A stretch of DNA of 64,000 nt from Stegostoma tigrinum (GCF_030684315.1 NC_081355.1:5880761-5944760); one strand, 5' to 3'; shown: positions 1-64,000, counted from the first letter of the stretch. Program-made: numbers and translations. The notes: a model not told the origin generated them from the sequence alone.

Positions 1-556
1 ATACACTGCCTCTGATATCACTTTCAGAAAAATCCCAACAGATGCCTGCATCCAACAAGAAGACAACGAAATTTAGCTGGAAATGCACACTGCTATCACA
101 TTCCAAATGAGCGCCACTCCACTTACCATCCGATTCTTTGCCCCTCTCTTAAGCCCTCATCAATCCATTCTCCTCCCTCCCCACTCCTAACCTTGCTGCA
201 AATAGTGAGGGCAGGGAAAGGAGCGGTGAGCAGGAAGTGGTACAGATTCAGGAGAGAAACGGGCAGCAAAATAAAGGCACCAAGTGTTCGTGAGGCAGCT
301 GACGGAGGTGGACGACAAGTGCAAGGCAAGGACATCGACAGTGAGAGAAACCAGAATTGTGCCAACAGATGGAGTTGGGTGCCAAATGGGCATAAGTAAC
401 AGTTCCGGTACACCAGCAGGAAGTGGAGAGCTTCTTTTACAAAGATTATTTGCCACTACCAGTAAAAGCATTGGTGCAGCACCATCTGATGGCAAATGTG
501 ATCTACTGCACCAAGAATTCAGATAAACAGCTAAACATCAGCAGATTACTGATCGC

Positions 557-692
557 ATAACATAGCACATAGAACAGTACAGCGCAGAACAGGCCCTTCG
601 GCCCTCAATGTTGCGCTGACCTGTGAACTAATCTAAGCCCCTCCCCTACATCATTATCCATATGCTTATCCAAGGACTATTTAAATGCCCCT
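557..692 (-). mobile_element. CR1 LINE 3' terminal fragment
   Basis: (ACATAGA)-type tail and 3' sequence shared with 6699-6820 and 50842-51100. Confidence 0.75.
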
Positions 693-852
693 AGGTACTA
701 AACCATGCAAAGTTTAATGCAAAACATCATCATTCCCATGCCACTTATAAATGCCATCTCCTTGGAAAACCTGATACCATTCAATATTTTGTTAATTACA
801 TAACAGTTTATTAAATGCCAATGGACTATGATGTCAATATTCTTGTTCTTAC

Positions 853-983
853 CCCACTCTGTCATCCCATGATCAGAAGTATAGATGAAGGCAGTCTTCT
901 TATCATTTCTGTAGAAGTCTTCAATGATAGACACAACTTCTTCAATACCTTTATCGACTATTCGGATATTTTCCTTATACTCA
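853..983 (-). CDS. PIGN: PIGN coding exon 6 (EYKENIRIVDKG...TAFIYTSDHGMTEW); gene continues left of window
   Basis: TSDHGM alkaline-phosphatase-superfamily motif; attcag| and |gtaaga; 131 nt. Confidence 0.96.
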
Positions 984-1059
984 CTGAATAATAAATATTT
1001 GCAATCAGGTGACAGTCAAGCAAATCCACACAGTTCTGTAATTTACAGTGAAAAACAGC

Positions 1060-1490
1060 CTTTATAAAATGTCTTTCATGACCTCAGGATGTGCCAACTA
1101 CTTCACTGCCAAGGAAGTAATTCCGAAGCATAATCACTGTTGTAGTGTAGGAAGCATGGCAACCAGTCTGAGCACAGTAAGTTCTTTGAAATACCAATGA
1201 CAAAGCCACCACATAACGTTTTGTAACATTGAATCGGGAATAAACAATAGCCGGGACACACAGACAACTTCTCTGCTTCTCTTCAAAATAGTGCCATGAG
1301 ACCTTTGCTTGTGAGGGCAGGGGAGACTTCAGTTTAAAGTCCTAGCTGAAAGACAGCACCTCTGACAGCATAGCACTCCCTCAGCACTGTACTGGAGCGT
1401 GAGCTTAAAATTTATGTTTATACCCAAGATTGGTACTCCAACTCATAACCTTTTGACTCTGAAGGGAATGCACTACCAACTGAGCCATAA
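1060..1490 (-). mobile_element. DeuSINE (SacSINE1/AmnSINE1-like) copy
   Basis: Deu-domain-like sequence (ctcttcaaaatagtgccatg; gcactccctcagcactg); related copies at 21.8, 33.0 and 53.2 kb. Confidence 0.7.
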
Positions 1491-2109
1491 ACTACTGTTT
1501 TTTTGCCAGCTCATTCAAGTTAATTAGAAAACAAAGAAAATTATGAACGTGGTGTAGTAGTCAACAGCCACACGAACAACATGACATTCTGTCTACTTTT
1601 GAACAGCAGTTTCTATTCATTCGGTTCAAATAGCAAATAGAGGAACTTGACGACATGGAGTCATGGACTACTGGCTTTTCAAACCTGATAACCAAAGTTT
1701 TGGAAAGGAGGAGTGTCAGCTATCCAAAGTGAAGTAAGTTTGAGCAATCTCAAACGAGCTTGCAGTTAATTATGTGTTTAATTGAGAAATCCCTCCAAAA
1801 CCAGAATATGACATGATGTCAAAGATGCACAGGTGAAAGCCACACTCGTGGAATAAAATAATTTCCAAATTCAGATGTGCGAATGGTTTATATGAATATA
1901 GTATGACCTGCGGGTGCAGCTGACAACAATGTAAAGAACAAAAATGCAATCTTTCAATGATAAAGAACAATGGAATATTAATGAGAGAAATTACCACACA
2001 AATCTTATCTACAGACATTCCAGAAAAAGAGTAACAGTGCTAATATTTTTGGTGATAAATGATTTTTCATAGTCTACAAAACATAGACAAAAGTCCTCAT
2101 TTACTTAGA

Positions 2110-2860
2110 AGCATAGAATTTTACAAGACCGAAGGCGGTCATTTCTGTACCGAGTACAGCTAGTGCCATTTTCCAGCCCTATATCCATTACCATCCAAAT
2201 TCATCACTTTCAAATATATAGCCAGCGCTTTCAAAACCTCTCGTAAAGTCCGCCTCCACCACTCTCCCAAGCAGCACATTTCAAATCCTAATAATCCTCT
2301 GAGCAAAGAAGTTCCTTCTCTTCTCACTCCTAGCTCTTTTGCTGACAATCTTGGATCGTTATCCCTCGTCACTGACATACCAACAGATGGAAACAGAAGA
2401 TCCTTCTTTACTCATCAAAATTGCTCATAATTTTGTAAACCTCAGTGAAGTGATCTCTTAATCTTCCCTGTTCCAAGAGAAATAAGCCTAATTTCTCTAC
2501 TTTTTCCGAGGAAGGGTTACCGGACCCAAAACGTTAACTCTGTTTTCTCCTCCACAGATGCTGCCAGACTTGCTGAGCTTTTCCAGCAACTTTTTAAGAG
2601 CACAAAAACACTTTCCTTGTACCTAAAATCCGTCATTCCTGGGATCATTCTAGTCAATCTCCTTCACACTGTCTCCAGATTTTAACATCCTTCCTTAAAT
2701 AAGGTGCCCAGTTCTGAACACAAAGCTCTCCAGTCATCATCTGACCAATGATTTGTAGAGGTGTAGCATCACTTCCTTGCTTTTATACTCTATGCCTCTT
2801 TTATAAACCCAAGGATCCTACAAGCCTTCTTAACAACTGTTTCAATTTACCTTGCCACCT
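2110..2860 (-). mobile_element. Degenerate CR1 3' fragment with a nested Penelope-like family-B piece (2506-2592)
   Basis: Similar to the 22865-23335 CR1 remnant; nested CCGAGGAAGGGTTACCGGACCCAAAACGTTAAC. Confidence 0.65.
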
Positions 2861-3125
2861 TATACTTTTAGATATTTATTGAATATTGTTCTTACAAAAT
2901 AAATGCCAAAACACAGCAATACTCACAGAATCAGAAGGGCCCTACAAAATATCTCTCATGAACTCAAACCTATAAGTTTAGAAAATGGATTGAGCATTAA
3001 CACCAAAAAGATTCTTAAAAATGTAGTGAGGAGGAACTAAAGGGAAGATTCCCAAAATGTTGACAGTGATGAATTCAGATGGCAATGCCATTGACTTTCA
3101 AGAGGAGATAGTTAGGTTTAATACA

Positions 3126-3200
3126 TGCTAGCTAAGCCGGTGGGTTTGGGTGCAAATGTTTCGTCACCCTGCTCGGTAACATCGTCAGTGTGCCTCCGGT
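3126..3200 (-). mobile_element. Penelope-like family-C terminal fragment with hammerhead core
   Basis: Reverse strand reads CTGACGA-TGTTACC-GAGCAG-GGTGAC-GAAAC; related piece at ~42675-42760. Confidence 0.65.
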
Positions 3201-5114
3201 AAAGGAAATCATTAGATTCTCTTTTATCAGGGATAAGTATTGCACGGCACTTGTGTGGCACACTCACTACTTATCACATTTCTACTCAAGCCTGAAAGTT
3301 ATCCAGGTCTTGCTGCATATGTATGTGAACTGCTTTAGTGTCTGAGGAGCCATGAAGCATGCCAAACATTGCACAATCACTAGCAAACATTCCTGCATGA
3401 TGGAGGGAAGCTCACTGATGAAGCAGCTGAAGATGGTTGGATCTAGGATACTATCCTGCAGACATGTCCTGGAATTGAGATGACTGACCTCCAACAAACA
3501 ACAATCAATGAGGAAAAAATGCTGTTACCGTCGTGTTCCAGCAATTAAAAAAAAGAAAGAGATTCTCAATAACAAATCCCACTGGGAATTCAGGAGAAAC
3601 TTCTTTACTAGAGGAGTGGCTGCTCTTATACCACAAATACTTCCTTGGATGTTAACCACTTTGGGATATTGTGCAGTTATAAAAGGTGCATAAAAATGGA
3701 TGTCTTTCTTTTTTCATCATTATGAACATTGGAAAGAATACTGATTATCCTTTTGGCACTGAATTCCCTCAGTGGGAAACAAAAACTGGAGACTGCAAAG
3801 CGCTTAAGATCCCAAAGAATTTAAAAGCAATTTTCTCAAAATGCCTGTTCGACATATCAACCTGGATACGAGTAGCTAAGTCTATTATGTTCCAGAGGTG
3901 TTTTATTTCAGAATAGAAAGAAGGGTAATTTGAATACAACCACATGAAAGCCATGACAACAGCACAATTTTCTTTACAGAAGTATTCCAATTAGTTGAGA
4001 AATGCTAACAATGTTGGATTTGATGTGTTGGATTGGCAGAGTGGATTGAAAGTTATCCTCTTTCTCAACAGACTGTACACAATAAGGTGATAAGCTCATG
4101 ACAATGATCATGTTTGAGCAGCACACAAGGCTTACGCTCATTTAGCACCCAATTTTTGGGAGTAAAACGTTTGCCCACCAGTGCGCAATCAGCCCGTTTT
4201 ATTCAGGGAACACTTAATAATATCCAGAGACAAGATAAGCCAATTAAATGCATTAAAAACCAGAGCAAACATACAATGGCATGTTGCACAACCTCACTAC
4301 ATTCATCACTCTACAATTAAAAGGTAATCATAGCCTAATAATAATAATTGCATTAAAAAATGGGATTCGTAAAATTTGACATTATGTCTAGTTTTATGCC
4401 AGGATGGGAGCTGAGCTTCCACAGGGGACTTGCATGAGAACACTGCCGTACTCAAGGACTACATGAGCTACATCAAGACCGGACTGACACTTTGTACCAA
4501 GCTTTAGATCAACTGCAAGCATCAGGAAAATGATGTTAAAATGAATTTCATCACAATGTTTTTTTTATTGCAGAATTTCACATGCTGCCAAAGAAAAGCT
4601 ACTTGAAAACAGAATTGGTTTGAACTTGAACCACCTTCTCAAGCCAATGTAACCTAAGAATATCAGGATCCGTTATCTTCCTTCTACACATAGTACTAAA
4701 CACATCACTCTTCTGTTTAGCAATGCTGTGCTGTAAACACTGTATCAGGCTATTTGGCCCAAGAACTTCATGCCATGATTTATATTCCACACGAGTTTCC
4801 AACGACCACTCTTCATCGAACTCTATCAATTTATCCTTCCACCTCTTTCTTCCTTGCATGCCTATTAGATTCCCTTCACAATGCAGTAATATTATTTGCT
4901 GAAATGACATATGGCAGCAAGTTTCCCATTCTAATCATTGCTCAATAAAGAAGCTTCTACTGAATTCCTGGCTGGGTGTATTACAATTACGGTCTCAGTT
5001 TCTGGTTTCACCCTTGAGTGGTAACATTATTTGTACGTTTGTGCCATCAAACCCTTTCACAATTGTGACAGCCTCCGTCATGTCAGCCCTCCGTGTCTTC
5101 TCGAGAAGAAGCCA

Positions 5115-5622
5115 CATCTCACTGCACAACACCACCTTCCGGTCACAAAACATAATAACTCCTTCCTCCCTCCCTGGGTGACATGCCCATTCTGGGCCTC
5201 CTCCACAATGACGTCATCCGCAAACTGGAGGAGCAGCACCTCATATTCTGCCTTGGGAGCCCACAGCCCGACAGTCTGAATGTGGATTTTACCAGTTTTA
5301 AAACATTCCCACACCCAGCCTCATCACATGACCAACCCTCCCTCTCATCCCTGCCTCCTTGACTGGACACAACTCGTCCATCTTCTCACCCTCCTATCTG
5401 CCACTCCCACCTCACTGACCAATCCCAATCACTGCTTACATGCTCTCACCCATCACCATCTCACCTAACATCCTTAGCGCCACCCTCTCTCTCTATTTAT
5501 TTCTGAGCTCCCCTCTCCATCTCCATTTATGAAGGATCCTAACCTAAAACATCAGCTTTTCTGCTCCTCTGATGCCCCCTGGCCTGCTGTGTTTGTCCAG
5601 CTCCACATACTTTGTTATCTCA
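5115..5622 (+). mobile_element. Old Penelope-like family-A 3' fragment (GIY-YIG C-terminus plus terminal repeat)
   Basis: Degenerate version of 12360-13024 (KLEEQHLIFCLG-like); decayed hammerhead near 5530-5555. Confidence 0.75.
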
Positions 5623-6409
5623 GTCAACTTCTTGCTGCGCTTCACCAATTCATGTAAGCATCCACCAGGATATAAAACCTTATTCAAATACAGCGATCAA
5701 AGAAAATCAACAGAATGTAATTATAGCACAAGTAATTTCATGCAATAATCATAGCTCAACCGCTTAGTCCAAGTATTATCTAAATTATGGTCACTAGGCT
5801 TTCATCAAGGCAAGCAGGCCAAAACTTGTTAGTATTTTCTACTGTCTTCTTGATGATACACCCTCCTAGCCCCAATTAGTCTCAGCTACAATCTTTTATA
5901 ACACTCCCAAGTCTCTCTCACTTTCACATTGAATGAAAAGGGGAAGAATTCATTCTTTTTTACTCTCAATTCATTTCCTATTTACAGTGCTATGATGTTC
6001 ATAATATCTCTCACCCCTATTTTAACCAGCAATCTCCTTGGCGTAACCATACTAAATGTCTTCTTAAAATCCAACTAAGGCATCCTTTAGTCCTACTCCA
6101 TCCATCCATTCAATGACTGTCAAAAAAACTAAAAAAAAAGGTTTTTAGGTTGCCGAGACACATATTTCACAATATCAGGCAAGTTTTCCAAATATTCACT
6201 TCTAATGGATTCTCGCAGTTCTTCAACTGCTGATTTTAAATTCACCAGCATACAGTCCTTAATTTGTCTGATTATTGGTTATAAACAATAATTTAACATT
6301 TTCTGCCTTTCAACCAGGCAATCTGAAGCTAGCAAACCTTGAGAGATGGAAAAGGTGCAACTCAAACTGCATAAAAATGACATAAAAATTAAGTACAAGA
6401 GAGAATCAC

Positions 6410-6534
6410 CTTGATGTTGGCCTGTGAGCATGCCCATTGGTGTCCAGGCCAAGTAAATGAAGGAAATAAACAATTTGATTTTGTCTCATTTTTTTTGACA
6501 ACAGCTCATTGTTTTTGGCAAATTCGAAAAACTC
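6410..6534 (-). CDS. PIGN: PIGN coding exon 5 (EFFEFAKNN...[20 protein letters not shown])
   Basis: [11 protein letters not shown] motif; caatag| and |gtgatt; 125 nt. Confidence 0.96.
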
Positions 6535-6698
6535 CTATTGGAAAACAAAAGAAAAGACATTAGGATACTGGGAAATAAAGATCAATTTACATAGTCAGAT
6601 ACAGTAATGTTCCTTCTGTTATCACCACGCATCATGTCTCATCCTCCCATGTCTTCTTTCATTAACTCGCACTTGTATAGTACCTTAAATGTTACCAA

Positions 6699-6820
6699 CC
6701 ATAGAACATAGAACAATACAGCGCAGAACAGGCCCTTCGGCCCTCAATGTTGCGCCGACCTGTGAATTAATCTAATCCCCTCCCCCTACACTATTCCATC
6801 ATTATCCATATGCTTATCCA
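6699..6820 (-). mobile_element. CR1 LINE 3' terminal fragment
   Basis: Near-identical to 557-692. Confidence 0.75.
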
Positions 6821-7162
6821 TCCCACAGCATTTCACAGGAGGGTCATCAAATCTAACCTGATACTGAGCTATATGACAAAACATTAAGGAAAATGGCTAA
6901 AAGCTTGATGAAAGGGGTAGGTTTTAAAGGACACTTTGAAGGTAGAGTGAATGGTAGGGAGCAGCGACATCTAACGAGGGAGTTCCAAAGCTTAGAGCCT
7001 CAACAACTAATGGTGGAATAATGAAAACTGGGAACAGACAAGAGGCCAGACTTAAAGGGGAGTCAAATTAAAAGGGGGACAGCAAGTATCTTCGGAAAGA
7101 AAGTCGGGTTTTTCCAGTTGCTATTGGTAAACGTCTAAACAGGTGAAAAACATTCCTAATAC

Positions 7163-7269
7163 CTTTACTTCATTGAAAACCCAGGTGTCCAGCTTTGAAG
7201 GATCCTGAGCAGCAAAGTCTTCCTTCTCAGCTGGGTACATGTGCATATAGATGTGATCACCGCTGGCAC
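7163..7269 (-). CDS. PIGN: PIGN coding exon 4 (GASGDHIY...[20 protein letters not shown])
   Basis: Hand translation; ctgcag| and |gtatta; 107 nt. Confidence 0.95.
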
Positions 7270-8573
7270 CTGCAGCATACAAGAACGTTGATTATTTAAT
7301 CATCCTGGTTTAAGTTATGAAAAATAGATACTTTGTACACAGGAGTTTGTACACCCTGTTCAAACAGACACATGAAATAGTAACAGGACTAGGCCACTTG
7401 GTCCCTGGAGCCCACTCCGCGTTTCAAGAAGAAAAGCAGCACAGAGCCATGCACTCATTTAACGAAAATTCTGAGAGATAGTTCAGCTGAAGTTCTAACT
7501 GAAAAACGAACCATGTTGTTTTGGACCTTAGTAAAGCAGTGTATTTGTTTTCTGCATTTCCACTAATATGCATTCCCAGATTTTATGATATAGGGGAATT
7601 GTTTTCTACAGTTCCTCTAAGGCACCACATATACCCAACATCCCACCCCAGAGTTGAGTGAAAAGGTTCTCAGAAATTATACGTTGTTTTCTACTTTAAA
7701 AATCTGGATCAGAAATACACATGCATCAAATCATGGTGGGATGACGTATCATGTCATTAAAAAGTAGGAACAGAAATCAGCCAAAGTTGACAAAAGCAAG
7801 TTTAAACATGCTGTGCTGCATCATTTTAGAATTCTATGTTACAGCAGGGCAGTGAAAGTGTCTTTGAGAGACAATGATAGTCCTCCTAACGAACAACTGT
7901 TTCAAGTCATGGACCATTTGCTCGCAAACATCCCAAAAACTGATATCCAATAATATTTATTATCACTCAACCATAATGACAGGTCAGTACTGGAGCCATG
8001 ACAATAGGTTGTTCTCCAAAATTAATTTTAGAAAAAAGAACTTTGATTGTCAGAGGCAATTTGATGGTAAATCCTCCCCAATAATAGGAAATTCTATACA
8101 CAACTGTGGAGTACGTGTCCTATATACATTCTTGCTTGTTTTCTTTAATTTTGATAACTGTTCAAAAGTATTTTTTGAAAAAGACTGAGTTTTTATAGTA
8201 CACCGCAGTGAATACACTGGAACAGAAACTTGATCCTTTTTTAAATTTTTCCCCCCTTTTTTTAAAATATTCTTCCCATTTTCAAATCTCTCCATGGTCT
8301 CACATCTCCTTGCCTGTGCAACCTCCTTCAGTCCAGCAACCCATCAAGAAGTCAGTGCTGCTCCATTTCCTATTTTCACTGCTCCTTTAATGGTGGCCAT
8401 GCCTTCATTTGCTTGAGCCTGAAGCTCTGTAATGGCTCCCTAAAATTTTTCTACTCACTGCCTCAAATCTCCACTGGACATTCCTTACAGCCTAGATCTT
8501 CACCAAACTTTGTATTTTATAAACTGTTATTTTTGAGGGCTTATGTTGCATCAACAAGACCAGTGTGCCTTAC

Positions 8574-8672
8574 CTTTCGCAAACATTGGTAAAATGTCAG
8601 GACTTCCCCAGCACCAGGTGTATTTGCTCTCATTAAAAACAGAATCAAATTCCACTGGGTTTTCTTTCCAAC
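8574..8672 (-). CDS. PIGN: PIGN coding exon 3 ([33 protein letters not shown])
   Basis: Hand translation matches PIGN; atgcag| and |gtaagg; 99 nt. Confidence 0.96.
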
Positions 8673-9179
8673 CTGCATAAATTACAAGATTACAAGGCAA
8701 GAAATTGCACCTACTTAATTAATAAATTACACCAACTTCTGAAATTCTGCCAACTTCTGACATTACTGCAAGAGATTGCTGGGTGGTGCCTAAATTCAAC
8801 CATCTTCAAATACTTTATCAATTACCTTCCTGCGAATATAACACGACATGATGGAGGAGCAAAAGTAGGCCACTGAGCCCAACAAGTATGTTCTGCCATT
8901 CAAAGAATGCATGGCTGAAGTGTTAGTTTTGATTTACTGGGTTTTCCTCATAACCCTTGACTCCCTTACAGATTTTTAAAAAAATGCCTTTCAACTTTGA
9001 ATATAGTTAATGGCACAGTTTCTGCAGCCCTCTGCAGTAAAGAATTCCACAGACCGACTAGCCTCAGAAGGAATTCCTCCTCATTCTGTCTTAAATGGGT
9101 GAATTCTTACTCCAGTCCTAGACTTTCTTCAAAAGGAAAACAACCTCCACACATCTACCCTATCAAGACCCCTAAGGTG

Positions 9180-9651
9180 AGAAATGGAAGTGTTTGCTGA
9201 TGAATGCAGAATCCAGTATCACTCAATTCCACAGATACTCAAACAGCCAGTGTCCAGAAGACCTGGAGAACCTTTGAGCTTGGACTGCTGAATGGCATGT
9301 AATATCTGTATTTTAAAAAAAGTGTCAGGCTGTAATCATCTTCAAGAAGAAAAAAACCTCTAACTATGCCTCAATGATGCTCAATGGCATTACCATCATT
9401 CAATTCTGCTATCAACATCAATGAGTTACCATTCGCTGGCTATATAAATACTGTGACAATAGGAACAGGCTGGGAATTTAACATGGAGTAACCCACCCTA
9501 ATGCCTGTCCACCATCAACAAGGAACAAGTCAGAGCGCGAAGAGATAGAACTCATCCAGTTTTTCCTGGATGGCTACAACTCAAAGTTCAAGAAAGGTGG
9601 AATTATCATGACAAAGCAGCCCCTGGGTGGCCATCACATTCAAACTGTACA
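9180..9651 (+). mobile_element. Old CR1/L2-type LINE fragment, resumes at 11692-11850 after a nested CR1
   Basis: FADE-like RT remnant; continuation resembles the reverse complement of 13489-14010. Confidence 0.6.
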
Positions 9652-11684
9652 AGTGCTGGATAGGTTTGTCCCACTGAGGCAAGGAAGGGGTAGTAAGGTG
9701 AAAGAACCTTGGATGACAAGACATGCGGCACATCTGGTCAATAGGAAGAAAGAAGCTCTATTAAGGTTGAGGAAGCAAGAATCGATAGGGCTCTGGAGGG
9801 TTACAAGACAGCCAGGAAGGAACTGAAGAATGACTTAGGAGAGCTAGAAGAGGACATGAAAATGCCTTGGCGGGTAGAATTAAGGAAAACCTGCAAGACA
9901 TTCTATACTTCTGTGAGGAATAAAGGATGGCCAAAGTGAGGGTAGGGCCATTCAGGGATAGTGGAGGGTACTTGTGCCTGAAGTCGTAGGAGGTAGGGGA
10001 GGTCCTTAATACTTTGCTTCAGTATTCATCAGTAAGAGGGACCTTGTAGATTGAGAGGACAGCACGAAACAAGCTGATATGCGAACAGGTTGATGTTAGG
10101 AAGGGGGATGTATGAGAAATTTTGAAAAACGAGAACAGATAAGTCCCCTAGGCCAGACGGGGCACACACAAGGTTACTACAGGAAGCTAGGGAAGAGACA
10201 GCTGCGCCTTTGGTGATATTCTTTGAGTCCTCACTATCCACTGGAGTAGTACCAGATGATTGGAGGGTGGCAAATGTTGTTCCCTTGATCAGGAAAGGGA
10301 ATAGGGATAATCCTGGGAATTACAGACCAGTCAGTCTTACTTCTGTGGTGGGCAAATTATTAGAGAGGATTCTGAAAGATAGTATTCATGATTATTTGGA
10401 AAAGCATAGCTTGATTAGAAATAGACAGCATGGCTTTGTGAGGAGCAGGTCATGCCTCACAAGCCTTACTGAATTCTTTGAGGATGTGACAAAACACATT
10501 GATGAAGGTAGAGCAGTGGATGTGGTGTATGTGGATTTTTATCAAGGCATTTGATAAGAATTCCCATGGTAGGCTCATTCAGGAAGTAGGGAGGCATGGG
10601 ATTCAGAAAATTTGGCTGTCTGGATACAGAATTAGCAGTCCAATAGAAGACCGAGAGTGGTAGTAGATGGAAAGTATTCAGCCTGGAGCTCAGTAACCAG
10701 TGGTGTTCTACAGGGATCTGTTCTGGGACGTCTGCTCTTTGTAATCTTTATAAATGACTTGGATGAGTTGAGGGGTGAGTTAGTAAATTTGCCGAAGACA
10801 CAAAGGTTGATAGAGTTGTGGATAGTGTGGAGGGTGGGTGTAGGTTGCAAAAGGACATTGACAGGACGCAGAGCTAGGCAAAGAAGTAGCAAATGGAATT
10901 CAACCCAGAGAAGTGTGAAGTGATTTATTTTGCAAGGTCGAATTTGAATGCAGAATACAGGGTTAATGGCAGGATTCTTGGCAATGTGGAAGAAGAGGGA
11001 TTTTGGGATCCACGTCCATAGATCCCCCTGTTCCTTAAAGTTAACAACCCTATCAATTTGGGTGGCAAGAAAGCGTACAGTATGTTGGCTTTCATTGGCA
11101 CGGGGATTGAGTTTAAGAGCTGCAAGGTTATGCTGCAGCTCTATGAAACCCTGGTTAGACCACACTTGGAATACTGTGTTCAGTTCTGATCGCCTTATTA
11201 TAGGAAGGATGTGGAAGCTTTAAAGAGGATGCAGAGGAGATATACCAGGATGCTGCCTGGGCTAGATGGCAGGTCTTATGAAGAAAGGTTGAAGGAGTTA
11301 GGACTTTTCTCATTGGAGTGAAGGATGACAAGAGGTGACTTGATTGAGATGAACAAGATGATGAGAGGCAAAGATACAGTGGATAGCCAGAGACTTTTTC
11401 CTCAGGGCAGAAGTGACTATCACGAGGGGGCATAATTTAAGGTGATTAGAGGAAGGTGTAGGGGAGATGTCAGAGGTAGGTTCTTTATACAGAGAGCGTG
11501 AAACGCATTGTCAGTGGCGGTAGTAGAGTCAGATATATTAGGGGCTTTTAAGTGATTCATGGATAGGCACATGGATGATAGTAAAACGAAGGGTATGCAG
11601 GTTAGTTTGATCTTAAAGTAGGATAATAGGTTGGCACAACATCATGGGCCAAAAGGCTTGTACTGTGCTGTACCGTTCTATGTT
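9652..11684 (+). mobile_element. 5'-truncated CR1 LINE (disrupted RT)
   Basis: PDDWRVANVVPL..PGNYRPVSLTSVVGK..QHGF..SCLT and [10 protein letters not shown] motifs; TTCTATG tail; flanking CTGTACA duplication (9645-9651, 11685-11691). Confidence 0.92.
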
Positions 11685-12060
11685 CTGTACACCTTTTGTC
11701 AGTGCCCAGTGCTGGCAGTGTGTGTCATCTACAAGATGCACTGAGCAATTCATCAAGATTTCTTCGACAGCACTTTACAAACCTTTGGCCTCTATCAAAT
11801 AGCCGGACAACGGCAGCAGATGGATGGGAACACCACCACCTGCGAGTTCTACAACTATATTAGTGCTTAACTGTTGCATCAGAAGGCTGGAACTCTCTCC
11901 TTGGTGTAGCGCCACCAAAAGGATAGCAGCTGTATTGGGCCAACATCCTGAGTTTTTTGTATCAGAGATAATGGGAACTGCAGATCCTGGAGAATCCAAG
12001 ATAATAAAATGTGAGGCTGGATGAACACAGCAGGCCAAGCAGCATCTCAGGAGCACAAAA

Positions 12061-12091
12061 GCTGACGTTTCGGGCCTAGACCCTTCATCAG
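12061..12091 (-). ncRNA. Minimal type I hammerhead ribozyme motif
   Basis: CTGATGA-AGGGTCTAGGCCC-GAAAC-GTC; catalytic boxes, stem II GGG/CCC and GUC triplet intact. Confidence 0.75.
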
Positions 12092-12935
12092 AGAGGGGAA
12101 TGGGGAGAAGGAACTGGAATAAATAGGGAGAGAGGGGGAGGCAGACCGAAGATGGAGAGAAAAGAAGATAGGTGGAGAGAGTGTAGGTGGGGAGGTAGGG
12201 AGGGGATAGGTCAGTCCAGGGAAGACGGACAGGTCAAGGAGGTAGGATGAGGTTAGTAGGTAGGAGATGGAGGTGTGGCTTGAGATGGGAGGAAGGGATC
12301 AATGAGAGGAAGAACAGGTTAGGGAGGCAGAGACAGGTTGGACTGGTTTTGGGATGCAGCGGGAGGCTTGGGGACCGCTTTGCAGAACACCTCCGCTCGG
12401 TTCACAATAAACGACTGCACCTCCCAGTCGCAAACCATTTCCACTCCCCCTCCCATTCTTTAGATGACATGTCCATCATGGGCATCCTGCAGTGCCACAA
12501 TGATGCCACCCGAACGTTGCAGGAACAGCAACTCATATTCCGTTTGGGAACCCTGCAGCCCAATGGTATCAATGTGGACTTCACCAGCTTCAAAATCTCC
12601 CCTTCCCCCACCGCATCCCAAAACCAGCCCAGTTCGTCCCCTCCCCCCACTGCACCACACAACCAGCCCAGCTCTTCCCCCCAACCCACTGCATCCCAAA
12701 ACCAGTCCAACCTGTCTCTGCCTCCCTAACCTGTTCTTCTTCTCACCCATCCCTTCCTCCCACCTCAAGCCGCACCTCCATCTCCTACCTACTAACCTCA
12801 TCCCACCTCCTTGACCTGTCTGTCTTCCCTGGACTGACCTATCCCCTACCTCCCCACCTATACTCTCCTCTCCATCTTCGGTCCGCCTCCCCCTCTCTCC
12901 CTATTTATTCCAGTTCCCTCTCCCCATCCCCCTCT

Positions 12936-12966
12936 CTGATGAAGCGTCTAGGCCCGAAACGTCAGC
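12936..12966 (+). ncRNA. Minimal type I hammerhead ribozyme motif (stem II mismatch)
   Basis: CTGATGAAGCGTCTAGGCCCGAAACGTCAGC. Confidence 0.65.
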
Positions 12967-13488
12967 TTTTGTGCTCCTGAGATGCTGCTGGGCCTGCTGT
13001 GTTCATCCAGCTTCACATTTCGTTATCCTGAGTTTTTTGTTTCCTTAGTTACAAGGATAGTTTCTGCGTCCATATCACTAACAGGGACCCTCATTCACTG
13101 ACAGTGCACACAGGAATTCAGGCTCAATCTACTCATGATTTTTTAAACTGGTATTGGTCAAAACATTGAGACTTGTGCATTGCTGTGTTACTGATGTCTC
13201 CCTCTACTGAGTGAGATTCCCTGCTCATAGCATTATTGAGCTTGGCCAACTATTCCCTACAGTGCAAGCATAAACTGGACTGTAGTGGATTTAAACATGC
13301 AATTCTAGTGTATGGTACAGAACTTGCAAATTTAAGGATACTGACCAGCATTTAGAATTATTGTAGTGAATGTGATTAAAGGTTGTTAGCCTTGCTAAAG
13401 GTGAAGTAATGTAGATTGCAGACTTGAGATAAACTGCTGGGAGCGTTTGCAACAATATGCAATCTGCAAGGCTAACTTTTTTTTCCAC

Positions 13489-14010
13489 TCACGGGACCTC
13501 TAATTGCCCTTGAGAACATGGTGATGAGCTGTCTTCTTGAACACTACAGTCCTTGTGCTGAAGGTTGACCCACAATGCCCTTAGGGAGGGAATTCCAGGA
13601 TTTTGACCCAGCAGCAGCGCAGGAATGGCGATATATTTCCAAGTCAGGGTGGAGAGTGTCTTGGAGGGGAGCCTGTAGGTGATGGTGTTCCCATGTATCA
13701 ACTGACCTTGCCCTTCTAGACAGAAGTGACTATGGTTTTGGAAGATGCTGTCTAAGAATCTTTGGTGAATTTCTGCAGTGCATCATGTAGCTGGTACACA
13801 CTTCTGCTGAATGTGTGCAGTGGAAGGAGTGGATTTTGTGGATGCGGTGCCAACCAAGCCACCTGATTTGTCCTTGATGCTGGTGGCTGTTGTTGGAGCT
13901 GCACCCACCCAAGCAATTGGGGAGTATTCCATCACAATCCTGATTTTTACCTTGTAGATCGTGGACAGGCTTTGAGGAGTCAGGTGGTGAGTTACTAGCC
14001 ACTGTTTCCA
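13489..14010 (-). mobile_element. CR1/L2-type LINE 3' fragment
   Basis: Related to 11692-11850 and to the 3' end at 55480-55645. Confidence 0.65.
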
Positions 14011-14682
14011 ACAGAAAGTTGTGTCACTTATCTGGTGTACTAAACTGTGATAAATTTTTAAAAAAAAAGGAAATCCATTCTATAGATGCAAACATCTCTG
14101 GAAAAGCCAGCATTTGCACAATTATGTTTAAAACCTGAATAACTGCTTGTTGCGAAAGTTTTAATATTTCTGTTGTGACTCAGCGATTTTGCCTCAAAGT
14201 TAGGAATTCAAGAGACTTGGACAAGGTGTACAGAGGATCAAAGTGAAGCTTGTAAAGACACAGACATGCAATCCTTTGTTGCAACATTGGTGTATGCTAT
14301 GCCAGTGTAAGAGGAAACATATCTGATGTCATAATGCCGAAGCTTTTAAATGGATGGAAAATGTGGCTGCGTCATTGTAAGAGTCAAAACAATTATAACA
14401 TTTGTTATAATTTAGACCTCATTATACGGGGCAACTAATATTCACATGCACAACCATGAAGAGAACTATACCAAACAGCTAATTCCCACATTATTAATAA
14501 ATACTATTAGCAGTTAACTCTATGGTATGAGATTACTGTTTGTTCATAGTTATCACATTTATTTTCTTTAAACATCCCTTCTAAAAGTGTATTATAATTA
14601 GATCACTTTAGACTTCACTGTAGAAAGATAACAAGCATAATGTGCTAGCTAAGTAAAAATATAATTCATTAATGTTGCACAC

Positions 14683-14804
14683 CTTTAGCTACAGCACTGA
14701 CATCTTCATAAAACCCTGCAATCAAGGCCACATGACCGGGCCTGGATTCAGTTGGAACCCGTGTGTGAGACACACCCCAGCTTCCATGGTGCTCCATCAC
14801 ATTC
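14683..14804 (-). CDS. PIGN: PIGN coding exon 2 ([40 protein letters not shown])
   Basis: Contains the conserved PTESRPGH motif; ttacag| and |gtgtgc splice sites; 122 nt, phases fit neighbours. Confidence 0.97.
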
Positions 14805-15508
14805 CTGTAAGCACAAAACCAATTTACAAAATTGGGCATACAAGAAGGAAGTTATTCCAAATATCCAGGATGTCCATTTGTAGTCAGTGTGTTCCTGGAG
14901 TCAAATGAACATAGCAATGAGAACCATACTAAACTGTTACTCATTCCTGAAAACCCCTATCTTCCCCACTACCCGCAAAGCCAGAAAGTGACCACTAACA
15001 CATACATATTCACACACCAAGAGAAGCATGTTAATTTTTCAAACTTCACCACCAAATGGCCATACACACAGTTTGCTGCATGTGACCCTTTTGTCCTAGT
15101 AAACTAAACATTTGCCAACAAAGCAACAGTATTTTTTGATAGCATGTTCTATCAATGAATAATCCCATGCTATTTCTCTTCTAAATTAAATCTATTTCTT
15201 ATCTTCACAAGCAACAGAAAACGGAGTGTTTATTTGTACCAACTAATGTTTCATTTAAGCTCAAATATATTATTCAAATCACTACCTAACTTAGTATTAT
15301 AAATATGACAAACAAACAAAACAATGAAATAGTTAATTTCACTGCATGAAGTTGGAACTGCAGCAGTAAAACTAGAATTTATGGGATAATCTGCAGTGTG
15401 CATTTAAACACTGATGTTAATGCCAGATCATTGTCTACACTGTTGTTTGAATATCGAGGTTCAATCCATCTAAAGGAAAACTGCATTTATAGATTTATAA
15501 AAAGACAC

Positions 15509-15681
15509 ACTCAGCTGAATTAACAAGGTGTAGAGCTGGATGGACACAGCAGGCCCTGCAGCATCAGAGGAGCAGGAAAGCTGACGTTTCGGGCCTAGAC
15601 CCTTCATCAGAAAGGGTCTCCTGTGATGCTACTTGGCCTGTTGTGTCCATCGAGCTCTACACCTTGTTAACTCAGCTGAGT
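15509..15681. mobile_element. Short fold-back Penelope-like family-A element; intact hammerhead core at 15580-15610 (-)
   Basis: Inverted arms aacaaggtgtagagct.../...agctctacaccttgtt; reverse strand CTGATGAAGGGTCTAGGCCCGAAACGTCAGC. Confidence 0.8.
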
Positions 15682-16364
15682 TGATGTTTTTTCTCCTTAA
15701 AAAAGGAGATGAGAACTTGATTGGGTAAATATTATAAAAATTGGAGAAAGTAATCAGTGGTCTAAGCCATTGGTGTGAGAAGTGGGACACTTAGGTCACA
15801 GTGAAGAATCAAAGGTCAGGGCAGAAGAGGGTCAATATGAGCTTAAAAGCACATATTCATTTTCCTAATAGCCACAGCGATCAGAGATAAAGACACGTAC
15901 ACACATTCTGAGCAAGAGTCACTGGATTTGAAACATTAACTCTGATTTTCTCTTCACAGATACTGCCAGACCTGCTGAGCTTTTCCAGCAACTTCGGTCT
16001 TTGCTCCTGACTGGAAGCTCGACTGATCCAGGTCGGTCTTTTCTCCATACAAGTGTTTTCTCACCTCTCTTCAGCTCAGGGTATCAGTATACCTGCTGTT
16101 CCCCTCAGCAACATGCTCTTAACGAGCTTCCACTTAAATGAATTGTTACTATTGAGCTCAACCACTCCTTTTGATGGTGAGTTCCACTTTCATAAGTCTC
16201 TCTTGGATACAAAGTTTCTCTTGAATATGCTATTCGACTTAGTAGTGCCTATACTTTCTTAATTTTCTCTCATAAAAGGAAACATCATCTTGATTTCTAC
16301 CCCATCAAATACTTTGATAATCTTAAATAGTTTTCTTTGAAATGCTTTATATGACCAGTCATAC

Positions 16365-16585
16365 CGAAGGAATGGTGAACGTGTTTGTCCATCCTGATCC
16401 AGCTCAAAAAATGTGTCTGCACGCAATCCATCAGCAACAAAAAGAACAAGACGTTTAGCTGGTGGCGGTAGTGATGTTCGATGAGGAGTCATTCCATGCA
16501 CAAGGGGAGAAGTGAAATAAATGTCAAAAATGGAGGCAAAGAAGATGAGATGCACAAGCAAGCCAATCAGGAAAAATGCCAGCAT
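16365..16585 (-). CDS. PIGN: PIGN first coding exon (exon 16365-16623 incl. 5'UTR)
   Basis: [32 protein letters not shown]...[17 protein letters not shown] is the PIGN/Mcd4 N-terminus; acceptor ttttcag before 16623, donor CG|GTATG after 16365; 221 coding nt. Confidence 0.97.
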
Positions 16586-17619
16586 GTTTAGACATAAATC
16601 TGATCACTTCATTCCAGGAGGAACTGAAAATCAAACAGAAACATGGAATTATTTTTAGCAATTTACACAGTGGGTGCATTTTTAACTGAGCTGAATCCTT
16701 CCCCTAGCAACACCGTATCAGCATGGTTTTATAATAGTTACATATTAAATTGTCCACTTTAATTTGTACTGATATTCAGAAACCTCAATTCTTGTAAACC
16801 TTTATGACATTACAGGCTTTTACAGCTAAACAACTTGAAAAATAATTTATATTATAATTGATTGGAAATGCATTTTAAAATGTTTTTAGCTTTCTTCGTG
16901 TGTTTGACCCAAGGGTCACCATGACTTCAAGCTTGTGAAGGCAGGATCTTCATGATCATCTCAGATAGCACAGAAATTGAACCAGGGCTGTTGGTATCAC
17001 ACTGCAATACAAACCAGCCATCAAGCCAACTAGGCTAACCAATCCCCAGTAGTTGGGAAAAGCATCATACTGGACTCAAAATATTTACTTGGTTTTTCTT
17101 GTCACAGATGCTGTCAGATCTGCAACGTTTCTCCTGCCCTCCTGTCTTACTGCATCCATAGTAAATCACTTACCCCTCTATATGCGGCAGCAAATTTCAC
17201 ATTCTTATCAGTTTATTGTAGAGTTTTCTCCTGAATCCCCCTGCAGCATAGGAACAGGAGTAACCCATTTATCCCTTGAATCTGTTCTGCTATTCAATAC
17301 GATCAAGGCGGATCTGTCATCTGTTGCCATATACCCGCTTTTGTCATCTTAATAAATATTCTTGCATAGCCATAATAACTTCCATTAATAACAATGTATC
17401 AGTCACAGATTTAAAATTAACAACTGATATGCTATCAGTTGCTATTTGCAGAAGAGAATTCCAATCTTTTATAATCCTTGAATGAAAAAGCATTTTTGAA
17501 AGATCTGCTTCTAATTTTTTTTACTACTGCCCTTTCGTACTAGATTCCTCAAATCCGCAGACAGAAAAGTTTCACTTCATCTGACCCAGATGTTTACCCT
17601 AATATCTTGCACTAAATTA

Positions 17620-17890
17620 GCTCTGAACTTTTACAGCCCATCAAGTCCACACCAGACTTCCAAAGAGCATCACACTCAGACCCACCCCCACCCCTCTCCC
17701 TGCATTTCCCCATGGCTAATCCACCTAACCTGCACATTTTTGGACTATGGGAGGAAATCAGAGCACCCAGCGGAAGCCCACAGAGGCACAGGGAGAATGC
17801 GCAAATTCCACACAGTCAGCTGAGGGTGGAATAGAAGCTGGGTCCCTGTCACTGTGCGGCAGCAGTGTTAACCACTGAGCCTACCGTTCA
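17620..17890 (-). mobile_element. V-SINE (HE1-like) copy
   Basis: V-domain-like sequence (gtggaatttgcgcattctccc; gttaggtggattagccatg on the reverse strand) with tRNA-like head; related to 56310-56635. Confidence 0.75.
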
Positions 17891-18354
17891 GCTACTTATA
17901 TACCCTTGGTAGTCACTTTGTGTCCTCTTCACAACTTACTCTCCTAACTATCTTTGTACCATCACCTTTGGTCTCTTCACTTAAGTCACTGACATTACCC
18001 GTAAAAAGTCGAGGTGCCAGCATTGATCCCTTTGATACTCAACTTATTACATCCTGAGATGGGGAGGTGGGAAAATCCTCCGGGTGGCAGGTGGGTAAAT
18101 CTTGGGGACACTGGATAAATCCTTGATGGGGGGAGGGGGCGAAGAGAGAGTGAAAGAAGTGGGAGGGGGAAATTAATGCTGTGTGTACGTGCGTGTGCGG
18201 ACGGCAAACACATTGATCAGGAGCGCATTCGGCCAGACACTCTGCAGCGTCTGAACTAGAGTCTAACTGACTTCCCCATCCCCGCAACAAAATTATTTCA
18301 AAGTTAGATCCAGAAGCGCACATCTGCTAAGACACAACTCATTTCCAAACTTAC

Positions 18355-18520
18355 CTGCCCGATTGAGCGTGTCAATACCTGGGAATAGGCCCATTGGACA
18401 CAGGGAAGCTGCCGACATTGATTCAATCGACACAGTGTACTGCGCTTGCGTGGTTGCTTACCGTTGCGACTTTTGACCTTCGGCATCGAATGTCAAGTTT
18501 GTCTCCTTCGACAGCGGCAA
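18355..18520 (-). other. PIGN: Putative non-coding first exon of PIGN (5' end unknown)
   Basis: Consensus donor CAG|GTAAGT at 18355/18354 within the CpG-rich region; second donor ACG|GTAAGC at 18462/18461; the first coding exon has an acceptor, so an upstream exon is needed. Confidence 0.55.
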
Positions 18521-18829
18521 TCAATTACTTATAAAATAATAAAACTTCTGTTAGCAGAGGAAAGAAAGAAACACCTCATTCTCTGAAATTATTAACATTC
18601 TATAAATGTCGTTGAGGGTCTGCGTTCGCTGACACTCAGGCGGTTTCGTGGACGGGACAATCTGATTGCCGAATCGACCCTGCTGTTATTGGTGAAAGAT
18701 GCTGTCAGTCATGAAACGTTTTCTGAGCGCATACCCAATAAACGGTTAGAGAAGGTGGGTCGAAGGTGCGAATCTCCTATCCCACAGTAGCACTATCGCG
18801 AGATTACAACCAGGAAGACGAGAAGCAAG

Positions 18830-19244
18830 ATGGCGGCGTCTAGTGTCAATCCTTTCCTTAGCGACTCGGACGAGGAGTCCGAGAGAAAATCGCGGAGAGG
18901 CAAAGACGTCGGCGCGCCGGGTCTACCGCTCTCCACCGCACACATCCCCACGCTGCCCCTGTCACCTCAGCAGGAAGCGGGTTTCGGTTACAGCGGTGGC
19001 GGGATCAGGGAGGCGGCGGTCGGACTGCCGCTGGGGGCAGAGCCGCCTCGCGTTCCCCTGGATACCATCGCGGCCCAGCTGTTGCGAGACCAGTACATCC
19101 TTACCGCCTTGGAGTTTCACACCGAGCTGCAGGAGGCAGGCAGGGAGCTGCCCCGGCTCCGCGATTACTTCTCCAATCCCGGCAATTTCGAGAGGCACAC
19201 GTCCACTCCCCCCAAGGACCTGGCTCCTGCGCCCGGGCAACTCA
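18830..19244 (+). CDS. RELCH: RELCH (KIAA1468) exon 1
   Basis: MAASSVNPFLSDSDEE...IAAQLLRDQYILTALEFHTELQEAGRELPRLRDYFSNPGNFER; donor A|GTGAGT. Confidence 0.95.
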
Positions 19245-19413
19245 GTGAGTGGTAGAGGCAGCACCTGCAAGGATTGGGAACACAAGGGTGGGGATCGGGG
19301 TGCTGAGCAGGGAATTGAAAGTACTGTCTGAAGTGAAAACGGAATGTCATTGAAACCTGAGGCTTTAATGAGACTAGGGGAGCGGGACTGGTGGGAGAGG
19401 TAGAATGACAAGT

Positions 19414-19577
19414 GTCAGGTGAAAGCAGAATTAATGTTTCGGGTCCGGTGACCGTTCTTCAGCACTTTTGCTCTTAAAGAAGCATCACCGATGCCGAAAT
19501 ATTAATTCTGCTTTGACTCTCTCAGATTCTACTAGACCTGCTAATTCGAGTTTTTCCGCAATTTCTGTTTTTGTTTT
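19414..19577. mobile_element. Fold-back Penelope-like family-B element; hammerhead core at 19431-19462 (-)
   Basis: Reverse strand CTGAAGAACGGTCACCGGACCCGAAACATTAA; TGACAAGT duplicated at 19406-19413 and 19578-19585. Confidence 0.7.
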
Positions 19578-21804
19578 TGACAAGTACGGGATTACAATGT
19601 AAATGGCCAGATCTGAGTTTGAGGACGATATGCGCTTGAAGGAACGGGACGTATAAAACTTAAAACTCATTAAAATGACTTTGGGCATAACAGCGAAGTA
19701 CGGACGGATAGAACTGAAGGGAAATTCTATACGAGCGTAGTTGTGCTGCTTGTCGGTAACCTAAAATAGTTAGAAATCTTATAAGGATCACTTATGGTAT
19801 CAATTTTTGTTTTCGTCTTGGCCTCACAAGAATAATATTGAATGTTCGTAGGAGCAGGTATACTGTGAGCTATAATTCACTGGGGGTTTGTATGATATGT
19901 GGTTCATAACTGATACTAATGCTCGCTGGACGCAACATTAAAATTTTGTTTTGGTTTGTAATAATTTCCTGTTTGCGAACTGCGTCTGTGAATGCCACCC
20001 GGTGTGATCACAAGTCAAATTAGGGGAAAGACCGTTTGGGCTATTCGATTTCATTCTTCCGGACCTGCTGTTTTGCATTGCAGCATCTAATTCTAACTTC
20101 AGCCACTTGATTGCTTTAGCTTTAGTTATTGTTTTTTAACAGATTGTTTAAAGAAGTCGTTGACTATAGGGTATATCTATTTTATAATCCTATTATTTCT
20201 CTTAAAAAGAAAGCTATTTCTTCGGTTTCTTTTATTTCTCATCTACATGCTGTCTGTCTGTACATCATCAGAAATCTGTTTCCTCAGGGATATTGCTGTC
20301 ACCAGCTGTACTACTTAAATTTCTTCACTCTCTAAATGATCAGACTACTTGTCTGGCATACAGAACTGGACAAACAGAGAATTCCTTCGGTTAAATATTA
20401 AGTGTGCTGCTATCATTAGTCTCGGTCCCACCTCCAATCTCCATTTCTTTGCTCTGAATTTTCCCCCCTCATGGCAACTGTCTGAGACATGATGAGACTA
20501 ACGTTTTACCCTGCTGTGACTTCCAACTGCACGTTCATGTCGTCACTAAGACCATCTGTTTCCACCCTGCTGACAATCCTCAACCCAGTCCCATCCTTGT
20601 CTTATTCACTATTGAAATTTTAATCTAGATCTAGACTTGACCCTTAATATTTGCCCCAAGCAAGTCTCAATTCTAGTGTCTATAAACTGTTGGCTCAATT
20701 GAAGTCCCATTGACATGGTACTGTGTTCACTGACCTACACTGACTCCAAATAAAGAGAGCCCGTCTTTTACAATTATCATCTTTATTTTCAAATTCCTCT
20801 ATGCTTCAACTTTCCTCATCTGTAATCTCCAATCACAGAATTTGTGAATCATTGTTTTGGATTCAGCTGGCTGGGCCCTGTGTTTCAGAACTCTGCACAA
20901 GCATCTTCTTTTTGGCATCTTGAAACTTAATTTTTTTGTGTAATAACTTTGATCAACTGCCTTAATATCTTTTTGGTTTAGTTTATAATCATGTAAAGAG
21001 AATTCTAATATAAGTGCTGTAAGATGGTGTTGCATGAGCTACACCTGGCCCACTTTAAATTTCTTCCCTCACCATTTGTATCAGCAATCTGTCGTCAGCG
21101 TTGATGGTACATATCTTGCATGTTAGATGAAACAAGGGCTGTGTGAAAAATTCCATCTGCCAAGTTGATTTTGAAGAGTGCTTATTTCTTCATGATTGTG
21201 AAAGCCTTTGTTTTGGACTTAAATGGAGAGAATAGAATAGACTGTTTCTGCATGTTTGCTTGAAAATTTGTACTCCATTGAATATCAGATCAGCTTCACT
21301 TTTTATCTGAATATAAGGTGGTCTGACGTTGGTTGTTGTTTTAGCATCGGGTGATACGATAGGATGTTTTTGAAGATCTTTTCTTAAGTACAGTTATAAA
21401 GTGTCCTTCGCAGAACCAGGATGTGTCCATGGCTCATTGGTGGTGATAGCACGGGAGCTTGACCGAAAATTGGCAAGATGATCTTTAATGACTCCTTCTT
21501 CATTTTTCCATTTTACGTATCTTGAAAGATTTTTCAAAAAGCTTGGTTTAATTTCACAGCTTCAATACTCAGTTGTAAAAAATAATTATCCAACCGGATA
21601 AGCCCTTGACTGAAAAGTTCCTAAATCTCATTATAAGCTAATTTAAAAAAAATCTGTCTACTATTTTGAAGACATATTTAAGCATGGATGATGCCTCCTA
21701 TTCTGCTTAGAGATGTAACTGCAGCTGAGAGCTGCTAATAATATACTCTTAACACATAGGTTTGCAAGAAATAGCTTTTGTTCTTTGCAGTGAGTTTAAG
21801 GTTT

Positions 21805-22205
21805 CAGCCTCAGCTCTGTAGTGGTATTCACCTCTAAGTCAAAGTAGTGGATTTGAACGCCCATGCCAGAAACACGACTGCATCATTTAGTTGCCACTGT
21901 AGGGCAGCATTGATGGAGCAATGTGCTGTCTGGGGACGTTGTCTTTCAAATGTAATGTTAAATTGTGCCTCCTGATGTTAGATGTCAGTGATTAAATATT
22001 TGAGAAAGAACAGGAGATTTCTCTTGATGTCCTAGATAACATTTTATACCTCAACCAGCACCACAAAAAAATAGATTGTCTAAATATTGCTGCTGGTAGG
22101 AACTAGTGCCTAAATCACCTAACAGTAACAGCTACTTTTTTATGTAAAAGCCTGTGAAACATTTTGAGGAATGTAAGAGTGCTTTATAAATGCAATTTCT
22201 TTCTT
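21805..22205 (+). mobile_element. DeuSINE copy (degenerate)
   Basis: Similar to the reverse complement of 1060-1490; ends tataaatgcaatttctttc. Confidence 0.6.
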
Positions 22206-22603
22206 GTCTCTCTCGCAAACAGACAAGGTTAGTGTGACATTGCTCAGGGCGATGAATGAGAACCATTCAGGTAATTTCCCTGGATTCCAACTTCAAACAA
22301 TTTTAAGCACATGCTTTTAAAAAAAGCAGAATGAAGACTGCATTTTTGTGCAGTGATACCATTTTCCAAGCACTTTTTTTGCTTCACACTCCAGCTGTCA
22401 TGCAAATGCTGAACCTCAACTGATTCTGGAATGAAGTAGACGAGAGTGTTCAAGCCTTCACACTTTATGCTCTGTGTTTAGCATACAAGCTAGATAGTCA
22501 TGCTTCATGCTGAATCTCTGGGTTGTGAATGCATTATAATGCCTATGCAATAAAAACATGGTTTAAATTGGGGGCAGTTTGCAGCAAGTATTGACTTCTG
22601 TGG

Positions 22604-22779
22604 CAAAGCCAAAAAGTGGAGAAACTCAACAGGTGAGGAGAAAGAGAGTTAACATTCCTTTGTCATTGGGCCTCAAAAGTTAACTGTGTCCACAGATGCT
22701 GGCAGACCTGCTGAGTTTCTCCAGCAATTTCTGATTTTGATTCTGACCTCCAGCATCTGTAATGCACTGTTTTATGTTG
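22604..22779. mobile_element. Degenerate fold-back family-B element
   Basis: ccacagatgctggcagacctgctgagtttctccagca arm; TTGACTTCTG at 22591-22600 and 22780-22789. Confidence 0.6.
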
Positions 22780-22864
22780 TTGACTTCTGCTGTGGAGTTG
22801 TAATAAGCAACTATATCTTAAATCATCATTTTGCTAAAGTTGCCATTGAGTTTTACAAGGAGTG

Positions 22865-24070
22865 TTACAGAATCATAGAATTTTATTCTACAGAAGGAGA
22901 ACATTCAGCCCATCCTACCTGTATGGCTCTAGAAAGATCAATCCAGTTAGCCCTATTCTCCAGCTTTATCTCTACAGCCCTCTAAATTATCATTTTCAAA
23001 TATATGTTCAGCTTCTTTATTGAAGCCACCTGTGCAATCCACTCTCAGGCAGCACATTCCAAATCCTAACAACTGAGTGAAGAAGTTTCTCCTCATCTCA
23101 CTCCGAGCTCTCTCACTGACAATCTTGCCCCTAGTTAGTGACACATCAACTAGTGGAAACAGAAAATCCTTATTTATGCTGTCAAAATTGTTTACTATTT
23201 TGAACACCCAAATAAAGTCACTGCTTCTTCTCCACTCCAAGGACAATAAACCCAATTTGTCTAATATTTCCTTGTACCTAAAATCCCTCATTCCTGGAAT
23301 CATTCTAGTAAATCTCTTTTGCACTCACTCCAGTCCTTTACAAAGAATTGTATTGCTTTATAGCATGAAAATAGACACATCAGTCCAACTTATCCCTGCT
23401 GACCTGATATCCGAAATTAATCTAGCCCCATTTGTCAGCACTCGGCCCATATCCCTCTAAATCTTTCCTATCCATATATCCATCCAGGTACCTTTTTTAA
23501 ATGTTGTGATTGTACCAGCTTCCAACACTTATTCAGGCAGATCATTCACACACGTATCAACCTCTGTGTGGGGAAAAAGTCACCTCTGAGGTCCCTTTAA
23601 ATCTTGCCCCCTCACCTTAAATCTATGTCCTCTAGTTTTGGACTCTGCTACCTTAGGGAAAAGACCTTGGTTATTCACCCTGTCTATGCCCCTCAATTTT
23701 ATAAACTTCTCTCAGTTTATAATTCCTCAGCGTCCGATGCTGAAGGGAAAGTAGCCCCAGCCTATTCAGTCTCTACCTATGGCTCAAATCCTGTGACCCT
23801 GGCAATGTCTTTGTAAATCTAATCTGAATCCTTTGAAATTTCACATCATCTTTTCTCGAGCGGGGAGACCAGGATTGAATGTAGCATTCCAAAAGTAGCC
23901 TAATCAATGTCCTGTACAGCTGCAACATGGCCTCGCAACTTCTGTATTCAAAGCTACAAATAAAGGCTTTCTTTACTATCCTGTCTACTTGCGTATCTAC
24001 TTCCAAGGAACTTTGCATAAACAAGGTGCCCAGTTCTGAACACACAACTTGATATGTGGTCTAATCATTG
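22865..24070 (-). mobile_element. Two nested CR1 3' fragments
   Basis: ORFs QKRFTRMIPGMR...LGLLSLE and MLQLYRTLIRLLLECYIQSW, typical of the CR1 ORF2 C-terminus. Confidence 0.75.
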
Positions 24071-25124
24071 AATGGAGATAGGTGAAATGAAAATCAATAT
24101 TTCCTAGGAAGCATCTCCAAATGTCCCTACTCTTCCCAAAACAACTAAATAGCTGTTTCAAATGGAGATCTTTTATTGGTGCAAGAATGTAACATTCTGT
24201 TGCAGATCTGCCTTCCAAAAAACTCCTGATTAGGGAGAAAAAAAATTGCCTGGCTAACAAACTGTTCTCCACCCCTACAATGTGACTAAGGCTCAACATT
24301 ATTGCTCAGTTTCCCATGCTGATGTTCAATCAAGAATCAAATGCTAAATTAACAGGCAATAAATTTTTTTTGAGTAGTTGAGTTAAGATTAATGAAAAAT
24401 TGGCAACTTAAAACAAGGAAGTTTACCAAATTAAAACTGTTAGCTTGAGACTGGAATATTCTACATGTTTATTTAAGTTTAATATGTGGACATTCCATTA
24501 ATTATTCTTCCTCCAGCGTATGTTGTATATTTTTAAAGATTCCATAAAATACATTTGGAGAATTTAGATGTTTGCACCTGAAGTATGCAAAGTCTTTTAG
24601 AAGTACTGCGCCTATTTCTTGCTTATTCTGGATGACCATTAACAAAGGACTGAATCAAATCTCCAAATTTTTCGTGCAGTTTAAGATAAATATTGCTATA
24701 GTGGAAGGCCTTATCTTTCTGTCCAAATGAATAGCAATGTTATTTAACTGCGCCTAATAATTCTAAACAATTGAATCACACTGGCCTTTTCAGTTATTGT
24801 AGTAGTTTTTGTTCCTGTTACCGTCTTGTTAAACATTCCACTAAAGGCAGCAATACACATTTGGTTGTTTTCAGTTGACAGTAGCAATACACCTGTGGCA
24901 TGTTGTCCGATTAATTTAGTTTGCATCCTGATTCTAAAGTTGAGCAATCAGCAAGGGAAAGCATCATAAGTGTCATTGTTTCTATTAACAGTTGTAAAAT
25001 TGTGAAGAGGGGCAGGTACCCTATAACGTGTTGGATTGTAACAAAAACTCAACTGACTCACCAATGGAAGAAAAGGAAAAATTGCTGGTGTAGTGGACAA
25101 GGAAAAAGATTATCTCTGAATACA

Positions 25125-25705
25125 TCAGGGCTTGATCAGAATGGGCCAATGGGCTGAGGACTGGCTGTTGGAGTGAAGTTAGATAAATGTGAATTATTGC
25201 ATTTTGAGGCAAACCAAGGCAGAATTTACACGCTTAATGATAAGGTCCTGGGAAATGTTGCTGAGCTAAGAGATCCAGGGGAGCAGATGCATTGTTCCTT
25301 GAAAGTAGAGTTGCAGGTGGATGGTGGCGAAGAAGGCATTCCGCACACTTGCCTTCTTTGGTTAGTGCATTGAGTATAGGAGTTGAAACGTCATGTTGTG
25401 GCTGTATAGAACACTGATTTGGCCACTTTAAGAATACTGCGTTCAATTCTTGTCTCCCTAAACAGAAAAGACATTGTTTAACTTGAAAGAATTCAGAAAA
25501 GATTACAAGGATGTTGGCAGGATTGGAGGGTTTGAGCTATAGGGAGAGGCTGAATAGATTAGGGCTTTTTAAGCTGGAGCATCGGAGGCCAAGGGATGAC
25601 CGTCTAGAGGTTTATAAAATCGTGAGGGGCATGGATGGGGTGAATAGCCGAGGCCTTTAACTGAGGGTACGAGAATCCTAAACTTGAGGGCACAAGTTTA
25701 AGATA
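25125..25705 (+). mobile_element. CR1 RT C-terminal fragment
   Basis: DKCELLHF..RIYTLNDKVLG..ELRDPG. Confidence 0.75.
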
Positions 25706-28076
25706 AGATCTGAACCTGAATTGTTCAATTTATTAGTTTCACTTATTAGTTCGGAGTCACATGTAGGCTGAACTGGATAAAGTTAGTACACTTAGTTTCC
25801 TAAGGAGCAGTAGTAAACCCGATGGCTTTTTACAACAATGTTACTAATCCTGACTTTATATTCCAGGTTTATTAATTGATTATACGTTCCAAGAGTTGCC
25901 GTAGTGGGAATTGAACCTCTGTCCCATGAGCATTAATGTACCTCTGGATCTGTAATACATTGGCATTACCATAATGTCAGCATCTTTCCATGCTGCTCAA
26001 ATTTCTGTTAGTTTGATCTTTGATCATGCTAACATTTTCCATCAATTTATTTGCTGCAAAAGTCGTCATAATGATTCTCTCCTTCCAGGTGTATGGTACC
26101 AAACTGGCACTTATTGACTTGAATCACATTTCAGCTTCTGAAGTATGTTATATAGATTCAAAATCGTGCCACTTTCATGGTTTCTCAAATGTGAAACTGC
26201 AACAAGTCTGATAGTGGAGTGTTCAATTTATTTAGGTAGTATATGGAAATTCAAATGATTTTTGCCCTTTTGAGAAAAGGCTGTATTTCTCAAATGATCT
26301 CATTGCAGAGCTTTCATATTTCATATTTCAGCAATAACCAACTCTGATTTAAACAAAACACAGTAAGCCTTTTGTAATATCAAAGCATTTCAGTCACTCT
26401 AAGACATGAAGAGTTCTCATCTTTTTGATTAGCTTTCTTTGGCAAATCTGGTCTTCACCTTGGGAGGTGTGGTGTCAGTGGGACCTGTATTCGTTGCATG
26501 TTCCATTTGTAGTGTTGTTGTACCTATTTCACTTGCGTAGCCAGACATTGTTGCTTTGGCAACATGAACGTTGCTGGGAAACTGATGGAAGGTAGTCCGC
26601 AATCGCTTCCAACTGTGGTGCCTCAGAATTTGACTGATTCCATACTTGACCCTTGAATTATTATCCTTGTATAATAACATTTAAATGTCATTGAGTGATG
26701 AAGCAATAGTTTACTTCAACTATCCTCCGCGCTCTGCATCTGTTCCTCCATTGGAATAGCATTACAGAGGCTGGATACTTTTTTGTGCATGGAATCAAAA
26801 ATTGTGGAAGTAGTCACCTTGGGCGAATCCTGTGCACCTTCTTGAGGTGAGCTAACAAGGGCATTGGTAGAAGTTGGAAAGTTGATATCTGTCATGCTAC
26901 TTTAGCCAGAATTGGAGAGTATAGACTTGAGAAAAGGAAATGTAGAGAAACATGAGAGAAGTATAAAAGATGACTCATGAAGTGAAGAACAAACTTCTTC
27001 AGTTCTTTTGCTTTGGATAGTTTTTACACCATTTTGTTGTTTAGCCATAACAGTAATGCTACATGAGAAGTAGTATTAAATGCAAATAAAACAACTGATA
27101 ACTGTCAGTTCGTTCAAGTCTCACTCGCAATGCTGCATCACTAGACACTCTTGATGAGAATGAGCAAATTGTTTTTAGGATCAATAATAGTTAACACTAT
27201 TTCTTCTCCTTCATTCATCAGCTAAGAGCATGTTGATCCTAGGGAATGGAATGCAAGTTTGGGTTCAATGTGATGCTGCTTTTTCTCCATAAAGCCATGT
27301 GCTTCAGTCCCAGTCTCCAAAAACCACTGTTTCCTTTTACCTTGATGGTGTTTATTCACTTCCCACACAAGCATCTACAAGCTGATCTGATTACCAATGA
27401 ATGCAAATTTGAGGATAATGCTGTGCTGTCGACCTTTTGGATTGGATTCAAGTTTCTTTAACAAAAGACGCTTGGAGCCTTTCACTCCCTCTGACTGCTT
27501 AGATTTAAGCATGGGCCTGCAAGTATTCAATACAATGCGCTACCAAGTTCTACTCAACTCCCCCCACCTTCTGAAGGGCAATAAATGCTCACCAGCTAGT
27601 GGCAACCAAATCCATGAATGGACTTTTATGAAAAATCAATTTTTTTTAAAAAAAAGCTATCCCTTCTTTTGCTGCAATTGAACATTTACCAATGTTGAAA
27701 TCAGCCATCAGTTTTCGACCATTTTAGATTTTACTCCCTGAAAGGAGTCTCATGGGAAATTGACTAATATTTTACAAATTAGACCCATGTGTGTGGAATT
27801 CTGCAAATAATACTTGGCTGTTCATTTCCTCCTTGGAATAATATTTATTAGTGTAGTTAAGAAATTCAAAGGTTCTGCATTCTTACTAATTACAGTTCCT
27901 AGTTTTGTGCAAAAATGGAATCAAGTCCTCACTTCCTGAAGCTGATAACCATTTTTTTGCTGTACATGTAAAGTGTTTAGACAATTAAAGCCTGCAAGTA
28001 GTTGCCAAGTGAATGGAGATTTGCTCACACTCTAGTGTATTGTTGCAGCCTGGAGTATAATGTGTTGCTTCTGCTT

Positions 28077-28291
28077 AAATAAAACCAAAAGAACTGCGGA
28101 TGCTGTAAATCAGGAACAAAAACAAAGTTGTTGGAGTAGCTCAGCAGGTCTGGCAGCATTTGTGGAGGAGAAAATAGAATTAACGTTCGAGTCCAGTTCT
28201 GAGAAAGGGTCACCGGACCCGAAACATTAACTCCGTTTTCTCCTCCACAGATGCTGCCAGACCTGTTGAGCTTTTCCAACAACTCTGTTTT
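28077..28291. mobile_element. Fold-back Penelope-like family-B element; hammerhead-like core at 28199-28231 (+)
   Basis: ~75-bp inverted arms (cagcaggtctggcagcatttgtggaggagaaaa / ttttctcctccacagatgctgccagacctgttg); core CTGAGAAAGGGTCACCGGACCCGAAACATTAAC. Confidence 0.8.
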
Positions 28292-28424
28292 TGTTGCTTC
28301 ACCTTCCCGATTACAGACCAGTAATGTTGTACAGCTGCAGTCTTGGTGTAAATCACAGATACGCTTGGAAAATTCAACAAAATATTAAGGTTAAATTTTA
28401 ACACCCATCCCTTTTTCTTGATAG

Positions 28425-28514
28425 ATCGAGCTGGCAGTATAAGCACCTTAGATTCTTTGGATTTTGCTCGGTATTCTGATGATGGTAATCGGGAGACTGA
28501 TGAACGCGTGGCAG
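28425..28514 (+). CDS. RELCH: RELCH exon 2 (NRAGSISTLDSLDFARYSDDGNRETDERVA)
   Basis: Recognised RELCH peptide; gatag| and |gtaagc; 90 nt, phase 1-1. Confidence 0.96.
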
Positions 28515-29134
28515 GTAAGCACTGTCTTTCATGTTCTGGCATAAACAAGTGCAAGATTCTTCTGATGTTGTATTTTTTCAGAATCTTTGTAAATGTGGAA
28601 AAATTATTGAATCCGATTTTAAGGCTGGACAAATCTCTTATTTTTGCAAATTTTACCCTGAAGTTTGCTGAAGGGATTTCTATTTGATTACAATTTCAAT
28701 TGTGTCGTAAGTACTGTCCCACCCCCATTATCGTATCACCCCCCCCCCCCCGCCACTTTTCAATGTTATGAATATTTCCTTTTCAGACTTTAATTGCAAT
28801 GTAGAAATAAAAATCAGCAGTCGGTAGAGTTTAGATCTAAAAGTAAACCACATGAGATGATGGCCTGACTAGGAAAGTCATGAATCTTACTTTCAACTTG
28901 GAGTTTGCTATTGCTCTGTCATTAACTGACAAGGTCAGGTTTGAGGGAGGAGAACTGGCTGACCAACCCTTTAGGTCTCCAGCCTTGTTTCTATTGGTTG
29001 AACAAAGAACATTTGCGTGAATAGAAAAAGGTGAAATAGAAAAATGAAATTGCTGAAGAGAAAAATTTAGTGCAACTGCATACAGCTCATGAAAACATAT
29101 CCATTTTTTACAGGACATATGGGGAGGCAATACA

Positions 29135-29480
29135 GGGAGGTATTACTGGTGGACTGTTAATCCAGAGACCTAGGTAACGTTCTGGGCACCTAGGTTCAAA
29201 TCCTGCCATGGCAGATGATGGAATTTGAATTCGATAAATATCTGGAATTAAGAGTCTAGTGATGACCATAAAACCACTGTCAATTGCCAGAAAAACCCAT
29301 CTGGCTCGCTAACGGCCTTTAGAGAAGGACATTGCCATTCTTACCCGGTCTGGCATACGTGTCACTCCAGACCCATACTATGTGGTTGACTTATAACTAC
29401 TGTCTGGGCAATTACGGATGAGCAATAAATGCCGCTTAGCCAACAACACCCTCATTCCCATGAATGAATAAAAAAAACAA
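29135..29480 (+). mobile_element. tRNA-derived SINE with LF-SINE-like 3' region
   Basis: B-box-like ggttcaaatcc; aaacccatctgg...ccggtctggc...actccagaccca...gggcaatta...tail; copies at 44750-45065(+), 57980-58300(-), 25745-25980(-). Confidence 0.65.
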
Positions 29481-32400
29481 ACATTTTGAGTAAAGGTGTA
29501 GTCTAAATATAATTTTAAATTTTGGAGATATGGTGCTGTCGAGTAATAAGAACATGGCCTGGAAAATAAACCGTGACAATTGTAACACCCATAGGAAGGA
29601 ATACTTGGGGAAAAGTTGAACACCAGAATTGTATTCTGCGCTGAAAAGATGAAGCACATTTGCATGTTCTAGAATATAGTGCATTGAACTAATATATTGG
29701 ACTTTAGCATTCAGTGTTCAAGTGAATCTCATGTCCAATTTTAGTTGTGTGAATATAAAAGGGGAAAAAATGGGACACTATGCCACAAGAGCTTCTGGGG
29801 AGATGACAAGATTGTCTACTAGTTAATCACTTATGACTAATTATACCTCCGGACTGCGCACAGTGCTTAGGATTTAATGAATATCCCAATGATCATATTG
29901 CATGGTAGAGCAGCCAAAAAGACTGAATGGCCTATATGTATTCTTATTTTCTATGCTTCTATAAGCTGTCTAGTTTTTTGATTTGGCAAGATTGCTGAAC
30001 TGTGCAATTTGTAAATTGTTAACTGTAACCAATTCTTTCTAGTCCTTTGAGATATCAAGTGTTATAACATTTAATGACAGTGCAGCTGGGGTTCAACTTG
30101 TGTGACATTAGTTTCTGACAACAGCATGACGAATTTGATGTTTTTATTTCCAGGATAGCTGAAATAAGGATTTGTCCAGCCAAGTATTGTGTATTTTGTT
30201 TCCAAACAAGGTAGCAGTCGCTTGGTTTGAAACTTAAGGCAAACTTCGTTTTGGGGCATAAAACATTTCATTTCTGTCCTTAACCCTTAGCAGAAATTTA
30301 TTCTTGTTGTTCAAGAAATCAAATTTAACCTTGCAAACACAGAATATTTAAAGAGACGCTACATTTACTTTGAAGTGTTGCACTCTGAAACAAGTGTGGA
30401 ATTGAATTGCCAGCTGACAGGGCACGCTCACTGACTTCTGTGGCTCAAGGCCTTCTTGATAAGTTGTGGGCAAAGTGTGTCATTGCTGAATCTGAACAGC
30501 TGACAGCTGCTCTGCTCCACTTCATTTGTTTCTTTGCACCAAAGTTAAAGCCATTACTTTGCATCAAGTTACAGAAATTTCAATAATCTTTGTCACATAA
30601 ATATTAGGCAAAAGGGTGCAATGGTTCTGAAGAGGAATTTCAATCTATTATTTGATTTCATTATTTAAGTTAGGACTCTAAGCTCATGCAAGTTCTGTCA
30701 GTAAATCTAACTGAAGACATTTTCAAAGCTCCAAATATGTCCTGCAACATCACTGCAAATGGGCTGCAACTGCAGAGAAAGTTCACATTTTTAGTTGGAA
30801 GTGTTACTTCCCCAAGTTGAAATGAGGGGTGTTAGATTGAGAGAACAAAATGTAGAGCTGGATGAACACAGCAGGCCGAGCAGGAAGGCTGACGTTGATC
30901 TTACTCTCCAGTGTAGATTTGTAGTCAGCATAGTTTACCTAATTATACCATGTGCCACCTACAGTAGCATTCTGAGTTCCTGATGGGCAGGTCTTGCACA
31001 GCTGGCTGCAGCTGTGAGTTTGAACTGCAAAGATTCCCCAAACCCAACAATCAAAGGACTTGACTTTCATCCAGTTTTGGGACTGCATTTAGTGGATCAA
31101 GACACTTTTACTTTGGACCGCCAAAACCTGAGATCCAGAGCCTCAAGCTGGTAGGGTTTGTGAGAGTTGGATGTAGTGTGAAGTCCAGTCAGATTGCTTA
31201 TAGCAGTTTCTAGCAGCACCTCAGTGCTGGGATGGTGACAGATAAACAGTTCAATAGCTGGAGGCTTTGGAATCTAAATGAGGTAAACCGTAATCAAGAG
31301 CAAGTAGGAATTGGCACTGGAACAACCTTGCTGGCTGGACTGTTCCATTTGTCTGCTGAGAACAGCAGGGGAGAGATGGTGCCAGGAATTTGGAATTTGA
31401 CGTAGACTTTCACCAAACAGGGGCACGCATTCTAATAATTTTGGTGATAACATACGTTCTGTAAAGTGTCTTCTGCTTTAACCTTGTTTATTGCCCATAG
31501 ACAATTATGGTGCGGGTGGGCAAGGGAGGGCCGAAAGCTGTTAACTTTAAACGATCTATAATGCAAGATAAGTATCTTGGGATCACAAGTGTACCAGAAC
31601 TGAGCTCAAAAAGCCTTTGCAATTAAAGCTTTGTTTATGTTGATATTTGGCTGTTGGCTTGAATGAGAGCAGGTCTGTGGGAAAGCTTTCTTTATCCAAA
31701 CATTTTTGTTACAGGTAGGAGCTACTTTTTTTAAGCACATCTCTCTCAACTTCAGTTCTTTTGAGCATTGAACAGCCCTGGTTCCTGTTCCAAATGGAAA
31801 CATTTGCAAGTGTGACATTCTTTAAACCCTTGTGTAGAGCAATTGTAGACAAATTGGAAGACTGCGTAAATTATGCTACAGGCCTGACATTTCTAGCAGG
31901 TTTATTTCTCAATGATTAGAATTCATTTGGGGCATGTTATGTGTAAGCCTAATCTAGTCATTGCAAAAATATACGCATATATAGCACAGAAATCATGATC
32001 ATGGAGGTGCAATTTGTATTTCTCTACAGGCCGAAATTAAAAATCAATCTAATGCTGTGTGATATAAATGTCTGATACTTCACTTTTCCTGAGGTTGCTT
32101 TAAACTGTTTATATTTACTATTAGTGTAGTAAAATGAACAAGAGAGCGAGCTATATTTCACAGGGCACATATGAAAAGAAGCTGGTGGTTCCATGTTTAA
32201 ACTAGCAACATGTGCAAAGGTGCCTCAGTACATATCAGTTGTTGCTGTAACCTGATCTCATGATCCCTTTTCTGTTTCACAAGTATTATGTTTCTTATGT
32301 GCCTATAGTTCATTGATGCTAAACCTTGTTGTTTACATTCTCCTCCATTTGTGGAATTCAGTAGTTTCTTTCCTTTTCCATTCATTTGAATTAGATGTTC

Positions 32401-33004
32401 TGCACTGTTGATCTGCATTATTGGGACAATAGTAAAAATCTAAACTTTACAAAAAACATCTAGCTGTTCAGCACTGTGTATTATATAGAATTTTGTACTA
32501 CTTAGAATTTAAGATATGGGGAAGGGGAGTGGCCATCCCTACCCTTAATACTACTTGAATTTTTAATTGAAAGTGCAGAGACAGTAGTTGACCAACAGCA
32601 TTCCATTGTTCTAGTTCCAAAACTCAAACCCAACATATAGCAGCTGCTTCACTCATTGATTCCACACAGCAGTGCATCTGGGTTTGGGCTTGAGTGAACT
32701 AAAAGGATAGTGCAGCACACAGGTTCTCTCATATACTCCCTATTACTAATTAAATAGCATTTCTTTTAATTTCTACATTTTTAGTTTTATTTTCCATTCA
32801 AACGAAAGAATTAGGGACCGAGCAACTGCAAATCTGCTGATTCAGTGATTTTCTTGAAAGTGCTTTAATTGCAATTTCCAAGTTGCCGTTTAGTTGATGA
32901 ACGTGAAAGTTGTGGAACTGTTCAATAATTGAAAGTAACAGCTAACTAAAGCCAGAGCTTTTTTTTAAAAAAGCAGAACCATAATCCAGGTTCCTGATTG
33001 TTGT

Positions 33005-33365
33005 CATTGATCTTAGTTGATAGCACTCTCTCCTGTTTTAAAAGATAATGGATTCAAGTCCCACTTCAGGGCTTGAGTACAAAATTCAGAAGCTTTACTG
33101 CAATACTGAGAGTATCAGAGATCAGCAAAACAACAAATCCGATGGCACTATTTGGAAGAAGAGCAAGGAATTTATCTATCACCCAAATAACATCCTAAAG
33201 TAGACTATTTGGTTATCATCACGTTGATATTAGTCAGGGCTCACTATATGCAAATTGACTTCTAAGTTGCCTGCATTACAACAGTGACTACACTTCAAGG
33301 AAAAATTGGCAGTGAAATGTCAAGATATCCTGTGAAAAGCACCAAATGCAGGTTTTTTTTCTTGT
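33005..33365 (+). mobile_element. DeuSINE copy (degenerate)
   Basis: atggcactatttggaagaagagca and cattacaacagtgactacacttca blocks. Confidence 0.65.
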
Positions 33366-35754
33366 GGGAAATCATATACCTCCGAATATTGGAAGCATTT
33401 GCAATTTGACTGTAAATTTACTTTCTCTCCCACACTTCCCAGGCAAATATAAATGACAGGGTATTTATTGTAAGTACTACTTATGAGAAATAAAACTTAT
33501 AAAACACTGAAAATTGGAAGTATTCTGCTTTAACATCAAGTAGTGAATTAAAATCAACTGATTTAATCTTTAAAGTTGACTAACTTTTTTGAATTGTTAG
33601 AATTGATTTGTTTTGATCTTCTCCTTTTTTCAAACCCTCTTCCATTCCAAAGACTGATTCCACCATGGACTAGCAAAATAAAAGATTGAAAACTTGCAAT
33701 ATTAATGAAGGGAGTTTAAAGGATATTCCGAATTTCTGGTGATGAATGACTGTATGAAAACGAAAGAAAACATGAATACCCCGACTCTTTTGTAAATGTG
33801 ACTGTTAGGAGACTCCTGATATGAAATTCCCGTAGGCCAGTGTACATCAATGACACTTTGTATAGATGCAAACTTTACAAGAAATTTCAAAAATTTGAAA
33901 TATTCCATATATTGAAAATTCTTGTTAAGTACTTCAGGATGGTTTCAGTTAAGTTAAAATTTCACACAAGCAATAATTTGAGCTAATTCAGGGTTGGGGT
34001 GTCTTTCATTTTATCTGGTGGTTCTAATCGGACATCCTGGCACTTGGCGTGGGCAACAGTCAGGAAGAGGTATTTAGACAGCGTCGTAATTGGTTTGCAT
34101 TTCACCTTTCAAAGGTAAATCACAAGGTCTTGTATCAAGTCTCAACTGGCAACATATCTGCTACCATGTTGATCCTCATCATGATTAAATATGTCAGCAA
34201 GAGTCATACGTGTACTTCAGGACCCTCTTATAAAGTGTGTGGAAAGTTGACTGGAGCATTTTCAAGCTCCAAATTGTCTTGCAGTTTGACTGTAGCCTGA
34301 ACAGTGCATCTAAAGGGACTACTAGAGAGTGTTATGGAAACATAACGGAATGAATTCCTTGCCTATCTCCACTACAACTTACCTGATGGCCATTACCAAT
34401 CTGTACACTCATTTTCTGCAACATTTTCTACTCCCTGTCAACTTTTTTTCCTTCCCACTATCTCTCATCAAACTTCAACCAAACTAACTCTAACTTCTCC
34501 AATCCTCAAAACCATGTCATTGGTAGCAGTGTTCCAAAGTACTCCAATATCATATTGTTCAGTGTGATTTGGATAATGTTCACATCTTGGAGAATAGCAG
34601 TGCTTTTGGTTTGTTTACCTTGTGCGTGTACAAGGGAAAAGTTTCCAAAAATACATTTGCTGAGGCTGGAGCTGGTAATTTCAAGCTAACGTTACATTGA
34701 CTCAACCAGCCAGAAACTTTCCTGCCATATGAGGAATATGGCCGGAGTGATAACCTTTCTGTTTTACAACTTGTAAAAATTACATCTCATTGGCTTTAGG
34801 AAAATCAGGTAAATGCTATCACAAGCAAATAACAACTTACATCTATAAAGCACTTTTAACACAGCAAACTCCCAACACTCGACCCAAGAACATTTATGCA
34901 GTTCTGTTTGAAACATTCAGTAATGAAATAATATAATAGTTGAGCAGAAATTTCGTTAAGTATGTGGATTTTTTGAATACCTTAAAGGAGGAAAGAGAGG
35001 CAGAGAGGTCTAAAGAAGGAATTCTAGAGGTTAGACTCAGCCAACTGAAGATACCAATGGTGGGGAATGTATCTCAATTTCTGGTCCTCCTTTGTTTCCA
35101 GTAGAGTTTGCAGGATTGAAATAAAGCTGATGTTAATTTCTAAAGGTAGTCATAGTGACTAAGTATTTCCAAATCAACTGGTCTCTATTCCATTTTTGAA
35201 AAGTGGATTAAGTGACCAGTTTTCAGTTGGTGTCAGCATTGATGCAAAGTTCTCTTGCTGTGATGGAACGGCATGAATGGAACTGCAAGAAAGAACGAAA
35301 GAGATGATTGATCACTAAGTAACCTTTAGGACTGAACAGCGTCCAGAAAAGCAGGTGTGATCTTCCAATCTCCAATCACTATTTGCACCCCATATGTTGT
35401 GGTATCTGCAGATCAACAATGCTTTAGAATACTGTGTAGCCTATGCTTGTATCTCTATCAGCTCTTGAATCTGTGCATACATAATATTATGTCAGCACAT
35501 TTCAAGACGAAATTAGATTTGTTTTGTTTTTGATCCAAACTGAAATTTTATCATGATTTGTTGGCAATTATAAACTGTGTGAATTTTTTTCCATACTGTA
35601 TTTTTCTTTAGGCAATGTTTTTAATTTTTGCTTTTAAAGATGTCAGTTAAATGTAACACAGATGTGGTTGACAGGAGTTTAATATCAATAGAGCCATGAA
35701 CAATACTTTTTTTTGCAGGAGAGGTGGGGGAAAAACATCTTGGTAGCCTTTCAG

Positions 35755-36145
35755 AGATAACAAGGTGTAAGGCTGGATGATCACAGTAGGCCAAGCAGCA
35801 TCAGAAGAGCAGGAAAGCTGATGTTTTGGGCCTCGACCCTCCTCCGGAAGGGGGGATTCTGAAATAAATAGGGGAGAGGGGGAGGCAGATGGAAGATGGA
35901 TAGAGGAGAAGATAGACAGGCCAAAGGCAGGATTTGTCTGTCTCCTCTCCACCTATCTTCTCCTCTATCCGCCTCCCCCCTCCCTGTTTCTTTGAGAACC
36001 CCCCCCCTTCCCCTTGCCCATTTCTGAAGAAGGGCGTAGGCCTGAAACGTCAGCTTTCCTGCTCCTGTGATGCTGCTTGGCCTGCTGTGTTCATCCAGCT
36101 ATACGCTGTGTTATCTCAGATTCTCCATCATCTGCAGTCCCTACT
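35755..36145. mobile_element. Fold-back Penelope-like family-A element; hammerhead core at 36024-36054 (+)
   Basis: Inverted arms; ATCTTGGTA(G/A)CCTTTCAG duplicated at 35737-35754 and 36146-36163. Confidence 0.82.
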
Positions 36146-38559
36146 ATCTTGGTAACCTTTCAGTTGTGATTATGTGCAATGGAAATCCCTGACACTGTAG
36201 TTATACTTGGGTATTAATTGATGCAGACAGATTGTCTTTTCTCATTCATTGTATGGTCTTGCAGTTGAGTTATCTTCAGGCACCTGTTGTGCAACAGAAA
36301 ATATTTAAAGAATCCACACCGAATGACTGCTAACTGGTATTTGCAGTGTTTCAGTCAAATAAAATCTTTTCAGTGTGTAAGATTGATGGCCCTGTTGTGT
36401 ATTATGCACAGGGACATGTATTGCTGTTCCATTAGGTATTTTGGCCAGGACTTCTTGCTCAATTGCATTTTTTTAAAATCAGTCTCTACATGGTGTAACC
36501 CATTCAAAGAATTACGGAATTTTGAGTGTAATTCACGTTTTTACAGTCCTGTGCACTGCTTTTAAAGACAGCTCACTAAAAGCTGATTTTGTGGTCACAG
36601 CTCCCAGGGTGAAGCCATCTATTTGGCTGCAGGCATTTGAGGAAGTTCCAAAAATTCAACTGAAACCTTTGGGGACTTGAACTGTATAAATTGTGTTTTC
36701 AATTTAATTATTTCTTTATGTTTGCTAAGGAGTTGAATGCTGTGCTCTGAGTTGAGGGGAAAATAGGCTTTTTTATGTGAACTATTTTTGGTGATTTTTT
36801 TTTAAAATGCGTACATTTCATGAAATCCATTTTATTACAATATTAATCAACCTTTACCAAGTTACTCCTCTATAAAATGTAAAGTAGTAATTTTGAAAAA
36901 CAATTAAAACAATTGGGCCAATTGGAGCATAGCCTTCTCCATGATTTATCATGAGTCTTGTTCTTTGTCACACACCCTTTCTCAGAGACGCAATAAGATG
37001 TTTTACCTTGCTTTGTGATTAGAATCAATGGTTTTAGAGTAATCAGCAAGCTTCTAGCTGGTATTCAGTACCTATTACCAATTTGCAAACATCATTTAAT
37101 TGATACCCACAAAGAATTCATTGTCACACAGTGACTTGTAAAAAGATTATTTCTGTGCAACAAAAACATATTTGCATTAAATTGTAAACCGTTTAATATG
37201 ATAGCTGAAAATTATAAAGTTAATGGAAAAATGACCTCGAGCTAGGGGCTCCCAATTGCTGTTTCTTGTGATGCTGTAAATTGTAAGATGTATCTTCAGT
37301 CATGGCGGGGAAGATACAAGTACATAGCAAACTGACAGAATAGAGCTCACAATTCAGCATATAGAAGGCAGCAGTATTTCATGACAAAATTAAATTTGCA
37401 TTTCCATAGCAACTTGAATATGCAGTCTTATATCCTGGAAGAGAATGTGCCACAAAATGGAGTATGATATACCATGTCCTACTCATGAATGACTGATGCA
37501 TAGCAACCTGCTGCCAGAATAAATCTTTCAGAAGAAAATGTGTTGTTTAAATCCTTTAGAATAGATGGTATCAACTACAAAATCTACCCTGATAATGCCA
37601 GAATGAGGATGCAAGTGCTACCACTATGCTTTAACCAGCATGTAGCCAATTGCAATCTGTTAGATCCATAACCAACAGTGAAAGCAAAGAGACTTCAGCG
37701 GAAGTTAACTTGGACTAAGTTTGAAAACACTGAGCTTTCCCTTTCTGGTTCCCGAAAGCCCATGCACCTAAAGCTGAAAACTAGACCAGAAATTTAAAAA
37801 TGCACTTTCGGAATGGTGACACAGTATGTTCACAGGATTTGTTAGTTATACCTACCTTCCTTGACCTGCCATGCTCACCAGTGTATTACATATGAATATA
37901 GAGCAGAAGTCTACTTCTAGCTGTCCAAATGAAAACAGAAGTTGGTGAAATTACCCATCACTTTCAGAATTCCCACTCGTCCTTGAAGATTTTAGTGATT
38001 AGAAAATTAGCGAAAACTGCAGTTTCCAAAACACGGCACAGTGTTGTTTAAAATGCATGACACTGGAGCCAGTACCATTGCTACTAATACATAGAGCCTG
38101 TTCAGTTCAAGAAAGAGTGACAGTGTGCCATTGTACTAGTCCTATAAAATTAAGAACGTCTATTTAGTAGCAGTAATTATAAACAGGGTCACGTGTTCTC
38201 CAAATGAAGATGCTCATTGTGAAATGTTTCTGTGTTGTGTTGTGAGTGCTCACCTTTTATTTAGGATTGCTATAAAGGAACACTTTGTTTCACTGTTTCT
38301 ACTTTTGCCATTTCTGCTGTAGTTATACCTACTGGGATAATCTGTAATGTATTTCAAATATCTTACTCAGCTTTTCGTAGCATCTTTGTTCTTTTGTCTG
38401 CTTGAAACTTGATTTTAATTCCCTTTAATTTTTGTAGTAGTTGCCAATAGTTGCTGTAGGGATTAAGTGTAACTGCTTACTACTTGATGCTTCAGTATTT
38501 TTTCTTGTACAATTTTAACCAGGATAATTTTTTTTCTCCGTGAACGTATGGACATGTAT

Positions 38560-39239
38560 GTATGGAACCAGAGGAGACGGGCGAGGTCCTCAATGAATAT
38601 TTCTCCTCTGTTTACTGTGGAGAAGACATGAAGACTTGAGAACTTGGGAAAGTTAGTGGTGATATTTTAGGGATAGTCCATATTGCAGTAGAGGAGACAT
38701 TGGACGTTTTATAATGTATGAAGGTGGATAAATTTGGCCCTGACCAGATATATCCTCAAACCCTACACGAGGCTAAAGAAGAAATTGCTGGGGCAGCGGA
38801 TGTATTTACATTGTTGTTAGCCATGGGTGAGGCCCTGGAAGACTGGAGGATAGGAGGATAGTGAATTTTGGGCCCTTATTCAAGAAGGGCTGCAAAGAAA
38901 TACCTGGGAACTAAAAAACTAGTAAGCTCAACATCAGTAGTAGGTAATTTACTTGAGAAGATGCTGAGGAATAAGATATCAATGCATTTGGAAGGATAAG
39001 GATCGATTAGGAGTAATTAGCATGGCTTTGTGTGTGGGAGATCATGCCTTCACAAATTTGTTAGAGTTTTTTTAATGTGACCACGAATGTTGGTGAGGTG
39101 AGGGCAGGGCAGTAAATGTGGATTTCAGTAAGGCCTTTGATACCACATAGTAGGCTGCGAGAGAAGGTAAAATCGCATGAGATCCAGGGAGAGCTGGCAA
39201 GTTGGCTTGATGGTAGGAAGCAGAGAGTAGTACTGGAAG
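38560..39239 (+). mobile_element. Old CR1 fragment (3' remainder probably 40708-41080)
   Basis: Degenerate LNEYFSSVFT / QHGF / DFSKAFD-like remnants. Confidence 0.75.
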
Positions 39240-40707
39240 GAGCCTTTGGCATTGATCTTTAATTCATCTTTGTCTACAGGAATAGTGCCAGACGATTGGA
39301 GGATAGCAAATGTGGTTCCCCTGTTCAAGAAGGGGAGTAGAGACATCCCTGGTAATTATAGACCAGTGAGCCTTACCTCCAGTTGTTGGTAAAGTGTTGG
39401 AAAAGGTTATAAGGGATAGGATTTATAATCATCTAGAAAAGAATAAATTGATTAGGGATAGTCAGCACGGTTTTGTGAAGGGAAGGCCGTGCCTCACAAA
39501 CCTTATTGAGTTCTTTGAGAAGGTGACCAAACAGGTAGACGAGAGTAAACCGGGTGATGTGGTGTATATGGATTTCAGCAAGGCATTCGATAAAGTTCCC
39601 TACAGTAGGCTATTGTACAAAATGTGGAGGAATGGGATTGTGGGAGATATAGCAGTTTGGATCAGAAACTGGCTTGCTGAAAGAAGACAGGGTGGTAGTT
39701 GATGGGAAATGTTCATCCTGGAGACCAGTTACTAGTGGTGTACGGCAAGGGTCGGTGTTGGGTCCACTGCTGTTTGTCAGTTTTATAAATGACCTGGTTG
39801 AGGGCATAGAAGGATGGGTTAGTAAATTTGCAGATGACACTAAGGTGGGTGGAGTTGTGGATAGTGACGAAGGATGCTGTAGGTTGCAGAGAGACATAGA
39901 CAAGCTGCAGAGCTGGGCTGAGAGGTGGCAAATGGAGTTTAATGCAGACAAGTGCGAGGTGATGCACTTTGGTAGGAGTAACCGGAAGGCAAAGTACTGG
40001 GCTAATGGTAAGATTCTTGGTAGTGTAGATGAGCAGAGAGATCTCGGTGTCCATGTACACAGATCCTTGAAAGTTGCCACCCAGGTTGACAGGGCTGTTT
40101 AGAAGCATACAGTGTTTTAGCTTTTATCAATAGAGCGATCGAGTTCTGGAACCAAGAGGTTATGCTGCAGCTGTACAAAACTGTGGTGTGGCCGCACTTG
40201 GAGTATTGCGTACAGTTCTGGTCACTGCATTATAAGAAGGATGTGGAAGCTTTGGAAAGGGTACAGAGGAGATTTACTAGGATGTTGCCTGGTATGGAGG
40301 GAAGGTCTTACGAGGAAAGGCTGAGGGACTTGAGGCTGTTTTCGTTAGAGAAGAAGGTTGAGAGGTGACTTAATTGAAACATATAAAATAATCAGAGAGT
40401 TAGAGTGGATCGGGAGAGCCTTTTTCCTAGGATGGTGACAGCGAGCACGAGCGGGGATAGCCTTAAATTGAGGGGTGAAAGATATAGGACAGATGTCAGG
40501 TAGTTTCTCAGTAGTAAGGGAATGGAACGCTTTGCCTGCAATGGTAGTAGATTTGCCAACTTTAGGTACATTTAAGTCGTCATTGGACGAGCATATGGAC
40601 GTACGTGGAATAGTGTAAATTAGATGGGCTTGAGATCGGTATGACAGGTCAGCACAACATCGAGAGCCGAAGGGCCTGTACTGTGCTGTAATATTCTCTG
40701 TTCTATG
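39240..40707 (+). mobile_element. Younger 5'-truncated CR1 LINE
   Basis: QHGFVKGR, YMDFSKAFDKV, GVRQGSVLGPLLF and KFADDTK motifs, frameshifted; TTCTATG tail. Confidence 0.93.
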
Positions 40708-41351
40708 AGACTGACGGGGGTGGGGGGGCATCTTATAGAAGTGTATCAGATCATGAGAAGCTGGATAAGGGTGAATGCACTGTCTTTTTTCCCCCTGAGT
40801 TGGGGGATTAAGGTCTTAAACTGATGCCGTCCAGTCAAGAGGGGAAAGAAAATGTGAGAACCTAAGGGGCAACCTTTTTTACAGAGTGATACACCTGTGG
40901 AATGAGCTTTCAGTGGAAGTGGTTGAGGCGGTTACATTAACAACATTTTTAAAAACTTTTGGATGAATCAGTGGATAGGAAAGCTTTAGAAGGGTTTGGG
41001 CTAACTGCAGGAAAATTGGGGTTAGCATGGTTTGTCGCTTTTGGGCTGAAGAGCCTCTCTGTGCTGTAGGACTCTGATTATGAATATTTTACTGTTTTCA
41101 TTAAAAACAAACTTTTTTTTTCTTAGAAACAAATTTGAAGATTTAGATTGCATTAAGTATGTGAAAGTATGGAAAAAATTTCACCAAGCTATTCCGATGC
41201 AAACTCTGCTGCATGTATTCACAAGATTCCATAAGTTGCATGCGTTCTGTTTCAAAACTGTTTTTTCTTTTATTTTCACACCCATCCTTGTTTTTATTTT
41301 TCCTTTTTCTTGGTTGGATTCCTCTGTGTGTTTAATACAATCCCTGTCCAG

Positions 41352-41423
41352 TCCTGGAATTTGAACTACGGAAAGCCAAGGAGACCATTCAGTCCCTTCG
41401 TGCCAACCTGACACAAGCTGCAG
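41352..41423 (+). CDS. RELCH: RELCH exon 3 (VLEFELRKAKETIQSLRANLTQAA)
   Basis: Coiled-coil peptide; gtccag| and |gtggtg; 72 nt. Confidence 0.95.
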
Positions 41424-41529
41424 GTGGTGTACATTATACTTTCTTCTCTTTCTGCTTTCATAATGCATAAACAAACCTCAAACATTTAACATTCGTGTAA
41501 ATCTACTTTTGCTTTTTCAGCCTTCACAG

Positions 41530-41585
41530 AAAATGATGTTCCTTTACAGGAACGGAAAAATTATAAATCCAGCCCTGAAATGCAG
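41530..41585 (+). CDS. RELCH: RELCH exon 4 (ENDVPLQERKNYKSSPEMQ)
   Basis: cacag| (alternative ttttcag| at 41520) and |gtaaga; 56 nt. Confidence 0.92.
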
Positions 41586-43589
41586 GTAAGATATTGTGGG
41601 GGCAAAGAAAATAAGTTTTAATTTATTGGGAAGCTTGATTCTACCAGAGGAAGCAAAATGCCTTCATGGAGCATGGGTTTTTTTGGGTGTTTGAACACCT
41701 GGCCTTGTTTTTTGGAATAAAGATGTTCTTTTAATTAGTGGGATTGGTAAAGTAAAATTGATCCTTGCTCCTTTTTCAGTTGAATTATTTGTGTCTGAAA
41801 GCATATATTTTTGATTTATACTTTGCCTATCCTATGACAAATTCTTAAACTTCCTTGGTTATATTACAGAAGTAGGCAATATCCATTCATACCAACAGTG
41901 TCTTTTCTAAGTTATCCTCTATTTTTGTCTTTCGGATACTACTTTAACTGCCTTAACACTACAGTCTGTTGAGTTGCAATTAACAGAGGTAGTCGTATCT
42001 TACCAACTTCCATGATTTGGCACATTGCAAATCCCGACAATGTTTGTTAATGCAGAATCTATGGTAACCACTTTGTTTTCTCCACCACTCTCCTGCCACA
42101 TCCCCAAAAAGTTAACCACAAAAAATAAGAATGCACCAAATGTTTTTAGTTGTTCACAGGTTATGGTTTCCAATGTACAGTCTGTTATGCTACACATTCT
42201 CCTCAGATACATTTCCATGCTGTGTTCAATTACTTCTCCAAAAGTCCAAGCACAGTCGTTCTCATGCCCCATCTGAGTTGTAAATAATAATCCTTTTCTC
42301 CTTGATTCCCAGAAAGCACTTTTGCCTTGCTTCTCCCTTGCTGGCATTTTCAAAGATTACTGCACAAAATAAAAGATCCTCGTGTAAGGACGGGAGGTCA
42401 ACATTGTAGCATGCTCGTTATCTGGGATTCCAGAAACTACCCACCTGTAAAACTGTTAAATTTCTGTGATCCGATCTGAATGTATAACTTGGAATTGGGG
42501 TGCATAAAGAAAAACATGTATTTCTGATTTGATTGTTGAAATTCACTTGTATCTCAAATTGCCTTTTCCTGTGTGTTATCTGAACAGTTTTCTAAAAATA
42601 TGAAGCAATGCAACGTTCTAGATGAAGCAGTGAGCACGATCAATGGTGCAGACTGAGCACTGATGTTGTAGGCATGCTCGCCGAGCCGGTGGGTTTGGTT
42701 GCAGATGTTTCATCATCAAACCTGCTGGTTCAGTCTATAGCCTCATCCGCAACCTGAGCACTTTCTAATCTCCAAATCGCTCACTCTGATTGTTGAATTT
42801 CAGTTCTCAAAATTATAATGACTTCTTCTATTCGGCAATCTCGTTCTTATTTTCATTTTTACTGCTGTTTTTATGTGAGCAGAGTACTTATGGATATAAT
42901 AGTTTTAAATTTGTATTCAAAAGCTGTTCGTACAATGTAAAGCTGTAAAGACAGCAAAGAGATTTAAGGTGATCAAAATTGATGGGGTTGAATAAGCAAA
43001 TAAAAAGCAACATATTCCATCAGCAGGAGAGTCATTAACCCAAAGAGACAGATTTATGTTAATCGGCAAGAGGGCTGGGGAGATGAGAATTTTTTTGGCA
43101 GCAATTTATGATTGCAATTCACTGTTTGATTGTTGGAAATGAATTTGAGAGTAACTTTTGAAAGGGAATTCAATTATAATTGAAGAGTATATATTCACAG
43201 GGTTGTGGAGTAATACTGGGGGAATGAGAATAATTGGGTCCTTCTTTCAAGGCCAACACAAACACAGTGAGCCATATGCCTTGTTTTGTTCTGTTCTGTA
43301 AGATTGTATTGTATGATTCTATAAGGTCCAAGACATGTACGTTGCATTTCTTAATGAAGCAGTAATTGTTTTAATACTCAGCATCAACCCATGTCAACCT
43401 GAGCCCTTAGTAAGTTAAATATTGGTTTTAGATTATTTTTCAATTTACTTCCACTTAAACTAGATGAAATAGAATTAAGTATAGTTATGGTGCATTTTTA
43501 CAAAAATGTGCGTTGTTGATAAAGAAGCCAGGGTTGTATGTTTCTTAAAGAAAGTAATGTGAGTATTGGTCTCTCGAGTGAGCCTGAGG

Positions 43590-44745
43590 AATTAACAATG
43601 GGAAGTTCAAAATGGTAAAAGCATTCAGATGTTTTGCCTGCTTTCACTCTTGAGGACATAAATGATATCACAGAAATCCTTGTAACTCGAAAGGCAAAAT
43701 GAAGGGAAGGACTTAAAACAATTACAACCACCAATGAAATGGAAAACTATTAGAACTGAAGGCTGTAAAGTCACTAGGACCTGATGGCCTGCATCTTAAG
43801 ATCTTAAAAGAAGTTGCTACTGAGATAGTAGGTGCATGGTTTTTAATCTTCCAAATACTAAAAACAACAAGTTAATGTTCTGAGTCCAGGCACCCTTCAT
43901 CTGAACCGATAAATGGTAATTGGAGTTGAAGCATTAACTCTATTGTACTTTTTTGCAGATTCTGACAGACCTGTCTAGTTCCTCCAACACTTGTTTTTTT
44001 CAGTTTTTGTTTGAGTTCCAGCATTCACAGTTCTTTGTTTTATTTAAGCTACAGATCAGTTCGCTGAACATCAGCCATTAGAGAAAATGTTAGAATCTTT
44101 AGGTGGTTGTAGCCAACACTTTAATCTCAAAATAATCAGGCAGAGTCAACATGGTTTTGTGAAAAGGAAATCACAATTGACCAATTTATTGGTGTTCTTT
44201 TGAGGAGTGTAACAAACAGTATGGACAAAAGGGAACCTATGGATGTCGTATGCATGGATTTCCAGAAGGCATTTTCAAAGATTACTGCACAAAATAAGAG
44301 GTCCTGGTGGAAGGTCTATAGGGTCAACATTTTAGCGTAGTTAGATTAATTAGCTGCCAGTAGGTAGAGAATAAAGATGGTTGGCTCTTTTCAGGTTGGC
44401 AAGCTGTATCTAATAGAATATCACAGGACTGGGCCCTCAACTATTTGCAATCTATGTTAATGACATGGATGAAGTTACTGAATTTTAGGCTGCTATGTTT
44501 ATTGATGGCCCAAATGTAGGTGGGAAAATAAGAAGAAATGAGACTACAATTTCATTATAAATAGGTTGTGTGAGTGGGCAAAAATTTAACAGAAGGAGTA
44601 CAACATGGAAAAAATGTGAACATGTCTACTTTATCGGAAAGAACAGAGCAGCAGGTTCTATTTAAAGGGAGAGAGTTTGCCGAACCCTACGATCTGGAGG
44701 AATTTCGATGAATCACAAAAAATTGTATGCGGTACATCATGTGAC
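43590..44745 (+). mobile_element. Old CR1 fragment with nested family-B fold-back (~43860-44045)
   Basis: GPDGLH, SQHGF and MDFQKAF-like remnants; insert gttaatgttctgagtccaggcacccttcatc. Confidence 0.65.
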
Positions 44746-44749
44746 TAGG

Positions 44750-45065
44750 AGGTGATGGTATTATTACTGGAATATTAATCCAGAGATCGAGGTAATACTC
44801 TGAGGGTATGGGTTCCAATCCTGCCAGGGGAGATGGTGTAATTTGAATTCAGTTATTTTTTTAAATTTTGAATTAAACATCTAATGAAGACCATGAAACC
44901 ATTGTCAGTTGTTTGAACCCATCCTGGTTCACTAATTCCTTTTTGGAAAGGACAGCCATCCTTACATGGCCTGGCCTGTAACACCAGACCCACAGGAATG
45001 TGACTTGCTCTTAACTGTCTCCTGGGCAGCAAAGATGAGGAATAAATACCCACATTGCATGAATA
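44750..45065 (+). mobile_element. tRNA-derived SINE (same family as 29135-29480)
   Basis: Collinear similarity to 29135-29480. Confidence 0.65.
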
Positions 45066-45371
45066 TTTATTTTTAAGTCCTTCTATAAACTGATCAATAA
45101 CGTAATTACCTTGTGTGTACTGTTTTGGAAGAGAATGAGTGTTGTATCTTCAATCATGTTCCAATGATGTGAATGTGAAACAATAATGGGAAATTATGTT
45201 CCTAAAGTTTTTGATGATTGATAAAGGATTTTTGTTAATATCTGTAGAAGGGTGAAGCTTGCTTAGCTACTTTAATCTAGCCTGTGAGGAAAAAACTTGA
45301 TGTTTTCCATTCACAGAATATTCATGGATGCTTTGTTTTACCGAGCTCAAATTTTCATTTTTCTTATATAG

Positions 45372-45485
45372 GAAGCTGTTAAACCTCTTGAGAAAAGAGC
45401 ATTAAATTTCCTAGTGAATGAATATTTATTGAAGATTAATTACAAACTCACTTCAATAACCTTTTCAGATGAAAATGACGACCAG
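45372..45485 (+). CDS. RELCH: RELCH exon 5, LisH motif (EAVKPLEKRALNFLVNEYLLKINYKLTSITFSDENDDQ)
   Basis: LisH-like LNFLVNEYL...YKLTSITF; atatag| and |gtaata; 114 nt. Confidence 0.96.
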
Positions 45486-46722
45486 GTAATAATATTTCAA
45501 GTATACATTATGCAGAATCAAGTGTTAATTAATATTTGAATACTGTTTACTTTCTTTGATGTAGAACATGCCTATTTGTATAAAGATTCCTTGTAGCCTT
45601 TAAGTGGTGTGTCTGAACAGAATGGTTGATGGAAGAGTCACCATTACGTTTACAACTGGTTGTTTTGAATGATTTATATTGAATATTCAAGTGTACATGA
45701 CAATTCAGAAAGACAGGGACATGGAGAGAGTTGGTACCTTAAAAAAACTAGTGCAGTAGTGGGTGATGATCTCAGTTCTAAAGATGAAGAATCAGTTTGG
45801 GTAGTGATAAATAATAAATGTAAGAAGTAATTTATGGAAGTAGTTGAGATGCCTGTGAGCATTAGGGATGTAACTGAAGAAATATAAAGGGTTTAAGAAT
45901 GATTGATTGTGTAAGATTTCAATCTGTATGGATTAGACCAATTAGGTTGGCAAAAGTAGCCTACATGGTAAGTTTATGAGTGTTTTTGGGACAGTTTCGA
46001 AGAGCAGCGTGTTCTACAAAGCAAACTATTCTGCCTCTGGCAATGTGTGAAGAGACAGGATTAATTAACGACCTCATAGTAAAGGTGCCCCCGGTAAACA
46101 GGAAAATAAGTCTTTTCTTCTCTGAAATATATCTTATGTGTTTTGCTTTCTTCTCTGTGTCATCTTCGTGTGAAGACAGAGGAAGAGATGAATGCTTGCT
46201 GTCTGCAGCCACTGGACGTGTTTTCCAATCTGCTGCTCTTGGCGCCTAAAGCTTTTTAACACTCTATCACTTGAACTGCTTCCAAAAAGCAACATTGTTA
46301 CACAGCTAACCAATGTATTCAGCACGTGATTTTCAAGTTGCAGAACTTTGCTGGTACTCCAATTGTAGCTGTCTAACTTCCATTGCATTTTGTGGTCCCC
46401 AAGAAAAGGAAAAATGTGGTTTATTAAAATACCTAATAACGTTTTGTCTGTGTATAATTTAATTAGTGCCGAGACACCGGCCCCTGCCATTGTCTGGTCC
46501 AGTTGATTATTCCACTGGTTGATCCAGTTTGAACTTGGGTAAAGTTGGACCATGTACGTTTTCCTGTGATTATTACAGATTCACAAAATCCAGTGCAAAA
46601 ATTATTTTTAGTTGCAAGGCACTTGTGTTTAATCAGTATTATACTTGGTAATGCATTTAATTTAGTGATTGAAAAGTTCCCATGGAAAATATTATTCAGT
46701 GTTTTCTGTTCAACAACTTTAG

Positions 46723-46920
46723 GATTTTGAGTTGTGGGATGATGTTGGATTAAACATTCCGAAGCCGCCAGACCTGTTGCAGATGTATCGGGAGTATGGA
46801 AGCCATACAACCTCATCAAAAGAAATGAAGGATGTGGCTGTTGGAATCGAACCAGGTGACTTGGAAGTGCTACCGAGTGTCCAAGAACCAGCCACTTTGC
46901 AGCACCTGCAGTTAGAAGAG
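46723..46920 (+). CDS. RELCH: RELCH exon 6 (DFELWDDVGLNIPKPPDLLQMYREYG...LEE)
   Basis: Overlaps ORF 46732-46956; ctttag| and |gtaaga; 198 nt. Confidence 0.95.
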
Positions 46921-47382
46921 GTAAGAGAAAGTTCAACAATGCAGAATAGTGTCTAATTTTAAATCTAGTTCAGCTGTTGAGATTATGTGAGAGCAGGATT
47001 CAAATCCAGGTGTTTTTTTTTTACATCTGCCATTTTGTTGGGCAGGCAGAATGGGGCTCAGAAATACAGCTTAAACTAGTAGCTTTTTAATAAATGTTAA
47101 ACCAAATTTGTTCAGGAAAAGATTAAAAATAAAATGCTCCCTTTGTGTCATTAATTTGTATTTGATGTATGCTACATCGCATTCTGAAAATGAGAAAACG
47201 TACTCTTGGTAGCCCCATAGCTGATGTCTTGTGGGATCATGCAAATCAGGATGGGTGCAGATCCAAGCTATGCTGTATGCTTAGCTTGCTGTTTCTACCT
47301 AAAAGTAGAGGGTTAGATTCAATTGTTGGTTTATATTCCATAGATATTACCTACTATTCATAGTCATAAGCGTATAAGATTA

Positions 47383-49540
47383 CATAGAACATTACAGCAC
47401 AGTACAGGCCCTTCGGCCCTCGATGTTGTGCCGACCTGTCATACCGATCTGAAGCCCATCTAACCTACACTATTCCATGTACGTCCATATGCTTATCCAA
47501 TGACGACTTTAACGTACTTAAAGTTGGCGAATCTACTACCGTTGCAGGCAAAGCGTTCTATTCCCTCACTACTCTCTGAGTAAAGAAACTACCTCTGACA
47601 TCTGTCCTATATCTTTCACCCCTCAGTTTAAAGCTATCCCCCCTCGTGCTCGCCGTCACCATCCTAGGAAAAAGGCTCTCCCAATCCACCCTTTCTAACC
47701 CTCTGATTATTTTATATGTTTCAATTAAGTCACCTCTCAATCTCAACCTTCTTCTCTCTAATAAAAACAGCCTCAAGTCCCTCAGCCTTTCCTCGATACC
47801 AGGCAACATCCTAGTAAGTCTCTGCACCCTTTCCAAAGCTTCCACATCCTTCTTACAATGCCGTGACCAGAACTGTACTCAATACTCCAAGTGCGGCCGC
47901 ACCAGAGTTTTGTACAGCTGCAGCATAACCTCTTGGTTCCGGAACTCGATCCCTCTATTAATAAAGGCGAAAACACTGCATGCCTTCTTAACAGCCTTGT
48001 CAACCTGGGTGGCAACTTTCAAGGACCTGTGTACATGGACACCGAGATCTCTCTGCTCATCTACAATACCAAGAATCTTACCATTAGCCCAGTACTTTGC
48101 ATTCTGGTTGCTCCTACCAAAGTGCATCACCTCACACTTGTCTGCATTAAACTCCATTTGGCACCTCTCAGCCCAGCTCTGCAGCTTGTCTATGTCTCTC
48201 TGTAACTTACCGCATCCTTCATCACTATCCACAACTCCACTGACCTTGGTGTTGTCTGCAAGTTCACTAACCCATCCTTCTACGCCCTCAACCAGGTCAT
48301 TTATAAAACTGACAAACAGCAGTGGACCCAACACCGACCCTTGCCGTACTCCACTAGTAACTGGTCTCCAGGATGAACATTTCCCATCAACTACCACCCT
48401 CTGTCATCTTTCAGTAAGCCAGTTTCTGTTCCAAACTGCTATATCTCCCACAATCCCATTCCTCCGCATTTTGTACAATAGCCTACTGTAGGGAACTTTA
48501 TCGAATGCCTTGCTGAAATCCATATACACCACATCACCCGGTTTACTCTCGTCTACCTGTTTGGTCACCTTCTCAAAGAACTCAATAAGGTTTGTGAGGC
48601 ATGACCTTCCCTTCACAAAACCGTGCTGACTATCCCTAATCAATTTATTCTTTTCTAGATGATTATAAATCCTGTCCCTTATAACCTTTTCCAACACTTT
48701 ACCAACAACTGAGGTAAGGCTCACTGGTCTATAATTACCAGGGTTATCTCTACTCCCCTTCTTGAACAGGGGAACTACATTTGCTATCCTCCAGTCATCT
48801 GGCACTATTCCTGTAGACAATGACGAGTTAAAGATGAATGCCAAAGGCTCGGCAATCTCCTCCCTGGCTTCCCAGAGGATCCTAGGATAAATCCCATCTG
48901 GCCCAGGGGACATATCTATCTTCACCCTCTGTAGGATTTCTAATACCTCTTCCTTGTGAACCTCCATCCCACCTAGTCTAGTAGCCTGTATCTCCGTATT
49001 CTCCTCGACAACATTGTCGTTTTCTAGAGTGAATACTGTCGCAAAATATTCATTTAATGCTTCCCCTATCATCTCTGACTCCACACACAACTTCCCACTA
49101 CTATCTTTGATTGGCCCAAATCTTACTTTCGTCAATCTTTTATTCCTTAAATACCTATAGAAAGCCTTAGGGTTTACCCTGATCCTATCCGCCAACAACT
49201 TCTCATGTCTCCTCCTGGCTCTTCTGAGCTCTCTCTCTAGGTCTTTCCTGGCTACCTCGTAGCCCTCAAGCGCCCTAACTGAGCCTTCACATCTCATCCT
49301 AATATAAGCCGCCTTCTTCCTCTTGACCAGAGATTCCACCTCCTTCGAAAACTTCGGCTCCCGCTCTCTACAGCTTCCTCCCTGCCTGACAGGTACGTAC
49401 TTATCTAGGACACACAGGAGATTTTCCTTAAATAAGCTCCACATTTCTAATGTGCCGATCCCCTGCAGTTTCCTTCCCCATCCTATGCTCCCTCAATCTT
49501 GCCTAATCTCATCGTAATTGCTTTCCCTCAGCTATAACTC
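47383..49540 (-). mobile_element. 5'-truncated CR1 LINE with long ORF2 remnant
   Basis: ORFs 48404-49444 (346 aa) and 47879-48397 with RT motifs; catalytic FADD mutated to LADN; frameshift near 48400. Confidence 0.94.
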
Positions 49541-49544
49541 TTGG

Positions 49545-50110
49545 GGATTCGACACTCTGGAGGCAGGAAGCATGTTTCTGCTGATGAGTGAGTCCAGAAC
49601 CAGAGGACACAGTTTAAAAATGAGGGGTAGGCCATTTAGAACAGAGTTGAGGAGAAACTTCTTCACCCAGAGAGTGGTGGATATATGGAATGCTGTGCCC
49701 CAGAAGGCAGTGGAGGCCAAGTCTCTGGATACTTTCAAGAAAGAGATAGAGTTCTTAAAGATAGTGGAATCAAGGGTTATGGGGATAAGGCAAGAACAGG
49801 ATACTGATTGTGGATGATCATAATGAATGGTGGTGCTGGCTCGAAGGGCCGAATGGCCTACTCCAGCACCTATTGTCTATTGTCATAAATATGTCCAGCA
49901 TGGAAACAGACGCTGCGGTCCAACTCATCTATGCTACCAGATATCTTGAATTCACGAGTCCAATATGCCAGCATTTGGCCCATTACCTCTGAGCCTTTCC
50001 TATTCACGTACTTGTACTTGTCCACGTGCCTTCGCCATTTCCTGTGGCAGCTTATTCCATACATGCACTACCCTCTGCATGAAAAAGTTGCCCCTTAGGT
50101 TCTTTTTATA
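49545..50110. mobile_element. Two further CR1 3' ends (+ to ~49883, then -)
   Basis: RTRGHSLK..RRNFFTQRVVDIWN; ctattgtctattgtc tail, then a reverse-oriented 3' end. Confidence 0.75.
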
Positions 50111-50416
50111 ATTTTTTCCCCCCCTCCCATCTTCTCCATTCCAATTGTTAAATAAACAACCCAGAACAAAACATTATAGACATTTTAATACGGAAATCTC
50201 TGTGAAGTTTTTAAAGTGACCTGGTATGTGCTTCTATCACCAACCCCATCCCCCCCCACCCCCAAATCCCCAAGCAAGTAATGTCCTATTTAAATATTTT
50301 GCTTTAACTTAAATACTGGATAAGGTCTTGCTTAAAATAGGTCCCCACACATTACAGAATTTGCAAGGCCGTATCAAATTGATTCCTACATGTTAATATT
50401 ATATATTCTTTTCCAG

Positions 50417-50508
50417 CAAACTAAGTTAGTGCAAGAGCTACAAGATCAACTTCATATCTTAAAGAATGAGAAAATAACCCTTACAATGCAAATCAGACAG
50501 CTGAAGAG
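50417..50508 (+). CDS. RELCH: RELCH exon 7 (QTKLVQELQDQLHILKNEKITLTMQIRQLK)
   Basis: Coiled-coil heptads; ttccag| and |gtatgt; 92 nt, phase 0-2 fits neighbours. Confidence 0.88.
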
Positions 50509-50639
50509 GTATGTGAGATTGTAAAGGTATGTGGAATCTTTGGCCTCTTTAGCAAAAATTTACCTCTGTCTCCTGTGAACATTTTTAAATTTCGAATACA
50601 AGATCTGTATTTTAATACATGATGACAACTTTGTCACTC

Positions 50640-51412
50640 AGTAAGGAGCTGGAGAAGCACAGGAGGCCAGGCAGCATCAGGGGAGCAGGAAAGTTGATGT
50701 TTCGAGACAAGACCGTTCTTTGGAAATGGGGGAAGGGAGCTCTGAAATATAGAGAGAAGGGATGGGGCTGGGTTAGGTAGGGGGATCGTGACAGGTGAAT
50801 GTAGGTAGTGAGTGGTGTGGATTGGTCGGTGAGGTGGGAGAGAACATAGAACAATACAGTGCAGAACCGACCCTTTGGCCCTCGATGTTGCGCTGACCTG
50901 TGAATTAATCTAAGCCCATCCCCCTACACTCCCATCATTATCCATATGCTTGTCCCAGGACTGTTTAAATGCCCCTAACGTGGCTGAGTTAACTACATTG
51001 GCAGGCAGGGCATTCCACGGCCTTACCACTCTGAGTAAAGAACCTGCCTCTGACATCTGTCTTAAATCTATCTCCCCTCAATTTGCAGCTATGCCCCCTC
51101 AAGATGGACAAGTTGTGTCAGATCAAGGAGGCAGGGATGAGACAGAGAGTGAGTCGTGGGATGAGATTTTAAAACTGGTGAATTCCGTGTTTAGCCCATC
51201 GGACTGTATGCTCCCGAGGTGGAATATGAGGTGCTGCTCCTCCAGTTTGCAGGTAGTGTAATTGTGACACTGGAGGAGGTGCAGGATGGTCATGTCACTC
51301 GGGGAGTAGGTGGTGGGGGTAGGGGGGGTTACAAAATGGGTGGCAACCAGAAGGTGGTGTTTGTTGTGTATGTGTTATTTCTGACTCTGGCATCTGCAGT
51401 TCTTGCTATCTT
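50640..51412 (-). mobile_element. Old Penelope-like family-A element interrupted by a CR1 3' end (50842-51100)
   Basis: Reverse-strand GIY-YIG remnant; element sequence resumes after the CR1 insert; inverted tail at ~51373-51412. Confidence 0.72.
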
Positions 51413-51962
51413 CTAACAACTTATCATTTGTTTTGTCGATCATTCTTTTCACTGTCTGCAGGTCTATAAATTATCGTTGAGGGCACTTAATCCTTTGTGT
51501 TTCCTTCAACTTTAATTTAGAAACAATTCTGACTTTGTTCCACAGTATTCATTCTAAACTGCTGCAGTACGAGTTGAAGTTCCCCTCTACAGTTGGTGTC
51601 TAACTTCCTCTCCAAGCTCAATTTTTCTTAAGGCCTTGCTTCTCCACCTGACTGAGTTGTCAAATTCAATCTCCCTGTTCAGCTCCAATCCATTTGTTTT
51701 CCTGTGTTAAAGTTATCTGAACTCAAATGCCTGTTTGTGCTAAAGTTGAAGCTTATGCTTTTGTACAGAGTACCGCATAATTGTCCCTAATGACATTGCA
51801 TTGTGGCAGTTTTCATGAAAAATTTATTGGGCATGCCAATATTTGTAAATTGCACATGTGTTTGCAGTTTTACAACACAGCCAAAGTTTTTAAAACCTTC
51901 TTAACAAAATGTCAAAAAATGTTGTATTATGCACATAATTGATTTTGTTTCAATTCTAACAG

Positions 51963-52298
51963 TGAAATAGAAGAGCTCAAGCGGCAGAGTTTTGCTGCTG
52001 TGGCTACCACCTCTGACAGCTTGGTGCATCCTCCAGCCGTGACAGAACAAGTGCCTGAGAATCGAACCGTGGATAGTGGGGAGTACCTGGACATCAGAAG
52101 TTTTGAAAGGAATAGCTGTAGCGAAGAGAAGGAGGTCTCCACTTCTTGCCCAATAGACGCTATCACAAATCCTTCAAGACCTTCAGCCACGTCAGCCACA
52201 ATAACAACACTAACAACAAAGAACAAGAAAGAGACTGAACCGGCAATAGTTTGTCCTCCGTCAGCTCATGAGCCTGTTCAGTTTGATAAGCCAAACAG
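51963..52298 (+). CDS. RELCH: RELCH exon 8 (EIEELKRQ...GEYLDIR...VQFDKPNR)
   Basis: Open frame shared with ORF 52000-52341; taacag| and |gtcagt; 336 nt, phase 2-2. Confidence 0.88.
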
Positions 52299-53179
52299 GT
52301 CAGTTGCTGCTGTAAGTCATCACGGAATAACAAGCGATTGATCTGATTTGTAAGTTTACATGTGCTGTGTATCCCTTTTATCTGGTTTGCTTTCATGTAA
52401 ATTAATCTCACCTCCAATTTTGAAAGAAATCTATTTTGACAAGCCTTTTAATCTGCTTTTTACGCTTAATCGCTGAACATCTTTTTGGATTATTGTTCAC
52501 TGTCATCAGGAAAGGCTTTTACAAAACCAGTGAAATACATCAGTAGAAACTTGACTTTGAGCCTCTTGTGAAAGCTATCATCATTATGCTGTGCTTTCTG
52601 TCTAAGCAAATTTATCTAGTGCTTTTTACATATGGTCATCAAGGTCAAAGCAAATGATTGTGTAAAGATTTCCAATTCAGGGAACATAGTATCACAGGAA
52701 ATGAGCAAATTCTGGCTTCTGAATAGATCTGGACAGTTGCAAACACTTGTCCTATAATCTTCAAATGCTTAAGTGGGTCAGCAATTTGGTTTCCAGCTTT
52801 TTGGGATTTGCTATATGCTCCAACACAAATGATTTTATGGGCTAATGGGTGGGATTGGTGGAGTATGTGACTGGTGAGCTAAGATAGCAATGAAAGTTTT
52901 AATTAGGGCACATACTCAGGATATTGAAACAAATGGCCATCTGTACTCCCTGTACAAACGTAATTACCAGTTTACAGTTTTCCCTCATTTATATCCTATA
53001 GTGACAACACTACTAGCGAATGGTTGAGTGCCAGTAATAAATATCACTGAATGTCACACAGTTGAACATTCTCAGGTGGTGTGTAATGTCAAGAGACTTC
53101 TGTGGAAAAAACAGGGTGTGGTTTTGCTTTTCAATTGGATGGAGGGTAAACAGAGAGTGGAACTTTTTTGCTCCGTCAG

Positions 53180-54260
53180 ATCACTGGTCACATGCTTACT
53201 GCTGAGTCAAAAATCAAGGAGTCAAATCCCAGTCCAGTGACTTGAGGACATAATCTATGTTGAAATTTCCAGTGCAATACTGAAGGAATACTACACAGTT
53301 AGAGGTGTTGGTTTAAAAAAAATTTTGGTCCCTCAAGTCCAATGTAAGAGATTAGATGGCACCAATCAAAGAAGGACAGTGAGCATCTCCTGGTCAAGAT
53401 TCATCCATCAAACAATGCCCAAATTGACTTCAGAATTGTTATGGTGCAGAAGATTGTAAGGCTCATCACCCTTCAACCAAGCGTCATTACCTAGTGCCAA
53501 TCTCCTGCTTTCTCCCCCATATCCCTGTACACTATTTCTATCCAAATAATCATCCAATGCCCTCTTGAATGTCTCAATTGAACCACCTACACGCCCTAAC
53601 TATTCTGTGTGAAAAAGATTTTTCTCTCATCACCTTTACTTCTTTTGCATATCACTTCCAATTTTGTCCTATTATTCCAGTTCCTTTTTATGAGCAGGAA
53701 CAGCTTCTCCTTTTTTGTTCACTCCAGCTCGCTCATGACTTTGAAAACCTCAATGAGATGTCCTCTTGGCCACGTTTTCTTCAAGGAGAGCAGTCTCAAC
53801 TTCTTCAATCTATCCTCAAAACTAAAGTTTTTCATTCTTGTAAATCACTTCTTCACTCTCTCCAATGACTTTCCTATGATGTGCCCACAACTGTACATTA
53901 CTCCAACTGAGGTTTAACAAGTGTCCTATGATCTTATTATTGATTTCACTGCTGGTAAGCTTGCTGTGCACCAGTTGGCTGCTACATTGCTGGCATTGCA
54001 ATAGTAATGACACTCCAAAAATACTTAGATAATAAAATGTGAGGCTGGATGAACACGGCAGGCCAAGCAGCATCTCAGGAGCAGCTTTTGTGCTCCTGAG
54101 ATGCTGCTGGGCCTGCTGTGTTCATCCAGCCTCACATTTTATTATCTTGGAATCTCCAGCATCTGCAGTTCCCATCATCTCCAAAAATACTTAATTGGCT
54201 TAAAGAGCTTCAGGGCATTCCAAGTTTGTGAAAGACCATATAAACAAAGTCCTTTTCCAT
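53180..54260 (+). mobile_element. DeuSINE split by a CR1 fragment (~53430-53930, -) and a family-A hairpin (54028-54178)
   Basis: 5' and 3' DeuSINE halves are collinear with 33005-33365. Confidence 0.65.
54028..54178. mobile_element. 151-bp fold-back family-A mini-element without hammerhead core
   Basis: ~57-bp stem (54027-54083 / 54091-54147), 7-nt loop; CTCCAAAAATACTTA duplicated at 54013-54027 and 54179-54193. Confidence 0.85.
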
Positions 54261-55848
54261 TTTTCTTTCCTCCATCTGATTTATAAGACTAGGATGTCAG
54301 AACTGAAGTCTGCCATTCAACCCACCAAATCTCTTCTGCTATTTGTGACTGCTTTGATAATCCTCAGCTCCATTTTCCTGCCTTTTTCCCATGTCCCTTG
54401 GTTCCCTTGCTGACAATGTCCATCCCCCCTCAACCTTGAATATGCTGAGCCATGCAGCCTCTATGCCCCACTGTTAAATAGTGTCACAGACTACTGTCTG
54501 AGTGAAGGAAGTTCCATTCATCTCTGTGGACAACTCCTCCTTTCTACCAATTCTACTTGAACCTCCCTCCGTACCCAGGATCAACCTAATGAAGCCTCTA
54601 AATCATTTTTAAACCAGTTCAGATCCTAGTTCACGACATGCTCATTCTGGCTTGCGTTGATTTTTAACATTGTCTATGCTGTAGAATTAGAATCCAGTGT
54701 TCAGAGAGTTGTTGGCCTTTCCTACAATAAGCAGAAAGGAAAATGGCTGTGGCTACTGAAAGTCACTCATCCCACCCTAAGCCTTTGCTGCAAGGGTTCC
54801 AGACACTGGAAAGTAAACTTAGGAAAGTTGTTTGATTCATAATCTTGCCCCCATTTTAGTTTCAGAGTTTAGAGGGCTAACTGATTCCATAGTGCTCCGT
54901 TCCATTTGCAACTCCTGTAGTTATGAAATGTTCTGCGCCTATATGCAGCCAAACTTGTGTGCTATCCGAAGTTGGGTTAATGAATGTTACTTGCCACTTA
55001 AATGCAATGACCATCACATAATAAAACTCCCCTTGACTATACCATTGCTAATCCCTGTGCATCAAAGCTAGTGGGAAACCAGATGCCTAGCTGGACCAAT
55101 TTTAAGTCCGAGACTAGGAATTTGGTGTTAAGTAACAGCTCCTGAGTCCTCAGAGTTTGTCCACTGTCTGCACTGATCAATTCAGTAGTGTGATGGAATA
55201 TTCTGCACATGTGTGAGCGCAATTCCGGCACCTCTTGTGAAGCTCAGCCTCATCAGAGATGAAGTCACCAGCTTGATCAGCACACATTGCCCATTGTAAC
55301 TTGTCGTTTCCCAGCATATGTATGCTGTCAGCAAGATTGACGCTGCAACAACTCGCCAAAGCTTCAACAGTACCTCTCAAACCCAGGATCTCTACTGCCT
55401 GCTGGGATAAAGACAACACAACCATCTCCAGCTTTGCCTCTAAATCTCACATCAACTTGTGCTTTATTGCTATTCCTTTTCACTGAAACACAATCCTGAA
55501 GCTCCCTGTCTAAAAATACAGACAGTTTCCCATCACCACATGACTGCAGCAGTTCAGGGAGGCCATTCACCACTACATTCTCAAGGGCAACTGAAATGAA
55601 TTATTAAAGTTGACAATGACACATTCCGTGAATTAATTTTTTAAAATGTCAGTGAATGACCATGATTTTGGATGATGTGATTTGAGATGGGCAAAGCAAG
55701 GTGAGGTATGTCTAAGAATAGCTGACCATTAAACTGCTTATGATGGGTTTAATTAAGCATATTATAACTAACTGTATATACTGTAAAATTATATACTGTA
55801 AAAGCTCTAATTATAAAATTTTGCTCAATATGCCTGTTTTGTTTTCAG

Positions 55849-55924
55849 GATGTTATCACCTGCATTTCATCAAGCACTGCTCTCTTTTTGCCGCATGGCA
55901 ACTGACAGTCGCTTGGGGGCAGAG
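55849..55924 (+). CDS. RELCH: RELCH exon 9 (MLSPAFHQALLSFCRMATDSRLGAE)
   Basis: Recognised peptide; ttttcag| and |gtaaac; 76 nt. Confidence 0.95.
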
Positions 55925-56309
55925 GTAAACTCTTGGTTCAAAATTTGCACGTATAAATAGATCCAAAGTGTATTCTCTGTGATCTTTAGAATGAGATTCC
56001 TGTTTAATATGTTGAATACTGGTGTGTAGTTGTCATGTGAATCTGAGTTTATGCAGGTTTCTGCTTGAGACTGTTCTGTATCATTTCACTCCTTCTTCTG
56101 TTCATTTGTCAGTCCAGAACTGGATGATGGATGCAAAGTACCTCTGATTTTTCCTTTATCAAGAGTTAATGATTTTATGGTAGCTTTAAGTTAGATATCA
56201 CTACATTTGATGCAGCTACAAGAAAAATGCATTATCCCTTGAAAGGTGGTAATTTCAAACCTGTGTACATAGTGAATACTTGCATGCAAGGTAGTTCTGG
56301 CTTCTACTC

Positions 56310-56635
56310 CTGGTGGTTAGCACTGCTGCCTCACAGCATCAGGGACCTGGGTTTTTTTCCAGGCTTGGGCAACTTGTCTGTGTGGAGTTTGCACATTCTC
56401 CCTGTTGCTGAATGGGTTTCCTCTCAGTGCTCTGGTTTACCTGCAAAAATCCAGATATGTGGAGTTTAGGTGGATTGGCTATACTGAATTGCACGGTAGT
56501 GTCAGGGATGTGCTGGCTTGGTGGATTAGCCATGGGAAGTGTGGGTTTACAGGAATAAGGTGGGTCGCTCTTTGGAGGGTTGTTGCAGACTGGATGAGCC
56601 TAATTACCTCCTTCCACACTGGAGGGATTCTGTGT
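56310..56635 (+). mobile_element. V-SINE (HE1-like) copy
   Basis: tggttagcactgctgcctcacagc head; gtgtggagtttgcacattctccc V-domain. Confidence 0.78.
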
Positions 56636-57318
56636 GCTTCTTTTAAGCTTTCCAATTATTCAAACAAGTGAACTCTCAGAATTTTGGTGACTGCTCACAC
56701 ATGGTCAGAAGGCGCAACACTGAAGAGGTCATTTCTAATCTTACTTGCATGTTTATTCCCATTTTTTAAAAGCAAAGTATAAGCAAGAAGGATAGGTACA
56801 TGTCCTGGAAGCTTTTACACAGTACTCTCCCAAGGGGAAGGTGTGTTCTTGTCCTTGTCTATCATATATCTTTGTGAAAGTGATGAACTGGAGTTGAGAA
56901 CGCTACCATTGGATGACAAGGTAGCTTCCAAATCAGGACAGAGAGCATCGAAGGATGGATGAAAGCACCAATAATTGGGGGAAATGCTACTTGTGAAACT
57001 GAGGGGACATTGGAAATGTTAAACTAGCTATTAAGACAGGAGGAGCCCTTGCACTTGCACCAGAGTAATGGATAAATATTCTGAAAGGTCCATGGGTACT
57101 TTGTGGAAAAGGTAATTCCACAGTTGTCAAAGGGTGTGATATGAAGTTGGTTAGTTTTTGATACTGAGCTGGTGACACCATCATTTCAGATAATTTGAGA
57201 GTGTGGACATTTGCTTTTATTTTCAATTTTATTTTGCCAATTTGCAATGAAAGTACAATTTTAAATGACAGAGCTGTGCAAATAGCTGCATAAATAAAGT
57301 TTGTTTCCCCCTCTCCAG

Positions 57319-57414
57319 GTTTCTCGAATCGCAGATAGTGAGCAGTGTGTAATGCTGATGTTGGGACGATGTCTACCACACATAGTACCGAATGTACTGC
57401 TAGCAAAACGAGAA
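57319..57414 (+). CDS. RELCH: RELCH exon 10 (VSRIADSEQCVMLMLGRCLPHIVPNVLLAKRE)
   Basis: Conserved LPHIVPNVLLAKRE; ctccag| and |gtaagt; 96 nt. Confidence 0.96.
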
Positions 57415-57571
57415 GTAAGTGGAAAAACGTTATTTCGTGATAAGTGCAGCTTCAAAGACTTTTAATCATTCTATCATTTTGTTTCTTACAATTTCAATCT
57501 CACTACTCCTGTTGTGTATTCTAGAGCAAGTTTGTAATATACTTACTGTGTACTTACATTTCTGATCCTAG

Positions 57572-57595
57572 AAAATGGTTACACATCTCTGTCAG
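57572..57595 (+). CDS. RELCH: Candidate RELCH 24-nt micro-exon (KMVTHLCQ)
   Basis: cctag|AAAATGGTTACACATCTCTGTCAG|gtgagt; phase 0-0, no stop. Confidence 0.65.
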
Positions 57596-57979
57596 GTGAG
57601 TTAAGAAGACCTCAAGGTATCCAAAAGGCTTTCTCCATTATTGTCGCTACAGTCTTTGTATTTTTTGCTGCAGCTTTTATAAATTAAAAGGCTCAGGTTA
57701 ATCTGTTTAATACGTATTAATATCCTAATGGTCATTTCACCAAGTGTTTTCGCCTTTTTAGTGAATAGACTTTTTTAACTCCTAAAACTCTAACTTCTAG
57801 TGTGAAGCTTATCCCATTTACTGTTTAAATTTTGCCGAGAGAAAACTAATGCAAATGGTGTCAACCTTGCATCATTTACAATGTGGATTTTGATTGGTTA
57901 TTTCAAAAAATTTCACTGAAATTGTAGAACGGTTTTGAGAGCAAAACAGTTATAGCATAGTGTTTTGTTGTAGGTATTT

Positions 57980-58300
57980 TTTATTCACTCACAGGATGTG
58001 GCTGACTCTGGCTAGGCCAGCATTTATTGCCCATCCTGAATTGCCTAGAGGGTAGTTAGGAGTCAACCAACATCGCTTCTTGAGTCATATGTAGGCCAGA
58101 CCAGCTAAGGATGATAGCTTTCCTTCCCAAAAGGGCATTAGTAATGTGTTTTTTTGACAATTGGCAATGGTTTCATCTCATCATTACACTCTTAATTCAA
58201 GATTAATTATTGAATTCAGGATTTGAACCCCGGCCCCCGTAATCTTGACTGTTAATTCATATACTCACCTAAGTGATAATACCTCTCTGGGCCATTGCCT
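57980..58300 (-). mobile_element. tRNA-derived SINE (29135 family)
   Basis: Reverse-complement similarity incl. catttattgcccatcc and ggatttgaaccc. Confidence 0.62.
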
Positions 58301-59325
58301 CCGCTATTGCTAAAATTTAACTTAGTTTTCTTGATTTCAACTTGTATTTCTGTGCTCCTTCCTCGTCCAGCTCCCATCACTTTCTCTGTAGCCTTGCTAC
58401 CAATTACACCTCCCTTTCTGGGACTCCTCGACCATGGAAAGATAATCTCAGTGACCTGTTACCACAAACTGAGTTTCTGACGCCAATATCCTCCTTCCAC
58501 CTTCACAACATTGTCCAACGCAGCTTCTAAAATCTTAATTTCTTGAACTCCTTGGGATTTTTCAGGATGAGGGTATCAAGTTTGGAGTGAGGAAGGATCG
58601 AGGATCTGATTAGTGAGTTGAGGAAAGATGTCAAGGCTAGTTTTGTACTCAGGATTACAGTTTACCTCAATGTATTCCAATTAGAGTCAAGGCAAACCCA
58701 TGCTGGTGCATACCCTGAAATTGTTAGCATGTTGCTAGTGGACAGAACTGTTGATTTCTCCACTACATCGTGTGGAGTCCTGAACCTTGTGTTTCGAAGC
58801 ATGTTTCTTCTGTATCTAGTCTTTTTTGTTTTATTTGTTCAGTCGGTTGCAAAAAATTTGGGCAAGAAGCCTTTCATCTAATGAAGGTGGAATAGGGTTG
58901 CTTTTCAGTTTTCCCGGGAATTAGTGTTAACACTAATAAACAACTTTTCAACAAATGTTCCCCACGTGCACCATACTCTATTAAGATGCGCACCATACTT
59001 TATTAAGGTACGCACTGAAAACAAAGTAACATTGGCACATGCAAGTCATGGTGCAGGATGTATGTGGTATAGTGACAGCAGCAACCAATCCTAATGTCTC
59101 AAGATAACTAGGAGGCTAAACAGATTCCGGAAAGAATGAAGCAACCTCAGACAACAAATGAATGTTTTGCCTCCGTTCATGGGGAATAATTCTACAGCAG
59201 GAATGAAAGCATTCAAGATGAGAATGTGGAGCAGTTAGCCGGCCAGGCATAGTCAAAAGCGTGGCAATAAAGGGGAGGGGGAGGAAAGACAGCAAGATCC
59301 CATGAGCAGCTGTGTGATAATGTGT

Positions 59326-59393
59326 TTTGAATGATATGGTTTTTCTTTGAATGATATGATTTTTCTTTGAATGATATGATTTTTCTTTGAATG
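59326..59393. repeat. 20-bp tandem repeat, ~3.4 copies (TTTGAATGATATGATTTTTC)
   Basis: Directly visible. Confidence 0.9.
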
Positions 59394-59789
59394 GCTTTGT
59401 TTATTTTCTAATCAACTCATTCAGATTTTATTTTACACCTCTGGAGCAGATGGGATTTGACCCAAGGCCTCTTGGCTCAGAGGCAGGGACAATACCACTG
59501 CAGCAGAAGACCCTTACCATCATGGTAGTGGTAAAGTGAAAAGGGCATTGGACTTGGGTGATGTGCCTTATAGCTTGCTGAGGATTGAGTAAGAAATTGG
59601 AGAGGATATTAACCGCAATGTGTTCAGATATGGAAGTTGCACCACATGACAGGATGGTAACATGTACAGTATAAAGCGATAAAACAAGTAATAATAGGCT
59701 TACTAGCCTGACACCAGTAGTGTCAAATCTTTGAAACTAATCTGTATGGTTAAAAAATAATTTTTGTATAGAAAGAACTAAATGAATTA

Positions 59790-60150
59790 TGATCTGATAC
59801 TACAAGGGTATCAGGGAGGGTGTTCCTGATGCTGGGCGTGTCCAAAACCAGAGATCATTGTATGACAATTAGGGGTAGACGATTTAGGACAGAGATGAGG
59901 AGACATTTCTTCATCCAAAGGGTGGTGAGCCTATGGAATTCATGACCACAGGAAGTAATTGATGCCAAGACATTTAATGTATTCAAGAGGTGACTAGATA
60001 TAGTACTTGGGGTGAATGGGATCAAAGGTTATGGGGAGAAAGCAGGATTAGGCTATTGAGTTGGACAATCAGCTGTGATTGTAAAGAATGGCAGCACAGG
60101 CACAAAGGGCCAAATGGCCTCCTCCTGCTTCTACCGTCAATGTTTTCTAT
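59790..60150 (+). mobile_element. CR1 3' fragment nested in an older CR1 remnant (~59690-60500)
   Basis: gatgaggagacatttcttcatccaaagggtggtg; gggccaaatggcctcctcctgc 3' end. Confidence 0.65.
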
Positions 60151-61313
60151 TTGTTAAACACTAAGCTGAGCCTGGCAATCTGTTTAGTGTACTTTGAGAA
60201 AATAATGCATTGGATTGTTAAATGGTAAGCAATAGGCATCTATCCACAAAGGCATTTTCAAAAGGCATTTGATATTTTGCCAGATGAGAGCTTTGTTAAT
60301 GAAATTCAAGTATTTGATTTAAAAGGAAATGTTGCAGCCTGGAAAGGAAGTTGAAAAAGGAAACATATTGTTGGTTAATAGATTTTATTTTTGAACAGAA
60401 GAATTGTGGCAATGAAGTCCAGCAGCAGCCCATTGCTTTTATTAATTATGTAAATGATCTGTGATTACAAGGTTGCATTGGAAATTGTAGACGACATAAA
60501 AGGAGCATTGGGATTAACAGAAGTGGACAGTAAAGTGTTTGTAGACTAGACCAGATAGGGTCAGGTTTAATGTGGGAAATTGAGAGCTGATTTGCTTTTG
60601 GTTGAGTGGGTGGTGACAAATGCATAAGTGAATTATGTGCCAAATTGTAAACCCTTGAGCAGAGAAATTTTGCAACAAACTGAATAATGCTCAAATTGGA
60701 ATTATTACAGTGTGCACAATTGGCCTTGACTGTGCTGTGGTCACGTAGGTTTGTTGGCAGGAGCTCGTACCATAAATTGCTTGTATCAAACAAGCTGAGT
60801 TCCACCATAGTTAAGTCAGCACTCTGCTCCTGCCAATGGTTTTAAGTACTTTGCAAATGCAGCAGTTTAGTCAGTTCCTGATGTTTGTGTTAATTACCTG
60901 AAAGACTTGTGTGATATCATGAATTCACAAAAAGAATGACTGCATCTCATCAACCCCACCATGAGCACAATAAATACCAGAAATTCACGTGACTAAGTGT
61001 CAGTATGGATTGCTGAGCAAAGCTGGCATTGCCTGGTTGACAGACCCAATAGGTTTTGGCCACACTCTGTAGTAAATGCCTTGATTTAATTTCTACAGCA
61101 AGTCTGCCAAAGGTGTTGTTTTATAAGGCACAAGTGCTTTGATCTGCACTTTGTGTAATATATTTCTTCTTCTGGAATATCTTGTTCTATTTGAACTCAT
61201 TTTCAAGCCTAATTCTATTAGAATTCTTGTGGGTGTTTCAGTCTTTTGCAATCCCTCTTTGAGGTTTGAGGTGCATGGTGACACATTAGATACTATTTCA
61301 AAATAACCTATGT

Positions 61314-62440
61314 ACAAAGTGTGAAGCTGGATGAACACAGCAGGCCAAGCAACATCTCAGAAGCACAAAAGCTGACGTTTCAGGCCTGGACCCTCCTTCA
61401 GAGAGGGGGATGGGGAGAAGAAACTGGAATAAATACAGAGAGAGGGGGAGGTGGACCGAAGATGGAGAGAAAAGAAGATAGGAGGAGAGGAGAGTATAGG
61501 TGGGGAGGGAATAGGTCAGTCCAAGGAAGACGGACAGGTCAAGGAGGCGGGATGAGGTGGTAGGTAGGAAATGGAGGTGCGGCTTGAGCTGGGAGGAAGG
61601 GATGGGTGAGAGGAAGAACAGGTTAGGGAAGCAGAGACAGGCTGGGCAGGTTTTGGGATGTAGTGGGTGAGGGAGGGGACGAGCTGGGCTGGTTTTGGGA
61701 TGCAGTAGGGGGAGGGGAGATTTTGAAGCTTGTGAAGTCCGCGTTGATACCATTGGGCTGCAGGGTTCCCAAGCGGTTCCTGCACCCATCGGATGGCATC
61801 ATTGCAGGGCACCTCCCAATTGCGAACCATTTCAACTCCCCCCTCCCATTCCTCAGACGACATGTCCATCATGGGCCTCCTGCAGTGCCACAATGATGCC
61901 ACCCGAAGGTTGCAGGAACCGCTTGGGAACCCTGCAGCCCAATGGTATCAATGTGGACTTCACAAGCTTCAAAATCTGCTCCCCCCCGCCGCGTCACAAA
62001 ACCAGCCCAGCTCGTCCCCTCCCCCCAACTACATCCCAAAACCAGTCCAGCCTGTCTCTGCTTCCCTAACCTGTTCTTCCTCTCACCCATCCCTTCCTCC
62101 CACCTCAAGCTGCACCTCCATTTCCTACCTACCACCTCATCCTGCCTCCTTGACCTGTCCGTCTTCCCTGGACTGACCTATCCCCTCCCTACCTCCCCAC
62201 CTATACTCTCCTCTCTACCTATCTTCTTTTCTCTCCATCTTCGGTCCGCCTCCCCCCCCCCCCCCCCCCGTCCCTCCCTATTTATTCCAGTTCCCTCTCC
62301 CCATCCCCCTCTCTGATGAAGGGTCCAGGCCCGAAATGTCAGCTTTTGTGCTCCTGAGATGCTGCTTGGCCTGCTGTGTTCATCCAGCTCCACACTTTGT
62401 TATCTTGGATTCTCCAGCATCTGCAGTCCCCATTATCACT
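61314..62440. mobile_element. Large fold-back Penelope-like family-A element; hammerhead cores at 61371-61401 (-) and 62313-62343 (+)
   Basis: ~490-bp inverted arms, both encoding RLGTLQPNGIN(A/V)DFTSFK; 3' tail only on the right arm. Confidence 0.88.
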
Positions 62441-63260
62441 AAGGCAGTCCTCCAAATGGGAGAATGTTGAGATGGGTGAAGGAAGTGAGATCTTCAAGTG
62501 CATGTCCACAGGTCCCTGAAGGTGGCAGGATACAGTGATGAAGACGGTCTGTGGGATGCTTTCCTTCATTAGGCAAGTTATTGAATACAAGAGCAGGGAT
62601 GTAATTCTGAAACCATACGAGGCACTGGTTAGGCCACTGTTGACATTTTGTGTACAGTTCTACTTATGACAATACAGGAAGGGTGTAAGTGTTGCGGAGA
62701 GTATACTGAGGAAATTTACAGCAATATTGCTGGAGCTTAAAAAATTAGGAAAGATTAGCTGATGACGGGCCAAGGCCCAAAACGTCAGCTTTTGTGCTCC
62801 TAAGATGCTGCTTGACCTGCTGTGTTCATCCAGCTCCACACTTTGTTATCTAAGATTAGGCTGGGGTTGTTTCCTGAGAACAGTGGAGGCTGAAGCATAC
62901 TTAATTGAGGTGTAGAAAACCATGAAGGGCTTGAATAGAGTGGACTGGGAGACCAGTTGCCTCTAGCAAAGTGATAAATTACCTGGGGGCACCGATTTTA
63001 AGATTACGGTTGAAGGATTAGAGAGACTGTGAGAAAAACCTTGTTGACCAAGAGTGTAACCTAGAATTCACTGCCAGTTCAGTGGCTGAGGTGGAAACCC
63101 TCAACCCATTTAAAGGAGCCTGGATCTGCACCTGAAATGGTGCAGCCTGCTACAGGCGTACTGGAAGGTAGGGTTAGAAAGGATGGCTATTTTATTCAGC
63201 CAGCACAGGCATGATGGGATGAGTGGCCTGTTTCTGTACTGTAACCTTTCAGTGGTCCTA
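62441..63260 (+). mobile_element. Old CR1 3' fragment with nested family-A mini-element (62759-62851)
   Basis: Degenerate CR1 ORF2 C-terminus; insert flanked by AAGATTAG (62751-62758, 62852-62859). Confidence 0.7.
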
Positions 63261-63699
63261 AATAGATGATGACCTGGTGCTTGAAGGATACATGTCAGGT
63301 GGAAGATGAGGGCAAGGAATATCCAAATCATGGTAAATTCATTCCAATCTGCTTGATTCAGCGCTGATGCGAGTAATTACTATTCTAATATTTACCAGTA
63401 GATGGCATCTATATTAATTGTTTTGGCTGGTGTTTACATATGCTTCACCCACTGTGAATAAAACCCATAAATCCTTGTTATTGTGGTAACTGCCATTACT
63501 ACATAATACCTAAAAGCTCAAGTCATCACCAGATCTCTCTAACACACAAAGCAGATCTCATTGGTACAGAAAACTGAGTTAGTGACTTTGATTAAAAAAT
63601 GTAGATATTTCTGTTAGAGAAGTAATCCTCAGTTGCAGAATGTTGAGTGCTATTGACAGTGTGGTGCAAGTTGTCAGACATCTGTCGGCTGATTTTAAT

Positions 63700-63930
63700 G
63701 AAGGACATGCATCATTCAAGTCGGGTGTCCTAGACCAATGCAGACAATCCAGATATGACTTCTATAAAGCCAATAGCGAGGCCAAGAAGTAATACCGGAT
63801 GATGCTAGAGGCCCAGACCTACCAAACGGACTCCTGCCATCTATGGCAAGGCTTAAATAACATTACAGGTTACAAAATGTAACAGTGTAAGATAGCAGGC
63901 AATGACACACCACTTCCCTAACATGCTCAA
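63700..63930 (+). mobile_element. Rex1/Babar-like LINE fragment
   Basis: Translates to SRYDFYKANSEAK...LWQGLNNITGYK, resembling Rex1/Babar ORF2. Confidence 0.5.
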
Positions 63931-64000
63931 TAAATCAATCAAATGGTGATGTTAATTTACATTGTCTTCATAGCTGATCAGGATGTTGGTGAATGGATAA

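Follow-up and report, generated by a model that had tools for sequence, protein, structure and literature searches.

What are the short inverted repeats with hammerhead-like motifs that crowd a 64,000-nucleotide stretch (the window) of the Stegostoma tigrinum genome, and are they copied as ready-made hairpins or formed anew at each insertion? A reading made from the sequence alone derived them from Penelope elements and suggested a retrozyme- or MITE-like non-autonomous system that places ribozymes in host introns. We regard the copies as very probably per-insertion truncation products of Penelope-like elements. The fuller statement, that they are dead-on-arrival 5'-truncated insertions, neutrally decayed in introns, with the hairpin made anew each time, we hold to be probable.

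Census and genomic setting

Profile searches and local alignment identified 16 Penelope-like insertions with 26 arms in the window, covering ~8% of its bases at a density of ~1 copy per 4 kb (Table 1); the same insertion search of the reversed sequence gave 0 matches. The insertions form two related 3'-end families, A (9 insertions, 15 arms) and B (7 insertions, 11 arms), linked by profile cross-matches down to E 1e-10. Ten of the 16 are head-to-head fold-backs, six of them among the nine family-A insertions. The sequence-only reading had counted at least 15 dense copies and named nine fold-backs: 14 of the insertions lie inside its range, and all nine fold-backs are present with ends within ~10 nt, the one placed at 15509-15681 including its own 10-bp TSD. 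The tenth (50641-51415) was absent from that reading.

Besides the exons in Table 1, nine further RELCH exons were mapped, up to 57414 (residue 518 of 1204), and other PIGN exons, placed by peptide motifs, lie near 14750, 8650, 6460 and 900. No insertion overlaps a mapped exon of either gene, in keeping with the intronic location, on both strands, proposed before. Arm-to-arm differences range from 3/58 to 14/38, and this wide range implies insertion activity over a long time.

Table 1. Penelope-like insertions and gene features, numbered from the first nucleotide of the window.
Feature	Position	Strand	Remarks
Family B solo arm	2504..2593	+	tailless; begins with hammerhead stem I; within CR1-like fragment; possible 7-bp TSD (3.7% of null pairs score equally high)
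Old family A solo	5117..5623	+	tailless; has remnant of GIY-YIG C-terminus, a C-rich pLTR and a decayed hammerhead
Family A fold-back (12k)	11961..13027	both	16-bp TSD 11945-11960 / 13025-13040
GIY-YIG endonuclease reading frame, C-terminal part	12364..12615	+	inside 12k fold-back; protein identity and tblastn
Short family A fold-back (15k)	15519..15672	both	no tail; 10-bp TSD
Family B solo arm	15906..16011	+	starts 2 nt ahead of hammerhead core; TSD not found
PIGN (GPI ethanolamine phosphate transferase 1) first coding exon	16361..16558	-	very high atlas score
Strongly decayed family B solo arm	17056..17162	+	nhmmer E 4.6e-10
RELCH/KIAA1468 exon 1	18830..19246	+	92% to Chiloscyllium RELCH; tblastn
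Family B fold-back (19k)	19414..19579	both	no tail; left arm 3'-shortened; 8-bp TSD; both arms start at hammerhead 5' edge
Family B fold-back (22k)	22601..22779	both	right-arm tail; 10-bp TSD
Family B fold-back (28k)	28072..28294	both	9-bp TSD; arms not nested; ends ~125 nt ahead of RELCH exon 2
Short family A solo	30838..30897	-	starts inside hammerhead; internal deletion
Family A fold-back, older subfamily (36k)	35755..36149	both	right-arm tail; 18-bp TSD, 1 mismatch; perfect hammerhead core at 36024-36051
Family B fold-back (44k)	43860..44049	both	right-arm tail; left arm 3'-shortened; TSD not found; arms meet at hammerhead 5' edge
Old family A fold-back (50k)	50641..51415	both	split by CR1-like 3' piece 50844-51100; no significant TSD in boundary test
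Short family A fold-back (54k)	54027..54181	both	no hammerhead core; 15-bp TSD; 2-nt junction microhomology
Long family A fold-back (61k)	61314..62440	both	right-arm tail; 4-nt junction microhomology; TSD not found
Family A solo (62.8k)	62759..62851	+	tailless; begins precisely at hammerhead C3; 8-bp TSD; host site a CR1-like fragment

Coding sequence and classification

Family A is, by sequence similarity, the 3' end of a predicted RT plus GIY-YIG element with a Neptune-type linker. It grades continuously into GIY-YIG coding sequence, and four of its insertions contain the GIY-YIG C-terminus in tblastn searches; that of the 12k copy (12370-12600) matches, at 91% identity across 77 aa, both P0001 (Rhincodon) and P0002 (Stegostoma), RT plus GIY-YIG proteins of carpet sharks that bear out the Penelope origin. 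In P0001 the RVT_1 match (E 9e-5) is under the curated cut-off and the GIY-YIG match over it; RT followed by GIY-YIG in one ORF is assigned to family A via this relative, the window holding the endonuclease end only. An autonomous RT plus GIY-YIG partner, which the earlier reading had proposed to look for, is present in related sharks for family A; no full-length element was found within the window.

Neptune elements are recognised by CX2-5CxxC in the stretch that links RT to EN and by two cysteines inside GIY-YIG (PMC8557442), and P0001 has a CX4CxxC linker motif and two GIY-YIG cysteines (residues 318-326 and 354-370). Family A may be called Neptune-type from this one motif, CX2-5CxxC being common to Neptune and Nematis. 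As in the Neptune EN+ elements described in the sections of PMC8557442 used here, P0001 carries its GIY-YIG C-terminally, after RT and the linker, and the window copies show 5' truncation, an inverted truncated head copy, a one-sided tail (30-40 nt in Neptune) and a pLTR hammerhead. Unlike those elements, the window copies are 3' ends only, of at most ~670 nt per arm, and a partial tandem or direct pLTR pair is absent from the window. None of the 11 family-B arms contains coding sequence. A search for the 28k family-B junction elsewhere in sharks, by read-through translation of the hairpin, gave no match at E up to 1 among 51 candidates, which is weak evidence.

Anatomy of the fold-backs

The 3' ends face outward on both arms in 10/10 fold-backs, as had been claimed. 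Sizes run from 150 to 1130 bp, the arms share 0 to ~5 bases at the junction, and a tail of 35-45 nt is found on exactly one end in eight fold-backs (five of the six in family A), on neither in two and on both in none; this absence of two-tailed forms is weak alone (p 0.09). The short hairpins do have TSDs of their own, as proposed: seven of the ten fold-backs are flanked by duplications of 8, 9, 10, 10, 15, 16 and 18 bp, and TSD-flanked loci number 8/16 overall (8-18 bp). Of 300 random boundary pairs, only four scored as high as 8 and none scored higher; the boundaries tested were set by eye from alignments, partly with the duplication in view.

These observations bear on the proposal that hairpins are pre-formed mini-elements mobilised as units, in the manner of retrozymes or MITEs. 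It could draw on the 150-220 bp hairpins with their own TSDs and on the clustering of family-B junctions at the hammerhead. However, all ten inversion junctions differ, none recurring between loci in the window, which is one of the two outcomes that the earlier reading had named as counting against it; the sizes also grade into coding sequence, and we consider this proposal very improbable. MITEs are short and palindromic, with a fixed-length TSD, symmetric terminal inverted repeats, homogeneous size and a shared interior. The window copies resemble them in being short, palindromic, dense and intronic; unlike MITEs, they are of retroelement origin, their TSDs vary in length, one end is longer by the tail in 8/10, and they have no common size or junction. 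Similarly, they share with non-LTR retrozymes a derivation from the PLE pLTR, a type I hammerhead and occurrence in a chondrichthyan genome, whereas those elements, in the parts of the preprint drawn on, are defined by head-to-tail arrays with a hammerhead per unit (bioRxiv 10.64898/2026.07.22.740005). The window copies are head-to-head or solo, self-BLAST returned dispersed and inverted copies, and 0/6 TRF rows contained a hammerhead.

Formation of the hairpins

Both arms of a fold-back derive from one source: across 347 columns, eight informative sites place the two arms of an insertion together, compared with two and one for the alternative groupings, and both 61k arms, each reaching GIY-YIG, have a 14-nt deletion that the 12k copy lacks. 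A few sites are contrary, 12L and 12R each matching the 54k arms and not each other. Private changes were also more numerous in left than in right arms (33 vs 10); ten of the 33 are alignment-edge artefacts, the remainder (23 vs 10) has no clear spectrum, and the excess was not used.

We lean towards a two-primer mechanism over snap-back copying. The RT/GIY-YIG protein would bind its own RNA just downstream of the hammerhead, as suggested by an anole element (PMC11167929), and would nick both strands 8-18 bp apart, the lengths of the TSDs observed here; two-strand nicking is known in vitro for the anole element. Each nick would prime reverse transcription of same-source RNA at one of two internal starts, 35-45 nt apart, which would account for the observed end positions, the common source and the tail on one end. 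Both cDNAs would end prematurely, at positions unrelated to each other and in many cases close to the hammerhead, and would be joined head-to-head by repair over the few bases seen to be shared at junctions. The hammerhead would be a passenger of the pLTR.

In the anole system, the Poseidon element PAc of Anolis carolinensis, both strands are nicked and extended in vitro, two RT start sites bound the tail and the hammerhead is dispensable (PMC11167929). The window copies likewise have two discrete 3' ends bounding a tail that lies a short way downstream of the hammerhead, and fit PAc-type nicking and extension of both strands; PAc belongs to a different clade, and the sections of that study consulted do not model a head-to-head product. 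Also unlike PAc, arm 3' ends have no match to the first 150 residues of long relatives: 50 relatives of at least 700 aa, among 150 listed, gave two window matches (E 0.03-0.05), neither in an arm, and so provide no evidence of an ORF beginning at the hammerhead.

The alternative is that a possibly antisense intermediate folds and self-primes the second arm, after which the endonuclease trims one end (PMC3846280; PMC8557442). Such snap-back copying would explain why arms are always of one source and why most junctions have short shared bases, and four of the eight tail-bearing fold-backs (22k, 36k, 54k and 61k) are nested, as it predicts; 44k is marginal. However, 12k, 28k and 50k are not nested, the tail-bearing arm being the shorter at its head side. 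In 12k the left arm (-, 11964-~12363) carries the tail and a perfect hammerhead (12064-12091), and the tailless right arm (+, ~12360-13027) reaches ~300 nt farther upstream, into GIY-YIG; in 28k the tailed left arm starts at +16 and the tailless right arm at -4. The 50k arms (left, -, 50641-~51374; right, +, 51371-51413, little more than the tail) are contiguous and non-overlapping in element coordinates, with ~4 nt common at the junction, a clean inversion without duplication, hence neither can be a copy of the other; that 50k is one event is read from the abutting junction only, with no TSD detected. With the anole enzyme, moreover, sense RNA is the template on which both target strands are extended (PMC11167929). 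On balance snap-back copying is a credible but minority explanation. The four nested fold-backs are equally compatible with either route, and non-nested arms could stem from a longer hairpin intermediate trimmed one-sidedly.

In L1 twin priming, a second nick primes internally and yields a 5' inversion with TSDs. The anatomy of 50k resembles this outcome; most window copies are unlike twin priming on one RNA in duplicating the same 3' segment in both arms.

A possible short RNA behind family B

In all 11 family-B arms the start lies at -5 to +22 relative to core C3, in eight within ~6 nt of it, compared with only 7 of 15 family-A arms starting so late (Fisher p 0.007); per insertion, starts beyond -50 occur in 0/7 of family B and 5/9 of family A (p 0.03). 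The limit at -4 coincides with the 5' strand of family B's 4-bp stem I. Two family-A arms also start close to C3 (15L at -6, 62.8k at +1). So sharp a limit is a hint that the template RNA was short. Both family B and some short family-A copies could conceivably come from a short linear non-coding RNA running from hammerhead stem I to the tail (~140 nt), with hairpins still made per insertion. This RNA would be a non-autonomous partner of SINE-like type, or else a strong-stop-like run-off at the 5' end of the element transcript; we rate this origin as unlikely, though worth keeping in view. The counts come from a small sample in one window in which arms within an insertion are not independent, starts were read by eye on decayed copies, and two of the three family-B solos have no TSD fixing the 5' end. 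RT stalling on entry into the C-rich pLTR would set the same limit, as would a stem I splice acceptor of the kind reported in D. virilis (PMC4209133).

A slightly less likely elaboration makes family B a distinct SINE-like Penelope partner, a ~140-nt linear non-coding RNA with its 5' end fixed at stem I, inserted by a dimeric Penelope enzyme that would prime from both nicks on the same RNA and so yield solos and hairpins. The earlier idea of a non-autonomous short form thus fails for a copied hairpin and survives, weakened, in the 5' limit of family B.

Hammerhead motifs

Hammerhead patterns allowing up to three mismatches gave seven family-A and three family-B matches, with 0.00 expected from 100 shuffles. 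The minimal type I hammerhead recognised earlier is upheld in its conserved core, stem II and palindromic 15.1-16.1; the core is perfect in only 6/18 arms scored across the hammerhead, and three of these six have intact stem II and palindrome. The earlier suggestion of a covariance-model search had a different outcome: Rfam returned no hammerhead match up to E 10, for the whole window or the best copy alone. The core, the extra base after A9, G10.1-C11.1 and the palindromic 15.1-16.1 agree with the minimal type I hammerheads described in metazoan PLEs (PMC4209133), in which motifs likewise occur mostly singly on truncated copies, or paired on opposite strands 100-700 bp apart. Unlike those (stem I of 4-5 bp), family A has a stem I of only 2 bp, and family B, with 4 bp (28R), carries a U at position 17; no shark is named in the consulted part of that survey. 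Between families, stem I shows one two-sided change, not above shuffles.

A role of intronic hammerheads on PIGN or RELCH pre-mRNA, for which they would be kept, appears the least likely of the explanations considered. One perfect core could serve it: that of 15k (15583-15610) is in sense orientation to PIGN and sits unburied in the hairpin loop, the left arm (-) starting 6 nt ahead of it and the right arm downstream of the hammerhead. However, among the 12 fold-back strand cases folded, the other five of the six perfect cores pair with the opposite arm (0.80-0.96) and have a stem II closing-pair probability of 0.0, a value quoted for perfect cores only. In family A, folding energies favour a competing 6-bp helix over the 2-bp stem I. 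A dimer hammerhead is predicted at -1.9 to -5.5 kcal/mol, compared with -22.8 for two misfolded monomers; these nearest-neighbour energies, which leave out tertiary contacts, would disfavour dimer self-cleavage for naked RNA. Core positions have decayed like their neighbours in family A (11/110 vs 114/968, p 0.75), in family B (16/95 vs 169/852, p 0.59) and between paired arms (12/59 vs 61/405, p 0.34), and so give no sign of post-insertion selection on the ribozyme. In 54k, the start of the tail-bearing right arm falls on the predicted cleavage site (+28/29).

Downstream of the hammerhead, RNAalifold predicts one 4-bp hairpin. For an 18-pair structure that includes a body-tail helix, pairing is 88% and the covariation score was reached in 44/500 shuffles; it is a candidate only.

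Implications

The hairpin shape and minimal hammerhead are ordinary for Penelope-like elements, and every feature is already published, including the inverted truncated copy with a one-sided tail (PMC8557442, PMC3846280), opposite-strand paired hammerheads (PMC4209133) and Penelope-like expansion in shark introns (bioRxiv 10.1101/443036). We found no published account of shark Penelope hairpins or of a two-primer model, in a literature search that reached few subscription papers. The remaining value is mechanistic, as the copies retain a readable record of each insertion event. The origin of the inverted repeat and one-sided tail has been called unresolved (PMC8557442); a self-priming model has been put forward (PMC3846280), and priming on two strands has been found in vitro (PMC11167929). 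Insertions that are short, complete and flanked by TSDs permit a simple nested versus non-nested test, for which three non-nested cases are given here. If the SINE-like interpretation of family B is true, shark genomes would hold a very large natural record of how this structure forms.

At their density in the window, the hairpins may be a major source of double-stranded RNA in introns. They may also yield false miRNA or MITE calls: the whole window gave 34 Rfam matches, all below gathering score and mostly to miRNA-precursor hairpins.

Distribution and identity of the repeat families

Searching with profiles of two related Penelope-like 3'-end repeat families, plus local alignment, identified 16 insertions comprising 26 arms (an arm being one such copy) and covering roughly 8% of the window (about 5.1 kb); the reversed window searched with the same profiles gave no matches. 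Family A accounts for nine insertions (15 arms) and family B for seven (11 arms), and the two are considered related because their profiles match each other down to an E value of 1e-10. Ten of the 16 insertions are head-to-head with their 3' ends outward, and the nine fold-backs described in the sequence-only reading were all recovered by self-comparison and an inverted-repeat search. Hammerhead patterns match seven times in A and three times in B (0.00 expected by chance); Rfam detected no minimal hammerhead motif in the whole window or in the best copy alone. The feature is real, dense, rightly attributed to Penelope-like elements (PLEs) and ordinary for that class, an expansion of which is reported in whale-shark introns (bioRxiv 10.1101/443036). 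No paper on shark Penelope hairpins was found in literature searches. The residual value of the copies lies in the mechanistic test that they permit and in the wall at which family-B arms start.

Coordinates of insertions and other features in the window, with microhomology at readable inversion junctions
Feature	Position	Microhomology (bases)
12k insertion	11961-13027	
15k insertion	15519-15672	0
22k insertion	22601-22779	
28k insertion	28072-28294	2-3
36k insertion	35755-36149	
50k insertion	50641-51415	~4
54k insertion	54027-54181	2
61k insertion	61314-62440	4
54k right arm (54R)	54082-54181	
77-residue coding piece	12370-12600	
39-nt repeat	12598-12709	
Arms compared, 12k	11997-12363; 12685-13027	
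Arms compared, 61k	61314-61667; 62029-62405	
Sites lacking ~15 nt	19414-19430; 22630-22645	
Body segment; tail complement	62355-62362; 62417-62424	
Hammerhead in loop	15583-15610	
Pyrimidine-CAG stretches	12903-12914; 62281-62292; 35861-35872 (-)	
PIGN/RELCH gap	16558-18830	
RELCH exon 1 (+)	18830-19246	
End of mapped RELCH exons	57414	
Larger CR1-like fragments	9653-11686; 39216-40707; 47382-49492	
Other inverted pairs	11717-11841 / 13677-13802; 23616-23954 / 25367-25702	
AT-rich palindrome	33872-33930	

Four family-A insertions extend upstream into a reading frame. The search that had been proposed for an autonomous partner led to relatives with reverse transcriptase (RT) and GIY-YIG domains: a 77-residue endonuclease piece shares 91% identity with uncharacterised proteins of Rhincodon and Stegostoma, and full-length relatives of 750-950 residues were found at 45-53% identity. 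Given this coding run-in and the full-length relatives, family A is the 3' end of an element of autonomous type, truncated at a wide range of positions. The whale-shark relative (P0001) has the RT-endonuclease linker CX2-5CxxC, described as a mark of Neptune or Nematis elements, whereas Penelope and Poseidon lack it (PMC8557442). No coding sequence was found in the 11 arms of family B. The 39-nt repeat that closes the endonuclease frame has three units in the right arm of 12k and two in each 61k arm, its copy number being a subfamily marker. Three shark gene predictions (P0002, P0011 and P0021) cross Penelope pLTRs or join CR1 and Penelope pieces, the terminus of P0002 being a translated hammerhead, and are likely annotation artefacts.

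In family B, each of the 11 arms has its start in the interval from -5 to +22 relative to the hammerhead core (counted from C3), and eight start within about 6 nt of it, whereas 8 of 15 family-A arms extend more than 50 nt upstream; with start points read by eye in this single window, the difference has p 0.007 by arm and 0.03 by insertion. Such clustering points to a B template whose 5' end may be set at stem I of the hammerhead. A short non-autonomous RNA could account for this, as could an RT stop, a splice acceptor or run-off from the transcript of the element itself.

Formation of the fold-backs

The inversion junctions are distinct in all ten fold-backs, so that the common junctions sought for the short forms did not appear, and microhomology at readable junctions ranges from 0 to about 5 bases. 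Nor did the proposed retrozyme- or MITE-like system hold up: none of six tandem rows in the window contains a hammerhead, and the defining features of MITEs are absent. Animal retrozymes are described as head-to-tail arrays with one hammerhead per unit, linked to PLE pLTRs (bioRxiv 10.64898/2026.07.22.740005), whereas the window copies are head-to-head or solo.

Target site duplications (TSDs) surround seven of the ten fold-backs (8, 9, 10, 10, 15, 16 and 18 bp) and one solo arm (8 bp); among 300 random pairs the highest score was 8, attained by four. Arms stop at one of two discrete 3' positions, the short end or, 35-45 nt beyond it, the tail end; the tail is present at one end of eight fold-backs, at neither end of two and at both ends of none (p 0.09 for this absence taken alone). 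A one-sided tail with an inverted truncated copy is reported as typical of these elements (PMC8557442; PMC3846280; PMC8969392).

Among 347 columns common to the four arms of 12k and 61k, eight pair the arms by insertion and two and one support the other pairings; together with the loss of 14 nt from the endonuclease frame in both 61k arms, this indicates that both arms of an insertion come from one source. The shared deletion also suggests that a defective template may have been mobilised in trans. A few sites ally the 12k arms with 54k rather than with each other, which may have arisen through recurrent mutation or the use of multiple templates.

A single source would also be expected if the second arm were copied from the first by self-priming (snap-back), with one end then trimmed, but we consider this the less likely route. 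Such a copy must lie within its template, as is the case in 22k, 36k, 54k and 61k; however, in 12k the start lies about 270 nt before the core for the tail arm and about 570 for the tailless one, the 28k arms start at +16 (tail arm) and -4, and the right arm of 50k is approximately the tail only, picking up the element's coordinates at the point where the left arm ends. Self-priming with one-sided trimming could still account for 12k and 28k (PMC3846280, PMC8557442), and 50k has no TSD. The simplest joint reading is that two primers would be extended from two start sites, with early stops followed by end joining. The anole Poseidon protein, a predicted dimer, is reported to nick and extend both strands and to use two internal start sites bounding the tail (PMC11167929).

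In the 12k and 61k arms compared, left (minus-strand) arms carry 23 private substitutions and right arms 10, alignment edges removed, with no clear spectrum. The tailless left arms of two B copies both lack about 15 nt of the same body part. An 8-nt body segment is complementary to the tail, with equivalents in both families; the 4-bp hairpin between these segments shows a two-sided change, with covariation no higher than in shuffles, and is a possible structure for protein binding or RT start.

Hammerhead ribozymes

The core is perfect in 6 of 18 scored arms, three of which also retain stem II and the palindrome. Core deviation from the ideal is 11/110 in family A and 16/95 in family B, against 114/968 and 169/852 deviations from the family majority elsewhere; arms of one insertion differ at 12/59 core and 61/405 other positions. 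These decay comparisons, of limited power, give no sign of selection on the core.

In modelled fold-back transcripts, pairing between the hammerhead and the opposite arm exceeds 0.6 for 10 of the 12 strand cases and is 0.80-0.96 for five of the six perfect cores; in the exception, on the PIGN sense strand, the hammerhead is predicted to lie in a loop. The family-A motif alone is predicted to fold preferentially into a competing helix. The earlier proposal of ribozymes on both strands of host introns stands as to their intronic location on opposite strands, but pairing with the opposite arm would make the fold-back layout oppose, not aid, their activity. Low activity is reported for minimal PLE hammerheads, as are hammerhead pairs separated by 100-700 bp and lying on opposite strands (PMC4209133), and the anole hammerhead is described as dispensable in vitro, cleaving only with protein present (PMC11167929).

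In one of the 26 arms, 54R, the start coincides with the predicted cleavage site (+28/29), and 1-2 nt are common with the left arm; such a start would fit reverse transcription of cleaved RNA. Upstream of the A hammerhead, at a distance of 12-23 nt, is a conserved pyrimidine-rich stretch with CAG at its end; it resembles a splice acceptor from a pLTR intron that has been retained, a situation reported in D. virilis Penelope (PMC4209133).

Genomic setting

The window is shark DNA, in all likelihood from a carpet shark. RELCH exon 1 is 92% identical to that of Chiloscyllium RELCH, and nine further exons were placed, reaching residue 518 of 1204. The minus strand carries PIGN (atlas score 0.96), whose exons were mapped in part, additional ones being placed by PIGN peptide motifs. 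The genes are head-to-head over a CpG-rich stretch at 18-20 kb, and are neighbours in other vertebrates too. No repeat copy overlaps the mapped exons of RELCH or the mapped part of the PIGN set. We infer that 61k and the solo arm at 62.8k are intronic, though past the last mapped RELCH exon, and likewise the solo arm at 17.1k, though it precedes the first coding exon of PIGN.

LINE fragments with RVT_1 matches, presumably CR1-like, total about 8.8 kb including smaller pieces. Nesting occurs in both directions: a CR1 3' piece interrupts 50k, and the solo arms at 2.5k and 62.8k lie within CR1-like fragments. Also unconnected to families A and B are an AT-rich palindrome and two further inverted pairs, which consist of oppositely oriented dispersed repeats.
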